Source: Candidatus Pacearchaeota archaeon | Lineage (GTDB): Archaea > Nanobdellota > Nanobdellia > Pacearchaeales > GW2011-AR1 | DNA length: 34,685 nt | Direction: 5' to 3' | NCBI GenBank assembly: GCA_017609695.1 | Contig: JAFCDM010000001.1 | Span: 1 to 34,685, forward strand | In this document: positions 1 to 34,685 of the stretch, in pieces | Position numbering within the stretch: position 1 is the stretch's first letter | How the letters are laid out: each line of letters begins with the position of its first letter | Position numbers and translations under genes: made by a program | The notes under the pieces: model-generated | What the model was told of the DNA's origin: nothing | Database searches by the model: none | Seen by the model: only the letters and a program-made list of their open reading frames with translations

Positions 1-111
1 TAAATTTATATTAAATCTCTTTAAAAATACCTTAAATTTTGATTTTAAGGGGTTTAGAATCAATTATTTTTTATTATTTAATAGTTTTAATTTGAATTTT
101 TTTATTTTTTT

Positions 112-240
112 ATAGGAAATTGGGGGGTTTATTTTTAAAAAACCTTTATAAATATTCTTATTTTTGTTGTCTATAAAAAAATTTTTCCATAGGAAATAGA
201 GGTATTTTAAAAAAAACCTAAACCGAAAAGTATATAAATT
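112..240. promoter_or_regulatory. Non-coding terminal region with two diverged tandem modules (ATAGGAAAT-NGRGG ... TTTTAAAAAACCT ... TATA-like)
   Basis: 112-156 (ataggaaattggggggtttatttttaaaaaacctttataaatatt) and 189-240 (ataggaaatagaggtattttaaaaaaaacctaaaccgaaaagtatataaatt) share order and spacing of sub-motifs. No ORF covers 1-259. Confidence 0.5.
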
Positions 241-256
241 ATGTTTATGTATTGTT

Positions 257-361
257 TATATGAAAGAAGAAATAAATGCTCAAGATTTAATTGATTGGAT
301 TTCAGAAGAAGAAATTAAAAAAAAGAAAATAAATTTAAAACTTGCAGAAAGAGAAATAAAA
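257..361. repeat. Left arm of a 105-bp perfect inverted repeat (partner 34581-34685); candidate inverted terminal repeat
   Basis: The reverse complement of 34581-34685 equals 257-361 base for base (tatatgaaagaagaaataaatgctc...cttgcagaaagagaaataaaa). Identity stops at 362/34580. Confidence 0.95.
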
Positions 362-472
362 AATAATTTTAAAAAAGAGTTTGGAATGTCTTGTAAAAAA
401 TTAATTAAAAAATTGAAAAAGCCAGAGAACAAATTTATTTTAGACAGGTTAAAAAATGAAAAAATTAAATAA
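260..472 (+). CDS. Hypothetical Lys/Glu-rich protein; codons 1-34 lie inside the inverted repeat
   Basis: ATG ORF of 70 aa. A TATA-like tatataaatt (231-240) lies 20-29 nt upstream. The N-terminal 34 aa are duplicated at the right end. Confidence 0.5.
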   Translation: MKEEINAQDLIDWISEEEIKKKKINLKLAEREIKNNFKKEFGMSCKKLIKKLKKPENKFILDRLKNEKIK

Positions 473-614
473 ACCAAAAATAACAATAAAAGAGCTTGTT
501 ATTGAAAAAGAAGTAACAAAAGCAAGTGAAAGTGGTGGGCATGTTTTATTGCCAAAAGAATTAATAGGAAAAATTGTTGTTATAAAGTATGTTGATAAAA
601 AAAATAAAATTTAA
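456..614 (+). CDS. Small AbrB/SpoVT-like (DUF2080-like) DNA-binding protein candidate
   Basis: Hand translation gives 52 aa: MKKLNKPKITIKELVIEKEVTKASESGGHVLLPKELIGKIVVIKYVDKKNKI. The G-x-H-V-x-L-P-K-E-x-I-G-K-x-V pattern is typical of the swapped-hairpin AbrB-like fold. The ORF is below the ORF-track size cutoff. Confidence 0.4.
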   Translation: MKKLNKPKITIKELVIEKEVTKASESGGHVLLPKELIGKIVVIKYVDKKNKI

Positions 615-726
615 TTTTGGTTGTGGAAAAAATATTAAAGAAGGCTATGATAATTTAGATAAAATTGATTTTGACTTTAATAAATTTCCATATCCAATTG
701 AAGATAGTGAATTTAAATTAAGGTAA
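589..726 (+). pseudogene. N-terminal remnant of a class I SAM-dependent methyltransferase (about 45 codons, then stop)
   Basis: Translation is MLIKKIKFNFGCGKNIKEGYDNLDKIDFDFNKFPYPIEDSEFKLR*. It contains the GCG SAM-binding motif I and the following NLD...FPYP..D segment. The rest of the Rossmann fold is missing. Confidence 0.4.
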
Positions 727-1609
727 TATTAAAATGAAAACAAAAAATGCACAAGAAATAATTGATGAAGTTATTGAAGATTTAAAAAAAATAAAAAAGG
801 ATACAAAGAAAATATTAAAAGACATAAAAAATGATTAAAGAAATTTTACTACAATGCAAAATAGATATTATTAATTTAATAAAAAATACTTTTTCTTTTT
901 CAATAAAACTACTCCCAATTCTTTTAATTGATATGATTATTATAAAAAAAATAGATAAATATGAGGATGGAAGAGGTTTTGGATTTTTAGGATTCAAAAT
1001 TTTTAATATGATACCATGAGAAAAATAATTACAATAAATGTTGAAAGTGAAACTGAAGAGAACGAAATCCTTTTTGGATTTTTAGAATTTGTTAAAAACA
1101 ATTTTTTTAATTTAAAAGATTTAAAGATAAGTGTCACAGGAAAAGATAAAACAGTATATTATCCAGATAAAAAAAATGAAAATAGAAATATTAAGTAAAA
1201 ATACCATAAAAAGAATTATAAAAAAAGAGATTAATAAATCACTTAAAGATATTTATAAAGATTTAAATAATTTAAGAAAAAAAATGATTTTGATTGAAGA
1301 TGAGGTTAATTTATTATGAAAATGTTAATGATAATTGGGAAAGTTAAAGATTGTATTAAAATAACTGAAGGTCTTGTAAAAAGGCATGGAAATATAACTC
1401 TTGATAATTTTTTAAAAAAATATGAAAAAGAGGTTATAATTTTGTCATGAAAAAAGGAATAGTGGCAATTGCAATAACAGAAAAAGGAATAGCTACAAAA
1501 AGGAATATTAAAAATATAAATTCATCCCAATTTTTTCAATTGATTATAGAACTTGAATTATTAAAAGAAGATTTATTAGAAGAATATAAAAAAAATAGGA
1601 AAAAATCAA

Positions 1610-2194
1610 ATGGTTGAAGTTTTATCTCCAAGAATAAAAGAAATCATTTCTTATGAAAAACCAAAAATAGACATAGGTTTAATAAAAAGAAAATCAAATA
1701 GTAAAACTTTCAGAGGGTATCTTAATGGTTGTATACAAAAAGCAATCAAAGATAAAAACAGAGAATTAGAATTTCTTTTTAAAGAAATTCTAAACAAATT
1801 TAATAAATTTTATCCAAATAAGGTTGTTTTAACAGAAATTGAAATAGTTGAAGGGTGGCAAAGTATAGATAGTTTAGAAATATTTAAGGGATTTACAAAT
1901 GATTTTATCATTAAACAACATCTAAAGGACAAAAAAACAGGTCAGGTTAGAACTACAACCCATCAAATTTCAAAAATAAAGGTCAACACGCTACTTTCAT
2001 GGATAAAACGGTGGAAAGTGGGGGAATCTCATAAATGTTACGATTTTGCCATTAATTTGGGTTATTCTGGATGGAAAGAGTTATGGAAAGAAAGAAAAGA
2101 GTATTTTGAACTATATTATTACCCAATCAAAATTTTAGAAGCATTAAACTTAATTGATTATAGTGGGAGAGGAAAAATAACTAGGTTAAGATGA
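1610..2194 (+). CDS. Hypothetical protein (194 aa)
   Basis: Long ATG ORF on the dominant coding strand, overlapping the next gene by ATGA. I recognise no motif. Confidence 0.5.
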   Translation: MVEVLSPRIKEIISYEKPKIDIGLIKRKSNSKTFRGYLNGCIQKAIKDKNRELEFLFKEILNKFNKFYPNKVVLTEIEIVEGWQSIDSLEIFKGFTNDFIIKQHLKDKKTGQVRTTTHQISKIKVNTLLSWIKRWKVGESHKCYDFAINLGYSGWKELWKERKEYFELYYYPIKILEALNLIDYSGRGKITRLR

Positions 2195-2538
2195 AATTTT
2201 ATAAAGAAAAAAAATATCAAGAATACCTAAAAAATTTTTTTAAAATTATAACCGTGTTTATCTTCTTGGATGTTTTTTCAACATTTTTATTTGTTAGACA
2301 AGATGGAATCTTTGCAGAGGGAAATTTTATTGGAAGGTTTATTCTTCTTTCTTTTGGGGGTTATTCTTATCTCTTTTTATTTTTAGTTTCATTCTTTGCC
2401 CATTTATTAGTTTATTCTTTTATGTATTGTCTTTTAAAAAACAGAGAAGATTTTAAAGAAATGATGTTTTATTATCTTGGAATAATAAGTGGAATTTATC
2501 TCTTGTGTTTATATATTAATTTTAGGAGTTTATTTTAA
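2191..2538 (+). CDS. Polytopic membrane protein (about 4 TM segments)
   Basis: 115 aa with several hydrophobic stretches (ITVFIFLDVFSTFLFV, FILLSFGGYSYLFLFLVSFFAHLLVYSF, YYLGIISGIYLLCLYI). The start overlaps the upstream stop by ATGA. Confidence 0.55.
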   Translation: MKFYKEKKYQEYLKNFFKIITVFIFLDVFSTFLFVRQDGIFAEGNFIGRFILLSFGGYSYLFLFLVSFFAHLLVYSFMYCLLKNREDFKEMMFYYLGIISGIYLLCLYINFRSLF

Positions 2539-2634
2539 ATATTTTCACTAAACAAAATTTAAAAACAAGATTTAATATATATTTGAGGGCAAAACTTCTT
2601 GTAAGATATTGCCTTTCCAATTATTTTAATAAAA

Positions 2635-2778
2635 ATGAAAAAAAAATGTTGTATATGTGGAAAAAAGGCATCTGCAATAATTCAAACAAAATATTATTGT
2701 TTCACATGTTCTTGGAAAGCATCACAAAAATTTAAGTTAGAATTTAAAAAACCAAATAAAATAAAAAATTATACTTAA
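2635..2778 (+). CDS. Zn-ribbon mini-protein
   Basis: Hand translation gives 47 aa: MKKKCCICGKKASAIIQTKYYCFTCSWKAS..., with CxxC...CxxC spacing. Confidence 0.45.
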   Translation: MKKKCCICGKKASAIIQTKYYCFTCSWKASQKFKLEFKKPNKIKNYT

Positions 2779-2779
2779 C

Positions 2780-2911
2780 TTGAAAAAAATAATTAAAAAA
2801 TGTCCAATTTGCAATAGAAAAGTTGTTTCTAATGAATTTGGAGAAATTAGATGTAATTTTTGTGGATGGACTAATTCTAAAAAAAAGGATTTAAAAATTA
2901 GAATTTTTTAA
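2780..2911 (+). CDS. Zn-ribbon mini-protein (TTG start)
   Basis: Translation of 43 aa: (M)KKIIKKCPICNRKVVSNEFGEIRCNFCGWTNSKKKDLKIRIF. There are two CxxC pairs. There is no in-frame ATG, so the start is uncertain. Confidence 0.4.
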   Translation: MKKIIKKCPICNRKVVSNEFGEIRCNFCGWTNSKKKDLKIRIF

Positions 2912-2934
2912 AACAATTGTTAAATTTATATATA

Positions 2935-3255
2935 TTTCCATTGGAAATAGAGGTGTTGGTGTATAACAAGGATTTTGTATAATCAACTATCTACAATTAA
3001 CAATCTACAATTAACAATCTACTATCCCTTATGAGTAAAATACTGGAATTAGTGTATAACAATATATATTATGTTATACACTTTTTAAAAAATCTTGATA
3101 TTTTAATAATAATTTAGTTTTAAAATAATAAAATAATAATAATAATTAATTGTTTAGGTAGATAGTAGATAGTTGATTGTTATACATTTTACAAGGGTAG
3201 GGTGTATTTACTTAGTAATGAAAATAAAGATTTAAATACTACCCTATACTCATAA
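2935..3255. promoter_or_regulatory. Palindromic and iterated non-coding region flanking a nearly pure A/T core; candidate replication origin or major control region
   Basis: gtgtataaca occurs at 2959-2968 and 3052-3061, with inverted copies at 3072-3081 and 3178-3186. The 14-bp tandem ctacaattaacaat x2 lies at 2991-3018. A 14-bp perfect inverted repeat pairs aatcaactatctac (2981-2994) with gtagatagttgatt (3165-3178). The A/T-only core spans about 3082-3155. Confidence 0.5.
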
Positions 3256-3263
3256 ATAACAAT

Positions 3264-3422
3264 ATGAGTGATAAAATAAAAATCTTAAAAGCAAAATGTT
3301 GTTGGTGTGGTAAGGAAATTTCTTCTTTATATGAGAATCAATTAAATTATAATTTACAAGCTCACGAAATATCTTGTAAAAAAAATCCAAAAAATAAAAA
3401 AGGTGAAGAAGAATGTCAATAA
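3264..3422 (+). CDS. Zn-finger mini-protein
   Basis: Translation of 52 aa: MSDKIKILKAKCCWCGKEISSLYENQLNYNLQAHEISCKKNPKNKKGEEECQ, a CxxC...HxxxC pattern. The ORF overlaps the next gene's start. Confidence 0.45.
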   Translation: MSDKIKILKAKCCWCGKEISSLYENQLNYNLQAHEISCKKNPKNKKGEEECQ

Positions 3423-3892
3423 AAATAACATTACCAAAACCAAATATAGATGATAAAATAAGAGAACAACAAATAAGAAAAATAATAGGTGAAGATTTTG
3501 AAAAAAAAGAGGGAATAATATCAAAGGTTTTAATTTTTACTTACCTCCATGCACCAATTTCAATCACAAGACTTACAGATGAAATACAAAATTATTACCA
3601 AATTGAATTTGATAGGGTTAAAATATTTAGAGCTGTTCAAAGATTATCAAAATTAAATGTAATGCAAATAATAAAAGTGGGGGATGTATTTTTGATGGAT
3701 GATGAGGAACTATCAAAAGAACATATAGAAATAAAAAGACAACATAAAATTTTTTTAAATAAATTATCCCCACAATTTAGGAATAGGTATAATAATATGA
3801 ATTATACATGGATTTCAAAAAATGGTGGAGAAAAATATTTAGAATGGGCTTGTAAATTAAATGGGTTTAAATATGAGGATGGAAAAAAGTAA
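3413..3892 (+). CDS. Hypothetical protein, possible winged-helix DNA-binding domain
   Basis: 159-aa ATG ORF. The segment ISITRLTDEIQNYYQIEFDRVKIFRAVQRLSKLNVMQIIKVGD resembles helix-turn-helix plus wing. This call is weak. Confidence 0.5.
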   Translation: MSIKITLPKPNIDDKIREQQIRKIIGEDFEKKEGIISKVLIFTYLHAPISITRLTDEIQNYYQIEFDRVKIFRAVQRLSKLNVMQIIKVGDVFLMDDEELSKEHIEIKRQHKIFLNKLSPQFRNRYNNMNYTWISKNGGEKYLEWACKLNGFKYEDGKK

Positions 3893-4036
3893 AATTGAGT
3901 GGACAAAAAAGCAAGAAGAAACTATAGAAAAGATGATAGAAGAATCAGAAGCAATTGGTTATGTTAATGGATATGATGACGCTATAAAAGAGGTAATAAG
4001 AGAATTAAAAATTAAATTTATAAATAAAATTGAAAA

Positions 4037-4255
4037 ATGACACTAAAATATGAAATAACAAAAACAATAAGAAAAATTAGAAAAGGAAAATTAGAATGTG
4101 ATGTTTTAAAGTTTTGTTTTATTAAAGATTGTGATAATGTTTATTATAATGGAAAGTGGGTGGATTACAAATTAAAATTAGAAGATAAAATGTTAATATC
4201 TTCGGGAATGTGTGATGATTGTTATGATAAACACACAAAGGAGATGAAATTATGA
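4037..4255 (+). CDS. Cys-rich small protein
   Basis: 72-aa ORF with 6 Cys (CDVLKFC..C...CDDC), coupled to its neighbours by ATGA overlaps at both ends. Confidence 0.5.
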   Translation: MTLKYEITKTIRKIRKGKLECDVLKFCFIKDCDNVYYNGKWVDYKLKLEDKMLISSGMCDDCYDKHTKEMKL

Positions 4256-4751
4256 AAAAAGAATTTAATTTAAGTGAAGAAATGTTTGAGATAATAAAAA
4301 AAGTTTCTCAAAGAGAAATGATGCTTACACAATGGATGAATCAGATGGAGAACAATGTAATTTGTTTAACTAAAATTGTTGGAGGTAAAAAAAGATGATT
4401 GTAGAAGTTTCAATTGGAATTGCAAATTTAATCTTGCTAATTCTAATCATTTATCAAATAGTAAAAATCAGGAGAGATAAATGATGGTCTTAGACAAAAG
4501 TTTTAATGTATTAAAAGGAGGTAGCGTAGCGATAAGATGAGAAATATTATCAAGATTGGAAAAAACAATGAAAGAAATAACTAAACAACTAAACTTAATT
4601 AAGAAAAAGTGGGGAGTTGATGCTTTTGATGATATAACTAAATTTATTTTTAAACTTTATAGAAAGATAGAAGATTTAACAATATCAAGAAATAAATGGA
4701 AAAAGAAATATGAAAAACTGCATAAGAAATAAAGGTAAGAAAGTTTTACAA

Positions 4752-4836
4752 GAAACAGGGGTGTTGATATTGGCAAATTTAATTAAATTAAGATTTAAGG
4801 AGGGTATTTTCTAGTGGAAATGAAAACCCCTGTTTC
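4752..4836. repeat. 11-bp perfect inverted repeat (gaaacaggggt / acccctgtttc) separated by 63 nt
   Basis: 4752-4762 and 4826-4836 are exact reverse complements. The sequence is G+C rich against an AT-rich background. It lies at the left border of the GC-richer methyltransferase island. Confidence 0.8.
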
Positions 4837-4873
4837 CAATAGAAAGTTCGTTGTATATCATATTAAACGAAAT

Positions 4874-4886
4874 AAAGTCCGAGACC
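4874..4886. repeat. Left copy of a 13-bp perfect inverted repeat bracketing the methyltransferase gene
   Basis: aaagtccgagacc (4874-4886) is the exact reverse complement of ggtctcggacttt (5639-5651). This copy lies 14 nt upstream of the ATG at 4901. Confidence 0.85.
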
Positions 4887-4900
4887 TACAAAGCTAAAAA

Positions 4901-5759
4901 ATGCAAACCAATGTAATTTATCAGGAAGATTGTATAGAAGGAATGAAGAAGTTACCAGACAACAGCGTAGATTTAATTATAACAGACCCTCCTTATATGA
5001 TTAGTCAAGCAGGAAAAAAAATCAGCAGAAAATCACTTTCTTCAAAATCTTGGAAAAGAGATATGGATATTAGGTTAGATTTTGGAAAGTGGGATAATTT
5101 TGAAAGCGAAGCTGATTTTTTTAAATTTACAGAGAGTTGGTTTTCAGAATGTGCAAGGGTGCTTAAACCGAAAGGTTGGATTTATATTTTCTTTGATAAA
5201 CAGAAGATTGGATACTTTGATTTATTTTTATCAAAGAAATATGGAATAAAAGGAAGAACTGTTTTTGCTTGGCTCAAATCCAATCCTGTTCCGTCTTTCC
5301 GTAAAGTTAATTGGCTTTCTGCTTTCAGAATTTGTATGGGTTGGTAGTAAAGGGGAGTGTAAACTTAAAAATTTTCTTCAGCAGAAAGAGATGTTTAATT
5401 ATATGATTACTCCAAATAAATCATCTTACGGGAAGACAAAGCACCCAACAGAAAAGCCAGAATTAGTTATTGAAAAGTTTGTGAAAACCAACTCTGTTAA
5501 AGGAGATATTGTGCTTGACCCATTTATGGGGTCTGGAACTCTTGCTGTTGTCTGTAAGAGATTAAATAGAAATTACATTGGTTTTGAGATTAACAAAGAA
5601 TATTATGATGTTGCTATAAGGAGGTTATCACAGGGAACGGTCTCGGACTTTACTCAAAATGCTTCGCATTTTGGTTCTGCTCCGCAGAACTCGTTTAATA
5701 GCGATTTAACGGCTACGGCTTCGCTTACGCCCAAATTCCCTAAGGGGAACTATCGTTAA
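4901..5759 (+). pseudogene. Beta-class (motif IV before motif I) N6-adenine/N4-cytosine DNA methyltransferase, split by a 1-nt frame disruption near 5320-5330
   Basis: ORF 4901-5347 carries VDLIITDPPY (motif IV). ORF 5265-5759, in another frame, carries HPTEKPELVIEKF and DPFMGSGT (motif I). The expected continuous sequence ...NWLSAF/EFVWVGSKG... needs one skipped base after ttc at 5322-5324. The last 40 or so codons run into a non-coding repeat element. Confidence 0.85.
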
Positions 5760-5808
5760 ATCGCAGATATTATGTTCAATAAAATAAATCGGCTTGAGGT
5801 CGTTTAAA
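5633..5808. repeat. GC-rich structured element, copy 1
   Basis: Collinear with 6164-6321. The outer stem pairs gcgatttaacg (5701-5711) with cgttaaatcgc (5754-5764). The inner hairpin pairs ttccc (5736-5740) with gggaa (5745-5749). The element ends at the RBS-like gaggt and the ATG at 5809. Confidence 0.7.
5639..5651. repeat. Right copy of the 13-bp inverted repeat bracketing the methyltransferase gene
   Basis: ggtctcggacttt lies immediately after the last conserved methyltransferase segment (...YYDVAIRRLSQG). Confidence 0.85.
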
Positions 5809-6123
5809 ATGGACATCGCTTTAAATAAAACAGAAATAGAAACAAAAAACATTTTCCTATCATTTGATAGGATAAAAAGCTTTGATGAATTGTTATCTTG
5901 TAAATTGGATGAAGTGGTTTATATGGGTGATTCAGATGAAGAATATCCAAAGCATTTTATCAAAAACCAAAGAATAGAAAAAAAGAAAATGTTTTTTAGC
6001 AAAGCAATATATTTTAAGTTAAACGACATTTTATTAGAACCCACCAAAGTTTATAGAGATAACTTTGAATCTTGTGGTTATGTTTTTTATAAACTGAAAT
6101 TACATTTGGAGGGTTCAACATGA
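5809..6123 (+). CDS. Hypothetical protein (104 aa from ATG 5809)
   Basis: ORF track 5794-6123. I prefer the ATG at 5809, which lies 7 nt after gaggt (5797-5801). I recognise no motif. Confidence 0.5.
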   Translation: MDIALNKTEIETKNIFLSFDRIKSFDELLSCKLDEVVYMGDSDEEYPKHFIKNQRIEKKKMFFSKAIYFKLNDILLEPTKVYRDNFESCGYVFYKLKLHLEGST

Positions 6124-6163
6124 CGCCGATTTATTTTACTCTTTGGGATTTCTGCCTTCGACA

Positions 6164-6321
6164 GAACCGTCTTGCAGACTATCCCTCGTTGCTATCGCAA
6201 GAACATAATATCCGTTTAACGGTTCGCTCCGTTGCACTCGCTCACCCAAATTCGCTTTCAGCGAACTTCGTTAAACTAAATATTAATCGCAATTTCATTT
6301 TCGGCTTACAGGAGGTTTACA
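6164..6321. repeat. GC-rich structured element, copy 2
   Basis: The outer stem pairs gtttaacg (6214-6221) with cgttaaac (6269-6276). The inner hairpin pairs ttcgct (6251-6256) with agcgaa (6260-6265). The element ends at aggaggt and the ATG at 6322. Confidence 0.7.
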
Positions 6322-6639
6322 ATGATAAAAAAGTTTAGAAAAAAACCAGTCGTAATAGAAGCAATACAATGGTGTGGTGATAATTTCCAAGAATTAGAAG
6401 AATTTGGAAGTCAAAGACATATCGTTTCAAATCCAGATGGAACTTTGACTATTGAAACTTTAGAAGGAAATCACACCGCACAAAAAGGCGACTGGATTAT
6501 TAGAGGAGTGCAAGGAGAAGTTTATCCTTGTAAACCAGATATATTTGAACAGACTTATGAAGAAGTCGCCGAAACTGAAACTCAAGCTTCTCCTCCGGAG
6601 AAGTCGTTTAATAAAGGTTATGAGGTAAATCAAAAATGA
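6322..6639 (+). CDS. Small conserved phage-type protein of unknown function
   Basis: Strong RBS (caggaggtttacaATG). The pattern KKPVVIEAIQW...GDWIIRG.QGEVYPCKPDIFEQTYEEV matches, from memory, a small hypothetical protein common in bacteriophage and plasmid genomes. I do not assert a family name. Confidence 0.6.
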   Translation: MIKKFRKKPVVIEAIQWCGDNFQELEEFGSQRHIVSNPDGTLTIETLEGNHTAQKGDWIIRGVQGEVYPCKPDIFEQTYEEVAETETQASPPEKSFNKGYEVNQK

Positions 6640-6704
6640 TTTACCCAAATTCAGTTGGAGATGATTAAAATAAACAAAATAAAACTACTAATTAATAATT
6701 ACAT

Positions 6705-6715
6705 AAATTTATAAA
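6705..6715 (+). promoter_or_regulatory. TATA-box-like element upstream of the RHH gene
   Basis: aaatttataaa lies 22-32 nt upstream of the ATG at 6737, which fits an archaeal-type promoter with a short or absent leader. AT-rich background makes this weak. Confidence 0.3.
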
Positions 6716-6736
6716 CAAAACAAAACAAGAGAAAAT

Positions 6737-6868
6737 ATGATAAAACAAAAATCAGTTGGGATTGAAAGTGAAATAATTAAATTAGTAAAAAAAGAAGCAA
6801 AGAAAAAAAAGAGAAGTGATAGTTATGTTATTAATGAAATATTAAAAAAACATTATAAAATAAAATGA
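6737..6868 (+). CDS. Ribbon-helix-helix (CopG/Arc-like) regulator candidate
   Basis: Hand translation gives 43 aa: MIKQKSVGIESEIIKLVKKEAKKKKRSDSYVINEILKKHYKIK, a strand-helix-helix pattern. It overlaps the downstream surface-protein gene by ATGA. Confidence 0.5.
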   Translation: MIKQKSVGIESEIIKLVKKEAKKKKRSDSYVINEILKKHYKIK

Positions 6869-8298
6869 AAAAATTAATTTTAACATTGGTAGGGTTATTT
6901 TTTATTAGTTTTATCTCTGCAAGTGTTCAACCATCAGCAGATATTTTTATTTCAGGAATACCTGAAGAAATTAATGTTGGAGATTATTTTGATATTTCAA
7001 TAGATGGAGAAAATTTACAAAATGTGTTAAGTTATAGAATAAGTTATCTTTATGATAATGATTATTTAGAAGTTGTTAATTTATTTGTTGATGGAAGTTT
7101 TTTTAATTCTCTTGGAAGTCCAATGCAATTATCTTTTAATCCAAAAGATATTGAAACAACTTCAAATTATGATTCTATTTTTAGTATTTCTAAAACACTT
7201 TCTATTTTAGATAATTCTTATTCAGGTGATGGGGTATTTGGAACAGTTAGATTTAAAGCATTAAAATCAGGAAATACAAATTTACTTTCAGATGAATTAA
7301 ATAATTCTCCATCTTGGTATAGCCAACTATTAGGTAAGGGTTTTTTTAATTCTTTTTTATATACCAATTTATCATTACCAGAATATGAAATAAAGATAAT
7401 TGGAGATGAAAATGAAACAATACCAGAAGATAATATCTGTATTCCAAATTGGGTTTTAAATACATCTGAACAATATGATGAAGGAATGATAATAAGAAAT
7501 TGGTTTGATTTAAATTATTGTAATTTAACATCACCAGAACCAATAATAGAATATGTAAATTTAACAATACAAGATAACCAAACAATAAATCAAAATGGTG
7601 TTGGAATAAAATTTGAAGTTCAAAATGAACAAGAAGGAAAAGTTCAAATAAAGAAAACAACTCAAAACAATATAAAAGAAATTGAAAGTAAAAAATTAAT
7701 ATTAATTTTAAATATAACATCAGATATTATTTTTGACAACGCTAAAATTTCTGTTCCCTATGATGAAAACGACCTTAATGGATTAGATGAAAGCACATTA
7801 AGATTTTATTACTTTAATGAATTATTAGAAGAATGGGAAGTTTTACCAACAGAATTAGACACAGTAAATAATTTAATTACTGGTTTAACAACCCACTTTT
7901 CAATTTTTGGAATATTTGGAGAAGAACTTGAAGAACCATCCACCCCAATACCTACAAGTCCAAGTAGGAATTCAAGACACCATTCAAGTTCTTCTTCTAT
8001 AACTTCAATTATAGATAATTCAGAACCAGTTGAAAAAATATGTGGTGAGTGGAAAGTTAAATGTGAAGAAAATAAATTGTATGAATGCTTAGGAAATTCT
8101 TGGATATTTAAAAAAGATTGTGAAAATGGTTGTGAGAATAATTCTTGTAAGATTATTTTAGAACCAAAAGAAACAAAACAAAATATTTTTCAAGAATATA
8201 AGGGTGTTTGGATTGTTGTTTTAATTTTAGTTATTTTAATTATTATTGGAACAATTATTGGAGTTAAGAGAACAAACAAAATTCAGAAAGTTAATTAA
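6865..8298 (+). CDS. Secreted, C-terminally TM-anchored surface protein with a cohesin-like N-terminal domain
   Basis: Sec-type signal (MKKLILTLVGLFFISFISAS). The cohesin-like signature is ...YDNDYLEVVNL...GDGVFGTVRFKALKSGNTNL. A Ser-rich linker, a 6-Cys module (CGEWKVKCEENKLYECLGNSWIFKKDCENGCENNSC) and a terminal TM helix plus basic tail follow. Confidence 0.75.
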   Translation: MKKLILTLVGLFFISFISASVQPSADIFISGIPEEINVGDYFDISIDGENLQNVLSYRISYLYDNDYLEVVNLFVDGSFFNSLGSPMQLSFNPKDIETTSNYDSIFSISKTLSILDNSYSGDGVFGTVRFKALKSGNTNLLSDELNNSPSWYSQLLGKGFFNSFLYTNLSLPEYEIKIIGDENETIPEDNICIPNWVLNTSEQYDEGMIIRNWFDLNYCNLTSPEPIIEYVNLTIQDNQTINQNGVGIKFEVQNEQEGKVQIKKTTQNNIKEIESKKLILILNITSDIIFDNAKISVPYDENDLNGLDESTLRFYYFNELLEEWEVLPTELDTVNNLITGLTTHFSIFGIFGEELEEPSTPIPTSPSRNSRHHSSSSSITSIIDNSEPVEKICGEWKVKCEENKLYECLGNSWIFKKDCENGCENNSCKIILEPKETKQNIFQEYKGVWIVVLILVILIIIGTIIGVKRTNKIQKVN

Positions 8299-8320
8299 AT
8301 GGTAATTTTATAAAAATATA

Positions 8321-8578
8321 ATGGATTATAAATCAATTTTTTCAAAAGTATTAACTTATTTTGGAGAAAAATCTTCAGAAATTTCTAATTCTATTTTAAA
8401 TAAAATATCTGAAAAATTAGGAATAGATATAATTTTATTTCAATCAAAATTATTAACTATAATCATTCTTTTAATTTTACTTTTATTATCCTTAAAGATA
8501 ACAAAAAAAACAATTAAATTTGTGTTGATAATCTTAATAGCAATATTTATTATTTCAACATTTTTGTCAATTTTTTAA
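8321..8578 (+). CDS. Small membrane protein
   Basis: 85 aa. The C-terminal half consists of two hydrophobic helices (LLTIIILLILLLLSL, FVLIILIAIFIISTFLSIF). Confidence 0.5.
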   Translation: MDYKSIFSKVLTYFGEKSSEISNSILNKISEKLGIDIILFQSKLLTIIILLILLLLSLKITKKTIKFVLIILIAIFIISTFLSIF

Positions 8579-8623
8579 AAGGTAAATATTTATAAATGGT
8601 AAAATATATATAAATTTGTGAAA

Positions 8624-10453
8624 ATGAAAAGAGTGTGTTTATTATTGGTAATTTTATTTTTTGGAATAAATTTTGTTAGTTCTACAATCACATGTGATTC
8701 AATTGAACAAATAAATGGAATCGTGGGAGAACCTATTTCTCCAATAACAATAAATTGTATAAATGATAATAATGAAACAGTAACTATTGGAAAAACAGGA
8801 GATTTTTTTACATTGTCAAATAATGAAGTATCAATGGAAACAACCCCTATAACATTAGAATTTTTTTCATTTTCAAATCCTGGAACATATTATTCTGTTT
8901 TATATTTTTCAGACGATACAACCCCCATTTCTGTAGTTATGGTTGTAGAAGATGAAGAAGAAACAATGGGATGTAGATTAATTGAATTACCACACACAAC
9001 AAATTATAGAATAAAACAAGGAGAAACAGGTTCAAGTTCACAATTAAAAATAAAAGTTTCAACAGAGTGTAAAAATTCATTAAGTATGTCTGTAACAGAG
9101 CAAACACAAATGAATAAACCAATGTATCTTCAGGGAAGTTCAGGGGATGTAAGTCCTGGAGAAGAATTTAGTTTCACAATAGGTCTTGATGCAGAAGGAG
9201 TCAATACTGGAACATATCAAAACACATACATTGTTTCTGCTACAGATGGAGATAAAATTTATAAAAAGGAAATAACTTTATTTACAATTGTAACTGTGAG
9301 TGATTCTCCTGTTGAAGAAGATACTTTTTCAGATTTACCAACTTGCTCATTGGATTCTGAAATGTCAATAAACAATACTTATTCTTTGGTTTGTCAGAAT
9401 GATAATCCAAATATTGAAATAGAAGTTCCGTATAATGAATATTTTCAAGGGGTTTCTGTTAGTGAATCAGAAGGAACATTTACTTATAAATTAAAACCAA
9501 CAAAAATAGGAATTATGAATTTAGTTGCATTATTCACATATAATGGCAATTCAATAGGAGAACCATTTTCAAAAGAAGTAAAAATTTTAAAATCATCTTC
9601 ATCTGGCTCTGGAATAGAAATGGATATTCTTTTCTACCAATTTGATAATAAAAAAGAAAAAAGTGAATTGGTTGCTGGTGATGTAACAATATTGGTTAAA
9701 GATAAAACCTCTCAAAGTATCATACCTTCTTTTACAACATATTTAAATGGAAATTTAGTAAATAATACTTTTACCATAAAAGCAAATATAAATTATGAAT
9801 TAATAGTTGATTCAGAAAATTATCTTTCTAAAACATTAAATTTTACTGTTGGAAAAAATAAATTAAGTTTAATTTTAGAACCAAATAAAGAATTTTATTT
9901 TCCAGGCGAGGTAATAAATTTTTCTTCAAATGAAGAAAACGTTAATTTTGTTGTGGGTGATGTTCTATTAACAGATAATTCATATACATTTAATTCAGAT
10001 GGAATTTTTTTAGTAAAAGCATATAAAGATGGATTTGAAACAGTAGAAAAAAATTTAACAGTAAAAAAAGAAATTTATCCAATAACAAAGACACCAGAAT
10101 TTCTAACAGATTGGAAAGTTGGAGAAAAAATAATTTGGGATTTAAATGAAAATACAACTTGGACAGTTTCATTAGCAGAAAAAATTGATGAAACTTTTGG
10201 AGAAGTTATTGTTATAACATCTGGAACAGGAGAAAGAATTAATTTTAAAATAGAAAAAGAAGGAAAATATACTATTGAAGCTGGAGATTTTACATTAGTT
10301 AGTAATTATCTTGTTGAAAAAGAAGGTTTTACAATTAAGTTTTGGAAGTGGGGATGGTATCAAGTTATTCTTTATTTAATTATATTAATATTTATATGGT
10401 TCTTTTTTCTGAGAGAATCAGAAGAAGAAACAACTCAAAAATTATCGGAATAA
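8624..10453 (+). CDS. Large secreted, TM-anchored protein (beta-rich, unknown function)
   Basis: I prefer the ATG at 8624 over the GTG at 8618. Features are a signal peptide (MKRVCLLLVILFFGINFVSS), a long Ser/Thr/Asn-rich ectodomain, and a C-terminal TM (WYQVILYLIILIFIWFFFL) with an acidic tail. Confidence 0.7.
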   Translation: MKRVCLLLVILFFGINFVSSTITCDSIEQINGIVGEPISPITINCINDNNETVTIGKTGDFFTLSNNEVSMETTPITLEFFSFSNPGTYYSVLYFSDDTTPISVVMVVEDEEETMGCRLIELPHTTNYRIKQGETGSSSQLKIKVSTECKNSLSMSVTEQTQMNKPMYLQGSSGDVSPGEEFSFTIGLDAEGVNTGTYQNTYIVSATDGDKIYKKEITLFTIVTVSDSPVEEDTFSDLPTCSLDSEMSINNTYSLVCQNDNPNIEIEVPYNEYFQGVSVSESEGTFTYKLKPTKIGIMNLVALFTYNGNSIGEPFSKEVKILKSSSSGSGIEMDILFYQFDNKKEKSELVAGDVTILVKDKTSQSIIPSFTTYLNGNLVNNTFTIKANINYELIVDSENYLSKTLNFTVGKNKLSLILEPNKEFYFPGEVINFSSNEENVNFVVGDVLLTDNSYTFNSDGIFLVKAYKDGFETVEKNLTVKKEIYPITKTPEFLTDWKVGEKIIWDLNENTTWTVSLAEKIDETFGEVIVITSGTGERINFKIEKEGKYTIEAGDFTLVSNYLVEKEGFTIKFWKWGWYQVILYLIILIFIWFFFLRESEEETTQKLSE

Positions 10454-10454
10454 G

Positions 10455-11531
10455 ATGAATCTTAAAAAAATATTTAAAATATTTGTAGGAATAAAAAAAA
10501 AGAAAAAAGCAGACAGAGTTCTAACATCTCTTAATCCAGACGAAAAAGATAATAAAGTAATAAAAGAACTATTTAAAAAAATATCCTCACAAGAACAACA
10601 ATTATCTGAAATTTCAGTTAAAAAGAAAGAAAAAGATTTAGAAAAGGAAGAATTCTTATCAGATTTAAGATTAGTTAAGGAGTTAAAAGAAAAATCAAAA
10701 AGAATAGAATCAAAAGGCAATAAAAATTTTTATGAATTATCTAAAATCTATTTTTATTTAAAAAAATATAAAAATGCTAAAATAGATATAACTGACAGAG
10801 ATGATGAGGTTGTTTTTGATTTGTTTGATAACTTTGGGTTTGTTGGAGACCAATTTGCAATAAGAGGAAAATCTGGAAAAATATGGTCTCTTGGAAAAAA
10901 TTTAAATTATGTAATCTATAAACCAGAGTCAATAAGGAATCATCTTAAAAGAAAAAAAATTCCAATACCTTATGATAAAGATTTAAAACCAGTTCCAGAT
11001 TTAGATAAAATGTTAATGGGGGAATTAAAGTATGATGGGGAAGAAGATAGTTTTAGAGAATCAGAAGAATTTGTGAGACCAATTAGAAAAATTTTTCAAG
11101 ATAAAGAAAGAAAAATATACTCTCTTTTAAAAGATAAAGAATATCACGAAAGTTTAATTATTCAATTAACAAATAATTTTAAAAAGTTAGAAAGAGAAAT
11201 AGAAGTACACAAATTAGAAGCAAAAGTTTCAAACTCTGGTTTAAGTGATGCTTTATTAAGTTTGAGAGAACTTTCAAATCAAATCGGAAATACTGTAAGA
11301 CAAAACACATTACTTGTTCACGGAAAGTTATCTTCTGATGAGATTATTGAAAAATATGAAGTTGTTTTCAAAAGACTTTTAGATGAGATGGAAGATGAAA
11401 AAGCAAAAACTGCTATTAGGAGAGCAAAAGATGAATTACATAGTGATTTACAATTTACTCAAAAGTTAGATAAAAAACCAATTGTGGTGAATGTTGAAGG
11501 AATTAAACAGGAGGAAATTAATAAAAATTGA
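10455..11531 (+). CDS. Lys/Glu-rich coiled-coil protein
   Basis: 358-aa ATG ORF starting 1 nt after the upstream stop. It has long heptad-like charged stretches at both ends and no enzymatic motif. Confidence 0.6.
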   Translation: MNLKKIFKIFVGIKKKKKADRVLTSLNPDEKDNKVIKELFKKISSQEQQLSEISVKKKEKDLEKEEFLSDLRLVKELKEKSKRIESKGNKNFYELSKIYFYLKKYKNAKIDITDRDDEVVFDLFDNFGFVGDQFAIRGKSGKIWSLGKNLNYVIYKPESIRNHLKRKKIPIPYDKDLKPVPDLDKMLMGELKYDGEEDSFRESEEFVRPIRKIFQDKERKIYSLLKDKEYHESLIIQLTNNFKKLEREIEVHKLEAKVSNSGLSDALLSLRELSNQIGNTVRQNTLLVHGKLSSDEIIEKYEVVFKRLLDEMEDEKAKTAIRRAKDELHSDLQFTQKLDKKPIVVNVEGIKQEEINKN

Positions 11532-11570
11532 GGTTACACAAGGGTAATCCTAATTATATAATATGTGCCC

Positions 11571-11645
11571 TAAGGTACCCTAAGTGAACGATAACTAAGG
11601 TACCCTAAGTGAACGATAACTAAGGTACCCTAAGTGAACGATAAC
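11571..11645. repeat. Three perfect tandem copies of a 25-bp unit (taaggtaccctaagtgaacgataac); iteron or operator candidate
   Basis: Units at 11571-11595, 11596-11620 and 11621-11645 are identical. The sub-repeat ccctaag also occurs at 11568. The array is GC-richer than its surroundings and lies 58 nt upstream of the wHTH gene at 11703. Confidence 0.95.
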
Positions 11646-11702
11646 TAGTAACATATTTTCACACCTTAAAAGGGGACTTTTCCATACACTCAAAAAAACA
11701 AA

Positions 11703-12014
11703 ATGGTAAAAAAAGATTTAAAAGATATAAAATTTTTAAAAATATTGAAAATTCTTTATTTAGAAGGAAAACCAATGAGTTATAAACAACTTTCAAAAAT
11801 AACAGGGTATAGTAAATCAACAATTTATAAGTCTCTTTTATATTTAAAAAGAAGGTATTTAATAAAAAAGGAAGAAATAACATATCCTTCAATGAATGAT
11901 AAAAAGACAGGTAGATTTATAAAAGGTCACACTGGAAGAAAAAAAGGGTTTTTATATTGTATAAATGAAAATTCAATAGAGAATATAAAAAAAACGGTGG
12001 ATTGTTTAGGATGA
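11703..12014 (+). CDS. Winged-helix (MarR/ArsR-like) DNA-binding protein
   Basis: ILKILYLEGKPMSYKQLSKITGYSKSTIYKSLLYLKRRYLIKKEE is a textbook HTH plus wing arrangement. Confidence 0.6.
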   Translation: MVKKDLKDIKFLKILKILYLEGKPMSYKQLSKITGYSKSTIYKSLLYLKRRYLIKKEEITYPSMNDKKTGRFIKGHTGRKKGFLYCINENSIENIKKTVDCLG

Positions 12015-12769
12015 ATATAATTTTTCCCACAAATATTTCTGAATTAAGAGAATGTCCTTTTGATTTTCATGAATTAGAAATGAAAATAAGAAAATTTTTC
12101 TTGTGTTTACAATTTAGTGGGAAAAATGTAAGATATGAGTGTTTAGACGCAAGAAATTATTTAGATTCTGTTAGAATAAATGTAAGAAATTTAATATCTT
12201 TTGAAGAAAATAAATATGTTCAAACATATAGTAAAGCATATTTTTGGATGATTGAAAATCTTGGAAGAGTTGATTTAAAATTAGATGAAATTGAAGAAGA
12301 ATTTGATAGGCTTGAAAAAACAGAAAATCATAACCATATTGATTTAAGTAAGAGTCACATAATAAGAAAGTACATAAACTCTTTGTTAGTAGTTTTTGAG
12401 CATCTTGTTTATCACCCATTAAAAAATTCCTTAAAAAAGTTTAAAAAAGACACATTTATAGATGGAAAAATAGTTGAAAAAGATTATAATTTATTTGCTT
12501 ATTACCTTTTTTTTGAGTTAAAAAATTCTTCAGAATCATTAGGGGCAATATCTTCAATAACTAAAAGTACTCCCCAAAGAAAAGGAGAATCAATAACTTA
12601 TAATCAATATGCTTCAAAAGACGATGCAGACCAATATTCTATTCCAGAACTTCCAAAAAATATTAAAGTAAAAGAACATATTAAAGTAAAAGAACAAAAA
12701 GAGGAAGATAAAAATAAATTAGAAATTCAAGAAGAATTATTTGAAGATGAAGATGAGGATGAAATTTAA
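12011..12769 (+). CDS. Hypothetical protein with a poly-acidic C-terminus
   Basis: The ATG at 12011 overlaps the upstream TGA (ATGA). The ORF track starts at the TTG at 12002. The protein ends ...EELFEDEDEDEI. Confidence 0.55.
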   Translation: MNIIFPTNISELRECPFDFHELEMKIRKFFLCLQFSGKNVRYECLDARNYLDSVRINVRNLISFEENKYVQTYSKAYFWMIENLGRVDLKLDEIEEEFDRLEKTENHNHIDLSKSHIIRKYINSLLVVFEHLVYHPLKNSLKKFKKDTFIDGKIVEKDYNLFAYYLFFELKNSSESLGAISSITKSTPQRKGESITYNQYASKDDADQYSIPELPKNIKVKEHIKVKEQKEEDKNKLEIQEELFEDEDEDEI

Positions 12770-13070
12770 AAATATATTTAAAAAGAAAAAAAGAAATATA
12801 TTTGTTAATAATTTAATTGGGGTTGTTGAATTAACAGATGTGGCTATGGAAAATGGGGTGGATGATAAGTTTAATAAAATAATAAAGATTTTTGAGGGGG
12901 TTAAAAAAGAAGGGAATGAAATAATTTGGGGAAAATTAATAGAAGAAATTCCTTATTCTAAAGAAGCAGTAATTAGTTTAGAAGAAGTAAAAAAAATTCC
13001 AATTGTATTCAAAAAACAAATTTATGTTGATTTTCTTGAAGAAGAATTTACAGGAGGTATTATAAATTGA
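12741..13070 (+). CDS. Hypothetical protein (start uncertain: 12741 to 12759)
   Basis: The ORF overlaps the end of the previous gene and has several candidate in-frame ATGs. Confidence 0.4.
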   Translation: MKMKMRMKFKNIFKKKKRNIFVNNLIGVVELTDVAMENGVDDKFNKIIKIFEGVKKEGNEIIWGKLIEEIPYSKEAVISLEEVKKIPIVFKKQIYVDFLEEEFTGGIIN

Positions 13071-13468
13071 ATAAAATTTTATTAACTAAAGGAAGATTTT
13101 TATTTGTTGAAAATAATTGCCCATATTGTGCAATTGCAAAAAAATCTACTTTAAAGATAAATAATCTTTTGCCATTAAATAAAAGAATCATAATAAAAGA
13201 TTGTACAAATTTAGGTAAATTTGGAATTTATGGGGATAACATAATAAAAGAATATTCTGATTATTTAGATGGATACCCAACACTTTTTTTAGGAATGCAC
13301 AAAAAAGTAGGTGCAAGTAGCATTATAGAATATACTGCCTGGTTAAAAGCAAAATTAAGAAAAGAATTGATAATTCAACAAGGGAACGAATATTTACCAA
13401 ATATAAATAAGTATGCTTTGTTTGATTTGGAGTGTAAACATAAAAAAGGGAGGTTAGTTTGTAATTAA
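13067..13468 (+). CDS. Thioredoxin-fold protein with a glutaredoxin-type CPYC active site
   Basis: FVENNCPYCAIAKK (CPYC) followed by GYPTLF (cis-Pro loop). The TTG start overlaps the upstream TGA (TTGA). The next in-frame ATG lies beyond the active site. Confidence 0.6.
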   Translation: MNKILLTKGRFLFVENNCPYCAIAKKSTLKINNLLPLNKRIIIKDCTNLGKFGIYGDNIIKEYSDYLDGYPTLFLGMHKKVGASSIIEYTAWLKAKLRKELIIQQGNEYLPNINKYALFDLECKHKKGRLVCN

Positions 13469-13469
13469 A

Positions 13470-13706
13470 ATGGCAAAAGAGAAAAATATGGGATTTAGAT
13501 GTGACTATAATGAAGATGGTTCAAAAGTTTGTAAAAGATATAAAAAGAAAGGCGGGGAAAAATATGGAACAGGAACGAATGCAAATTTTGTTGTTGATGA
13601 AAAGACATGTAGGGTTAGGATTATTGGGGATATTGATGATTCAGATAGGGAATCAGTTGAAAAAGTAGCAGAAGAAATTGAAAATAAATGTAGGAAGGGA
13701 TTTTGA
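13470..13706 (+). CDS. Small Cys-containing charged protein
   Basis: 78-aa ATG ORF starting 2 nt after the upstream stop, with 4 Cys. Confidence 0.5.
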   Translation: MAKEKNMGFRCDYNEDGSKVCKRYKKKGGEKYGTGTNANFVVDEKTCRVRIIGDIDDSDRESVEKVAEEIENKCRKGF

Positions 13707-13782
13707 ATGGAATGGTGGATTTATTTAATAAGTGGAATAATAATTTGGAGAATAATAATGGTAATTAGATATTCCAAAGAAG

Positions 13783-14211
13783 ATGAATCATTTACAAAAA
13801 AGTTTAAAAGATTTGCTTGTGGAAAATCTTACACAAGGTGTTGATATGAAAAAAATAAAAAAAGATAAATTAATAGAAAAAGATAAAGGATTTGTAGATG
13901 ATTCCATAGTTGGAATTATTAATTTAATTCATGGACAAATACATGCAGAATTACAATATATTCAAACAAAGGATGAAATTTGGCTTAAAATAGCTGAAGG
14001 ATGTCGTGGGGATAGAACAGAATTAATGGATTTAATTGTTGAAGGAAAAAATGAAGAATGGTGTTGGTGTAAACATTGTTTAGCATGGATAGGCATTTAT
14101 ATGGAATTGGGTTCAAGATGTTTAAGTGCAAAAGATTATAAATTAGGAGAATATTATTATAATAAGGCAGGTAAATGGTTATCTGTCTTTTATGAATTAA
14201 ATAATTTATAG
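13783..14211 (+). CDS. Hypothetical protein
   Basis: 142-aa ORF containing a CWCKHC cluster. The start is uncertain (alternative ATG at 13846). A small TM ORF from 13707 overlaps its 5' end. Confidence 0.45.
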   Translation: MNHLQKSLKDLLVENLTQGVDMKKIKKDKLIEKDKGFVDDSIVGIINLIHGQIHAELQYIQTKDEIWLKIAEGCRGDRTELMDLIVEGKNEEWCWCKHCLAWIGIYMELGSRCLSAKDYKLGEYYYNKAGKWLSVFYELNNL

Positions 14212-14219
14212 GGGGAAAA

Positions 14220-14411
14220 ATGAGATTTAATTTTAGGAAAAAACAAGTTGAAGAAAAAAAAATACCTAAACCAAAACCAAGAGAAGAAAAAAAGTGTGAG
14301 ATAGAAATAAAGAAAACAAAAACAGGAAAGAAAATTTCTTGGTCTGGTAACTGTTCAAGGGAGCATCTATCTGCTTTCGCAAAGCAAAATAATATTGATT
14401 TGGAGGAATAA
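14220..14411 (+). CDS. Small basic protein
   Basis: 63-aa ATG ORF preceded by gggggaaaaATG. Confidence 0.4.
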   Translation: MRFNFRKKQVEEKKIPKPKPREEKKCEIEIKKTKTGKKISWSGNCSREHLSAFAKQNNIDLEE

Positions 14412-14412
14412 A

Positions 14413-14643
14413 ATGTTAATAAGAAATTTAATATTAAAAACATTATCAATAATTGCGTTTATCTTATTTGTATATCTATTGTTAGTTAAAGAAGATGTAT
14501 TCTATTCAATAGTTTCAGCAATAATTGCTTTAATTTTTATTTTCCTAACAAAAGATGAAGAAAAAAATCTAGAAGAAAAAATTGAAGAAACTATTCAAGA
14601 AGAAAACAAAGAAATTGAAGAAGAAATAAAAAAGGAAAACTAA
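14413..14643 (+). CDS. Small membrane protein with an acidic tail
   Basis: The ATG at 14413 lies 5 nt after ggagga (14402-14407). There are two hydrophobic helices, followed by EEKNLEEKIEETIQEENKEIEEEIKKEN. Confidence 0.45.
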   Translation: MLIRNLILKTLSIIAFILFVYLLLVKEDVFYSIVSAIIALIFIFLTKDEEKNLEEKIEETIQEENKEIEEEIKKEN

Positions 14644-14647
14644 TTTT

Positions 14648-14956
14648 ATGATTATTGATAACATTGATTTAAAGATTATTTTGGAATTTTTAAAAAATAA
14701 AAATAAAAAATTTACTACCTGGTTTTTAATGAAAAAAATATTCCCAAAAGGGAAAGTTTCAGAGCATATGACAATAAAATCAAAATTGGATAAAATGGAA
14801 AAACATGGTTTATTTATCTTGAGCAATGAGAATGGAAAAAAAGAATATTTGTTGATTGAAGAAAAAGTTAAGTTAAAAAAAATAAAATTTGAAAAAAAAT
14901 ATACAAATACAATTTGTTTTTTTGTTGAAGATAAGTGGAATGCTTATGAAGTTTGA
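14648..14956 (+). CDS. Possible winged-helix protein
   Basis: ILEFLKNKNKKFTTWFLMKKIF...MTIKSKLDKMEKHGLFILSNENGKKEYLLIE resembles the small wHTH proteins of archaeal viruses. This is a weak call. Confidence 0.45.
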   Translation: MIIDNIDLKIILEFLKNKNKKFTTWFLMKKIFPKGKVSEHMTIKSKLDKMEKHGLFILSNENGKKEYLLIEEKVKLKKIKFEKKYTNTICFFVEDKWNAYEV

Positions 14957-15254
14957 TAAAAACATTTTTACCACTAATTTATAAGTTTATTTAAATAGAA
15001 ATCTATTATGAGAAAAAAAAAGGGAAATTCTTGTTCTGTAATAAACAGAAAAATTATTTTAAAAAGATATGGTAAAAAGTCTAAACAATTTAAGGACTGG
15101 CTTAAAAAGTGTAAAAAGAAAAAATGAAAAGAACATACAGAAAAATAAAAAATAGTTGTGAGATAATTATAACAAAAACAAAAAGAGGTATGACTTTTAA
15201 GTGTAAAAATTTAAAAAGAAAACCAAAGGTACAGGAAATAATTGATAAATTAAA

Positions 15255-15530
15255 ATGAAAAATATAAAATTATGTGAAAAATATAAAAGAATGAGGGATG
15301 AAGAAGGAGGATATGTGGGAAGGTGGTTTGGGGGTTGTGAACATAGAATATCTGTTGTAAAAGGAAATTTTCCAAGCGAATCAGAAATTAGAATAACTCC
15401 AAAAAATAAAGATAGTTTTAAAAGAAGGGGGAAAACAAAATTAATTTTGAAGAAGATAAATAAAAATTCAAAAAAAGAAATAAACAGATTTTTAGATAGG
15501 AAAAATAAATTAAATAAAAGTTTTAAATGA
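15255..15530 (+). CDS. Basic small protein
   Basis: 91-aa ATG ORF, Lys/Arg rich, with ATGA overlap to the next gene. Confidence 0.4.
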   Translation: MKNIKLCEKYKRMRDEEGGYVGRWFGGCEHRISVVKGNFPSESEIRITPKNKDSFKRRGKTKLILKKINKNSKKEINRFLDRKNKLNKSFK

Positions 15531-15733
15531 AAAGAAAAAAAATATTTGGTATGTTTAGCAGAAAACCTCTAATTTGGTTTCATTACTCCCTTTTACTTTT
15601 ATTTCTTTATTTAGGAGTTTTATTTAATAATTCTTACCTTTCAGATGTAAATTGGATTTGGACAACAATATTTTTTTATATAGTTATAAGTTTGGGTGAC
15701 CAAGTAATTCATAAAATATTAAATGTTAATTAA
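15527..15733 (+). CDS. Two-TM hydrophobic mini-protein
   Basis: 68 aa with two hydrophobic helices (LIWFHYSLLLLFLYLGVLF, WIWTTIFFYIVISL). Confidence 0.5.
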   Translation: MKRKKIFGMFSRKPLIWFHYSLLLLFLYLGVLFNNSYLSDVNWIWTTIFFYIVISLGDQVIHKILNVN

Positions 15734-15748
15734 ATAAAAAAAAATAAA

Positions 15749-15979
15749 ATGGCAAAAAACATAAATAAACTTATGAAAAGTAACATTTTTATTTTTGTTA
15801 GTTGGTTAATTGGAATTTTTGTTACAATAGGAATTGGTGGTTTGTTTTTGAATGGATTTTTTTTGGATGTCCCTCTTTTGGATTGGTTTGGACAGGGAAT
15901 TCATACAATTGTTGCATGGACAATATATATTTTGACAGCAATACCAATACTAGCAAAAATAATGGACTTTTTTAAATAA
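15749..15979 (+). CDS. Two-TM hydrophobic mini-protein; candidate membrane-embedded structural protein
   Basis: 76 aa with two helices (IFIFVSWLIGIFVTIGIGGLFLNGFF, IHTIVAWTIYILTAIPILAKI). Its size and topology are as in the major capsid proteins of spindle-shaped archaeal viruses. This is analogy only. Confidence 0.55.
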   Translation: MAKNINKLMKSNIFIFVSWLIGIFVTIGIGGLFLNGFFLDVPLLDWFGQGIHTIVAWTIYILTAIPILAKIMDFFK

Positions 15980-16033
15980 AATAAAATTCATTTGAAAAGG
16001 AATGAAAAATTAAATAGAAGGAGGTAAAATATA

Positions 16034-16189
16034 ATGGCAATAAGAAAACTTTGTAAAACTTTAAAGACTAAGAAAACAGTTCCACATAGAAAAGACGGCA
16101 AGTGTCCAAAGGGTTCAAGAGAAATAAGAAGAACAGTTAAGAAGAAGAGAAAGTCTACGAAGAAAGGAAGAAAGAAGAAAAGGAGATAG
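16034..16189 (+). CDS. Extremely basic 51-aa protein; candidate nucleic-acid-condensing protein
   Basis: Strong RBS (gaaggaggtaaaatataATG). Translation is MAIRKLCKTLKTKKTVPHRKDGKCPKGSREIRRTVKKKRKSTKKGRKKKRR. Confidence 0.5.
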   Translation: MAIRKLCKTLKTKKTVPHRKDGKCPKGSREIRRTVKKKRKSTKKGRKKKRR

Positions 16190-16237
16190 TTAAATTAATT
16201 TTTATTTTTTAAAAATAATAAATGGTGGAAAAATTAA

Positions 16238-16369
16238 ATGGTAAAGAAGAAGATGAAATCAAAGTTTAGAGCAAAATTTAAAAAATCTGCAAAAATGTGT
16301 TCAAAACTTTCTAAAAAAGGAAAAATTAAATATCAAGATTGTATGAAAAAAGAATTAAAGAAAAAGTAA
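16238..16369 (+). CDS. Extremely basic 43-aa protein
   Basis: Translation is MVKKKMKSKFRAKFKKSAKMCSKLSKKGKIKYQDCMKKELKKK. Confidence 0.45.
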   Translation: MVKKKMKSKFRAKFKKSAKMCSKLSKKGKIKYQDCMKKELKKK

Positions 16370-16390
16370 ATTACAATTAACTTTATAGTC

Positions 16391-16438
16391 CTCCCCCTCA
16401 AAAACACACTCAAAATTTCTTCTCTATATGGGGGGGAG
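16391..16438. terminator. GC-rich inverted repeat at a convergent gene junction
   Basis: ctccccc (16391-16397) pairs with gggggag (16432-16438). It sits between the + strand block ending at 16369 and the - strand gene ending at 16439. The 34-nt loop is atypical for an intrinsic terminator. Confidence 0.3.
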
Positions 16439-17554
16439 TTATTTTTTAATTAATCCCTCCATTAAAAATTTTGTTCCTTTAGAAATATTATTTTTTGTTA
16501 AGTACTCTCTAAGTTGTCTTTCATTTTTTATTTTATACCAATCTATTTTTTCAATTGCTTCATAGATTCTATAGCTATGGATTGCCCCACGATTAACTAA
16601 TTTTTTTGTAATTTTTAAATCTCTTTCTTCAACACAAATTTTGTTATCAACTATTTTTCTATTAAAGATATTTAAAAAAGATAAACTTGTTAGTATTATA
16701 TAAGCATCTTCAAATTGTCTTGTTCTTGGTATTCCCCATTTTTTAAAAATTAAATTTAATGCTTTATTATCTTCTATATATTTAAGTAAATCTAATTTTA
16801 TTTTTTCTGATATTTCAAAACCATCAATTTTATTATTTTCCTTAAATTCAATCAATTTTTTATAAAATTCTTCTATTTTTTTAATTGATTCATCTATCCC
16901 ATTTTCTTCTCCTTCAGCTATTTTTCTAAGTATATCTTTTTCTTGTTTTTCTGTTAAATATAAAAGTATTGGAAAACATCTTCCAAGAATACCATCCCTA
17001 ATTTTATTATTGGAGATTGTTTGTGGTGTTCCAGATAAACAAGCAAATGCCTTGTACTTCTTTTTACTACCTTCATCTTTTTTATTTTGCATTGTATCCC
17101 AATGAGCATAACCATCTTCAACTATGCTCTCAACAAGTTTTACAAAAGTTTCATCAGAAAAAGAAACAGCTATATCTGATATTAATAAACTTATAAGATT
17201 TCCTTCAACTTTTTTTACTTCGTAAATAAGTCTTGCAGGAGTAATTCTGTGGGAACAAATTGGATTTATTGTTATTTTTTCAATTGCTCTTGAAATGGTT
17301 GTTTTTCCAGTTGCAGGTGGAGCTAACCATAAAATAGAAAGAGTTCTATTTGTAGTTTTTATATTTGAAATTTTAACTTTTGGAATAATTAAACTTACAG
17401 GACTTAGACATAAAACAGAAAATATTTTTTTTCCTAAGTGGGGATATTTTTTTTCATAAATATTACAAATATATTCATAAGGATTATTTAATAAATCATT
17501 AGGAAATTCTAATTTTTCTTCTTTAACATATTCTTCTGCTTTTTTATCTTCCAT
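16439..17554 (-). CDS. AAA+ ATPase (Orc1/Cdc6-RFC clade-like)
   Basis: Walker A is LAPPATGKTT and Walker B-like is LISLLISD. GILGRCFPILLYLTEKQEKDILRKIAEGEENGIDES mirrors the RFC SRC-box arginine-finger region. An alpha-helical C-terminal region could form a winged helix. Confidence 0.75.
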   Translation of the reverse strand: MEDKKAEEYVKEEKLEFPNDLLNNPYEYICNIYEKKYPHLGKKIFSVLCLSPVSLIIPKVKISNIKTTNRTLSILWLAPPATGKTTISRAIEKITINPICSHRITPARLIYEVKKVEGNLISLLISDIAVSFSDETFVKLVESIVEDGYAHWDTMQNKKDEGSKKKYKAFACLSGTPQTISNNKIRDGILGRCFPILLYLTEKQEKDILRKIAEGEENGIDESIKKIEEFYKKLIEFKENNKIDGFEISEKIKLDLLKYIEDNKALNLIFKKWGIPRTRQFEDAYIILTSLSFLNIFNRKIVDNKICVEERDLKITKKLVNRGAIHSYRIYEAIEKIDWYKIKNERQLREYLTKNNISKGTKFLMEGLIKK

Positions 17555-17720
17555 TTAGTTTTTTAATTAATTTTTCTTTATTTTTTATTGTTATGTAAGT
17601 TAATGCTTCTTCAATTTGATTTCTTATTGTTTCTTCATGAGTAAATGATTCTTTCCACTCCTTGAGAATTTTTGAATTTATTTTAACAAATAATGGTTCT
17701 AATTTTGTTGATTCAGCCAT
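17544..17720 (-). CDS. Ribbon-helix-helix regulator candidate, co-oriented with and overlapping the AAA+ gene
   Basis: Hand translation gives 58 aa: MAESTKLEPLFVKINSKILKEWKESFTHEETIRNQIEEALTYITIKNKEKLIKKLNGR, a strand-helix-helix pattern. The ORF overlaps the AAA+ start by 11 nt and is below the ORF-track cutoff. Confidence 0.5.
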   Translation of the reverse strand: MAESTKLEPLFVKINSKILKEWKESFTHEETIRNQIEEALTYITIKNKEKLIKKLNGR

Positions 17721-17723
17721 TTC

Positions 17724-17774
17724 ATATTTATATATCTTTTATATTTATATATCTTTTATATTTATAAATATTTC
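17724..17774. repeat. 17-bp tandem repeat (atatttatatatctttt x2 perfect, plus one degenerate unit) in a divergent promoter region
   Basis: 17724-17740 and 17741-17757 are identical, and 17758-17774 is related. Each unit contains a TATA-like tttatata. The array lies directly upstream of the - strand RHH start at 17720. Confidence 0.85.
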
Positions 17775-17903
17775 TATTCTATAAATATTCTTTGAATTTA
17801 GTTTAAATACTTATTTTAACTATTTTTTTTATCTATGAAATCCGAAAGGGCATAGATAAAAAAAACTAAACCGAAAACGATTTTATCGTCGGTAAAGTAA
17901 CAA

Positions 17904-18743
17904 ATGGAAAAATTAAATAAAAACAATGTGTTAGTTTTAGGGATAGTGTTTGCTTTATTATTTTGTGTATCTTTAGTTAGTGCGACAATTAGTTTGGATT
18001 TGCCTTCTGCAAGTTCTACAATTTCTGGAATTGTTGTTTTAAATGTGACTAACTCTACAGGTTTTGATGAGATGGTTAATTGTACAATTTATGCAGGTTC
18101 ATCATTAACCTCAAATACAACTTGGACAGAAATAGGATTTTTTGTAAATGATACATTGGATAATGTCAATGGTACATTTGATTCGTCTATTTTAGAAGAT
18201 GCAACAGATTATGTTTTGAATGCTAGTTGTACAAATTCGTCTGCAAGTATACAAGAGGACACAAATACACTTATAAACATAGATAACACCGTTCCAATAG
18301 CACCCAGTAGTTTAAGTCCAGCAGATGGAACATCTGACGATGATGGGGATTTAACTTTGAGTGCAACGGTTGTTGGAGAAAATACAACATCTTGTACAGT
18401 GTTTTTTACTTCAAGAATTCCTGGAAGTGGTGGAAGTAGCCAAACAATGACCCATACTGGAGATACTTGTTCATTAACACTTACAAGTGTTCCAGAAGAA
18501 ACATATGAATGGTATGTGAGGGCTAGTGATGGAACAAATACAACTGATTCAGCAAGTCAAAGATTTTTAGTTGATATAGATACACCTTCAAATTATTTGT
18601 TTCAAGGAAAAGAAACAGATTTTATAGAAGATGTAAAAACTTTTTCAGTAACATCTGATGAAGGAGGATTAACTAAATTTGGGATAGTCTTTATTTTTGT
18701 TGTAGTTTCAATAGTTGGAATTATAATCTATAAAAGAAGATAA
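17904..18743 (+). CDS. Secreted, C-terminally TM-anchored protein with Ig/FN3-like domains
   Basis: Signal peptide (VLVLGIVFALLFCVSLVSA) and dense NxS/T sequons. The FN3-like signature is PSSLSPADGT...LTLTSVPEETYEWYVRASDGTNTTDSASQRFLVD. The terminal TM is FGIVFIFVVVSIVGIIIYKRR. Codon composition is GC-richer than neighbouring genes. Confidence 0.7.
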   Translation: MEKLNKNNVLVLGIVFALLFCVSLVSATISLDLPSASSTISGIVVLNVTNSTGFDEMVNCTIYAGSSLTSNTTWTEIGFFVNDTLDNVNGTFDSSILEDATDYVLNASCTNSSASIQEDTNTLINIDNTVPIAPSSLSPADGTSDDDGDLTLSATVVGENTTSCTVFFTSRIPGSGGSSQTMTHTGDTCSLTLTSVPEETYEWYVRASDGTNTTDSASQRFLVDIDTPSNYLFQGKETDFIEDVKTFSVTSDEGGLTKFGIVFIFVVVSIVGIIIYKRR

Positions 18744-19012
18744 CACCTTGTAAAATAAAATGAGAAAAAAAAGAAAATTATATTTAATGAAACATAGAGT
18801 TTTTACTCGGGAGGGCGACAAAGTTTCGAATAATTGAATAAATTTATGAAACCAATAAAAATATATGCTTTACTAAAGGGAAGAAAATAGCGAGGGAGTG
18901 TTAAATTGACACAGACCCTTTGTTTTGCTTTCTTTAGTGGTAAGATATATTTGAGTTGGGGGATTATTTTTAGGAGATTATTTCATCGCCAAACAAAAGG
19001 AGGTAAAAAAAT

Positions 19013-20041
19013 ATGGATAATTCAATAATTATGTATAGTGTTGGAATTTTTTTAGTATTGTTTGGTTTTATTTTTGGTATGACAAAGAAAAAAAAGGTTA
19101 TGAATAAGAACAAATGGATTTTCGCACTACCTTTCTTAATTTTTGGGTTTGGTTTAATTTTATTCCAATCTGGAACTTTAGCACAATTTGGGTTTGAGCC
19201 TCAAACACTTGCTATTGGAGGAGAAGAAATTGTTGAAGGTGGTTTAGATACTTCTGGTGCAATAACTGGTTGTGATTTGGGAACAAAAACAACTATAACC
19301 CTTTCGGCAATAGATAAATACACATCAGCAGGAACATCTGGAACACATAGATATAGAATTAATGGAGCTCCTGCTTTGGAAGTTTCAGATACAGGGACAT
19401 TTACTGCATCACCTGGAGATAAATTAACAATTCTTTGGGAAAATGCTTCAACAACAGGATACTTTAGTGATGTTTCAAATGTTGAAGTACCTTGTTCTGG
19501 TGCAAAGACATTCTATACAACTTTAGCACAAAATGGAACTCTTTCATCAAGTATAAAGGATTTTGACGATGATACTGTTGGAAGTGGAAATAATGTTACA
19601 TTGGGAGCTGGAGATGTAAAGTATGCAACAGTTAAACTTAGTTCAGCATACCAAAGAGATTTTCCTTACGGATTTGTTGTTACAGTGGAAATGAATCAAA
19701 CTTCAATGGATGATGTAATATTGACTCAAGATGGTGTAGAATTACCTTCATCGACAATACCACAATCAGTAAGCCCAACTTATTCAACAGAATCTTCAAG
19801 AAAAGCTTATTTGTTGGGAGGAATATTTTCAAATGAAGATGTTTATATAAAAGTAACACTTGATGCAGATGATTCAAATAATCCACAAGTAAGTGGTGGA
19901 GATGTTTTTTTAACATTTAGTCCACTAAATTATTTTATTAATGAAGATAATGGTGGAGCGTTTGAAGGTCCTAGTGTAGAAGATGAGGATAATTCATTGA
20001 CTAGAGGAGCAGGAACCACAGTTACTATTGACATAGATTAA
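19013..20041 (+). CDS. Membrane-anchored (two N-terminal TM) Thr/Ser/Gly-rich protein; candidate abundant structural protein
   Basis: Strong RBS (aaaaggaggtaaaaaaatATG). Two N-terminal hydrophobic helices precede a beta-rich domain of about 280 aa. The gene is GC-richer and is followed by a terminator-like hairpin. Confidence 0.7.
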   Translation: MDNSIIMYSVGIFLVLFGFIFGMTKKKKVMNKNKWIFALPFLIFGFGLILFQSGTLAQFGFEPQTLAIGGEEIVEGGLDTSGAITGCDLGTKTTITLSAIDKYTSAGTSGTHRYRINGAPALEVSDTGTFTASPGDKLTILWENASTTGYFSDVSNVEVPCSGAKTFYTTLAQNGTLSSSIKDFDDDTVGSGNNVTLGAGDVKYATVKLSSAYQRDFPYGFVVTVEMNQTSMDDVILTQDGVELPSSTIPQSVSPTYSTESSRKAYLLGGIFSNEDVYIKVTLDADDSNNPQVSGGDVFLTFSPLNYFINEDNGGAFEGPSVEDEDNSLTRGAGTTVTIDID

Positions 20042-20060
20042 ATTTTAATTTTTTAGAATA

Positions 20061-20095
20061 GGGGAACTTTTGTTCTCCTCTTTCCATTTTTTTAT
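20061..20095 (+). terminator. Intrinsic-terminator-like hairpin plus T-run
   Basis: ggggaac-tttt-gttctcc forms a 7-bp stem with one G-U pair (20061-20078), followed by tctttccattttttta. Confidence 0.5.
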
Positions 20096-20131
20096 TTGGG
20101 AAAGGAACAAAAACTAAGATTGTAAAAAAAT

Positions 20132-21952
20132 ATGAATAAAAAAGAAAAAAAAATAATAAGTGGAATTAGTTTAATTTTAATATTTGGAATGTTTCTTATT
20201 AGTTCTAATGGTTTTTATTTTCCTTTTGCATCAGGTGATTTTATAAATGGGGTTTCCGATTTATCAATTTTAAGCATAAGCCAAGTAACTCTTAATGGAG
20301 AACCAGCAATAAGAATTTATGCAACTGCAAATGGTGGTGCAGAAGTTTTAGATATTGATTGGGGGACTTCAGAAATAAACTCAAAATTGAGAGAGGGGGG
20401 TTCTGATTTGATTGCAACAGAAAGTATTCGTGGAGGAATTCAAGTTGGAAGGCAAACATTAGAATTTCCTTATGCTTCAACTGGAGAGACCATTCACAGA
20501 AGTGTAAAACAAATAAGTATAGGCACATTTGTTTCTTGTAACTATGAAAATTGTAAAAATTCTGCTGGAAGTGGTGATGTTTTAGATTGGATGAGACCAG
20601 GATTGTCTTGTCAATGTCTAATAGGTCTTGAAAAAGCAGATGTTGGAAAATGGAGTAGTATTACAAAAGGAAATTATCCAGTAACATTTTATATTGATGG
20701 TTTAGGTAGTACGACTTTTGATAGAGATTCTATGACTAAATATTTGAATGATGAAACACTTGGAAATAATGCTAAAATTCAATTTGAGGGGTTTTTAGAT
20801 TCATATGATAGTGTTGGAGAACCTTCTTACACACCTTATTTATACTTAAATCAAATTCAACTACTAGAACCGACTTCTTTTGCACTAATAACAAGTGCAA
20901 AGAGAAACCTTTTAGATTCTTTTGGTTATTGGGATGTTAATACTTATAATTCAATATTAAATGATATTTTTATTGATAAATATTCCCAGTATTCTAGAGA
21001 AAGTTATATTTATTCTTCTTCAAGGGATGTTTCTGGGATTAAAATTACGTTAGATAAACCAATTAGTTATCCAACATTTACAATAACCCTTAATGCAGAA
21101 AGCGTTGGAATAATAGAGCAATCAGGACAACCAGATAATTTGTATTGTGAAGACACTAAATTTAAAGCAAATGAGTTGGGAGAAACAACTTGTTCTGTTA
21201 GAAATTCTGGGGGTGCTGGTTCTTTTTCAGTAGATTTAACTAATTGTGGAACCTCAGCATTTGTAATTGGAGGAAATAATTTAGGGGGATTTGATGTTGG
21301 AGAAGAAGATACTTTTAAAATAAATTTACAGGGAACAACAGATAATGAAAATGGAGAAGAGGGGAATTGTAGAGTTAAAGTTTATGATTTGAATGACCCT
21401 TCTAAATATGACACTTTTACTTTTGGATATTTTATAGAATATAATCCTGGAGGAAAGTGTAGTCCAATTGGAAAATTAATTTGTGATGAACAACTAAAAA
21501 ATATCCTTGAGTGTAAATCATCTGGAACTTATGAGTTAAAAGAGAGTTGTGATGAAATTTGCTCTTATGGAACAAACGGGGTTGCGTTTTGTTCTATAGA
21601 AGATGAGGATGGTTGTAAATGGTATGATTTGGGTTGTTATTTTTTGAAATTTTTTGGTTCAATTAAAAACGTTTTTTCAGATTTATTCTCTGGGGTATTT
21701 AGTATTTTTAAATTTTTAAAATATGCAATAGTTTTTGTAGCATCATTACTTTCCATGTTTTTAACAAATGATTTTTCAAAGAGTATAAAAACTTTAAAAC
21801 AAAATAAGTGGTTAAGAATCACTTTTAGCATAATAATTGGATTGTTTATTAGTATTTTTTTATATTTATTCATCGGAAGTTTTTTATTTTGGGTTTTTGG
21901 TATTGCTTTGATAGTCTTTATCTTTTTAATTAAAATGGTGAAACCAATATAA
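20132..21952 (+). CDS. Large Cys-containing ectodomain protein with an N-terminal anchor/signal and about 3 C-terminal TM helices
   Basis: 606 aa. The N-terminal hydrophobic segment is IISGISLILIFGMFLISS. The ectodomain of about 480 aa has many Cys, including a 6-Cys module (CSPIGKLICDEQLKNILECKSSGTYELKESCDEICSYGTNGVAFC). The C-terminal hydrophobic segments are YAIVFVASLLSMFL, ITFSIIIGLFISIFLYLFIG and FLFWVFGIALIVFIFLI. Confidence 0.7.
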   Translation: MNKKEKKIISGISLILIFGMFLISSNGFYFPFASGDFINGVSDLSILSISQVTLNGEPAIRIYATANGGAEVLDIDWGTSEINSKLREGGSDLIATESIRGGIQVGRQTLEFPYASTGETIHRSVKQISIGTFVSCNYENCKNSAGSGDVLDWMRPGLSCQCLIGLEKADVGKWSSITKGNYPVTFYIDGLGSTTFDRDSMTKYLNDETLGNNAKIQFEGFLDSYDSVGEPSYTPYLYLNQIQLLEPTSFALITSAKRNLLDSFGYWDVNTYNSILNDIFIDKYSQYSRESYIYSSSRDVSGIKITLDKPISYPTFTITLNAESVGIIEQSGQPDNLYCEDTKFKANELGETTCSVRNSGGAGSFSVDLTNCGTSAFVIGGNNLGGFDVGEEDTFKINLQGTTDNENGEEGNCRVKVYDLNDPSKYDTFTFGYFIEYNPGGKCSPIGKLICDEQLKNILECKSSGTYELKESCDEICSYGTNGVAFCSIEDEDGCKWYDLGCYFLKFFGSIKNVFSDLFSGVFSIFKFLKYAIVFVASLLSMFLTNDFSKSIKTLKQNKWLRITFSIIIGLFISIFLYLFIGSFLFWVFGIALIVFIFLIKMVKPI

Positions 21953-21953
21953 A

Positions 21954-22334
21954 ATGAAAAAAACAATAGTTCCAAATGATTTAAGAGATTTTATGAGTTT
22001 GGCTGGGATATTTTCAGCACTAGGAATATTTTGGAAATTTTTTTTACAAAAAGATTTTTTTATAGACGGAGATGCTTTATTTTTAATCTTGGTTGGGGCT
22101 GGATTGCTGGTAACAGGAAAAGTTTTTACTATAAAAAAATGGGCAAGAGACGGAATACAAGAATCTGAATATTTATTTTTGTTTAGTATCTTATTGGGAT
22201 TTCCTGCAATAATTTTGGGGGTTCTGGTAGCAATTGGTATGACTCTTCCCCAAAATGTTTCATCAATAGCAGGTTTTTTAGCATTATTTATTGGTGCTGT
22301 AACCTTATTTGATTATATTAAAAAAAACACATAA
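21954..22334 (+). CDS. Polytopic membrane protein (about 4 TM)
   Basis: 126 aa with four hydrophobic segments, starting 2 nt after the upstream stop. Confidence 0.6.
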   Translation: MKKTIVPNDLRDFMSLAGIFSALGIFWKFFLQKDFFIDGDALFLILVGAGLLVTGKVFTIKKWARDGIQESEYLFLFSILLGFPAIILGVLVAIGMTLPQNVSSIAGFLALFIGAVTLFDYIKKNT

Positions 22335-22335
22335 A

Positions 22336-22536
22336 ATGAAAAAGAAAAAATTTACAATAGATAAAAAAGAGAAGAAATGGTTAAGAGCATTAGTAATTTC
22401 TGGTCTTGGATGGGTTTTTATTGTAAAACCATTGACAACTGTTGTTGATGGTATGTTGCCTAATGGTTTTTTGAGATATATTGTTGGTATTTTATTAATT
22501 TTAGCAATACTTTTAATATGGGAGGTTAGACCTTGA
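22336..22536 (+). CDS. Small membrane protein
   Basis: The ATG at 22336 directly follows the upstream stop. The ORF track starts at the TTG at 22309. There are two hydrophobic helices. Confidence 0.5.
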   Translation: MKKKKFTIDKKEKKWLRALVISGLGWVFIVKPLTTVVDGMLPNGFLRYIVGILLILAILLIWEVRP

Positions 22537-22724
22537 AAATAAAAAAGAAAACAAAAAATTTATTAAAGATAAGTGGAATGTTTTTTTTAGCAAACTTAAT
22601 TGAAAATATTATTCTTCTCTGGCTTTACAAAGTAAATGTTTTTACAAAGATAAATATTACTCTTTTAGTTTTAGTGACAATCATTTTTGCTTTTTTAATA
22701 AAAGAATTTAAATGGGGGGAATAA
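22533..22724 (+). CDS. Small membrane protein (TTG start, TTGA overlap)
   Basis: 63 aa with two hydrophobic helices. Confidence 0.45.
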   Translation: MKIKKKTKNLLKISGMFFLANLIENIILLWLYKVNVFTKINITLLVLVTIIFAFLIKEFKWGE

Positions 22725-22725
22725 A

Positions 22726-22863
22726 ATGCCAATACCAAAAAGAAAAAAATATGAAAGAAAAAATAAATTTATAAAAAGATGTATGTCTAATAAGACTATG
22801 AAAAAGGAATATAAAAATAAACAAAGAGTAGCAATTTGTTTAAATCAGTGGAGGAAAAAATAA
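22726..22863 (+). CDS. Small basic protein
   Basis: Hand translation gives 45 aa: MPIPKRKKYERKNKFIKRCMSNKTMKKEYKNKQRVAICLNQWRKK. The RC...QR.AIC..W pattern recalls a short motif seen in phage proteins. This resemblance is unverified. Confidence 0.45.
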   Translation: MPIPKRKKYERKNKFIKRCMSNKTMKKEYKNKQRVAICLNQWRKK

Positions 22864-22864
22864 A

Positions 22865-23047
22865 ATGGCAAGAAAAACATTAGATATTTTTTCATTAGGA
22901 ATAATTTTAATTGGAGTTTATTTATTTTTAGACATAACGAGTATGTTTGAATTATTTAGGAATATCTGTGGAATTGTTGGAAGTATAATTGTAATAATTA
23001 CCCAAACAATTTTTTTAAAAGATAGTAGGAGGAAAAAAAATGGTTAG
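22865..23047 (+). CDS. Small membrane protein
   Basis: 60 aa with two hydrophobic helices. Confidence 0.5.
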   Translation: MARKTLDIFSLGIILIGVYLFLDITSMFELFRNICGIVGSIIVIITQTIFLKDSRRKKNG

Positions 23048-23219
23048 TAAAGGAGAAGAAAAAAAAGATATAAATAGGGCAATTTTTGTAACAATTTTTG
23101 CTTTGATAATTTCATTGTTTTTAATTTTTAATTCTCCTGAAAAATTTAATGCAGGAACATTATATTCAATAATGGGGGTTATGATTATTTTAGCATATTT
23201 AAGCTGGAATAAATTTTAA
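23040..23219 (+). CDS. Small membrane protein
   Basis: Hand translation gives 59 aa: MVSKGEEKKDINRAIFVTIFALIISLFLIFNSPEKFNAGTLYSIMGVMIILAYLSWNKF. Confidence 0.45.
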   Translation: MVSKGEEKKDINRAIFVTIFALIISLFLIFNSPEKFNAGTLYSIMGVMIILAYLSWNKF

Positions 23220-23220
23220 G

Positions 23221-23379
23221 ATGACATTAAAAAAATTAACAAAAAAAGAGAAGATGGGAATTGTTGGATTTAGTGCAACAATTGTTGGGATTTATATGAT
23301 TTTTATCTTAAAGAACACAAGGGGGGTAATACCACTAATTTTTGGAATTATTTTTATTTGGTTAATGAAAAATGGTTAA
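23221..23379 (+). CDS. Small membrane protein
   Basis: Hand translation gives 52 aa: MTLKKLTKKEKMGIVGFSATIVGIYMIFILKNTRGVIPLIFGIIFIWLMKNG. Confidence 0.45.
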   Translation: MTLKKLTKKEKMGIVGFSATIVGIYMIFILKNTRGVIPLIFGIIFIWLMKNG

Positions 23380-23860
23380 ACAATTAGTTGGAATTGATAG
23401 GGACATAATAAAAGATTCTTTTTTTGGAATATTAATTGGGATTGGAATTTTGTTTTTGGGAGCATTTGTACCTGGAATAGGAACAATAGGAATTCCTAGT
23501 GTTCCACAATCATTGTCCTCAGACACTTCAAGGTTTATAGTTGTGGTTATTCTCGCAAGTACTTTTGAAACTTTAGGATTTTTTGATGTAATTTTCTCTT
23601 TTATCAAGGATAAACTTTCACAATTTACTGGAATAAAAATACCTTTTTCAATTGCCACAATATTGACAAGTTTGGTGTTTTCAGGTTTCCATTATTCTGC
23701 TTATGGTTCTGGAAGTTCTGGAGCATTTTTTACTGCATTTTTAATGGGAATTGTTTTTTGCTATGAAAGAAAGTTTTTTAATAGTAATTTACCAGGAATA
23801 TTCACACACGCTGTTTTAAACTTTTATATTGCTTTCATTAGTTTAGCAGTGATAGTATAA
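23372..23860 (+). CDS. CPBP-family (CAAX protease / Abi-like) intramembrane protease candidate
   Basis: Polytopic, 162 aa. Motif 2 is FSGFHYSAY (FxxxH) and motif 3 is FTHAVLNFY (HxxxN). Motif 1 is degenerate (FETLGFF instead of EExxxR). Confidence 0.6.
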   Translation: MVKQLVGIDRDIIKDSFFGILIGIGILFLGAFVPGIGTIGIPSVPQSLSSDTSRFIVVVILASTFETLGFFDVIFSFIKDKLSQFTGIKIPFSIATILTSLVFSGFHYSAYGSGSSGAFFTAFLMGIVFCYERKFFNSNLPGIFTHAVLNFYIAFISLAVIV

Positions 23861-23861
23861 A

Positions 23862-24995
23862 ATGAAAAAATTAAATAAAAAACAAAAGAGAAATATCGGT
23901 TTTTTAATCTTAATTCTATTAGTTGGATTTTTTATTGGAAGTAATTATTTAAGTGTTTATCCATTTAATTCTGGAGAATGGGATTTTAGAGAAGATTCAA
24001 ATTTACTTTTTCAGTATGCAGGAGATTTAAATTTGTTAGAACCTCCCCATACATCTGAAGGAACATTAAATATAATTGAATATGGGAAATATAGTGTTTC
24101 TAAAGTTTCTGAAATAAAAACTCCAACTGCAAGTTTTAAATTTGAAATCACAGGAGACGAATTAAACCCCAGTGTTAAAGTTTATAAAAACAACATGATG
24201 GTTGATTCATTTATACAAAAAATTTCTGAAATAGATTTCTGGAAAGAAAAAGTTTATACAGATTCAATTGGAACACAAATAAAAATGAATGTAAATCAAA
24301 ATCTTAAAGCAGGTGCATCTGGTCAGGGATTATCAACAGCAAATTATGAAGTTATTTATCCCTATAATTCTTTAGGTTTTGATTTAAGTTCAGAGGTTGT
24401 TGGAAACAAATTAGTTTTAAATCTAAAAATAGATAATAAATATCATAATTTTTTAGGAGATGTTGGAATAAATGTGAAAACACCAGGAATATTTCAATCA
24501 AATGGAGAAGATATTTTAAAGAGTGAATCAATAATTATGAGTGGTTTAAATTCTTATTCTTTTGAATTGCTTTTAAACGATGGTGGAGAAATAATTGTTA
24601 CACCAATAGTTAGAAATGTTTATGCTCCTGCAAGTAATTTAAATAATTTAAATGGGAAAAGTGTTTGGATGGAAAGAAAATCAACCCCATATTCTTCAAT
24701 ACCATCTGATGATAGATATACTCTACCACCAGATTCTTATGGGGGTTTGACTATTGTAAATGAAGACGTTCATAATTGGTATAGAATAAATGATTTAGAA
24801 GGGAAAGAAATTAAATTAAGTATTGAAGAAGAAATAATGGAAGAAATCCAAGAAGAAACAGATTCAGAAACACAAGATTCACAAGAAGAACCATCAAAAC
24901 AAGATTTTTCTAAAATAAAAATAATTTTTAGCATAATTATAATAATTTGCAGTATTGTTGGTTTAATCTTTTTATATAAGAAAATAAAAAAATAA
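23862..24995 (+). CDS. Exported protein anchored by N- and C-terminal TM segments, with an acidic stalk
   Basis: 377 aa. The N-terminal segment is IGFLILILLVGFFIG. A beta-rich ectodomain and the stalk EEEIMEEIQEETDSETQDSQEE follow. The terminal TM is IIFSIIIIICSIVGLIFLY plus KKIKK. Confidence 0.65.
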   Translation: MKKLNKKQKRNIGFLILILLVGFFIGSNYLSVYPFNSGEWDFREDSNLLFQYAGDLNLLEPPHTSEGTLNIIEYGKYSVSKVSEIKTPTASFKFEITGDELNPSVKVYKNNMMVDSFIQKISEIDFWKEKVYTDSIGTQIKMNVNQNLKAGASGQGLSTANYEVIYPYNSLGFDLSSEVVGNKLVLNLKIDNKYHNFLGDVGINVKTPGIFQSNGEDILKSESIIMSGLNSYSFELLLNDGGEIIVTPIVRNVYAPASNLNNLNGKSVWMERKSTPYSSIPSDDRYTLPPDSYGGLTIVNEDVHNWYRINDLEGKEIKLSIEEEIMEEIQEETDSETQDSQEEPSKQDFSKIKIIFSIIIIICSIVGLIFLYKKIKK

Positions 24996-24997
24996 AA

Positions 24998-25010
24998 CAT
25001 TTATAAATAA
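24998..25010 (+). promoter_or_regulatory. TATA-box-like element upstream of the first giant surface-protein gene
   Basis: catttataaataa lies 48-60 nt upstream of the ATG at 25058. An RBS-like gagga sits at 25051-25055. This is consistent with a short leader but the evidence is weak. Confidence 0.3.
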
Positions 25011-25057
25011 CAATCCCCTATAAATTTGATTGGTTATGTTACAAAACTAAGAGGATA

Positions 25058-25135
25058 ATGGATAAAAAAGCACAAATTAAACTTTTTATAATTGGAATTT
25101 TACTTTTATTAGTTTTAAGTGTTTTTGTTCTTGCA
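25058..25135 (+). repeat. 78-nt leader-peptide repeat, copy 1
   Basis: atggataaaaaagcacaaattaaac...gtttttgttcttgca is identical to 27426-27503. Confidence 0.95.
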
Positions 25136-27433
25136 ATAACAATAGAAATTGTAGAATCTGGGGAAAATATTGGGGGACATTCTTCAATAGCAATGAATTC
25201 TGACGATATTATACATATGGTTCATCGTAATATGGATAACGGAGATTTAAGGTATTGTAATAATTCTGGAGGTTCGTGGAGTTGTATAAATTTAACATCT
25301 GGTATTGATATGAGAAACCCATCTATTGCAATAGATTCTAAAGGTGTGTTAAATATTATGGTTTATAATTTTGAAGCATCGCAATTAAATTATTTAAATA
25401 ACTCTGGTGGCTCTTGGAATGGATATGTTGTTTTAAATGTAAATTCTCCAAATCCATCTATAGCAATAGATTCAAACGATGTTGTACATTTTTCTTTTTT
25501 TCTTGAATCATCAACTGATTTAATGTATGGTAATAACTCTGGTGGCTCTTGGAGTTTTGAAAATATAGATGATGCTGGTAGTGTTGGAAATTATCCATCT
25601 ATGGCAATAGATTCAACTGACACAATCCATATCTCACACTACAAAGATGATTCTGGAGATTTAAGGTATTGTAATAATTCTGGAGGTTCGTGGAGTTGTG
25701 TCTCTGTAGAAACAGATAATGATGTTGGGAGATATTCTTCTCTTACAATAGGTTTGGATAATGTAGTACATATCTCTGGATATGATGCAACAAATGGAGA
25801 TTTAAGGTATTGTAATAATTCTGGAGGTTCGTGGAGTTGTGTCCCTGTTGATACTGAAGGAAATACTGGTGTTTATTCATCAATAGATTCTGGTATAGAT
25901 AATATAATTAGTATAGTAAGTTTTGATTCTGATGAAAATAATACAAGGTATTGTAATAATTCTGGAGGTTCGTGGAGTTGTTATAACCTTTTTAGTGTTG
26001 GAACAGACCCAACATTTGGGTCACCATCAAATAGGTGGATGGCTATAAAAAAAGGAAGGGTCTCTGGAATTTCAAACTTTTCAAGTTATGCACATATGGG
26101 ATTTTATAATACTTCTATTAATTTTTTTTATGCAAAAGAAAAAGTAACGCCTCTTGGTGTGTTGATAACCTATCCTTCTAATGATAGTTATGGAATAAAT
26201 GTGATGGAACTAAATTATACTCTAAATAATGTTGATTGTGATTCTGTTTGGTATTCTTTAGATTTAGGTGTAACAAATTCTTCAAGACAAGATTGTGGAT
26301 TAAACTGGACAAGTATGAATTATAGTCAAGAAGATAATTTTATAAAAATTTATTCAAATGATACAGATGGATTAGTTTATGATTCTTCCACTACTTTTTA
26401 TATTGATTCAATACCCCCAGATATAAATATAACTTCTATAACAACTGTAAACTCTTCACAGACATTTACTTTTAATTCAACAACATCTGATGTTAATTTA
26501 GATTCTTGTAAATATACAATATTCAATTCAAGTGGTGATGTAGATGTTGAAAATACTACATTTACATGTAATGTTGTAGAACAATCTGCAACAGTTACTT
26601 TGTCTGGAACAAATGAATTTAATTTAACAATTTATTCTTCCGATATTTTTGGGAATGAAAATAGTTCAACACTTAACTTTTCTATAATTTTTGGTGTTGA
26701 AGGTTATTCTGATTCAAGTGGAGGAGGTGTAGGAGGAACTACAGAACCACAAAGAACAGAAACAGTTTGTATGGTTAGGAATTTTAATATAACAGGAATT
26801 GAAGAATTACAAAGATGTATAATTTATGCAAGAATTAAAGAGGTGTGTGTAAAAGATATTTGTTCATTGAATTTAGAGAAAAAAAACGAGATTATAAAAA
26901 ACTTAAATGAGCAAGAAGTAACTTTAAATTCTCAACAATTAGAACTTTTTTTAAATTCATATAATAATAAAGAAATTGAAGCAATAAAAATTTTAGATTC
27001 AGATATAGAAAAGTATTCTTTATTTACAGGAATAATTCAGGGAGTTTCTTTTGATATTGTTTCTGGGATAACAGATAAGTATTTTATTGCATTAACAAAT
27101 TATACAGAATATTTTGCATTTTCAAATAGAGAATTAGTTTCTTGTGAAGTTGTTGATGGAGATGTAGGATTTTCTTGTTTAGCGAAGAATACTACTGCAA
27201 AAATTTCTTATTCTTTAATTGGAGATTTAGATTATACATTTAAGACAGTAGAATCTACTATTTCTTTTGTTGATATAGATAATAATAGTGTTTTCAAAAA
27301 AGTAAGAATACGGGTTGTAAGACCAACAATTCAATTATTAATTTTAGTTGGTTCAATTGCATTAATTTCTGGATTGTGGGTATTTAATAAAAAAAGAATA
27401 ATTAAATATTTTAATAAATTGAAAAATGGATAA
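25058..27433 (+). CDS. Giant surface protein: six-bladed beta-propeller, two Ig-like domains, Gly-rich linker, Cys-containing C-terminal domain and TM anchor
   Basis: The leader is MDKKAQIKLFIIGILLLLVLSVFVLA. Six repeats of about 45 aa each carry NNSGGSW plus an xSSIAIDSxxxxH-like strand. The Ig-like domains contain CDSVWYSLDLGVTNSSRQDCGLNWT and DSCKYTIFNSSG...FGNENSS. The linker is SSGGGVGGTT and the terminal TM is LLILVGSIALISGLWVF. Confidence 0.8.
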   Translation: MDKKAQIKLFIIGILLLLVLSVFVLAITIEIVESGENIGGHSSIAMNSDDIIHMVHRNMDNGDLRYCNNSGGSWSCINLTSGIDMRNPSIAIDSKGVLNIMVYNFEASQLNYLNNSGGSWNGYVVLNVNSPNPSIAIDSNDVVHFSFFLESSTDLMYGNNSGGSWSFENIDDAGSVGNYPSMAIDSTDTIHISHYKDDSGDLRYCNNSGGSWSCVSVETDNDVGRYSSLTIGLDNVVHISGYDATNGDLRYCNNSGGSWSCVPVDTEGNTGVYSSIDSGIDNIISIVSFDSDENNTRYCNNSGGSWSCYNLFSVGTDPTFGSPSNRWMAIKKGRVSGISNFSSYAHMGFYNTSINFFYAKEKVTPLGVLITYPSNDSYGINVMELNYTLNNVDCDSVWYSLDLGVTNSSRQDCGLNWTSMNYSQEDNFIKIYSNDTDGLVYDSSTTFYIDSIPPDINITSITTVNSSQTFTFNSTTSDVNLDSCKYTIFNSSGDVDVENTTFTCNVVEQSATVTLSGTNEFNLTIYSSDIFGNENSSTLNFSIIFGVEGYSDSSGGGVGGTTEPQRTETVCMVRNFNITGIEELQRCIIYARIKEVCVKDICSLNLEKKNEIIKNLNEQEVTLNSQQLELFLNSYNNKEIEAIKILDSDIEKYSLFTGIIQGVSFDIVSGITDKYFIALTNYTEYFAFSNRELVSCEVVDGDVGFSCLAKNTTAKISYSLIGDLDYTFKTVESTISFVDIDNNSVFKKVRIRVVRPTIQLLILVGSIALISGLWVFNKKRIIKYFNKLKNG
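26237..26310 (+). repeat. Third, partial copy of the cassette core
   Basis: tgtgattctgtttggtattctttagatttaggtgtaacaaattcttcaagacaagattgtggattaaactggac is identical to the matching segments in 29331-29527 and 31254-31441. Confidence 0.9.
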
Positions 27434-27503
27434 AAAAGCACAAATTAAACTTTTTATAATTGGAATTTTACTTTTATTAGTTTTAAGTGTTTTTGTTCTT
27501 GCA
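27426..27503 (+). repeat. 78-nt leader-peptide repeat, copy 2
   Basis: Identical to 25058-25135. Identity starts 2 nt before the ATG and ends at the predicted signal-peptide end (VLA). Confidence 0.95.
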
Positions 27504-29177
27504 GGAGATTTAATTTCTTCTAATAATCTAAAAACATATAATGATTCAAAAAATGAATTTACAATTAAAAATAAAGATAGTAATTTAATTATTCAAGCAC
27601 AAAGATTAACTCCACAAAATAATTATATTATTGATGTTGGAAAGGGTGTTTTACAAGTAGTAGCAAAATATAATCTTTCTGATTTTGATAAAACTAAAAA
27701 AAATGTTTTTACTAAAACAGAATTTTATAATTTAAATAAAAAGATGAAAAAAGAAGAAAGATATTTTGAATGGAGATGGAAAAATACTTCTTCACATTTG
27801 GAAACAAATTATAGGAGAGATTGTTCAACAGAACTTGTTTGGAATGATGTAAATAAAACAAACGATGAAGTTGAAACTTGTGTTTTAGTTGAAGATGGAA
27901 AAAAAGAAGTTTATGATTATGAATGGATTAAATTTACAGAATTAAGTGAAATAGAAAAAGGTGTTGAAGTTGGTTTGTTTGTTGATGTTTTACGAGGAGA
28001 ACATATTGAGTATATTCCAACATTTGCAGGAGTAGAAATAACAGAAGATGCTGAATGGACAGAAAGTTTAAATGTGGGATTAGTAAGTTATTGGGCTCAC
28101 GAAGATGCAAGTGGAGCTACTTTAACAGATAATGTTTCATCAAATGATGGGGTTATAGATGGTGCTGATTGGTCTGCGTCAGGTTTAAATGGATATGCTT
28201 TATATTATGTTTCTGCTAATACAGATTATACAAAAATAGATGAAAGTGTAAGCATTTATAATTCAGATACTTATTCAATTTTTCTTTGGGTAAATTCTGA
28301 TTCAAATACAGAAAGTTCTATACTTTGTGCAAGATGGGGTGATGGTTCAGGCGATAGTAATCATCTTGCAACAAGAGCTGATGGAGGATATTATTGGGTA
28401 GTAGATACAGGTCTTGGACCAAAAGTAGTAGAACCAGTTCCCGATTTAATCCCAAGTGCAGGAGACTGGCACTCTTTTGCAATGGTTTATAATGGAGTAA
28501 ATGCAACACTTTATTATGATGGTGTTGAACAAAATGATGCAGAAGCAACAACAGGAGCATTTTCAACAACAAGACCAATAGTATTTGGTGCTTATGATGA
28601 CCTAACTGGTGGTTGGTTAAATGGATTAATTGATGAAGTTGGGTGGTGGAATAGAACTTTATCACTTTCTGAAATAGAACAATTAAATAATAGAATAACT
28701 TGGACTGATGAATTTGGAGATTCAACCCCCCCTTCAGTAACAATAAATACCCCAACTAACACAACCTACACCACAAATACAATAAACTTTAATGCAACTG
28801 CAACAGACAATATAGAAATTGATTCTTGTCTTTATTCTTTAAATTCAGGAGTTACAAACTACACATTAACAAATGAAACATCTGTTGATGATTATTATGG
28901 AACAAATACAACTATGGCTCAAGGTTCTCATATAGTTAATTTTTATTGTAATGATACATCTAATAATCTAAATGATTCAGAGAGTATTACTTTTTATATT
29001 GATTCAATAAATCCATCAGCAACAACAAACACACCAGAAAATAACACTTATTCAAATTCAGACCAAAATTACACAGCAAACCTAACAGATAATTTAGGAA
29101 TAAAGAATTCAACTTTATATATTTATAATGAAACTGGAATTGAAAACCAAACAACAACCAATGTATTGTTAGTTTAA
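27426..29177 (+). CDS. Surface protein with a LamG (concanavalin-A-like lectin) domain and Ig-like repeats; probably the 5' part of a split gene continuing at 29186
   Basis: It has the same 26-aa leader as 25058. The LamG signature is LVSYWAHEDASGATLTDNVSSNDGVIDGADW...WHSFAMVYNGVNATLYYDGV...GLIDEVGWWNRTLSLSEIEQL. The ORF ends inside an Ig-like domain and has no C-terminal TM anchor. Confidence 0.75.
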   Translation: MDKKAQIKLFIIGILLLLVLSVFVLAGDLISSNNLKTYNDSKNEFTIKNKDSNLIIQAQRLTPQNNYIIDVGKGVLQVVAKYNLSDFDKTKKNVFTKTEFYNLNKKMKKEERYFEWRWKNTSSHLETNYRRDCSTELVWNDVNKTNDEVETCVLVEDGKKEVYDYEWIKFTELSEIEKGVEVGLFVDVLRGEHIEYIPTFAGVEITEDAEWTESLNVGLVSYWAHEDASGATLTDNVSSNDGVIDGADWSASGLNGYALYYVSANTDYTKIDESVSIYNSDTYSIFLWVNSDSNTESSILCARWGDGSGDSNHLATRADGGYYWVVDTGLGPKVVEPVPDLIPSAGDWHSFAMVYNGVNATLYYDGVEQNDAEATTGAFSTTRPIVFGAYDDLTGGWLNGLIDEVGWWNRTLSLSEIEQLNNRITWTDEFGDSTPPSVTINTPTNTTYTTNTINFNATATDNIEIDSCLYSLNSGVTNYTLTNETSVDDYYGTNTTMAQGSHIVNFYCNDTSNNLNDSESITFYIDSINPSATTNTPENNTYSNSDQNYTANLTDNLGIKNSTLYIYNETGIENQTTTNVLLV

Positions 29178-29527
29178 TAGATGGAGTGAAAACTTGGTTT
29201 TATGATGTTTTTGATTGGGCAGGAAATTCAGATATTTCAGAGAACTACACAATTACTATTGATACTATTAATTCAGATGTAGCAATAACTTACCCAACAA
29301 ACACTTCTTACACCTCAACCCAATCAATTTTAAATTATACCTATTCAGAAGAAAATTGTGATTCTGTTTGGTATTCTTTAGATTTAGGTGTAACAAATTC
29401 TTCAAGACAAGATTGTGGATTAAACTGGACTGGTTTAAGTTCTTTAAGTTCTTCTGAAGGTTCAAATACTTGGACAGTTTATATAAATGATTCAGCAGGA
29501 AATGAAAATAGTTCAAGTGTTACTTTT
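29009..29527 (+). repeat. About 0.5-kb cassette, copy A (spans the 27426/29186 gene break)
   Basis: 29009-29163 equals 30988-31142 with 1 mismatch. 29220-29272 equals 31143-31195 with 1 mismatch. 29331-29527 equals 31254-31441 except for a 9-nt indel. 29164-29219 (56 nt) is absent from copy B. 29273-29330 is diverged. Confidence 0.9.
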
Positions 29528-32479
29528 CTTGTTGCTACAACACCTCCAACCTGTGTTTTACTTGAACGAAGTATTACAGATATTAAAGAAAATTCAACTG
29601 GAATTTATGAAGTAATCGCTAATTGTTCATCACCTTACGAGTTGAATGGTTCAAGTGCATTATCTATGTACACTATTGAGGGGGTTCTTTCTCCAGGAAT
29701 TCCAAATTATTGGAGTATTAGACCACCAGAGAATGATAAAGCAGAATCAAATTTTTATTTTTCAGGAGAACAGATTTTTGTAGCAGATGGTAGAGCAGAT
29801 AATAGGTGGTATGATAATTATTATATTGATGGAGATAAATTATTTGATGATAATTTTACTTATTCTGTTCAAGATAACTCAAGTATTTATTTTTCAATTA
29901 CAGAAGAAAACTCAACACAATTTATTCTTAATTTTTCAAGAAATGTTGAAACAACATTTAGAAATATTATTTATTTAAGGAGAGGAAATCTAGAAAGAGA
30001 ATACAAGGCAGAGCAAAATTACGAAATTTATGACAATAATCCCATTTTAATTAAAATATGGAATTTAGATGCAGAAAGAGAGCATAAAAATTATACTATT
30101 AACATCTTTAGAAACATAAATTATTCTGGGAATCCAAATAAAAATTTAAATGCTTACATTTGTAATAGTTCGTATATTTTTAATGGGGGAACATCTCCAA
30201 AAGATGATTTAGATAATTGTGTTTTAATTAACAGTTTAGATAAAACAGAATTAGACAACATTTATTATTCTTCAAAAAATAGTACTTATTCAAAGGGGGT
30301 ATTTTCTTCTATTAATGGAATTTTAGGGGGTGTATATTTAACAAATTATACTTATCTTTATTATGAAAGTAATACACAATATGGTGCTGGTTTTTATAAT
30401 TTAAGATTTGCAAATGGTTCAAGTGGAACTAATGTAAGTTTTTTAGAATCTAATGTTTCGTGGAGTTCAACAGATGGGGGGGTGAATTTTGTAGATAATC
30501 CATTTACTCCAGATATTTGGTTTTCTGGAATTGCTGAAGGAGACGAACTTAATTTTGGTATAAATATTCAAGATATTTATGGAAATAATTTTACAAATTT
30601 CTCTTTTATCCACGATGATATAGGAGATGTTAATCATCCTATTACAAATCCAACTATTCTTTTCCTTAATAGTTCAATAAATACAAAGGATGATGATTTA
30701 AATAAAATTCATAAAGGATTAATGCAAATTTTAGTTGGTGTTTCCAAAGACCCAGATTCAGTTGGAAATGTAACTCATAATTTAACTTTACATAATCCTG
30801 ATGGAAGTTTAAATTACACAATTAATGCAAGTTTTTTAAGTGCAGATGATTCAGATGTTTGGAAAGATTTTGATACTTCTTTAGTTGCAGATGGAACTTA
30901 TAAAATTAATGTAACTGCATATTCTGGAGATAATTTTAATGATATTAAATCTTTTATGCAAGAAGATAATTTTACAATAGATAATACAAATCCATCAGCA
31001 ACAACAAACACACCAGAAAATAACACCTATTCAAATTCAGACCAAAATTACACAGCAAACCTAACAGATAATTTAGGAATAAAGAATTCAACTTTATATA
31101 TTTATAATGAAACTGGAATTGAAAACCAAACAACAACCAATGCAGGAAATTCAGATATTTCAGAGAACTACACAATTACTATTGATACTATCAATCCTAA
31201 TTTAAATTTAACTTATCCCTTGAATATTTCTTATTCAACAAGTGTTTCTAGAATAAATTATACCTATTCAGAAGAAAATTGTGATTCTGTTTGGTATTCT
31301 TTAGATTTAGGTGTAACAAATTCTTCAAGACAAGATTGTGGATTAAACTGGACTGGTTTAAGTTCTTCTGAAGGTTCAAATACTTGGACAGTTTATATAA
31401 ATGATTCAGCAGGAAATGAAAATAGTTCAAGTGTTACTTTTACTTCAATAGCAACTGCACCAAATGTAATATTATTAAATCCCCCAAATAATGCTTATGA
31501 TGGGGATACTATTTTAGAATTCCAGTATTATGTTACAAGTAGCACAACAATTTCAAATTGTTCTATTTATTTTGATAATAATGTTTTACAAACAACACAA
31601 TCTCCAATAACAAACGGGACAATAAATAATTATTATGTTGATTTTGATTCAACAAGTATTTATCTTAAAGATAACTTAAATTGGTTTGTAAATTGCACAG
31701 ATATAAATAATAAAGAAAATTCTTCTGATGTGTGGGTTGTTGATACATTAGAAGGGGGTTCTGGTTCAAGTGGTGGAGGTGGAGGAGGAACTTATGTGGA
31801 ATTAGAAGTTAATGAATTAGTTTGTAATCAAACCTATTATTATATTTTAAATAATGAAGAAAATTTAACAAGTTTAGTTGAAAAGGTAAATGCTTATTCA
31901 GAATCTTTATTAAGTCGTTATTATTTAGGAAATGTTATAACAAATTGGCAAAATGTTTGTTCAAATAAAATAAATAGAACATTAAAACCAGAGTTTGTTT
32001 GTGAAAAAATATTTTATTATTTAATAGATGAAAATAAAACAGAAGAAGATTTAAATATTTTAAAATCATCAATTAATGATGAAATTTTGTTTTCAGATGG
32101 TTTGTTAGCATATTATTCCGATAATTATAATTCAGTGTGTTATGGGGAGGGGTATTCTGATGCAATTCCAACACGGAATACCCTATCAATAATTCCAATA
32201 ATTTTTAGTGGAGAAATAAATAAATGTAATGAAACCATTGGAATAGATTTTTTTGATTATAGTCTTGATTTTTTCAAAGATGGAATATCTGTTGGAAACC
32301 TCTCTTGTGAATCAACAGATTTTTGGAGGTATATTGTTTCTATCAAAAGAAATGAATCAAATAATACAAAAATAGTTGGTATAAAAATATGGCATATCTT
32401 TTCAATACTTTTTTTAATTTTGTCAATTTATGGAATTAAGGTGTTAAGGAAAGTGAATAAAAAATTAGATGGAATTTAA
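29186..32479 (+). CDS. Giant surface protein (3' part of the split gene): Ig-like repeats, large central domain, Gly-rich linker, Cys-containing domain and TM anchor
   Basis: It has no signal peptide and a GTG pseudo-start. The frame is open from 29144. It begins mid-domain (GVKTWFYDVFDWAGNSDISENYTITIDTIN). The linker is GGSGSSGGGGGGT and the terminal TM is IWHIFSILFLILSIYGI. The C-terminal architecture parallels 25058-27433. Confidence 0.75.
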   Translation: MKTWFYDVFDWAGNSDISENYTITIDTINSDVAITYPTNTSYTSTQSILNYTYSEENCDSVWYSLDLGVTNSSRQDCGLNWTGLSSLSSSEGSNTWTVYINDSAGNENSSSVTFLVATTPPTCVLLERSITDIKENSTGIYEVIANCSSPYELNGSSALSMYTIEGVLSPGIPNYWSIRPPENDKAESNFYFSGEQIFVADGRADNRWYDNYYIDGDKLFDDNFTYSVQDNSSIYFSITEENSTQFILNFSRNVETTFRNIIYLRRGNLEREYKAEQNYEIYDNNPILIKIWNLDAEREHKNYTINIFRNINYSGNPNKNLNAYICNSSYIFNGGTSPKDDLDNCVLINSLDKTELDNIYYSSKNSTYSKGVFSSINGILGGVYLTNYTYLYYESNTQYGAGFYNLRFANGSSGTNVSFLESNVSWSSTDGGVNFVDNPFTPDIWFSGIAEGDELNFGINIQDIYGNNFTNFSFIHDDIGDVNHPITNPTILFLNSSINTKDDDLNKIHKGLMQILVGVSKDPDSVGNVTHNLTLHNPDGSLNYTINASFLSADDSDVWKDFDTSLVADGTYKINVTAYSGDNFNDIKSFMQEDNFTIDNTNPSATTNTPENNTYSNSDQNYTANLTDNLGIKNSTLYIYNETGIENQTTTNAGNSDISENYTITIDTINPNLNLTYPLNISYSTSVSRINYTYSEENCDSVWYSLDLGVTNSSRQDCGLNWTGLSSSEGSNTWTVYINDSAGNENSSSVTFTSIATAPNVILLNPPNNAYDGDTILEFQYYVTSSTTISNCSIYFDNNVLQTTQSPITNGTINNYYVDFDSTSIYLKDNLNWFVNCTDINNKENSSDVWVVDTLEGGSGSSGGGGGGTYVELEVNELVCNQTYYYILNNEENLTSLVEKVNAYSESLLSRYYLGNVITNWQNVCSNKINRTLKPEFVCEKIFYYLIDENKTEEDLNILKSSINDEILFSDGLLAYYSDNYNSVCYGEGYSDAIPTRNTLSIIPIIFSGEINKCNETIGIDFFDYSLDFFKDGISVGNLSCESTDFWRYIVSIKRNESNNTKIVGIKIWHIFSILFLILSIYGIKVLRKVNKKLDGI
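30988..31441 (+). repeat. About 0.5-kb cassette, copy B (internal to 29186-32479)
   Basis: See copy A. This copy reads through in frame (…ENQTTTN-AGNSDISENY…). Confidence 0.9.
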
Positions 32480-32838
32480 AATATTGAAAAAAAATATGCC
32501 TCAAATTCATTAAGAATAACACCATATTTATTGGAACAATTATATAATCTTTCTTGTTCTAATTGTCTTTGATGTATCAATTCGTGTTTTATTGTTCTAA
32601 TTTCTTTTTCAGTAAAATTAATTGTGTCATTTGGTTCAACAAAATTATTTTCAGAAGAAGAATAAATAAAAATTTCGTTAGTTAAGGGGTTAAAATATCC
32701 TCCAATAATGTTTGAATTTATTTCCCCTTTATATTCACAATCAAGATAATAAGAATTATACGAAAAGAGTATGCACTCCAAAATAAATAAAAAAATACAA
32801 ATAATTATAGAATATTTTACACATCTTTTTATTTCCAT
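32476..32838 (-). CDS. Small membrane-anchored HExxH Zn-metallopeptidase candidate
   Basis: 120 aa with an N-terminal TM (YSIIICIFLFILECILF). It carries HELIH (HExxH) and a downstream NEFEAY that could supply the third ligand. Its stop overlaps the convergent giant gene's stop within ttaa (32476-32479). Confidence 0.5.
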   Translation of the reverse strand: MEIKRCVKYSIIICIFLFILECILFSYNSYYLDCEYKGEINSNIIGGYFNPLTNEIFIYSSSENNFVEPNDTINFTEKEIRTIKHELIHQRQLEQERLYNCSNKYGVILNEFEAYFFSIF

Positions 32839-32968
32839 TTCTTTAATTTATGCAGGAATGGGGCAAGACCCAGAAACATTGCCCCAAATAAAAGAGGTGG
32901 TAAGAGATTTTAGTTCATCCTTAGTTTTTTCTGGGTTATCCTTAGATTTTATTTCCTGCATCATTTTG

Positions 32969-33352
32969 TTATGTTTTACTAATTTTTTTAGGTATTTTGA
33001 CAAATCTCCCTTTTGAATCTCTATAAATTTGTCTTTTTTTACCTTTTATTTTAATTTTATCTTCTTTTGCAAAAACACTTTTAATTTTTCCTGTTTTTTT
33101 AATTTTAATTTTTCCCCTAAATAATCTCCTTGTTTTTTTCTTAATTTGAATAACTACACTTGGAATTCTTTTTTCTTCTGGAATTTTATCTAAAATTATG
33201 TTTTGTATTTTCTTTCTATTGAAAAATTCTTTTAATTCAGAATCATCCATCCCGTAGAAATAAGATAGTAAACTTGAATCTTGACTCCAGACTTGCTCTA
33301 GAACCTCTTTAAATGTATTAAAATCTGTAATTTTTTCTAAAATTATGTTCAA
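32969..33352 (-). CDS. Lys-rich hypothetical protein; true start probably upstream of the annotated TTG
   Basis: The reading frame stays open upstream to about 33463 without an ATG. A ggaggt box lies just 3' of the primase stop codon on the - strand. The C-terminus is RQIYRDSKGRFVKIPKK. Confidence 0.5.
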   Translation of the reverse strand: MNIILEKITDFNTFKEVLEQVWSQDSSLLSYFYGMDDSELKEFFNRKKIQNIILDKIPEEKRIPSVVIQIKKKTRRLFRGKIKIKKTGKIKSVFAKEDKIKIKGKKRQIYRDSKGRFVKIPKKISKT

Positions 33353-33479
33353 TGGAATTTTTTGCTGTTGTGCAAGAAATTTAGCATTTGTAAAAAACTG
33401 GTCTTCAAAATATTTTTTCCTAAAATTAGTATCAGTACTATAATATTTGTGTGAAATTTTATTTTACCTCCAATATTTT

Positions 33480-34283
33480 TTAAATGTCAATCACTTTTAT
33501 AAAGTTATTAACCTTTTTAATTTTTTCTTCTTTTGAAAAATTTGGAAATCTCTCTAAATTACCTCTTCTCATCAATTTTATTGATTTTTCAACATATTCT
33601 TTTTTAACAATGTATTCTTTAAAATTTTCAAGTTGAAAATCATTTAATGGAAGAGCAACATTATTTCCAACTAAAGAATAGGGGATTTTACATAATCTGT
33701 TACCAACACCATTATTTCTTAAATCTAAATATTTAAAATTAAATCCTTCTTTTATTTTTTCTCCAATTTTTTTGTGTGGTTGCACCTGACCATTTATTAT
33801 CTTTGGTTCAGGCATATATTCTCCATCTATGAAGATTTGGAATCCTTTTGAGCCACTAAATTGAACAAAATAACTTAATTCGTATTCATCAAAAAAATGT
33901 AGCAATTCTTTCACTTCTTTCAGAACATCATAGATTGTTGAATTTTTATCTTTGTCAAAATCAAAGAATAAATCATAACTATATATTAAATTATCAAATT
34001 TTTCTCTAAACCAAGAACCTGTTTCAGAACTTCTTTTTTTTGGATTGAATGTAAATTCAGGAATTTCTCTTAATCGTGCAATACTTCTATAAAAATTTTG
34101 TTTTTGATTACCCCAATTAACTAATTTTAATATTCTTTCAAAATCAAATAAATTTTTAAATTTTAAAGCCCTAATCGCACCTCTTTTTCCAATAACAGCA
34201 AATTCTCTATCTTTACAGTTTTCTCTTAATAAATGCTTTATATATTGTTTAGAATAATATTCCTGTTCCATTTCAATAATCAA
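33480..34283 (-). CDS. Archaeo-eukaryotic primase (PriS-like / primase-polymerase) catalytic protein
   Basis: N-terminal REFAV...FYRSIA. Motif I is YDLFFDFDKD (DxD). Motif II is FSGSKGFQIFI (SGxG, with Gln where His is usual). Motif III is YLDLRNNGVGNRLCKIPYSL (D...R..K.P.S). Confidence 0.75.
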   Translation of the reverse strand: MIIEMEQEYYSKQYIKHLLRENCKDREFAVIGKRGAIRALKFKNLFDFERILKLVNWGNQKQNFYRSIARLREIPEFTFNPKKRSSETGSWFREKFDNLIYSYDLFFDFDKDKNSTIYDVLKEVKELLHFFDEYELSYFVQFSGSKGFQIFIDGEYMPEPKIINGQVQPHKKIGEKIKEGFNFKYLDLRNNGVGNRLCKIPYSLVGNNVALPLNDFQLENFKEYIVKKEYVEKSIKLMRRGNLERFPNFSKEEKIKKVNNFIKVIDI

Positions 34284-34581
34284 AATTTTTTTTCTTTGAT
34301 TTGTTTTTTAATTCTTTAATTAATTGGTATGCTTCTTGTTTGGTTAAATCTTCTTTTATTTTTATTCCTTCTTTTGATAACCTCCAAATTTGGCTTTTTG
34401 TGGCTAATTTATCTATATTTGGTTTTTCATTATCTAACATACCATCTTCTTCATAATTAACAAAAGCAATCCAATTTTTTTCAATATAAAATATTTGTGT
34501 AGAGATATAATTCTTTAATTTATTTATTTCTTCCACTATTTGTTTTTCACTTCTTTTTTTAAAAACTTTTATTTTTTTCAT
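34273..34581 (-). CDS. Hypothetical protein (102 aa)
   Basis: ATG ORF coupled by ATGA to the 34-codon ORF inside the inverted repeat, and overlapping the primase start. I recognise no motif. Confidence 0.55.
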   Translation of the reverse strand: MKKIKVFKKRSEKQIVEEINKLKNYISTQIFYIEKNWIAFVNYEEDGMLDNEKPNIDKLATKSQIWRLSKEGIKIKEDLTKQEAYQLIKELKNKSKKKNFDY

Positions 34582-34682
34582 TTTATTTCTCTTTCTGCAA
34601 GTTTTAAATTTATTTTCTTTTTTTTAATTTCTTCTTCTGAAATCCAATCAATTAAATCTTGAGCATTTATTTCTTCTTTCAT
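34578..34682 (-). CDS. 34-codon ORF inside the right inverted-repeat arm (duplicate of the N-terminus of 260-472)
   Basis: Translation is MKEEINAQDLIDWISEEEIKKKKINLKLAEREIK*. The stop falls exactly at the repeat boundary. It may serve only as a translational coupling leader. Confidence 0.35.
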   Translation of the reverse strand: MKEEINAQDLIDWISEEEIKKKKINLKLAEREIK

Positions 34683-34685
34683 ATA
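34581..34685. repeat. Right arm of the 105-bp perfect inverted repeat, truncated by the window end
   Basis: Same comparison as the left arm. This arm ends exactly at the last base of the window, so the repeat may continue as the inverted copy of 1-256. Confidence 0.95.

Follow-up and report, generated by a model that had tools for sequence, protein, structure and literature searches.

The window analysed in this work, one whole contig of 34.7 kb (34685 nt), carries a gene for the archaeal fusexin Fsx1 within a conserved block of membrane-protein genes, and is best regarded as a new backbone for an already known fusogen. That it is a whole contig is shown by a protein identical to its 342-aa ORF, for which the longest contig measures 34685 nt. 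The reading that we favor, with modest confidence, is that the contig represents a near-complete, capsid-less extrachromosomal element of approximately 35 kb from a low-GC, probably DPANN archaeon, which is spread by membrane fusion. Spread by fusion is probable because the conserved core of the element contains Fsx1. The element appears to be a free-standing replicon, since the inverted repeat at its end is seen in independent assemblies, cellular genes and tRNAs are absent, and relatives of 59 kb recur.

The fusexin gene

ORF 20132..21952 (+ strand) encodes Fsx1, a class II membrane fusogen of 606 aa, as established by structure, profile, and BLASTP matches; it is the key gene missed by the first-pass annotation of this DNA. 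Fsx1 is related to the proteins that fuse gametes and to those that give dengue-type viruses entry into cells. In the protein, an N-terminal signal/TM segment is followed by an ectodomain of ~470 aa, then by a Cys-rich stretch at residues 443-487, and at the C terminus by three TM helices. In a Foldseek search with its AF2 model, the best match was Fsx1 (7P4L, E 3e-17), and all of the 50 matches listed were class II fusogens or complexes with them, including HAP2, EFF-1, alphavirus E1, and bunyavirus Gc; the confidence of the model is moderate (pLDDT 65.5, pTM 0.37) and the TM-scores are low (0.2-0.3). The 606-aa family was aligned by hhalign to 8 published Fsx1 sequences over 380 columns (probability 98.7%, E 2.6e-16). 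The NCBIfam model NF053506 ('fusexin 1') matched the ORF with E 1.4e-13 and 50 bits, against an equivalog cut-off of 650, and BLASTP gave 51% identity (E 5e-141) to the published Fsx1 AcL_4.5 from Ace Lake. The orthologue in one relative, L013, is recognized by both the Fsx1 and the HAP2-GCS1 families of Pfam.

The 606-aa protein is thus a sequence and fold homologue of haloarchaeal Fsx1 (Moi et al. 2022; 7P4L; NF053506; PF28161), and shares its topology, in which a signal peptide, an ectodomain (~500 aa), and a Cys-rich segment precede three TM helices at the C terminus. Fsx1 was experimentally shown to fuse cells, and in BHK cells its action was bilateral, requiring Fsx1 on both membranes (Moi et al. 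2022, Nat Commun 13:3880; PMC9259645), which is awkward for spreading into naive cells.

Membrane-protein block and surface proteins

The first-pass annotation had assigned about half of the coding capacity to exported or membrane proteins, and a hydropathy scan agrees: signal- or TM-bearing proteins occupy ~18.2 kb, or 52% of the contig (6865-10453 and 17904-32479). All ORFs of at least 50 aa in these two regions have an N- and/or C-terminal hydrophobic segment, with the exception of ORF 29186-32479, and the large surface proteins contain 20-57 N-glycosylation sequons each.

The first region (+ strand) encodes a 477-aa type I membrane protein (6865..8298) with a Cys-rich segment before its C-terminal TM helix and a 611-aa core glycoprotein (8618..10453), in which a beta-rich ectodomain lies between a signal peptide and a C-terminal TM helix. 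The latter is kept in relatives; a homologue of the former was not found in the examined parts of related contigs. The N-terminal domain of the 477-aa protein is only weakly cohesin-like, the similarity claimed at first being reduced to a single sub-threshold PDB match (5G5D, E 0.14).

Upstream of fsx1 on the same strand lie genes for a type I membrane glycoprotein of 279 aa that bears 10 sequons (17904..18743), conserved two genes 5' of fsx1, and for a 342-aa protein (19013..20041) in which two N-terminal TM helices are connected through a disordered linker to two beta-sandwich domains. The latter is the best-conserved marker of the element family, and in its model (pLDDT 91) a membrane anchor carries the two beta-sandwiches. 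On the basis of its fold and its place in the gene order, we propose the 342-aa protein as a partner of Fsx1. In the alphavirus E2-E1, flavivirus prM-E, and bunyavirus Gn-Gc systems, whose fusogens share the fold of Fsx1, a partner protein is likewise paired with the fusogen, and here a membrane-anchored beta-sandwich protein is encoded directly 5' of it; however, these are eukaryotic RNA viruses with nucleocapsids, unlike the element, and E2, prM, and Gn gave no sequence or fold match to the 342-aa protein. A clear structural match was obtained in BFVD to A0A5Q2WAX2, a 309-aa protein from a viral proteome in UniProt (E 7e-21, TM-score 0.67-0.73 over 291 columns, sequence identity of just 18%), which is a hint toward a viral connection. 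This protein may come from Nanoarchaeota virus NAV1, a suspicion raised only by the GenBank protein accessions of NAV1 (QFW685xx), which are close in date to the UniProt accession. The 342-aa protein was also considered as a jelly-roll or HK97 capsid and rejected, as its best 50 PDB matches include no capsid protein.

Downstream of fsx1, again on the + strand, are six small membrane proteins of 52-126 aa (21954..23379), partly conserved in relatives, with one or two predicted hydrophobic segments apiece; a CPBP/Rce1-like intramembrane protease (23372..23860; Pfam Rce1-like E 1e-9), whose family also occurs in six relatives (L001, L002, L004, L005, L010, and L013); and a 377-aa type I membrane protein recognized by the hydropathy scan (23862..24995), for which no homologue was found in the examined parts of related contigs. 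The adhesin-like giants follow. A 47-aa repeat occurs ~7 times in the 791-aa glycoprotein (25058..27433, +), which also has Ig-like modules and 28 sequons; the repeats are compatible with the beta-propeller proposed by the first-pass annotation, which is nevertheless not matched by any profile. The next protein (27426..32479, +) is split into two ORFs of 583 and 1097 aa by TAA TAG at 29175-29180. The LamG and Ig-like modules anticipated here were confirmed by Laminin_G_3 (E 1.8e-18 in 27426-29177) and Big_13 (E 1.5e-7 in 29186-32479). Its gene contains internal repeats of 176-226 nt, and its signal peptide is shared with the 791-aa protein. The second ORF, without an N-terminal hydrophobic segment, looks like a continuation of the first, and single proteins of 2029-2443 aa occupy this site in relatives. 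Of all parts of the element, the adhesin genes show the lowest conservation, and they are partly broken.

As noted at first pass, genes for a capsid, portal, terminase, FtsK/A32 ATPase, integrase, or partition system were not found among the 56 ORFs scanned with Pfam, PHROGs, and NCBIfam, nor did two predicted structures reveal any such protein.

Relatives, distribution, and host

The fsx1-bearing syntenic block of membrane proteins occurs on low-GC contigs of 27-59 kb, and tblastn and HMM searches revealed a shared gene order in L001, L002, L005-8, and L013. The conserved core comprises, in order, the membrane-anchored beta-sandwich glycoproteins of 279 and 342 aa, Fsx1, the small membrane proteins, and the CPBP protease, with the variable glycosylated adhesin-like giants next. 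The family of the 342-aa marker forms 601 clusters at 50% identity. The lineage, at first considered unassignable, can be placed: the element encodes a member of the published Fsx1 family and is one of many syntenic elements that form a large family. Fsx1 and the marker do not always occur together: in L004 the 342-aa gene is present and Fsx1 was not detected, and in L010-12 Fsx1 is present and a 342-aa homologue was not detected. Two different samples yielded one and the same relative with lengths of 58,996 and 59,086 bp, and its longest contig on record measures 59,914 bp.

Almost no member of the family is seen among 185,579 species-representative genomes. tblastn of the core proteins against 50,697 phage and archaeal-virus records and 72,556 plasmids gave no match, and IMG/VR, scanned with patterns from the element, yielded no relative. 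The lack of an IMG/VR relative and of a PHROG match, together with the non-universal pairing of Fsx1 with the 342-aa protein, counts against the favored reading.

The host is probably a low-GC archaeon, of the DPANN (Nanoarchaeota/Nanobdellota) type. The GC content of the element and its relatives is 26-34%, and 26-42% has been reported for one Nanobdellota order. MAG labels name Nanoarchaeota; this assignment depends on two MAG bins, of which one is Heimdallarchaeaceae, and Moi et al. caution that such bins are unreliable (PMC9259645). A 0.1-um groundwater fraction was the source of one relative.

Contig ends and replication genes

The contig (GC 26%, nearly all genes on the + strand) contains a perfect inverted repeat of 105 nt (257-361 versus 34581-34685, 100% identical), past the inner boundary of which identity falls to 34%. 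The terminal inverted repeat announced by the first-pass annotation thus exists as a repeat, but it is asymmetric: only the right arm reaches the contig end, whereas the left arm is internal. The left end (1..361) consists of 256 non-coding, AT-rich nucleotides followed by the repeat arm, which covers the first 34 codons of ORF 260-472. In the right arm (34581..34685), this 34-codon leader is re-encoded on the minus strand, and its stop overlaps the ATG of a 102-aa ORF. The contig ends do not overlap directly. In independent assemblies of the same element, contig L029 spans window positions 235-4150, with its start 127 nt ahead of the left arm's inner edge, and contig L030 begins exactly at 34580, where the right arm has its inner edge. 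Under assembly with k=127, which is assumed here rather than taken from assembly records, the breaks at 235 and 34580 would be expected if the repeat measured at least 127 nt, and the right end would then be truncated. The repeat is a candidate for a true terminus of the element.

A putative AEP prim-pol of 267 aa lies at the right end (33480..34283, - strand). Its motifs FFDFD and SGSKG, read from the sequence, agree with the primase first proposed, whereas the matches to Pfam LigD_Prim-Pol (E 1.6e-4) and NCBIfam ligD_pol (E 4.3e-5) are both below curated cut-offs; a PDB search gave no match. The mid-element 371-aa protein (16439..17554, - strand), divergent from the membrane-protein block and present only in some relatives, is a P-loop NTPase with the Walker A motif APPATGKT; its AAA/MCM-type matches are non-significant, and the AAA+ membership once suggested is not established. 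A non-coding region at 2930..3260, with three copies of a 14-nt unit plus inverted copies, GTGTATAACAA repeats, and an AT-rich core, is a candidate iteron-like internal replication origin.

Mode of spread and alternative explanations

In the proposed mechanism, the adhesins would bind the target cell, and Fsx1 would merge the target and donor-side membranes. The 342-aa and 279-aa partners would perhaps restrain Fsx1, in a role like that of E2, prM, or Gn toward the class II fusogens of viruses, and the DNA of the element could then cross without a protein capsid or packaging motor. As the vehicle, a vesicle or pleomorphic particle bounded by a membrane seems slightly more likely to us than direct fusion of cells. 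The first-pass suggestion of a virus that is pleomorphic, spindle-shaped, or vesicle-forming may hold; the protein families of pleolipoviruses and spindle viruses gave no match to element proteins. Pleolipoviridae, like the element, have no capsid and encode an NTPase in the core module, and their genome is carried in a membrane with a fusion/spike protein, as proposed for the element; they differ in VP3, VP4, and ATPase, which are unmatched in PHROGs, in a genome that is 2-5 times smaller, and in the structural class of the fusogen. We also take the element to resemble pR1SE, a capsid-less, membrane-bounded plasmid-vesicle element of archaea, and in both comparisons the 34.7-kb element is known from its genes alone.

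A true enveloped archaeal DNA virus with a dedicated virion and infectious cycle, which overlaps the particle branch of the fusion-spread explanation, is a more doubtful reading. Fsx1 would then be a virion entry fusogen acting unilaterally like viral class II proteins, with the 342-aa and 279-aa proteins as envelope partners, the adhesins as receptor-binding spikes, and the NTPase and small soluble core proteins condensing and loading the genome. Linear archaeal virus genomes commonly have inverted repeats at their ends, and those at the element ends are in line with such a virus, as are the absence of conjugation and integration genes and the clear homologue of the 342-aa model within a viral proteome. 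The divergent NTPase beside the membrane-protein block also brings to mind how pleolipoviruses combine VP3, VP4, and an ATPase in their core (10.1101/2025.02.15.638363). However, virus protein families, deposited virus genomes, and the IMG/VR pattern scans provided no match, the sole tested Fsx1 acts bilaterally, and the source virus of A0A5Q2WAX2 is unnamed in UniProt.

It is improbable that the contig is a plasmid inherited mostly vertically, with a surface cassette serving the host, in which Fsx1 and the adhesins would attach an ultra-small symbiont to a larger archaeon and open cytoplasmic bridges. DPANN archaea need host contact, and cytoplasmic exchange between partners has been cited (10.1101/2025.02.15.638363); the adhesin-like surface proteins make up half of the coding capacity, and L013 carries the cargo genes DAC, Fic, and TnpB. 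Yet the partition and copy-control genes expected for stable vertical inheritance were not found in the profile scans, the family is almost missing from MAG-based species representatives, and the poorly conserved, partly broken adhesins would be explained at least equally well if they set the host range of a spreading element.

Least probable is an integrated element or chromosomal island, separated only through assembly breaks at its borders: although Moi et al. located all fsx1 genes of cultured haloarchaea in integrated elements of >50 kb and rate metagenomic fsx1 contigs as 'plausibly also IMEs' (PMC9259645), and 21 kb of L004 was examined on a contig of 72 kb, the contig and the examined parts of its relatives contain no integrase, tRNA, or flanking cellular gene (relatives checked up to 10 kb on each side of the 342-aa gene), XerC/D, HerA, VirB4, and TraG are absent, the contig end has its own inverted repeat, and relatives from different samples have near-identical lengths. 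The first-pass view of a mobile element is thereby supported, and no tRNA or Rfam gene was found in the 34.7-kb contig. Published Fsx1 carriers are also mobile elements of distinctive composition; however, they are >50-kb chromosomal insertions of halophiles with XerC/D, HerA, VirB4, and TraG/VirD4, whereas the present element, with 26% GC and of DPANN type, lacks these genes and is free-standing, with an inverted-repeat end, a prim-pol, a P-loop NTPase, and the conserved membrane-protein block. According to the legend of Supplementary Fig. 9 of PMC9259645, the gene content of non-halophile fsx1 contigs did not cluster with that of haloarchaeal IMEs.

Other genes of the element

At 12002..14411 (+) lies a conserved series of genes for soluble core proteins of 255, 109, 133 (with a CPYC motif), 78, 142, and 63 aa, and a 358-aa soluble core protein with weak coiled-coil-type matches (10455..11531, +) is conserved adjoining the 611-aa gene. 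The 120-aa membrane protein at 32476..32838 (-) has a HELIH motif and no family match. The left arm (1-6.6 kb) contains small regulators, zinc-ribbon-like ORFs, the iteron-like candidate origin, and a type II N6/N4 DNA methyltransferase gene (4901..5759, +) with a +1 frameshift between ORFs 4901-5347 and 5265-5759, which match Pfam N6_N4_Mtase (E 9.5e-18 and 1.5e-25) and cover positions 9-134 and 166-254 of the 260 in the PADLOC MTase_II profile. A 25-nt perfect tandem repeat of 3.1 copies (11570..11647, +) lies directly upstream of the winged-helix regulator gene 11703-12014.

Identification of a fusexin gene

The open reading frame at 20132-21952 (+) encodes a 606-aa protein that the first-pass annotation had left out of its inventory, and that Foldseek, hhalign, NCBIfam and its identity to AcL_4.5 mark as a fusexin (Fsx1), i.e. 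a class II membrane fusogen. In this protein, an N-terminal signal/TM segment precedes a large ectodomain, and three TM helices lie at the C-terminus: the hydropathy scan places hydrophobic segments at residues 7-26, 522-540 and 560-606, and helices occupy residues 501-603 in the AlphaFold2 model. Six invariant cysteines lie within residues 443-487. This arrangement agrees with the topology of Fsx1 proteins (a signal peptide, a large ectodomain, 1-4 C-terminal TM helices and several ectodomain cysteines), for which the published range is 1-4 TMs and 5-30 Cys (PMC9259645).

The NCBIfam model NF053506 ("fusexin 1") recognizes the protein with an E-value of 1.4e-13 and 50 bits; since this score is far under the equivalog cut-off of 650, the match is to the family and not to an equivalog. 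Alignment by hhalign to 8 published Fsx1 sequences extends over 380 columns (probability 98.7%, E 2.6e-16), and AcL_4.5 from Ace Lake, which Moi et al. 2022 (PMC9259645) had already listed in their Supplementary Data 1, is 51% identical (E 5e-141). Orthologues of the protein match PF28161, and the one on the related contig L013 is annotated with the Pfam domains Fsx1 and HAP2-GCS1. An AlphaFold2 model, built with nine homologues as input, is of moderate confidence (pLDDT 65.5). In a Foldseek search with this model, archaeal Fusexin1 (7P4L) ranks first with an E-value of 3e-17, with HAP2, EFF-1, alphavirus E1 and bunyavirus Gc next in rank; TM-scores are low (0.2-0.3). The 50 matches listed are without exception class II fusogens or complexes containing them; unambiguous in kind, they indicate that the predicted structure has the class II fusogen fold with beta-rich domains I-III. 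On the basis of these profile, sequence-identity and fold matches, the 606-aa protein is assigned to the published Fsx1 family, with putative fusion activity. A Cys-rich domain common to Fsx1 and the 477-aa protein of the window was also considered, and BLASTP gave it no support.

A candidate partner encoded upstream of Fsx1

The gene directly before the fusogen (19013-20041, +) encodes a 342-aa protein, the best-conserved marker of the element family. Its structural model is confident (pLDDT 91) and shows a disordered linker between two N-terminal TM helices and two beta-sandwich domains. In the PDB, this model matches pilin- and integrin-type Ig-like domains at low TM-scores and no capsid protein, which rules out a single or double jelly-roll capsid. 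Two beta-sandwiches on a membrane anchor, combined with the lack of capsid matches, argue that this is not the missing capsid protein. The membrane anchor and beta-sandwich build of the 342-aa protein, and the position of its gene immediately ahead of the fusogen, lead us to propose that it may serve as a partner of Fsx1, by analogy with E2, prM or Gn. Among the viral proteins of BFVD, A0A5Q2WAX2 stands out as the single strong match to the model (E 7e-21, TM-score 0.67-0.73). Going by the dating of the accession series only, we suspect that the virus behind this entry is Nanoarchaeota virus NAV1.

The pairing of the 342-aa protein with Fsx1 is present in five of seven distinct lineages, and the partner slot beside Fsx1 seems to be exchangeable among relatives. 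On a 72-kb related contig (L004), the 342-aa marker is present, Fsx1 is not detectable, and a 387-aa gene occupies the Fsx1 position. On the related contigs L010-L012, Fsx1 is preceded by a 376-aa protein that is not recognised by the 342-aa profile.

A family of related elements

A word-indexed search for the 342-aa protein returned 90 clusters, of which many lie on 27-59-kb contigs, and an exhaustive profile search extended the family to 601 clusters at 50% identity (430 with E <1e-10). The fetched relatives have a GC content of 29-34%, and no tRNA or housekeeping gene was found in any of their loci. They share a syntenic block, the first half of which holds the genes for the 611-aa glycoprotein (8618-10453 in the window), a 358-aa coiled-coil protein (10455-11531), a winged-helix protein, a 255-aa protein and small soluble proteins. 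The second half consists of a divergent NTPase in some relatives (16439-17554, - strand in the window), the 279-aa glycoprotein (17904-18743, +), the 342-aa protein, Fsx1, a CPBP protease preceded by small TM proteins, and adhesin-like giants. Variation between relatives affects the arms and the adhesins. One relative recurs in different samples at 58,996 and 59,086 bp, and these near-equal sizes argue for complete replicons; the longest contig on record for this relative measures 59,914 bp.

The family is nearly absent from 185,579 species-representative genomes, where the only member found comes from a Nanoarchaeota MAG (a 3.3-kb contig); the motif FNEEGNLID gave 11 matches in GTDB representative genomes, all of which are due to chance according to an HMM check. 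Membership in a deposited virus or plasmid is ruled against by tblastn of the core proteins, single and concatenated, which gave no match in 50,697 INPHARED phage and archaeal-virus records and 72,556 PLSDB plasmids; nine divergent 342-aa relatives likewise had no tblastn match in either collection. Several relatives carry additional genes: a diadenylate cyclase, an IS605 TnpB and a Fic protein by the NTPase gene of L013 (9378-13092), a LAGLIDADG endonuclease beside an MCM_OB-like ORF in L005 (5959-7683), and a Holliday-junction endonuclease in L011 (12474-12687).

Comparison with published Fsx1 carriers and archaeal viruses

The fusogen itself is already known; its carrier differs from the published kind. 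The haloarchaeal fsx1 elements are integrated mobile elements (IMEs), chromosomal insertions of >50 kb with XerC/D, HerA, VirB4 and TraG (PMC9259645). In contrast, the window has no XerC/XerD-type recombinase by Pfam, NCBIfam and PHROGs, is not flanked by cellular genes or tRNAs, and carries its own inverted repeat at the ends. HerA, VirB4 and TraG/VirD4 were not detected in the window, whose sole NTPase has no significant family match. Moi et al. regarded metagenomic fsx1 contigs as "plausibly also IMEs" and reported no evidence of fusexins in archaeal viruses; according to the same authors, only one gene-content cluster holds the haloarchaeal elements (PMC9259645). A full-text search of the literature to 2026 revealed no paper tying Fsx1 to DPANN elements or archaeal viruses.

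A capsid-forming dsDNA virus is not supported, as Pfam, PHROGs and NCBIfam profiles yielded no major capsid protein (HK97, jelly-roll) and no terminase or A32/FtsK-type packaging ATPase. The earlier observation that capsid and packaging genes are lacking is borne out by these profiles and by the two proteins modelled, Fsx1 and the best candidate (342 aa), which folds as membrane-anchored beta-sandwiches. Pleolipoviridae possess a VP4-like spike, a VP3-like matrix protein and a conserved NTPase, none of which is matched by any window ORF in PHROGs or Pfam, and their genomes are 7-17 kb, compared with 34.7 kb for the window. The spindle-shaped viruses (Fuselloviridae, Halspiviridae, Thaspiviridae) have a small hydrophobic capsid protein forming an alpha-helical hairpin and an AAA+ ATPase. 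The window encodes two-TM proteins of 60-85 aa (8321-8578, 14395-14643, 15749-15979 and 22865-23047 by the hydropathy scan) as well as a P-loop NTPase, and none of these matches a virus family in the profile scans. A protein-primed polymerase was not found in the window.

Fusexins tie together eukaryotic gamete fusion, animal cell fusion and the entry of enveloped RNA viruses, and their origin is debated, sometimes as "the virus or the egg". The archaeal carriers described so far are only integrated, conjugation-like haloarchaeal elements. The window provides a nearly complete and different backbone for a non-halophile Fsx1: a free-standing element of ~35 kb that is bounded by an inverted repeat, combines a conserved cassette of putative partner, fusogen and protease with hypervariable adhesins, and belongs to a family of hundreds of clusters. 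Two questions thus become testable: whether virus-like or vesicle-borne elements serve as vehicles of archaeal fusexins, and whether these fusexins act with a companion protein like viral class II fusogens. The element also hints at a way in which ultra-small symbiotic archaea may exchange genes.

Host and proposed mode of transmission

The host is likely a DPANN (Nanoarchaeota/Nanobdellota) archaeon, as suggested by MAG labels, by the GC content and by the origin of one relative from a 0.1-um groundwater fraction. The GC content of the element falls inside the 26-42% reported for one Nanobdellota order. One MAG bin is labelled Heimdallarchaeaceae; such bins are unreliable for mobile elements (PMC9259645).

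The replication set of the window comprises a prim-pol (33480-34283, -), the P-loop NTPase and an iteron-like non-coding region, and is accompanied by regulators and the surface cassette; genes for a capsid, for packaging, integration or partition, or for conjugation were not found in the window. Cell fusion by Fsx1 was demonstrated experimentally (PMC9259645). The most economical reading is a capsid-less spread, in which the element's own proteins would make the carrier membrane adhesive and fusogenic, and the element would move between cells without a capsid. Such a spread could take either of two routes, the first of which involves a particle enclosed by a membrane (a vesicle or pleomorphic virion). 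The BFVD match of the 342-aa protein, the absence of conjugation genes and a genome bounded by a repeat speak for a particle; however, three pattern scans of IMG/VR (window peptides, Fsx1 alignment patterns and FNEEGNLID) retrieved no relative, and in BHK cells Fsx1 was needed on both membranes (PMC9259645). By the other route, cells would fuse directly with one another, a mode of spread that Moi et al. put forward for the haloarchaeal elements (PMC9259645). We tentatively consider, as less likely than not, that the element is the genome of a DNA virus of DPANN archaea with a pleomorphic or vesicle-like envelope, whose entry would rely on a class II fusogen and its upstream companion glycoprotein; if true, no earlier virus of prokaryotes would be known to carry a fusexin.

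An inverted repeat and an origin-like region

The inverted terminal repeats proposed in the first-pass annotation exist as a 105-nt inverted repeat with 100% identity, of which only the right arm (34581-34685) reaches the contig end, the left arm lying at 257-361. Past the inner boundary of the repeat, identity drops to 34%. A circular contig was rejected, the contig ends being without direct overlap. In other JGI samples, exact-protein look-ups recovered this element as three short contigs, L029, L030 and L031. L029 corresponds to 235-4150, and the distance from its start to the inner edge of the left arm is exactly 127 nt; the start of L030 falls exactly on 34580, where the right arm has its inner edge, and L031 corresponds to 34391-31254. 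The start of L029 (361-127+1) fits a de Bruijn assembly with k=127, a value assumed for this break point rather than taken from assembly records, in which the 127-mer ending at the inner edge is the branch point; the repeat would then be at least 127 nt long and the window truncated at its right end. Should position 1 be a true end, the terminal repeat would measure 361 nt and the genome ~34.9 kb. The topology would be either a linear genome with inverted terminal repeats or a circle with a large inverted repeat and an unseen second unique region.

The non-coding region 2930-3260 contains three copies of a 14-nt unit (AATTAACAATCTAC) with inverted copies 135 nt away, an AT-rich core and four GTGTATAACAA/TTGTTATACAC copies, and looks like a candidate iteron-type replication origin. 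The motif TTCCATWGGAAATAGAGGT occurs at 185-203, 2936-2954 and 4826-4844(-), two of these copies being exact and the third having 3 mismatches (chance expectation 0.07), with one copy in the terminal non-coding stretch and one adjoining the origin-like region. A perfect 25-nt tandem repeat, CTAAGGTACCCTAAGTGAACGATAA, is present in 3.1 copies at 11570-11647, directly upstream of the winged-helix regulator gene, and is probably an operator array.

Gene content and variation

The window is one whole contig of 34685 nt, which is also the length of the longest contig recorded for a protein identical to the 342-aa ORF. It has a GC content of 26% and no tRNA or Rfam genes; nearly all genes are on the + strand, except those at 16439-17720 and 32476-34581. 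The hydropathy scan confirmed that about half of the contig encodes signal- or TM-bearing proteins (18.2 kb, 52%, compared with the ~18 kb estimated earlier; 6865-10453 and 17904-32479). Each ORF of at least 50 aa in these two regions has an N- and/or C-terminal hydrophobic segment, except 29186-32479, which is without an N-terminal segment, and the large proteins contain 20-57 N-glycosylation sequons apiece. Among the surface modules named previously, LamG and Ig-like (Big_13) domains were recovered by Pfam; the "cohesin-like" label corresponds to a single PDB match under threshold (E 0.14), and the "beta-propeller" to ~7 repeats of 47 aa. The AEP primase was retained as a putative prim-pol with the motifs FFDFD and SGSKG, at E-values (1.6e-4 in Pfam, 4.3e-5 in NCBIfam) that are both short of the curated cut-offs. 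For the "AAA+" protein, only the P-loop NTPase assignment is supported; Pfam gave P-loop/AAA matches only under threshold on 8 orthologues. A profile search of PDB sequences with the NTPase, 358-aa and 255-aa core proteins returned only noise.

A +1 frameshift divides the gene of a type II N6/N4 DNA methyltransferase (4901-5759), the sole PADLOC defence match in the window, between two overlapping ORFs; its local GC content (0.30-0.33) exceeds that of the surroundings, suggesting a recent acquisition. Small zinc-ribbon-like ORFs with paired CxxC motifs and no family matches are located in the left arm and core (2640-2900, 3264-3422, 4037-4255 and 13470-13706). The 120-aa membrane protein encoded at 32476-32838 (-) has an HELIH motif, possibly that of a small zinc metalloprotease, and its sequence is identical in two other samples.

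The surface-protein genes show signs of recombination-driven turnover, as judged from a common start, duplicated modules and a split reading frame. Two adhesin-like genes begin with an identical stretch of 79 nt (25057-25135 and 27425-27503), so that their signal peptides are identical; duplicated modules of 176-226 nt lie in adhesin-like genes at 28988-29444 and 30967-31367, and a TAA TAG pair at 29175-29180 splits what relatives encode as a single protein of 2029-2443 aa. Population-level variation is seen in L030, the short contig from another sample, which has a 31-nt deletion at window positions 33556-33586 in the prim-pol gene (240 aa called, compared with 267) and, beyond this deletion, 4 substitutions in 2.2 kb.

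Follow-up and report, generated by a model that had tools for sequence, protein, structure and literature searches.

The iteron-based origins of plasmids and phages have at least three direct iterons of 17-22 bp beside a rep gene; their short direct and inverted repeats adjoin A/T-rich DNA, and genes for small DNA-binding proteins stand close by. In archaeal origins of the oriC1 type, origin recognition boxes (ORBs) bound by Orc1/Cdc6 flank an A/T-rich unwinding element next to the orc1/cdc6 gene, as described for Pyrococcus (PMC1904270) and Sulfolobus (PMC12141716) and reviewed in PMC4010727; a mini-ORB, TTCCAGTGGAACT, has been defined experimentally in Pyrococcus (PMC1904270). A functional Sulfolobus oriC1 requires both of its inverted ORBs, and also a non-ORB motif, ucm, which is essential for the origin and bound by a separate small protein, UBP, restricted to Sulfolobales and Desulfurococcales (PMC12141716). 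Haloarchaeal viruses and plasmids carry their own orc1/cdc6 with adjacent ORBs (orc-adjacent origins, PMC3528665; the Orc1 of SNJ2, PMC10123103).

The whole stretch of DNA analysed here (the window) is 34,685 bp long, and its segment 2876-3263 is the main non-coding control region of a virus-like element of about 35 kb belonging to DPANN archaea; it most likely acts as an origin of replication or, failing that, as a binding site for the host initiator. An earlier note had proposed an internal replication origin at 2959-3186; every repeat on which it drew is present, in the inverted and tandem arrangement described (Table 1). The idea of an origin-like region is strengthened by an ORB of host type at 2936-2954, whereas the boxes then proposed, an Orc1/Cdc6-like initiator of the element's own and the strand skew all fail to bear it out. 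Repeats standing beside a host-type ORB suggest that the element probably borrows the replication initiator of its host, which differs from the earlier proposal. We give an even chance to the reading, drawn from the sequence, that the locus is a host-Orc1/Cdc6-dependent origin, or an initiator-binding control region, equipped with element-specific accessory repeats; the ORB adjoining the repeat cluster is the strongest support for such an origin-like reading.

Table 1. Features of the 3-kb locus and of other parts of the element discussed in the text.
Feature	Position	Strand	Remarks
Host-type ORB, TTCCATTGGAAATAGAGGT	2936-2954	+	5 bp upstream of the repeat cluster; overlooked by the earlier note
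ORB twin	185-203	+	PWM site 182-209, 32.5 bits; 19/19 to the DPANN consensus
Further left-end ORB	105-132	+	18.2 bits; direct orientation with 182-209
Weaker ORB-like site	4715-4742	+	12.8 bits
Weaker ORB-like site	4741-4768	+	16.2 bits
Weaker ORB-like site	4820-4847	-	26.4 bits
Inverted dyad	4809-4821		Within the 4715-4847 ORB-like cluster
Box A1, GTGTATAACA	2959-2968	+	Directly after the ORB; may belong to a long ORB, cf. host locus L055
Box A2, GTGTATAACA	3052-3061		Second direct copy
Box A3, TGTTATACAC	3072-3081		Reverse complement of GTGTATAACA
Box A4, TGTTATACA	3178-3186		Reverse complement of the A box
Palindrome of A2 and A3, 10-10-10, GTGTATAACA - ATATATATTA - TGTTATACAC	3052-3081		Followed by TTTTT, 3082-3086
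Tandem repeat, 14 bp, CTACAATTAACAAT x2	2991-3018		
Inverted repeat, 14 bp, AATCAACTATCTAC	2981-2994		Exact complement at 3165-3178
ATCTAC	starts 2989, 3003, 3017		
GTAGAT	starts 3158, 3165		
Heptad-phased B-box array, AATCAAC TATCTAC AATTAAC AATCTAC AATTAAC AATCTAC	2981-3022	+	Includes the tandem repeat 2991-3018 and the left inverted-repeat arm 2981-2994
Inverted B boxes, GTAGATA GTAGATA GTTGATT	3158-3186	-	Fused to box A4 (TGTTATACA)
A/T-rich tract, 90% A+T	2876-2935		Flanks the ORB at its TTCC end; extends into the 3' end of Zn-ribbon ORF 2780-2911
TATA-like TTTATATA	2926-2933		Inside the A/T-rich tract 2876-2935
Promoter, archaeal type, TTTAAATA	3231-3238	+	25 nt before leaderless ATG 3264; conserved in L003
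Inverted repeat GGGTAG / CTACCC	flanks promoter		Promoter unit 3197-3246
Zn-ribbon ORF	2635-2778		Second upstream Zn-ribbon; candidate DNA binder
Zn-ribbon ORF, 43 aa (CPIC...CNFC)	2780-2911	+	Upstream of the region; candidate DNA binder
Zn-ribbon ORF, 52 aa	3264-3422	+	Immediately downstream; inferred candidate binder
Helical protein, 159 aa	3413-3892	+	Downstream; inferred candidate binder; 77% identical in relative L003
AAA+ ATPase	16439-17554	-	Weakly MCM-P-loop-like; possible helicase of the element
Putative archaeo-eukaryotic (AEP/PrimPol-type) primase	33480-34283	-	Weak Pfam match

A position weight matrix (PWM) built from 63 host copies of the ORB scores 36.7 bits at 2933-2960, the strongest site of the element, the best site in 100 shuffles reaching 20.4 bits. 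This box and its twin match the ORBs of DPANN oriC loci at 18-19 of 19 positions (19/19 and 18/19 identity), a likeness to archaeal oriC1, and the motif common to the element and DPANN hosts retains the invariant "TTCC" and "GAA" of the Pyrococcus mini-ORB. When the pattern TTCYATWGGAAAYAGRGGT, taken from the window's own copies, is searched in 185,579 species genomes, 85 stretches match; 36/80 among the matches listed are archaeal, mostly from Woese-, Pace-, Nano-, Aenigm- and Micrarchaeota, and Archaea make up about 5% of GTDB species. The archaeal loci have additional copies nearby, often inverted, whereas the bacterial ones do not (means of 1.86 vs 1.05 copies). Orc1/Cdc6 is encoded by the gene adjoining the host ORB in all of the loci tested with Pfam (10/10) and is found by tblastn inside the 8-kb locus in 21/36; the host box precedes orc1 by 13-145 bp and points its G-rich end into the gene. 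In eight inverted ORB pairs of hosts, A/T-rich DNA lies in between and the TTCC ends are face to face. That host ORBs are always A/T-richer on the TTCC side was considered and rejected, the averages over 35 loci being 0.715 vs 0.709, and only the interval of the inverted pairs is A/T-enriched. Short lineage-specific tandem repeats also stand beside the ORBs of host oriC loci (e.g., L028, L009 and L047). As similarity to the host oriC loci is confined to the ORB itself (blastn-short), we reject the idea that a longer piece of host oriC was captured. Collections of cultured phages, viruses and plasmids, searched for the ORB, contained nothing beyond partial matches at chance level.

In its surroundings, the ORB of the 3-kb locus both resembles and departs from archaeal oriC1. 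The likenesses are the adjacent A/T-rich DNA, which lies on both flanks of the box, the short lineage-specific tandem repeats beside it and a promoter that it abuts. The differences are that the element has no orc1/cdc6, and that the ORB is single, with no inverted partner and none of any kind within 1.7 kb, the nearest other sites being at distances of 2.7 kb on the left and 1.8 kb on the right; the requirement of Sulfolobus for both inverted ORBs is counted against the origin reading. By host geometry, the tract 2876-2935 would be the expected place of a DNA-unwinding element. The near-pure A/T core noticed earlier is real: 3082-3155 is 94.6% A+T (70/74), the top A/T-rich 74-mer of the whole window, and 3056-3155 ranks second among its least stable 100-bp stretches in nearest-neighbour energy (-0.946 kcal/bp vs a mean of -1.151, sd 0.064). 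This large core, however, lies on the G-rich side of the single ORB, 128 bp distant, which is opposite to the geometry of host origins and sets the locus further apart from oriC1. An inflection in strand skew, which had been set as a test of the origin, is absent: GC skew is positive on both sides of 3 kb (+0.28, +0.19 and +0.28 across 2-4 kb), cumulative skew climbs monotonically to 16 kb, and sign changes occur solely where genes switch strand, a measure that is weakly informative in a small, co-directionally transcribed genome. The single ORB, the position of the A/T core, the skew and the presence of other origin-like sites are among the points that stand against an origin. Like Pyrococcus, the element has several ORB clusters within 5 kb. 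The three ORB-like sites of 4715-4847 are also origin-like, and so is 11570-11647, where three perfect 25-bp repeats precede a wHTH gene.

The repeat cluster itself is highly ordered. All four occurrences of TGTATAACA in the 34,685 bp, either strand counted, fall within it (4/4), and the atctac repeats turn out to be part of a 7-bp register, of which the left side has six units and the right side three inverted ones. The 9-mers that recur in direct or inverted orientation within the segment cover 153/230 nt, the highest value of any 230-nt window of the element; the same cover in 1000 Markov shuffles averages 45 (sd 26, maximum 133; P<0.001). Folded as single-stranded DNA, 2950-3200 has a z of -3.41, 0/200 shuffles being equally good, and the cluster sits in the longest ORF-free gap of the element (2912-3263). 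In blastn-short comparisons with host oriC loci, neither A nor B boxes are present at host origins; they are element-specific and unique to the 2959-3186 locus and are not recognisable as ORBs; the earlier view of (g)tgtataaca and atctac as origin-recognition boxes is not supported. These extra boxes in nested inverted arrays, on a virus-like element rather than a chromosome, are a further difference from oriC1. The concept of an accessory non-ORB motif in or beside the unwinding element is shared with the ucm/UBP system of Sulfolobus, to which there is no sequence relationship; a 10/11 match to ucm at 2973-2983 was rejected as being at chance level (4 matches vs 2.9 expected).

The element occurs in the JGI sample 3300033148, and relatives in SRR20309465, ERZ1292632 and ERZ1292629. 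The right-hand boxes are conserved in a relative, L003, beside the 77%-identical counterpart of the 159-aa protein; GTAGATAGTTGATnGTTATACA, the core of 3158-3186, is kept there at 21/22 positions with an A/T-only tract upstream, and the coding DNA beside the boxes is more diverged than the boxes themselves. The readable part (1,902-23,065) of the more distant, 37.6-kb relative L004 (ENA contig Hain_H43_01um_R2_690, 37,575 bp) has neither an ORB nor a similar repeat cluster, and PWM scans of the available parts of L003-L006 revealed no ORB. Two gaps examined as equivalents of the locus, L004 17350-17741 and 14957-15254 of the window, are both coding. Homology searches with a partial protein of L004 gave no matches; no relatives were recovered from IMG/VR with the AAA+ protein, its alignment or that of the 159-aa protein, and no matches from JGI metagenome contigs with the 159-aa alignment or the conserved 21-mer, from GTDB genomes with the 159-aa alignment, or from INPHARED with the AAA+ protein. 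The ORFs at the right and left ends of the element are not on record.

No Orc1/Cdc6 is found in the window, either by tblastn with five host proteins or by Pfam scans of all ORFs of at least 100 aa, no orc1 gene adjoins the ORB at 2936-2954, and no Rep-like gene was found flanking the locus. The AAA+ protein, formerly described as Orc1/Cdc6-like, has no Pfam match at E<=0.1 and no signal of a Cdc6 lid or C-terminal winged helix (Pfam Cdc6_lid, Cdc6_C), and hhalign against ten host Orc1/Cdc6 proteins returns a probability of 4.7%. Its family gives weak matches to the MCM P-loop and none to Cdc6 among 103 representatives; seven of the members (n=54) weakly match the MCM P-loop and 0 match any Cdc6 model. 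A profile search of the PDB leads to archaeal MCM (E about 7e-4), with a match confined to the surroundings of Walker A, and the AlphaFold model is unusable (pLDDT 45). The designation of a PriS-like primase is weakly supported: the protein weakly matches LigD_Prim-Pol (E 1.6e-4), at 21.8 bits and so under the Pfam cut-off of 27.4, and DFD (DxD) and SGSKGFQ (SGxKG) motifs can be recognised by eye, with no sequence match in the PDB. That the element encodes no polymerase, as the earlier note had it, is consistent with the same Pfam scans.

If the locus is an origin that uses the host initiator, the host Orc1/Cdc6 would bind the ORB at 2936-2954, as its sequence identity with the ORBs of host oriC loci suggests, and one or several DNA-binding proteins of the element, for which the Zn-ribbon proteins and the 159-aa protein are candidates, would occupy the A boxes and the heptad B boxes. 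Once brought together, the two inverted box arrays could put strain on, or set the limits of, the readily melted A/T DNA that they enclose. The helicase to be loaded may be either the host MCM or the weakly MCM-like AAA+ protein of the element; the AEP-type primase would then provide priming, and elongation would fall to a host polymerase because the element encodes none. No binding protein was identified; the 159-aa protein is modelled by AlphaFold with a pLDDT of 50 and finds no Foldseek match below E = 0.5, its top ranks being MarR/Fur-type winged-helix proteins that are not significant. The promoter TTTAAATA of an early-looking downstream operon lies in the same region; origin and transcriptional control probably overlap, and in host oriC loci the ORB likewise abuts the orc1 promoter.

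This proximity raises the question as to whether the region serves transcription alone, the A/B boxes being operator or activator sites through which a regulator encoded by the element, either the 159-aa protein or one of the Zn-ribbon proteins, controls the promoter at 3231 and the operon at 3264, the ORB merely coupling expression to host Orc1/Cdc6, and replication starting elsewhere. We regard this as rather unlikely. It would agree with the position of the region between co-directional small genes, with a TATA box of the archaeal consensus that precedes a leaderless ATG by 25 nt and is flanked by a conserved inverted repeat, with the conserved B'/A' boxes that precede this TATA box and with the lack of a skew inflection. 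Host ORBs, moreover, precede orc1 at the distances and in the orientation given above, and at 185-203 the order of ORB, TATA box and leaderless ATG is repeated ahead of ORF 260. A scan of IMG/VR for the palindrome GTGTATAACA-N6-14-TGTTATACAC was set aside, its sole match being L001, an unrelated bacterial phage of ~40% GC; in that phage, identical 10-nt palindrome arms follow just after a repressor-like gene, which also speaks for an operator. However, there is no gene in the 310 bp downstream of the ORB at 2936, no other promoter of the element carries the boxes, and a simple operator leaves unexplained a 74-bp tract of 95% A/T between inverted arrays 135-165 bp apart; promoter and origin roles are, besides, not mutually exclusive. 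Transcription is also at the heart of the idea that a transcript, either a small non-coding RNA or one reading through the origin, starts at about 2956 and ends at the palindrome and TTTTT (3052-3086). The TATA-like TTTATATA some 26 nt before 2956, and a hairpin followed by the sole T-run of at least 5 inside the gap, would suit such a transcript, but this "TATA" may equally well be the A/T-rich flank that ORBs also have in host loci, 2956-3090 has no significant RNA fold (z = -1.36), comparative support is lacking and Rfam yields no match at gathering score in the whole window (best sub-threshold E in 2700-3500, 0.15); we consider it barely probable.

Quite unlikely, in our view, is that replication begins somewhere else, whether in the left-end or terminal-repeat region, where two ORBs lie, or in the A/T-rich divergent region at 17.7 kb; the 3-kb locus would then be a secondary Orc1-binding site or have another role in DNA handling, for example as a centromere in partition, in resolution or recombination, or in packaging. 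At the left end (1-209), two ORBs follow an 87% A/T tract, and 257-361 is the exact reverse complement of 34581-34685, the right contig end; this inverted repeat of 105 nt may point to a linear genome with repeats at its termini, from which replication could begin. Were the repeat to reach both ends, with the ends joined or closed as hairpins, these ORBs would come to lie in a host-like inverted geometry. The least stable DNA of the element, 17724-17823, adjoins the AAA+ operon at a switch in gene orientation and holds a 17-bp tandem repeat and a perfect 15-bp hairpin, and the 10-10-10 palindrome of the 3-kb locus resembles the core site of a recombinase. The two separate ORB clusters within 5 kb in Pyrococcus (PMC1904270) can be counted on the same side. 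Against this, neither an integrase or recombinase nor ParA nor a terminase was found in the element, ORBs are missing from the 17.7-kb region, the 3-kb locus has both the strongest ORB and the densest repeats, and the right contig end is truncated, which bears on the terminal-repeat model. The scheme of the earlier note, in which the (g)tgtataaca boxes are origin-recognition boxes bound by the AAA+ protein, which melts the A/T core, has become very improbable. Its geometry fits, inverted boxes bracketing the core, box A4 and the neighbouring B boxes are conserved in L003, and the AAA+ family co-occurs in relatives of the element; the AAA+ protein, however, shows the weak MCM P-loop affinities described above in place of any Cdc6 signal, its gene is 13 kb away, and a genuine ORB for the host initiator next door makes an element-encoded initiator unnecessary.

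The origin reading that relies on the host initiator can also be set against mobile DNA. With the haloarchaeal viruses and plasmids, the element shares the logic of Orc1 and ORB on a mobile element; unlike them, it has no initiator gene beside the origin and encodes none, copying instead the ORB of the host. With iteron origins, it shares direct and inverted short repeats beside an A/T tract and small candidate DNA-binding proteins nearby, but its repeat unit is 7 or 14 bp, there is no adjacent initiator gene of the Rep/O type and a host ORB is present. In IMG/VR, host-type ORB clusters occur on contigs of uncultivated archaeal tailed viruses, and the DNA fetched from these is devoid of orc1/cdc6, so that host-type ORBs on viral DNA lacking orc1/cdc6 are common to both. 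These contigs differ in being head-tailed (TerL, portal), with tight clusters of 2-6 ORBs, often as convergent pairs, by the terminase gene; they have no replication or structural proteins in common with the element, the sole match being a 28%-identical stretch in L094.

To our knowledge, the replication of viruses and mobile elements of DPANN archaea is almost unknown, and no such system has been cultured. A host-identical ORB in the absence of an initiator gene provides a concrete, testable handle on it, and predicts Orc1/Cdc6 as the hijacked host protein; the sequence of the ORB also narrows the host of the element to those lineages that share it. A full-text literature search brought up no account of an archaeal virus that lacks orc1 yet carries host-type ORBs, and a preprint in which ORBs were sought in a virus found none (10.1101/2021.04.21.440749). 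It is a tentative and somewhat doubtful proposal that, in this fusexin-encoding DPANN element, a single captured host ORB and virus-specific inverted arrays around an A/T tract would form a hybrid origin that fires under the control of a viral protein, and that archaeal viruses without an initiator would commonly copy a host ORB to capture Orc1/Cdc6. As accessory origin or regulatory modules, the element-specific A/B boxes would be of a new kind. Searching for the ORB motif, which forms clusters on the unrelated tailed-virus contigs of IMG/VR, offers a simple route to the origins of uncultivated archaeal viruses, and, if true, mimicry of the host ORB would be a general, sequence-readable signature predicting both the origin and the host range of such viruses.

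The direct and inverted repeats nested around an A/T core at 2959-3186, which the earlier note had read as a candidate internal replication origin, are all present exactly where it placed them and lie within the longest ORF-free gap of the element (2912-3263). TGTATAACA occurs four times in the 34,685 bp, both strands counted, always inside this cluster, and no other 74-mer in the window is as A/T-rich as the unstable A/T core. Locally recurring 9-mers cover 153 of 230 nt, the top value among all 230-nt windows, compared with a mean of 45 and a maximum of 133 in 1000 shuffles; the pattern is far from chance. The 'atctac' repeats (boxes B) follow a heptad register, AATCAAC TATCTAC AATTAAC AATCTAC AATTAAC AATCTAC, which runs for six units on the left side and for three, in inverted orientation, on the right; neither these nor the copies of GTGTATAACA (boxes A) recur elsewhere in the element.

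A 26-nt direct repeat family, found by a repeat scan of the whole window, has one member, TTCCATTGGAAATAGAGGT, at 2936-2954, 5 bp before the cluster starts, and a second, TTCCATAGGAAATAGAGGT, at 185-203. The dyad is similar to the mini-ORB that experiments defined in Pyrococcus, TTCCAGTGGAACT, with its invariant 'TTCC' and 'GAA' (PMC1904270), ORBs being the origin recognition boxes bound by the archaeal initiator Orc1/Cdc6. Because of this resemblance, TTCYATWGGAAAYAGRGGT was searched for across 185,579 species, each represented by one genome. Archaea make up a few percent of the GTDB collection, and 36 of 80 among the matches listed are archaeal, mostly Woese-, Pace-, Nano-, Aenigm- and Micrarchaeota. 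Additional, degenerate copies, often inverted, lie close by at the archaeal loci and no further ones near the bacterial loci; Orc1/Cdc6 is the neighbouring gene in all ten loci tested with Pfam and falls inside the 8-kb locus in 21 of 36 by tblastn. Archaeal enrichment, nearby copies and Orc1/Cdc6 neighbours thus identify the 19-mer, on sequence grounds, as the chromosomal ORB of these archaea. A weight matrix (PWM) built from 63 host ORB copies finds six sites in the window, all intergenic and in its first 5 kb; shuffles score 14.0 bits at the 95th percentile and 20.4 bits at maximum.

Positions of the repeat features, ORB sites and neighbouring ORFs in the window
Feature	Position	Strand	Value
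Box A, direct copies of GTGTATAACA	2959-2968, 3052-3061	+	
Reverse complement of GTGTATAACA	3072-3081; 9-mer form at 3178-3186	-	
Tandem pair of CTACAATTAACAAT	2991-3018		
Perfect 14-bp inverted repeat, arms	2981-2994 / 3165-3178		
A/T core	3082-3155		94.6% A+T
ORB PWM site	2933-2960	+	36.7 bits
ORB PWM site	182-209	+	32.5 bits
ORB PWM site	4820-4847	-	26.4 bits
ORB PWM site	105-132	+	18.2 bits
ORB PWM site	4741-4768	+	16.2 bits
ORB PWM site	4715-4742	+	12.8 bits
Zn-ribbon ORFs upstream of the cluster	2635-2778, 2780-2911		
Zn-ribbon ORF downstream	3264-3422		
159-aa protein downstream	3413-3892		

At eight host loci, ORBs form inverted pairs whose TTCC ends face each other across 77-726 bp of A/T-enriched DNA (0.72-0.94), and a host ORB as a rule has its G-rich end directed into orc1, at a distance of 13-145 bp. 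By comparison, a single + strand ORB stands at 2936, without a partner within 1.7 kb. Host geometry would put its unwinding element in the tract to its left (2876-2935), which is 90% A/T, whereas the larger A/T core favoured by the earlier note lies 128 bp to the right, on the G-rich side, host A/T-rich DNA being situated between TTCC ends. Beyond the ORB the window shows no similarity to the host chromosomal origin; none of the host loci compared has boxes A or B, and lineage-specific short tandem repeats beside ORBs are also present at host origins. The locus resembles an archaeal ORB/Orc1 origin in its proposed working; three defining features are missing (a second, inverted ORB, orc1 next door and a switch in skew), and it is thus not filed as a canonical one. 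On a Pacearchaeota genome (L077, 1083-3105), the ORF directly downstream of an ORB has 669 aa, and its N-terminus looks, by eye, MCM-like and not orc1-like.

The Orc1/Cdc6 likeness that had been attributed to the AAA+ protein of the element (16439-17554, - strand) is not demonstrable: the protein has no Pfam match, and its comparison with ten host Orc1/Cdc6 proteins by hhalign gives a probability of 4.7%. In its family (103 representatives by exhaustive HMM search), none of 54 members matches a Cdc6 model and seven weakly match the MCM P-loop; searched against the PDB, the family profile matches archaeal MCM (E about 7e-4) only around Walker A. In the more distant relative L004 (9378-12300), a diadenylate-cyclase (DAC) domain gene precedes the AAA+ gene and an IS605 OrfB/TnpB-type gene, without counterpart in the window, comes after it. 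A PriS-like primase is plausible at a Pfam score below threshold, and, in line with the claim, no polymerase was found in the element. GC skew, the lack of whose inflection headed the earlier note's list of what would speak against an origin, has none near 3 kb; it tracks gene orientation and, in a genome of this kind, has little power as a test. The exact model of that note, with boxes A as recognition boxes around the A/T core and an element-encoded Orc1/Cdc6-like ATPase, is considered very improbable.

The locus is partly conserved in L003, a related contig that starts within the A/T core and whose 159-aa protein is 77% identical. Of the right-hand unit GTAGATAGTTGATnGTTATACA, 21 of 22 positions are conserved, and A/T-only DNA of different sequence precedes it; after it, the promoter AAAGATTTAAATA is exactly conserved, the TAGGGTG/ACCCTA arms flanking it are conserved too, and the Zn-ribbon gene past the promoter is more diverged. 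From one relative covering half of the locus and with modest statistics, this argues for selection on the boxes as sites bound by proteins. The flanking Zn-ribbon proteins are candidates for binding them, as is the 159-aa protein, whose AlphaFold model is poor (pLDDT 50) and whose Foldseek matches are non-significant winged-helix regulators. There is about an even chance that the region constitutes a host-ORB origin fitted with boxes of the element, which would also control the promoter at 3231. Host Orc1/Cdc6 would bind the ORB at 2936-2954, element-encoded proteins would occupy the inverted A/B arrays and help open or delimit A/T DNA, and a helicase, either the MCM of the host or the AAA+ protein with its MCM likeness, would start synthesis with the element primase, to be continued by host polymerases. 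A purely transcriptional role is unlikely. A small RNA is the least probable reading. The single-stranded DNA fold of the repeat segment has z = -3.41, and the segment includes a 10-10-10 palindrome (3052-3081) with TTTTT after it. The readings weighed here overlap in part.

Less likely than a purely transcriptional role is that the origin lies elsewhere, the locus serving another function; origin-like places do occur in the element. Its left end carries a tract of 87% A/T and then two ORBs in direct orientation (105-209); a TATA box and a leaderless ATG at 260 come after the ORB at 185-203, which is the layout of a host ORB/orc1 promoter. The contig ends in 105 nt (34581-34685) whose exact reverse complement is the segment 257-361, a 100% inverted repeat that links the beginning of ORF 260 to the contig terminus. 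The genome may thus be linear with terminal inverted repeats and a right end truncated by 256 nt, or this may be an assembly effect; in the former case joined ends would set the ORBs in a host-like inverted geometry. An A-run with C(C)TAAACCGAAAA, upstream of ORF 260 (217-228) and ORF 17904 (17866-17877), is a possible common promoter or leader element. Before the methylase gene, the intergenic stretch 4715-4847 holds three ORB-like sites of lower score, among them a convergent pair of the kind seen on viral contigs, and two inverted dyads with a common G/C string, TTCTAGTGGAAATGAAAACCCCTGTTTCCAATAGAA, an arrangement also found on IMG/VR viral contigs. The least stable DNA of the element (17724-17823) lies beside the AAA+ operon; the divergent gap between this operon and the structural genes (17720-17903) contains a TATA-like 17-bp tandem repeat of about 2.6 copies, a perfect 15-bp inverted repeat (hairpin, 17823-17837 / 17851-17865) and no ORB. 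A 25-bp unit, CTAAGGTACCCTAAGTGAACGATAA, is present in three perfect tandem copies (11570-11647) just upstream of a 103-aa winged-helix gene (11703-12014) that weakly matches a PHROG family, 'replication initiation O-like', and the layout is iteron-like; the equivalent gap in L004 is only about 30 bp.

The window is densely coded at 26% G+C, the + strand carrying nearly all genes between 260 and 16,189. Matches to Pfam and PHROGs are few: HTH proteins, lectin and Ig domains, an Rce1-like protease, a split N4/N6 DNA methylase and a weak AEP primase signal; no capsid, integrase, polymerase or Orc1/Cdc6 turned up. L002, from a second sample, starts at window position 235 and is an identical copy of 235-4150; the 37.6-kb L004 comes from the 0.1-um fraction of Hainich groundwater, which points to ultra-small DPANN archaea as hosts. 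The methylase (4901-5759) consists of two overlapping ORFs in different frames (4901-5347, 5265-5759) matching N- and C-terminal parts of the Pfam model, which may reflect a frameshift, a pseudogene or a sequencing error. A 606-aa membrane protein (20132-21952, + strand), without a Pfam match of its own, is a full-length homologue (25% identity, E 2e-18) of an L004 protein (4906-6720, - strand) carrying Pfam Fsx1 and HAP2-GCS1, and is thus, by homology, an archaeal fusexin-like fusogen; published Fsx1 genes belong to integrated mobile elements of other archaea (PMC9259645), whereas this one is on a virus-like element probably infecting DPANN. Two adjacent large surface-protein genes share an identical 79-nt start encoding a signal peptide (25057-25135 = 27425-27503), 141-nt tandem modules encode 'YCNNSGGSWSC' repeats (25240-26000), and 176-226-nt blocks are duplicated inside 583- and 1097-aa proteins (28988-31441), which suggests a modular, recombining adhesin-like cassette.

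The same motif finds ORB clusters on about 17 IMG/VR contigs, with no Orc1/Cdc6 in the DNA fetched. All five contigs tested (L094, L111, L113, L117, L120) are tailed viruses encoding a terminase, two of them (L094, L113) with portal matches; they share no replication or structural proteins with the element. Clusters of 2-6 host-type ORBs on contigs unrelated to the element (L094, L097, L110, L111, L113, L115-L117, L120, L122) lie mostly 0.4-1 kb from an ORF of ~420-460 aa, the large terminase in the five tested, and several are close to contig ends. Cultured virus and plasmid collections give no ORB match beyond chance, full-text literature searches turned up no archaeal virus without orc1 that is reported to carry host-type ORBs, and in Aeropyrum virus AGV1 ORBs were looked for and none found (preprint 10.1101/2021.04.21.440749). 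The most fitting description of the locus is a control region that combines a host ORB with element-specific repeat arrays on a virus-like element lacking its own initiator; as such it represents not a canonical ORB/Orc1 origin but a new arrangement.

Follow-up and report, generated by a model that had tools for sequence, protein, structure and literature searches.

In integrons, short and mostly co-oriented ORFs are arranged in tandem, each followed by an imperfect palindrome, the attC site. There, an outer R''/R' pairing (RYYYAAC/GTTRRRY type) and an inner L''/L' stem are separated by an unpaired spacer and closed by a variable tip, and because crossover takes place at the first R' base, a cassette opens with the complement of its own R''. 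The VCRs of the sedentary chromosomal integrons of Vibrio cholerae are an attC family of ~125 nt with high within-array sequence conservation and a branched variable tip; they are bacterial, linked to the integrase IntIA, and have an AAC/GTT core and extrahelical bases, without a gene-flanking cassette-specific clamp. CTX-phi and other IMEX elements, as well as the pdif modules of Acinetobacter plasmids, rely on a housekeeping tyrosine recombinase. A further group of elements, the PeSLs, work through homologous recombination and carry a promoter; they reportedly sit between small accessory genes of T4-type phages. For archaea, integron arrays were recognized as at least two same-orientation sites <4 kb apart that separate short ORFs (Ghaly et al., 2022; PMC9668308).

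Here, we analyzed a window of 34,685 nt (the whole stretch of DNA under study) that belongs to an AT-rich archaeal virus- or plasmid-like element. Its structured elements are very probably attC-like site-specific recombination sites bounding three tandem mobile cassettes at 4862–6652, which carry a methylase gene, ORF104, and ORF105, respectively. The locus shares with integrons the tandem ORFs with their palindromes, the R and L pairings with an unpaired spacer, the variable tip and the crossover position, and its R''–R' spans of 83 nt (5693–5775) and 86 nt (6203–6288) fall inside the 57–141 nt range of attC. Further likenesses are a cargo of methylase, toxin-antitoxin and restriction genes, the occurrence in DPANN and other archaea, and the frequent absence of an integrase nearby. 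In the window, two full sites 510 nt apart are followed by a truncated third, and related arrays elsewhere hold three to five sites.

Structured copies in the window

A sequence-only reading had described two diverged copies of a GC-rich element that fold alike with different bases. Copies 1 and 2 gave a Smith–Waterman score of 31 vs. 17.4 ± 2.3 for dinucleotide shuffles (0/500 reached 31; z ~6), and every detail described was recovered in place, indicating that the copies are real. In detail, one stem pairs GCGATTTAACG (5701–5711) with CGTTAAATCGC (5754–5764) over 11 bp in copy 1, and GTTTAACG (6214–6221) with CGTTAAAC (6269–6276) over 8 bp in copy 2, the A5704–T5761 pair of the former corresponding to G6214–C6276 of the latter. 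The inner hairpins are TTCCC-TAAG-GGGAA (5736–5749) and TTCGCT-TTC-AGCGAA (6251–6265). This stem, previously taken as the outer one, is the inner (L) box of the attC-like site, and is flanked by an outer R box, RYWTAAY/RTTAWRY. When folded as RNA, copy 1 lay well below its shuffles (z = −3.4), while copy 2 alone did not (z = −0.9).

In the whole window, the core motif CCCAAATTC has exactly three occurrences, which start at 5730, 6245, and 6644 and share the + strand. The third occurrence (6644–6652), noted before as a single motif, was found to lie within a truncated copy 3 (6568–6652), which scored 37 against copy 1 vs. 17.9 ± 2.5 for dinucleotide shuffles (0/500). The repeated unit is larger than first drawn.

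The conserved blocks do not code for peptide. CCCAAATTC is read as PKF in copy 1 and as HPNS in copy 2, the methylase domain ends at ~5619 according to Pfam, and only one (P0098) of the 23 methylase homologs inspected carries a site-encoded tail. Likewise, the match of ORF105 homologs is lost from residue 80–84 on, indicating that 6575–6639 is site-derived. A coding role, the refuting outcome that had been named for a structured element, was thus rejected by the differing frames and the tail-less homologs. The 72-aa ORF at 6120–6338, already considered implausible, is a spurious small ORF read through copy 2; such ORFs and spurious C-terminal tails arise from gene callers because the reading runs through these sites.

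Architecture of the cassette array

The sites have a common layout. Read 5' to 3' on the gene strand, a site consists of a cassette-specific S0'' of 10–16 nt, ACTC, one or two hairpins, R'' (RYWTAAY), a 1-nt spacer, L'' (nnnnTTTAACG), a three-way-junction tip (P2, CAAA, P3, and CTT), L' (CGTTAAAnnnn), and a 2–4-nt spacer. The predicted crossover follows, and R' (RTTAWRY), N-M-AAT, and S0' already belong to the next cassette. The conserved structure including S0 extends over 160–185 nt.

Cassette 1 (4862–5768, + strand, as all features below) carries an N6/N4 DNA methylase gene (Pfam PF01555; 4901–5759) that is split by a +1 T frameshift near 5323–5330. Its extended R' box ATTAAACGA (4862–4870) is the exact reverse complement of the extended R'' at 5691–5699 (9/9), and its S0' TAAAGTCCGAGACC (4873–4886) that of S0'' at 5639–5652 (14/14). 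The recombination site of this cassette is copy 1 (5639–5768), which matched the covariance model R1 at 63.5 bits (E = 3e-13). After S0'' (5639–5652) come ACTC (5652–5655), the hairpins Pa (5655–5673) and Pb (5674–5690), R'' (TC)GTTTAAT (5691–5699), the spacer A (5700), and L'' (5701–5711). The tip is formed by hairpin P2 (5712–5731), CCCAAATTC (5730–5738), hairpin P3 (5736–5749), and CTAT (5750–5753), and L' (5754–5764) and the spacer AGAT (5765–5768) end the site.

Cassette 2 (5769–6281) carries ORF104 (ATG at 5809, stop at 6123), which belongs to no known family: no Pfam or PHROG match and no relatives in IMG/VR viral contigs were found. It begins with the extended R' box ATTATGTTC (5769–5777), the exact reverse complement of GAACATAAT (6201–6209; 9/9), followed by TCAAT (5776–5780) and S0' (5780–5792), which pairs 13/13 with S0'' CCGATTTATTTTA (6126–6138). 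Its site, copy 2 (6126–6281; R1 70.7 bits, E = 5e-15), comprises S0'' (6126–6138), ACTC (6138–6141), a 5' hairpin domain (6142–6200), R'' (GA)ACATAAT (6201–6209), the spacer A (6210), L'' (6211–6221), P2 (6222–6246), CCCAAATTC (6245–6253), P3 (6251–6265), CTT (6266–6268), L' (6269–6279), and the spacer AT (6280–6281). The elements had been described as abutting a gene start; the abutting piece is part of the following cassette and not of the site.

Cassette 3 (6282–6652) carries ORF105 (6322–6639, phrog_419 family) and starts with R' ATTAATC (6282–6288) and S0' (6293–6305). The truncated terminal site, copy 3, retains S0'' (6568–6580), ACTC (6580–6583), hairpin Pb (6587–6603), R'' (TC)GTTTAAT (6604–6612), a degenerate L'' (6614–6624), P2 (6624–6645), and CCCAAATTC (6644–6652), and lacks P3, L', and R'. 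Its S0 pairs 12/13 and its R box 6/9, and R1 gave it only 15 bits (E = 0.33), below the significance of the covariance model. At the left edge of the array, direct reading showed what is left of the 3' end of an upstream site in degenerate form, AAAGTTCGTTGTATATCAT (4843–4861; cf. GAACTTCGTTAAAnnnn plus spacer). It scored below significance with R1 (12.8 bits, E = 1.2), and a local alignment of an upstream "copy 0" with copies 1 and 2 was not significant either; it is retained as a remnant only because a textbook cassette start follows. The GC content of the cassettes is 34% vs. 25.8% in the rest of the window. A fusexin-like ORF had no match in a phmmer search against PDB sequences, and no tRNA or tmRNA was found.

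Homologs, covariation and probable cassette exchange

The search for copies elsewhere, suggested earlier for MITE-like copies, was productive, and ~100 homologs were collected from metagenome and genome scans. The pattern CCCAAATTC..GAACT..CGTTAAA detected 69 metagenome loci, ~50 of them true, and 23 loci in genomes, 11 of them true, of which 10 lie in archaeal MAGs (Aenigmatarchaeota, two Nanohalarchaeota, two Altiarchaeia, Woesearchaeota, Pacearchaeota, Thermoplasmatales, a Euryarchaeota archaeon, and an uncultured archaeon). R1 yielded 101 matches, with several same-strand copies per contig; adjacent copies are spaced 0.25–5 kb apart, mostly 0.4–1.3 kb. Five copies are arrayed in L234, four in L252 and L200, and three each in L198, L232, L254, L249, and L188. 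Array-bearing genomes include Altiarchaeales IMC4 (MCBF01000001.1) and a 137-kb contig of Altiarchaeia (JBAQYF010000019.1). The copies always stand at gene 3' ends in same-strand arrays, and never as solitary insertions with flanking target duplications. These sites are a widespread archaeal family, of which we found no description in the literature. The conserved core TTTAACGG...CCCAAATTC...GAACTTCGTTAAA together with the R'/R''/S0 pairing rule offers a simple and testable means of finding such cassettes and of fixing their ends with single-nucleotide precision.

Other collections were negative. In IMG/VR viral contigs the pattern TTTAACGG..CCCAAATTC gave 98 matches, all by chance, and a stricter pattern gave none; 80 IMG/VR loci of ORF105 relatives had no element by nhmmer; only the ORF105 gene matched an annotated phage collection, and nothing matched an annotated plasmid collection. 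Five loci of methylase homologs, followed as a route to longer arrays, were also without the element.

Pairing was conserved across 95 distinct homologs, since 92% of the cells were paired vs. 68% in shuffles, and double-change cells numbered 403 vs. 107, with slid controls reaching at most 54%. Double changes were seen in 19 of 20 pairs, and in 10 of the 11 pairs of the L stem. These results bear out the proposal that the pairing is under selection.

The R consensus of 90–96 sites was R'' = RYWTAAY and R' = RTTAWRY, where R'' ends with C at 45 sites and with T at 42, and R' begins with G at 57 and with A at 40; the window boxes are GTTTAAT/ATTAAAC (copy 1) and ACATAAT/ATTATGT (copy 2). The R–L spacer measures 1 nt in one arm and 2–4 nt in the other. 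The 7-mer following site n was the perfect 7/7 complement of R'' of site n + 1 in 23 of 36 adjacent pairs (permutation mean 2.5, maximum 9), while R' complemented the R'' of its own site in only 3 of 36. Similarly, the S0 clamp is a cassette-specific pairing of both cassette ends over 10–16 bp. In 22 of 38 cassettes, the cassette start was perfectly complementary, over 8 nt or more, to a segment 19–90 nt upstream of that cassette's R'', vs. a mean of 1.0 and a maximum of 4 in non-cognate controls, and conserved flanks, (C/A)AAT before S0' and ACTC after S0'', border it.

The same cassette was found in two contexts. The methylase cassette of the window recurs in the L190 array at 93% identity, with the identity beginning at ATTAAAC and ending at GATATT; the two versions differ by compensatory changes in S0, the L box, Pa, and P3. 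The identity breaks coincide with the predicted crossover points, and the breakpoint is confined to a 7-nt bracket, −4 to +3 relative to the first R' base. Conversely, a site in L187 is 92–95% identical to copy 2 and is accompanied by a different gene and a different S0, and the sequences 3' of otherwise identical sites are unrelated.

The genes between array sites encode toxin-antitoxins as well as C5 and N6/N4 methylases, SAM methyltransferases, McrB-like AAA_5, MNT/Polbeta, ParE, Schlafen AlbA_2, Fic, and APH proteins. This cargo is typical of integron cassettes and has families in common with those listed as enriched in Data S7 of PMC9668308. In 30 of 39 cassettes the longest ORF runs in the direction of the site, and in 9 it lies on the opposite strand.

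Proposed mechanism and the recombinase

We infer that recombination uses folded single-stranded DNA, probably the bottom strand, in which the R and L boxes would form a stem that offers two half-sites to an IntI/Xer-type tyrosine recombinase. The cut would be made at the first base of R', between A and TT in the window and between G and TT in about half of the relatives. Exchange between two sites could then excise a cassette as a circle or insert it, and in the circle the R'/R'' and S0'/S0'' of the same cassette would pair perfectly and clamp the site. The predicted circle junctions join ...CGTTAAATCGCAGAT to ATTAAACGAAATAAAGTCC for the methylase cassette and ...CGTTAAACTAAAT to ATTATGTTCAATAAAATAAATCGG for the ORF104 cassette, and excision of the former would leave ...GTTGTATATCAT joined to ATTATGTTCAAT as the empty site.

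Folding of the reconstituted junctions as DNA gave −48/−49 kcal/mol for copy 1 vs. −29 for its array form, and −38/−43 kcal/mol for copy 2 vs. −21/−26, i.e., the junction sites were better by ~17–20 kcal/mol. The bottom strand folds were 1–5 kcal/mol more stable than the top strand ones. Among 1815 pair cells of the top strand, 39 were G·T and 54 A·C. Since each top-strand A·C corresponds to a wobble on the other strand, these counts are not those expected of a + strand transcript. A conserved A·C beside S0 becomes a G·T wobble on the bottom strand. The wobble statistics thus favor DNA over RNA.

No recombinase, integron integrase included, is encoded in the window, and none was found within 5–7 kb of the chromosomal arrays L254 and L198. 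An IntI1 probe detected among the loci only two recombinases of ~200 aa (L195 and L260) that carry PF00589 alone, without the IntI-type extra domain. This small tyrosine recombinase was not supported as the cognate enzyme, as nine further loci of its family contain no element. Given that the window has no integrase, the array is an attC-like cluster without recombinase, analogous to a CALIN, and a recombinase may act on its sites in trans.

Alternative explanations

The sites might exploit XerA, the chromosome-resolution recombinase of the host, instead of having an integrase of their own, like IMEX (CTX-phi) or pdif modules; we regard this as possible but rather unlikely. It differs from the cassette model only in which enzyme acts. 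XerA is known from essentially all archaea, so that its use would account for the broad taxonomic range of the sites, and no IntI lies near any array. The cassette-start 11-mer TTAWRYNMAAT resembles an archaeal dif arm: against the reverse complement of the left arm of Pyrococcus abyssi dif (sequence from PMC2958812) it matched 7.7/11 on average, and at least 9/11 in 38% of the elements vs. 0.055% of background 11-mers. L'' (e.g., AGGATTTAA) resembles the same arm, and by analogy with dif, cleavage would fall exactly between the first and second bases of R'. However, the duplex has no inverted arms around a 6–8-bp central region; instead, L' and R' repeat one half-site in the same direction, e.g., CG-TTAAATCC-TGATA-TTAAATCC-AAT. 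The dif resemblance is also short and AT-rich, and since IntI and Xer sites are related anyway, it does not discriminate between the enzymes.

A non-autonomous transposable element (MITE or IS200/IS605-type, palindrome-associated), or a PeSL-like repeat that shuffles genes by homologous recombination, is improbable. The element is indeed multi-copy, palindromic, and dispersed over many contigs, and stands between small accessory genes as PeSLs do. However, solitary copies with target duplications are lacking, all copies being at gene 3' ends in same-strand arrays; no transposase, TnpA, or TnpB was detected in the loci with the tyrosine-recombinase probe and selected Pfam scans; and no conserved promoter appeared in a sigma-70-type scan, the scope of which excludes archaeal promoters. 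The complementarity of R' at site n with R'' at site n + 1 and the cognate S0 demand a fixed crossover, and therefore neither repeat-only transposition nor homologous exchange at arbitrary points predicts these pairings.

Least probable of all, and already largely refuted, is a structured RNA duplicated before each gene, whether an SD-sequestering 5' leader, an attenuator or riboswitch, or a 3'-UTR stabilizer or terminator: the strong covariation, the z-score of copy 1, the co-orientation in most cassettes, and a predicted closing stem over the ORF104 Shine–Dalgarno sequence would fit it, but Rfam had no match (whole window at gathering score; 5400–6900 at E ≤ 10, where only chance-level matches of E ≥ 1.8 appeared), A·C mismatches are at least as frequent as G·U, opposite-strand ORFs and unrelated 3' sequences recur, and a sigma-70-type scan, outside the scope of which archaeal promoters lie, showed no excess of promoter-like or terminator-like sites. 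The closing stem itself is an artifact of folding over a cassette boundary, as it joins two cassettes, while the conserved partner of 5639–5652 sits 750 nt upstream, across the gene, at 4873–4886 (14/14). The RNA leader and the attenuator offered by the sequence-only reading were thus not supported, the copies behaving as exact boundaries between arrayed cassettes, and its third option, a protein-binding hairpin, comes close to the attC-like site.

On the attC-like reading, a bolder view is that the system runs parallel to integrons but is set apart from them in mechanism, namely an undescribed archaea-wide cassette exchange whose long composite sites unite Xer-like half-sites in tandem, a tip conserved as a three-way junction, and a clamp, specific to the gene, that pairs both ends of each cassette. 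It would be served by an enzyme other than classical IntI, possibly host XerA on folded single-stranded DNA, and would shuttle defense and anti-defense genes such as methylases, genes of bacterial phage origin like ORF105 included, between archaeal chromosomes and viruses or plasmids. We advance this tentatively, as a view with somewhat more against it than for it. If the attC-like reading holds, archaea of the DPANN, Altiarchaeia, and Thermoplasmatales lineages draw, together with their mobile elements, on a common stock of cassettes that can be excised precisely and that bring methylase, toxin-antitoxin, restriction, and further defense genes. This would provide a concrete host–virus gene-flow route in lineages for which almost nothing is known of mobile elements. 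Substrate recognition in structure-specific tyrosine recombination could be better understood from the clamp specific to each gene, from the AAT/ATT core, and from the half-sites resembling dif, all of which could also bear on the relation between integron and Xer sites.

Comparison with known systems

Like PeSLs, the elements are structured, recur between genes, flank small accessory genes of a virus, and are tied to modular gene shuffling, but their boundaries are set to within a few nucleotides, and the sigma-70-type scan (archaeal promoters being outside its scope) gave no promoter signal. CTX-phi makes a dif mimic by folding its single-stranded DNA, and in pdif modules half-site-like 11-mers bound accessory genes; the cassette-start 11-mers of the window resemble dif arms. 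They differ from Xer/dif in having no canonical 11 + 6 + 11 bp site with inverted arms, and from pdif sites, which alternate in orientation and have no hairpin tip, in their direct orientation. They resemble the VCRs in being a long attC family with within-array conservation and a branched variable tip, but the bacterial distribution, the link to IntIA, the core, the extrahelical bases, and the absence of the clamp set the VCRs apart.

Compared with integron attC sites in general, in which AAC/GTT is near-invariant, all window copies have AAT/ATT, as do about half of the sites of the family. The canonical attC spacer is ~5 nt per arm, while it is 1 × 2–4 nt here. Extrahelical bases are mostly lacking in the family, and the L stems of the window are perfect, although in a subclass of relatives (e.g., L185 and L191) the 5' arm contains a single additional base, TTTAA[G/A]CG. 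One half-site recurs as L' and R' in direct rather than inverted orientation. The tip, GG-hairpin-CCCAAATTC-hairpin-GAACTT, is a strongly conserved three-way junction, and an extra 5' hairpin domain and the cassette-specific S0 clamp extend the full structure to the length given above. The nine archaeal attC sites of PMC9668308 are simple hairpins without CCCAAATTC and align too poorly in L' for a covariance model; the present elements are absent from its example sites, and their contigs from its tables. Further, attC similarity was reported there at the order level (Ghaly et al., 2022), while the sites described here are conserved across several archaeal phyla and, in contrast to integrons, are carried in the window by a virus- or plasmid-like element.

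Structure and Divergence of the Copies

Copy 1 (5633–5808) and copy 2 (6164–6321), two look-alike structured elements, are best read as part of a cluster of attC-like recombination sites that is carried by an archaeal mobile element and probably bounds mobile gene cassettes. The pairings proposed from the sequence were reproduced at script-verified coordinates: the outer stem pairs GCGATTTAACG (5701–5711) with CGTTAAATCGC (5754–5764) in copy 1 and GTTTAACG (6214–6221) with CGTTAAAC (6269–6276) in copy 2, and the inner hairpins, verified likewise, are TTCCC-TAAG-GGGAA and TTCGCT-TTC-AGCGAA, respectively. Their description as diverged copies was supported by an alignment score of 31 vs. 17.4 ± 2.3 in dinucleotide shuffles (0 of 500 as high), and a partial third copy (copy 3, ~6568–6652) scored 37 against copy 1 (shuffles, 17.9 ± 2.5). 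The shared motif CCCAAATTC, of which a third occurrence had been noticed, is present exactly three times in 34.7 kb, always on the + strand and within the stretch of the copies.

A coding reading of the copies was ruled out, as the conserved blocks sit in different reading frames. The Pfam domain of the methylase is already over at ~5619. The ORF tail running through copy 1 is read-through of site DNA, and so is the 72-aa ORF over copy 2 (6120–6338), called implausible from the sequence. Since homologues of ORF105, the gene of cassette 3, stop aligning at residue 80–84, its last 20 codons are element sequence, that is, site DNA read through as well.

Relatives and Covariation

Copies elsewhere, for which the sequence-only reading had advised a search, were recovered from metagenomes and genomes with the pattern CCCAAATTC-N6-20-GAACT-N0-4-CGTTAAA, while two pattern scans of IMG/VR gave chance matches or none. 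The metagenome scan returned 69 loci, ~50 of them with the whole architecture, and the genome scan 23, of which 11 were true. Ten of these 11 are archaeal MAGs, from Aenigmatarchaeota, Nanohalarchaeota (two), Altiarchaeia/Altiarchaeales (two), Woesearchaeota, Pacearchaeota, Thermoplasmatales, a Euryarchaeota archaeon and an uncultured archaeon; the remaining locus lies on a 4-kb contig assigned to a Patescibacteria bin. Common to the relatives is the stem nnnnTTTAACG/CGTTAAAnnnn, with free covariation in its outer four pairs (AGGA/TCCT, GCGA/TCGC, CGTG/CACG, GAAA/TTTC, GGGG/CCCC), and the rest of the conserved core comprises a variable hairpin closed by GG..CC, the junction CAAA, a hairpin TTC-nnnn-loop-nnnn-GAA, and CTT.

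A covariance model of the site (R1), built from 29 sequences, gave 101 matches in 479 kb of fetched loci. In its alignment, standard pairs fill 92% of pair cells vs. 68% in shuffles, and both sides change in 19 of 20 pairs (403 double-change cells vs. 107 expected), figures somewhat inflated by fitting of the alignment to the model; the same covariation is visible by eye in the raw sequences. Sliding the partners by 1–3 columns lowered pairing to ≤54%. Selection on structure, as argued from the two copies, is therefore upheld by covariation. The molecule is another matter: G.T or T.G and A.C or C.A account for 39 and 54 of 1815 cells, respectively, whereas an RNA from the gene strand would give G.U far above A.C, so no RNA signature is present, and a top-strand A.C is a wobble if read on the opposite strand. 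Thus, the suggested RNA leader or attenuator was not borne out, given the lack of G.U excess, the absence of any Rfam match, and a "closing stem" that crosses a cassette boundary; the suggested protein-binding hairpin is plausible, but the molecule and function had been misjudged.

Cassette Boundary and R Boxes

Near-identical elements are identical up to ...GATATTA and diverge completely beyond, which indicates a fixed boundary. Around the conserved stem lies an outer inverted pair, R″ (R-Y-W-T-A-A-Y) one base upstream and R′ (R-T-T-A-W-R-Y) 2–4 bases downstream. The order R″, spacer, L″, variable tip, L′, spacer, R′ is the integron attC layout, and the stem of the sequence-only reading is its L box. 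With exchange at the first base of R′, whichever R′ comes after site n would be part of cassette n+1 and should complement the R″ of n+1, not of n. A perfect 7/7 complement between R′(n) and R″(n+1) was found in 23 of 36 non-redundant adjacent pairs (permutation control, mean 2.5, maximum 9 in 5000 trials), while perfect matches of R′ to the R″ of its own site were limited to 3 of 36. Both complete cassettes of the window extend the complement to 9/9, at 4862–4870 with 5691–5699 and at 5769–5777 with 6201–6209.

The window methylase cassette recurs with 93% identity in L190, one of the fetched loci. The identity runs from ATTAAACG to ...GATATT, and the flanks on both sides, upstream site included, are unrelated to those in the window. 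Where the two cassettes differ in S0 (T/C with A/G), the L box (GCGA/TCGC to GGGG/CCCC), the 5′ hairpin Pa or the tip hairpin P3, the changes are all compensatory. Another locus, L187, carries a site 92–95% identical to copy 2, but with a different gene and a different S0. Systematic comparison of near-identical site pairs bracketed the exchange point to −4 to +3 around the first base of R′; at this resolution, A↓TT and G↓TT would both fit.

The S0 Clamp

S0′, 10–16 nt located just after R′-N-M-AAT, is the exact complement of S0″, which precedes the R″ of its own cassette by 19–90 nt and is always followed by ACTC or ACTT. The S0 sequence differs in every cassette, and perfect runs of ≥8 nt were found in 22 of 38 cassettes, vs. 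1.0 on average and 4 at most for non-cognate pairings. In the window, S0′ and S0″ pair at 4873–4886 and 5639–5652 for the methylase (14/14), at 5780–5792 and 6126–6138 for ORF104, the gene of cassette 2 (13/13), and at 6293–6305 and 6568–6580 for ORF105 (12/13). As the two halves are at the two ends of a cassette, S0 flanks the gene on either side as long as the cassette is in the array, and would close the whole site once the cassette is excised as a circle. With DNA parameters, a site joined to its own cassette start is predicted to form one continuous fold of S0, hairpins, R, L and a three-way tip, at −48 (top) and −49 kcal/mol (bottom) for the methylase junction vs. −29 in the array, and −38 and −43 kcal/mol for ORF104 vs. 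−21 to −26. The S0 pairing and junction folds account for the RNAfold "closing stem" of copy 1 with the ORF104 Shine-Dalgarno region, which was rejected as an accident of folding across the cassette boundary.

Arrays and Cargo

The R1 matches cluster on the same strand of one contig, 0.25–5 kb apart (mostly 0.4–1.3 kb), with one or two genes between adjacent sites. L234 has five copies, L252 and L200 have four apiece, L198, L232, L254, L249 and L188 have three apiece, and the window has two. In 30 of 39 cassettes, the longest ORF points the same way as the site. The sampled genes are of the kind that cassettes typically carry: C5 and N6/N4 DNA methylases, SAM methyltransferases, an McrB-like AAA_5 ATPase with a partner gene, an MNT/Polbeta nucleotidyltransferase, a Schlafen AlbA_2 protein, Fic, APH, an AbrB-like/ParE pair and a CPBP protease. 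Archaeal integron cassettes are enriched in families that overlap with this cargo (PMC9668308, Data S7). A chromosomal setting is clear for two arrays, L198 after an enolase gene and L254 beside transporter genes on a 137-kb Altiarchaeia contig. Complete two-gene systems occupy chromosomal cassettes there, an AbrB-like antitoxin with a ParE toxin (L254, 5446–5957) and the McrB-like ATPase with its partner (L198, 2419–6211, − strand); because a single site pair bounds each system, cassettes can reach 4–5 kb.

In the window, a degenerate site remnant (4843–4861) precedes three tandem cassettes, those of the methylase (4862–5768), of the orphan ORF104 with 104 codons (5769–6281), and of the phrog_419 gene ORF105 (6282 to ~6652). 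GC content is 34% in 4862–6652 vs. 25.8% in the rest of the window. The last site, copy 3, stops after CCCAAATTC; it has S0″, ACTC, the hairpin Pb, R″ and the tip hairpin P2, and lacks P3, L′ and R′. ORF105 (6322–6574) has 72–75% nucleotide identity to phage genes of Staphylococcus, Clostridium, Enterococcus and Streptococcus, and may be cargo of bacterial-phage origin within an archaeal-type cassette. The N6/N4 methylase (4901–5759) is split into two ORFs; comparison with the intact L190 orthologue showed a frameshift by one extra T in the T run near 5323–5330. The gene could be a pseudogene, the extra T could be a sequencing error, or the tract could be slippery and phase-variable. An AT-rich hairpin at 4444–4505 (AATCATTTATC/GATAAATGATG) received a weak score from the site model (18 bits, E = 0.05) and is probably unrelated to the sites.

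The window (GC ~26%) has genes mostly on the + strand with almost no Pfam or PHROG matches. Its likeness to an archaeal virus- or plasmid-like element lies in a PrimPol-like gene, a Walker-A ATPase, large secreted proteins (LamG and Big_13 domains), an inverted repeat near both ends and a sub-threshold match to an archaeal fusexin. The inverted repeat (257–361 and 34581–34685) is perfect over 105 nt, its right arm stopping exactly at the window end and its left arm beginning 256 nt in; a linear replicon with terminal inverted repeats could explain it, as could an assembly artefact. A 25-nt unit (CTAAGGTACCCTAAGTGAACGATAA...) occurs in three perfect tandem copies at 11570–11647, just upstream of a winged-helix/HTH gene (11703–12014), and could be an operator or iteron-like array. 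A 606-aa ORF (20132–21952, +) matched NCBIfam NF053506, "fusexin 1 (Fsx1)", below threshold (E = 1.4e-13, 50 bits; curated cut-off 650), residues 293–593 aligning to profile positions 284–604, and had no match in Pfam, PHROGs or PDB sequences (phmmer). Fsx1 is an archaeal HAP2/GCS1-like cell fusogen that occurs on integrated mobile elements of archaea (PMC9259645). Side by side lie two large ORFs, of 791 and 583 aa, with identical 79-nt 5′ ends (25057–25135 and 27425–27503) encoding the same signal or transmembrane segment; the former contains repeats of 141-nt period (25240–25998), and segments of 130–230 nt, within 28988–31435, recur between the 583-aa ORF and a 1097-aa ORF. The three look like a paralogous, recombining surface-protein family with LamG and Big_13 domains.

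Candidate Recombinases

No recombinase is encoded in the window or near the chromosomal arrays L198 and L254. The 11-mer that opens at the second base of R′ (TTAWRYNMAAT) agrees, at a mean of 7.7 of 11 positions, with the reverse-complemented left arm of P. abyssi dif, ATTGGATATAA (PMC2958812), and matches of ≥9/11 were found in 38% of elements vs. 0.055% of background 11-mers. As L″ carries a motif similar to this 11-mer, L′ and R′ are direct repeats of one half-site. By its sequence, the 11-mer fits an Xer/IntI-type recombinase, with the predicted cleavage placed by dif likeness between the first and second bases of R′. The sites may be acted on in trans by a classical IntI, or they may hijack the host XerA; the dif resemblance at the cassette start does not tell the two apart.

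An IntI1 probe, used as bait only, retrieved two homologous tyrosine recombinases of ~200 aa just downstream of sites (L195, 3789–4379; L260, 2709–3320, − strand), which have PF00589 only and are too short for the IntI-type insertion; they were rejected as the cassette enzyme, because nine further loci of the family (L277–L285), virus-like contigs with the same gene order, carry no element, so these are probably ordinary integrases of that virus group. The family (~195 aa, well conserved, 379 clusters at E ≤ 1e-10) sits at the junction of a methylase-rich accessory block and a reverse-strand block with giant LamG proteins, and probably serves as integrase in a group of archaeal viruses that are uncultivated; the window holds no homologue of it.

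Comparison With Integrons

Integrons in Archaea were reported in 2022 from nine phyla, mostly as clusters without integrase (PMC9668308). Neither the core motifs nor the genome contigs of the present family are found in the supplementary tables of that report, and we found no description in the literature of this site family or of integron-type cassettes in archaeal viruses; for bacteriophages, a report is available (PMC9892861). Noteworthy about the attC-like sites are the S0 clamp, a core that departs from the canonical one, a spread over archaeal lineages that are poorly known, and the location on a virus- or plasmid-like element.

Like integron attC, the archaeal sites have R and L boxes, and they agree with it in size, in arrays and in the cassette rule. 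The nine published archaeal example attC sites (PMC9668308) are plain hairpins without the conserved core of the family. Unlike canonical attC (AAC/GTT), about half of the family sites and all window copies have AAT/ATT, the L stems in the window are free of extrahelical bases, the family spacer is short and asymmetric, and the family tip is a conserved three-way junction, with an extra hairpin domain and the S0 clamp.

Follow-up and report, generated by a model that had tools for sequence, protein, structure and literature searches.

The window analysed here is a stretch of 34,685 nt from the Candidatus Pacearchaeota archaeon contig JAFCDM010000001.1, and two adjacent reading frames on its forward strand, of 583 and 1,097 codons, very probably derive from a single ancestral gene of 1,684 codons, of which they are the halves. 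A frame defect within an Ig-like domain breaks this gene, and no recoding signal occurs at the break; the defect is that of an ordinary broken gene or of an assembly flaw. Three features of the locus are new: the change of frame falls at the edge of a shared sequence block, the interrupted domain is 11 residues shorter than its closest relatives, and a DNA methylase gene elsewhere in the same window is frame-broken as well.

The two reading frames

The upstream frame (ORF1, 27426–29177, + strand, 583 aa) was recognized from its translation and profile matches as the 5′ part of the interrupted gene. It begins with a signal peptide (residues 1–26), followed by a family-specific N-terminal domain, a LamG domain (residues 265–417, nt 28218–28676; Laminin_G_3, PF13385, E = 1.8e-18, 67.6 bits against a gathering cut-off of 27.6), a first Ig-like domain (residues 432–527 by HMM; Big_7, 24.9 bits, above the gathering cut-off of 24.1) and the first half of a second Ig-like domain (residues 526–579 by HMM). 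Its C-terminal letters are ...IENQTTTNVLLV, ending in ...NQTTTNVLLV*, and the codons TAA TAG follow. The −1 (+2) frame has its final stop at 29141–29143 and is open on the + strand from 29144 to 32479, a total of 1,111 codons, reading KPNNNQCIVSLIDGVKTWFYDVFDWAGNSDISENY... and, after 29144, ...SLIDGVKTWFYDVFDWAGNSD on to 32479; a mechanical start at GTG 29186 gives the 1097-aa product referred to as ORF2. This 3′ part of the gene, identified by Big_13 (36.5 bits, above the gathering cut-off of 27) and by HMM, contains in order the second half of Ig-like domain 2, more Ig-like domains, a unique centre and a duplicate cassette, and it ends with a Gly/Ser linker, a Cys-containing domain and a C-terminal transmembrane (TM) anchor (nt 32366–32455).

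Both frames are open only in the 34 nt from 29144 to 29177 (+ strand), so the change from frame 0 to frame −1 must fall inside this interval. Frame-0 homology, together with identity to the second copy of the internal duplicate described below, extends to 29162/29163, and homology in frame −1 begins at 29165, where IVSLIDG aligns with VVTVLDG in the closest homologues; the likeliest junction is thus 29163–29165, at the 3′ edge of a shared 155-nt block. Insertion of a single base anywhere in 29141–29176 yields one uninterrupted ORF. When the 36 possible repairs were scored, they gave only a broad optimum at 29152–29167, with differences of 1–5 bits. A reading of the window made from sequence only had proposed a gene of about 1,690 codons; the single fused ORF stands, with a measured length of 1,684 codons. 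The other sequence observations of that reading were all reproduced, apart from one small correction given below; among them are that ORF1 ends inside an Ig-like domain without a membrane anchor (HMM positions 1–52 at its C-terminus) and that the −1 frame, open from 29144, carries the missing strands of the split domain.

One domain and one protein across the junction

A profile HMM of the Ig-like domain, built from domains of database homologues only, places the ORF1 C-terminus on positions 1–52 and the ORF2 N-terminus on positions 61–96, and the fusion covers positions 1–96. Likewise, the start of ORF2 falls on positions 71–102 of the 102-position Pfam profile Big_13. Alignment-based AlphaFold2 modelling of the 94 fused residues returned a complete beta-sandwich with pLDDT 93.7, to which ORF1 contributes five strands and ORF2 three, and Foldseek matched this model with TM 0.7 to SiiE BIg, PKD and FN3-like domains. 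An initial single-sequence AlphaFold2 run on three fused domains, with pLDDT 31, was replaced by this alignment-based single-domain run.

Homologues that run colinearly through residue 583 as single ORFs include P0001 (query 3–627), P0003 (14–701), P0008 (4–601) and L002 (16–650), and the four closest domain homologues are likewise continuous over the break region. The fusion has exactly one N-terminal (residues 2–35) and one C-terminal (1648–1677) hydrophobic segment, the same arrangement as in the upstream paralogue and in seven homologues, among them the four that cross the junction. Taken singly, ORF1 has no anchor and ORF2 no signal peptide. The sequence-only reading had proposed a comparison with orthologues as a check; every relative that covers the junction is a single ORF. 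The reading of the two frames as one gene thus rests on four lines of evidence that are independent of each other, and the defect is one base net.

The gene product would be a secreted, C-terminally membrane-anchored, sequon-rich surface protein, with a predicted layout of signal peptide, family-specific N-domain, LamG, tandem Ig-like domains and a unique middle region, and thereafter more Ig-like domains, a Gly/Ser linker, the Cys-containing domain and the TM anchor. Proteins of this kind are found in DPANN archaea (Woesearchaeota-like) and in the mobile elements of these archaea. The fusion resembles the giant DPANN surface proteins that combine LamG with Big_13/Big_7 domains (P0001, P0003, P0008, P0012, P0019 and Woesearchaeota L001–L003): like them, it has a signal peptide, an N-domain of about 210 aa with an AxWTESLNV motif, a LamG domain ending in DE(V/I)xIWNR, tandem sequon-rich Ig-like domains and a C-terminal TM anchor, with 26–35% identity over the first 550–700 residues. 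In contrast to these homologues, its central and C-terminal regions are unique, and the sequence is divided here between two ORFs. Exact-protein look-ups for ORF1 and ORF2 returned no record, and no relative above about 35% identity was found by IMG/VR protein and DNA pattern searches or in GTDB genomes and JGI metagenomes.

The break lies at the edge of an internal duplicate

The junction is embedded in sequence that recurs, on the same strand, some 2 kb downstream. Copy 1 of shared block A (29009–29163) encodes NPSATTNTPENN...IENQTTTN and is identical to 30988–31142 at 154 of 155 positions, and copy 1 of shared block B (29219–29268), which encodes AGNSDISENYTITIDTI, is identical to 31142–31191 at all 50. 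Between them lies a segment found only in copy 1 (29164–29218, or 56 nt when the ambiguous G at 29163/29219 is counted), which in the −1 frame encodes Ig-like strands E and F (IVSLIDGVKTWFYDVFDW). In copy 2 (30988–31191) blocks A and B are fused directly and in frame, reading ...IENQTTTNAGNSDISENY.... The offset between the copies is 1979 nt for the upstream block and 1923 nt for the downstream block, so AAT (29160–29162) and GCA (29219–29221) are 56 nt apart; the internal duplicate thereby reproduces the spacing noted earlier, 19 codons minus one base. The block had also been described as a 155-nt identical repeat; it does exist, with one mismatch at 29048, and exact matching extends over 115 nt at most. 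The copy-1 segment was considered as a foreign or templated insertion and rejected, as it occurs only once within the window and encodes the conserved E and F strands in the −1 frame.

The frame switch coincides with the 3′ edge of block A; by simple arithmetic, a random position in a 5-kb gene would hit the 34-nt interval with a chance of about 0.7%. All four of the closest homologous domains (P0018, P0023 twice, P0010) have 11 extra residues exactly at the break point, which suggests that the lesion may be the scar of a 3n+1 deletion instead of a one-base indel. The Ig-like domain of copy 2 is about 30 codons short of its closest homologous domains and matches HMM positions 1–62 only; this shortfall is larger and in frame, and its left endpoint is the same as at the break.

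The locus as a whole is a mosaic, in which blocks of 100% identity stand beside divergent patches, one of them at 29269–29330. Immediately upstream lies an intact paralogue of 791 aa (25058–27433, + strand), complete from signal peptide to C-terminal anchor, which overlaps the start of ORF1 by 8 nt. Over the first 78 coding nucleotides and one base upstream, the paralogue and ORF1 share 100% identity, and this identical 79-nt 5′ block, together with the mosaic pattern, points to active recombination at the locus.

A recent lesion or an assembly artefact

With about even probability, the observations as a whole are best explained by one gene that has suffered a genuine, very recent lesion in the form of a deletion or recombination scar; that the lesion is genuine and young, as opposed to artefactual, we judge slightly the better supported view. 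On this explanation the organism's DNA would carry a net −1 frame change at about 29163–29165, within Ig-like domain 2, produced by an out-of-frame deletion or recombination event in a locus visibly reshuffled by gene conversion, and the deleted length would probably be about 34 nt (3n+1) and not a single base. A plain one-base indel may also account for the lesion, considering that the gap and the placement of the switch rest on differences of 1–5 bits and that Ig-like loops vary in length. Translation would end at 29175–29177, and its product would be a secreted fragment of 583 aa that has no anchor and comprises the N-domain, LamG and one and a half Ig domains. The other 1,100 codons would have no productive expression, because they have neither a start nor a signal peptide. 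A stop would result from 6.1% of the possible substitutions in ORF2, yet its 1,111 codons are all still open, so the lesion is younger than about 1.5% neutral divergence, or is unreal, or ORF2 is under selection.

That same openness would be expected if the organism holds an intact gene of 1,684 codons or longer and the break arose in assembly, sequencing or consensus building, for instance as a net −1 length error introduced in assembly or polishing, perhaps as a consensus of strain variants with indels near the cassette. We regard this as a serious possibility, albeit the less probable one. The sequence evidently stems from a metagenome, and the contig ends within an inverted repeat; the defect lies at the edge of a repeated block, a situation troublesome for assemblers and polishers. 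Moreover, two frame-broken genes occur in 34.7 kb: besides the surface-protein gene, a DNA methylase gene (4901–5759) has a single-base frame defect, which is repaired by dropping one T at 5323–5325 to give a match to PF01555 over positions 1–220 of 221 with 160.8 bits. This second defect could mean that the assembly contains indel errors. Runs in the overlap of the two methylase frames are at most 5 nt. Against an artefact, both defects sit at runs of only 3–4 nt, yet the 20.8 kb of intact ORFs contain 112 homopolymers of at least 6 nt, all of them in frame, which argues against a homopolymer-type sequencing error. The exact repeats (115 nt at most) are shorter than read lengths or the usual largest k-mers of assemblers, and we infer that a 1-nt offset absent from the reads could not come from a de Bruijn path. 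The shortfall of 11 residues relative to the closest homologues, at this very point, also looks like a real deletion. A genuine lesion and an assembly error, the two options of the sequence-only reading, are both still in contention. A 155-nt repeat that is exact over at most 115 nt has little power to promote misassembly.

A possible recombinational switch

Surface proteins and DNA methylases are classical phase-variable gene classes, and both broken genes of the window belong to them. The break might be no sign of decay but a reversible OFF variant, restored by recombination or conversion between near-identical cassettes; recombination would then act as a switch on a protein with which a linear, DPANN-associated element interacts with its host. 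We consider this improbable. The internal cassette would serve as the template: recombination between the 155-nt blocks would remove 1,979 nt and leave an uninterrupted ORF of 1,024 codons with both signal peptide and anchor, and gene conversion could switch the form with the anchor between on and off states and alter the domain content. The mosaic identity pattern shows past conversion between the copies, and a switch would explain both the 1,111 open downstream codons and the left junction common to the two copies. Such a mechanism would, however, be purely inferential: the locus has no invertase or recombinase site and no simple repeat, and the restored product would have a truncated Ig domain.

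Surface variation by cassettes and gene conversion is known from Borrelia vlsE and Neisseria pilE/pilS. As in those systems, near-identical blocks alternate here with divergent patches, and paralogues share identical 5′ ends. Unlike them, the cassettes lie within the same expressed gene, and the locus shows no silent-donor array and no sign of programmed switching. The locus also resembles the frameshift-interrupted genes (pseudogenes or indel errors) for large surface proteins in archaeal MAGs and mobile elements, which likewise appear as adjacent same-strand ORFs in different frames, correspond to the N- and C-terminal parts of a one-chain homologue, break within a domain, and have a second ORF devoid of start or signal. 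The present gene differs from the usual interrupted genes in that the break lies at the edge of an intragenic duplicate cassette and coincides with the 11-residue shortfall, which suggests a recombination or deletion scar over a simple homopolymer indel.

Two genes or recoding

It is very improbable that the two frames are bona fide genes, one for a secreted, anchorless, lectin-like protein of 583 aa and the other for a 1097-aa protein translated by termination-reinitiation at GTG 29186. This codon does lie only 9 nt past the ORF1 stop, and the Woesearchaeota MAG L001 has a natural anchorless short form, a 546-aa protein with N-domain and LamG, whose gene is followed by a separate surface-protein gene of 1096 aa. 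However, the first gene of L001 finishes after a complete, different C-terminal module, and the second, set off by a spacer of 62 nt, starts at an ATG of its own and encodes a signal peptide, whereas the break in the present locus falls within a domain. GTG 29186 is the first start codon of the ORF2 frame, and the first ATG appears 174 codons after the frame opens. The GTG is directly abutted by GGAG, which leaves no Shine-Dalgarno spacing, and ORF2 does not have the ATG-AAA start and Shine-Dalgarno context typical of other genes in the window. Despite 57 N-glycosylation sequons and extracellular-type Ig domains, no N-terminal hydrophobic segment was found in ORF2. The earlier view that the second frame has no signal peptide or credible start was borne out, GTG 29186 being the only candidate.

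Programmed −1 ribosomal frameshifting or transcriptional slippage, joining the frames as in Sulfolobus solfataricus fucA1, is extremely improbable. The geometry is similar, with 0 and −1 frames, a short overlap (34 nt here, 40 nt in fucA1) and homologues that are full-length single polypeptides (PMC1616953). In fucA1, expression depends on a slippery heptamer, A-AAA-AAT, with flanking stimulators (PMC1616953). The present locus differs from fucA1 in lacking such a heptamer and a structure, and its split is not conserved. Of the 16 frame-0 heptamers in 29129–29180, not one has the form X_XXY_YYZ, and only a weak A_AAC occurs in the overlap, in agreement with the sequence-only reading, which had seen no slippery heptamer at the site. 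The downstream RNA is not unusually stable (MFE −19.6 kcal/mol; shuffled sequences average −19.3, z = −0.10), Rfam gave no match in the window, and the split is conserved in none of the homologues that cover the junction. The longest run in 29141–29177 is 4 nt, where repeat-driven phase variation or slippage would call for a tract of about 7 units or more, and TRF detected nothing at the site; the tandem repeat nearest to the break has a 9-nt unit, lies at 29434–29453 and is in frame. The lack of a heptamer, a stimulatory structure or a repeat tract leaves both programmed frameshifting and classical phase variation unsupported. Reassignment of a stop codon was rejected, since the two parts are in different frames and a TGA follows within five codons in frame 0.

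Genes switched by simple sequence repeats (SSR) include Neisseria opa and the mod phasevarions of Haemophilus and Neisseria. The gene classes are the same in the window, but homopolymers and short tandem repeats are absent from both break sites, so SSR phase variation was rejected along with transcriptional slippage (A or T runs of at most 4 nt), and the phase-variable indel suggested earlier is unsupported in its classical form.

Other genes of the window

The window looks like a mobile element. The element has 26% GC, is probably linear and carries long inverted terminal repeats. No rRNA, tRNA or other marker gene was detected in it, and the best homologues come from MAGs of Woesearchaeota, Aenigmarchaeota, Pacearchaeota and Micrarchaeota. 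Ten window proteins had no match in PHROGs, comparisons with GenBank phages, made with DNA and with the PrimPol-like protein, gave no close relative, and neither did searches of IMG/VR with two other window proteins. A chain of short overlapping ORFs at 21954–23379 was examined as a possible frameshift cluster and rejected; the ORFs there are distinct genes for small membrane proteins, all of which begin with an ATG of their own, and most have a motif resembling a Shine-Dalgarno sequence.

Implications

For annotation, ORF1 and ORF2 should be treated as one disrupted gene, or corrected to one, instead of being listed as a pair of hypothetical proteins. That a single 35-kb element holds two frame-broken genes is a useful flag for assembly quality or for decay of the element. 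If the lesion is real, the largest surface protein would be made only as a secreted, anchorless N-domain/LamG fragment, and this would bear on inferences about host attachment. The locus also illustrates, on a small scale, how cassette duplication within a gene and gene conversion occur in giant surface proteins of DPANN-type archaea or of their mobile elements.

An interrupted surface-protein gene

ORF1 (27426–29177, plus strand) encodes a protein of 583 aa ending in ...NETGIENQTTTNVLLV, followed by TAA TAG. The frame of ORF2, which is −1 relative to that of ORF1, is open from 29144 to 32479 on the same strand and comprises 1,111 stop-free codons, beginning KPNNNQCIVSLIDGVKTWFYDVFDWAGNSDISENY...; the last stop of this frame is at 29141–29143, its mechanical start is GTG at 29186, and its first ATG lies 174 codons past the frame opening. 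The sequence at the break (copy 1) has an internal duplicate (copy 2, 30988–31191) that is in frame (...IENQTTTNAGNSDISENY...). The repeat offset is 1979 nt for the block upstream of the break and 1923 nt for the downstream block, and copy 1 therefore contains 56 extra nt between AAT (29160–29162) and GCA (29219–29221), equal to 19 codons minus one base; the only further indel between the copies is one of 9 nt, in frame. The two ORFs in different frames and the 56-nt spacing, both described in a sequence-only reading, were reproduced in the ORF ends, frame opening and repeat offsets. A one-base insertion anywhere within 29141–29176 gives a single long ORF of 1,684 codons, estimated in that reading at about 1,690. 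One of its figures needs correction: the upstream shared block (29009–29163), taken for a 155-nt identical repeat, exists but is identical at 154 of 155 positions (mismatch at 29048), with a longest exact run of 115 nt.

That ORF1 and ORF2 form one gene, as the same reading proposed, is supported by four independent tests that agree with one another: a domain HMM, an AlphaFold2 model, colinear homologues and signal/anchor topology. The Ig-like domain HMM (96 positions) was built from 138 domain instances, all from database homologues, with the window sequences left out. Its positions 1–52 match ORF1 residues 526–579 (19.0 bits), positions 61–96 match residues 6–41 of the open ORF2 frame (15.9 bits), and the fused sequence matches over positions 1–96 (37.1 bits); the start of ORF2 also corresponds to positions 71–102 of the 102-position Pfam profile Big_13. 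The AlphaFold2 model of the fused 94-residue domain, which drew on 44 aligned homologous domains, is predicted to be all-beta (mean pLDDT 93.7, pTM 0.82); in it, ORF1 contributes the strands at residues 8–13, 23–31, 36–45, 48–53 and 57–60 and ORF2 those at 64–74, 79–81 and 85–89. Foldseek matched this model to SiiE adhesin BIg domains, PKD domains and FN3-like modules at TM ~0.7.

Homologues of the surface protein come mostly from Woesearchaeota and other DPANN MAGs, the best of them sharing 26–35% identity across the first 550–700 residues. The database proteins P0001 (1581 aa), P0003 (1223 aa) and P0008 (1089 aa) and the woesearchaeotal L002 (1191 aa) are colinear from the N-terminus through residue 583. 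A hydropathy scan of the fusion found exactly two hydrophobic segments, at residues 2–35 and 1648–1677, a pattern common to the intact upstream paralogue (791 aa), P0001, P0003, P0008, P0012, P0019, L002 and L003; by itself, ORF1 has only the signal sequence and ORF2 only the anchor.

Site and size of the lesion

The closest homologues of this subtype of Ig-like domain are in P0018 (one domain), P0023 (two) and P0010 (one). All four domains run continuously from NATLYIYN.TG...N.T at one end to ...IGIVVTVLDGVYTWFYNLFDWAGN at the other. Homology to them extends in frame 0 up to NQT(TTN) and begins in the −1 frame at IVSLIDG (29165 onward; compare VVTVLDG), so the VLLV tail of frame 0 is probably out-of-frame read-through. 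The frame switch falls at ~29163–29165, where the block that copy 1 has in common with copy 2 ends on its 3' side. When all 36 possible single-base repairs were scored against the subtype HMM, a broad optimum was found at 29152–29167; because the scores differ by only 1–5 bits, the resolution is ~12 nt.

Compared with the window, all four closest domains are 11 residues longer at the switch point, so that what looks like a one-base indel may be an out-of-frame deletion of ~34 nt (3n+1). The same 11 codons are missing from copy 2, together with the 19 of the 56-nt segment; this shortfall of ~30 codons in total is in frame and has the same left endpoint (...ACCAAT|). Its Ig-like domain matches only HMM positions 1–62 of 96 and, thus truncated, probably cannot form a complete sandwich. 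The 56-nt segment was considered as an insertion, an idea rejected because the segment occurs nowhere else in the window and codes for strands E and F; it belongs to the ancestral domain.

Origin of the frame defect

We give about an even chance to a real lesion in the organism's DNA. That the defect is instead an artefact is a less probable yet serious alternative. It, or a very young variant, is favoured by the openness of ORF2 through 1,111 codons, given that a stop would result from 6.1% of single substitutions in it: one nonsense mutation would be expected by ~16 substitutions (0.5% divergence), with a 95% chance by ~1.5% divergence. It is likewise favoured by a second frame-broken gene, for an N6/N4 DNA methylase (PF01555; 4901–5759, plus strand). 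There, ORF 4901–5347 covers PF01555 positions 1–91 and the +1 frame at 5250–5759 covers positions 151–220, and deletion of one T at 5323–5325 gives a single 285-aa protein matching positions 1–220 of 221 (160.8 bits). Against an artefact, the lesion coincides with a recombination block edge, whereas a random position in a 5-kb gene would, by arithmetic, land in the 34-nt overlap window with a chance of ~0.7%, and the deletion signature seen against homologues falls at the same point as the break. Recombination in the locus is evident from its mosaic make-up, in which blocks of 100% identity adjoin divergent patches, and from a 79-nt 5' block that two paralogues share without a single difference. 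Furthermore, the intact ORFs (20.8 kb) contain 112 homopolymers of at least 6 nt, all of them in frame, whereas the defect lies at runs of 3–4 nt, and exact repeats do not exceed 115 nt. No near-identical sequence was found in IMG/VR, GTDB genomes, JGI metagenomes or GenBank phages.

Recombination between the 155-nt blocks would remove 1,979 nt and leave an in-frame gene of 1,024 codons that has a signal as well as an anchor. On this rests a speculative switch reading, in which the broken gene is a reversible recombinational state; we consider it improbable.

It is very improbable that ORF1 and ORF2 are two real genes. An apparent counter-example is L001 (Woesearchaeota MAG CAYLOQ010000003.1, 10001–14993), where a gene for a 546-aa anchorless protein of N-domain and LamG precedes an independent 1096-aa surface-protein gene, which shows that the N-terminal module exists naturally in anchorless versions. 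However, the first gene of L001 stops after a complete, different C-terminal module, and a 62-nt spacer separates it from the second, which starts at an ATG and carries a signal peptide of its own, so this arrangement is not analogous to the within-domain split in the window. Despite its 57 N-x-S/T sequons and domains of extracellular type, ORF2 lacks a signal peptide. Genuine genes of the window start with ATG, usually ATG-AAA, often with GGAGG or GGTGA 6–10 nt upstream; GTG 29186 has a directly adjoining GGAG and no start context like theirs.

Recoding that joins the two frames is scarcely credible, as the overlap holds no X_XXY_YYZ heptamer (in agreement with the sequence-only reading) and only a weak A_AAC, a 131-nt stretch that spans the site and continues downstream shows no gain in folding over shuffled sequence (z = −0.10), and Rfam gave no match. 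To our knowledge, the only well-documented archaeal −1 frameshift is that of Sulfolobus fucA1. It requires the heptamer A-AAA-AAT (PMC1616953). There is support neither for slipped-strand phase variation nor for transcriptional slippage, the longest homopolymer in the overlap being 4 nt; the repeat nearest the break found by Tandem Repeats Finder is an in-frame 9-nt repeat at 29434–29453. Among the origins listed in the sequence-only reading, a genuine indel and an assembly error are both still live, but a phase-variable indel of the slipped-strand type has no repeat tract.

Genomic context

The window has a GC content of 26% and no tRNA genes; it encodes a DNA methylase, an Rce1-like protease and a PrimPol-like protein, the last with a weak match that falls short of the Pfam cut-off. 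A 105-nt inverted repeat, 100% complementary, joins 257–361 to 34581–34685, with the right arm running to the last base of the window. A linear element is suggested, bounded by inverted terminal repeats of at least 361 nt and lacking ~256 nt at its right end; alternatively, the repeat may be a fold-back artefact of assembly. A similar layout is seen in a distantly related contig of 29 kb (L077/L078; JGI Ga0180732_1000579, ENA k141_124218), with DUF5906, Rce1-like and surface-protein genes (1252 and 833 aa) in order and then, on the opposite strand, genes for a resolvase and a Zot-like ATPase. Its giant surface genes are uninterrupted, and they alone were matched by window ORFs of at least 60 aa (BLASTP, E ≤ 1e-4). 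One copy of the contig has an IS605 OrfB/Cas12f-like gene call at 4077–5150.

The 79-nt block (25057–25135 and 27425–27503, 100% identical) consists of one upstream base and signal-peptide codons of the 791-aa paralogue and ORF1, the latter's start overlapping the paralogue gene by 8 nt. The otherwise distant P0019 and L001a begin with similar signal peptides (MDKKARIKLGIIG..., MDKRGKIW...). Within the paralogue, 25240–25998 contains five to six repeats of ~141 nt (47 aa), all containing the motif NNSGGSW(S)C, which look like a beta-propeller-like array and have no Pfam match. Six small genes (~50–126 aa) lie in a row at 21954–23379, each with an ATG and most with a Shine-Dalgarno-like motif; most of their products are small and hydrophobic (membrane-type). 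Downstream is the gene for the Rce1-like CAAX protease (23372–23860).

Consequences for the protein

If the lesion is real, translation would stop at 29175–29177, giving an exported anchorless protein of 583 aa, in which the N-domain and LamG are predicted to be followed by one and a half Ig domains, and the other two thirds of the gene would be silent. Overall, the locus presents an ordinary case of an interrupted gene whose protein belongs to a known kind, and its recombinational history is mildly interesting.
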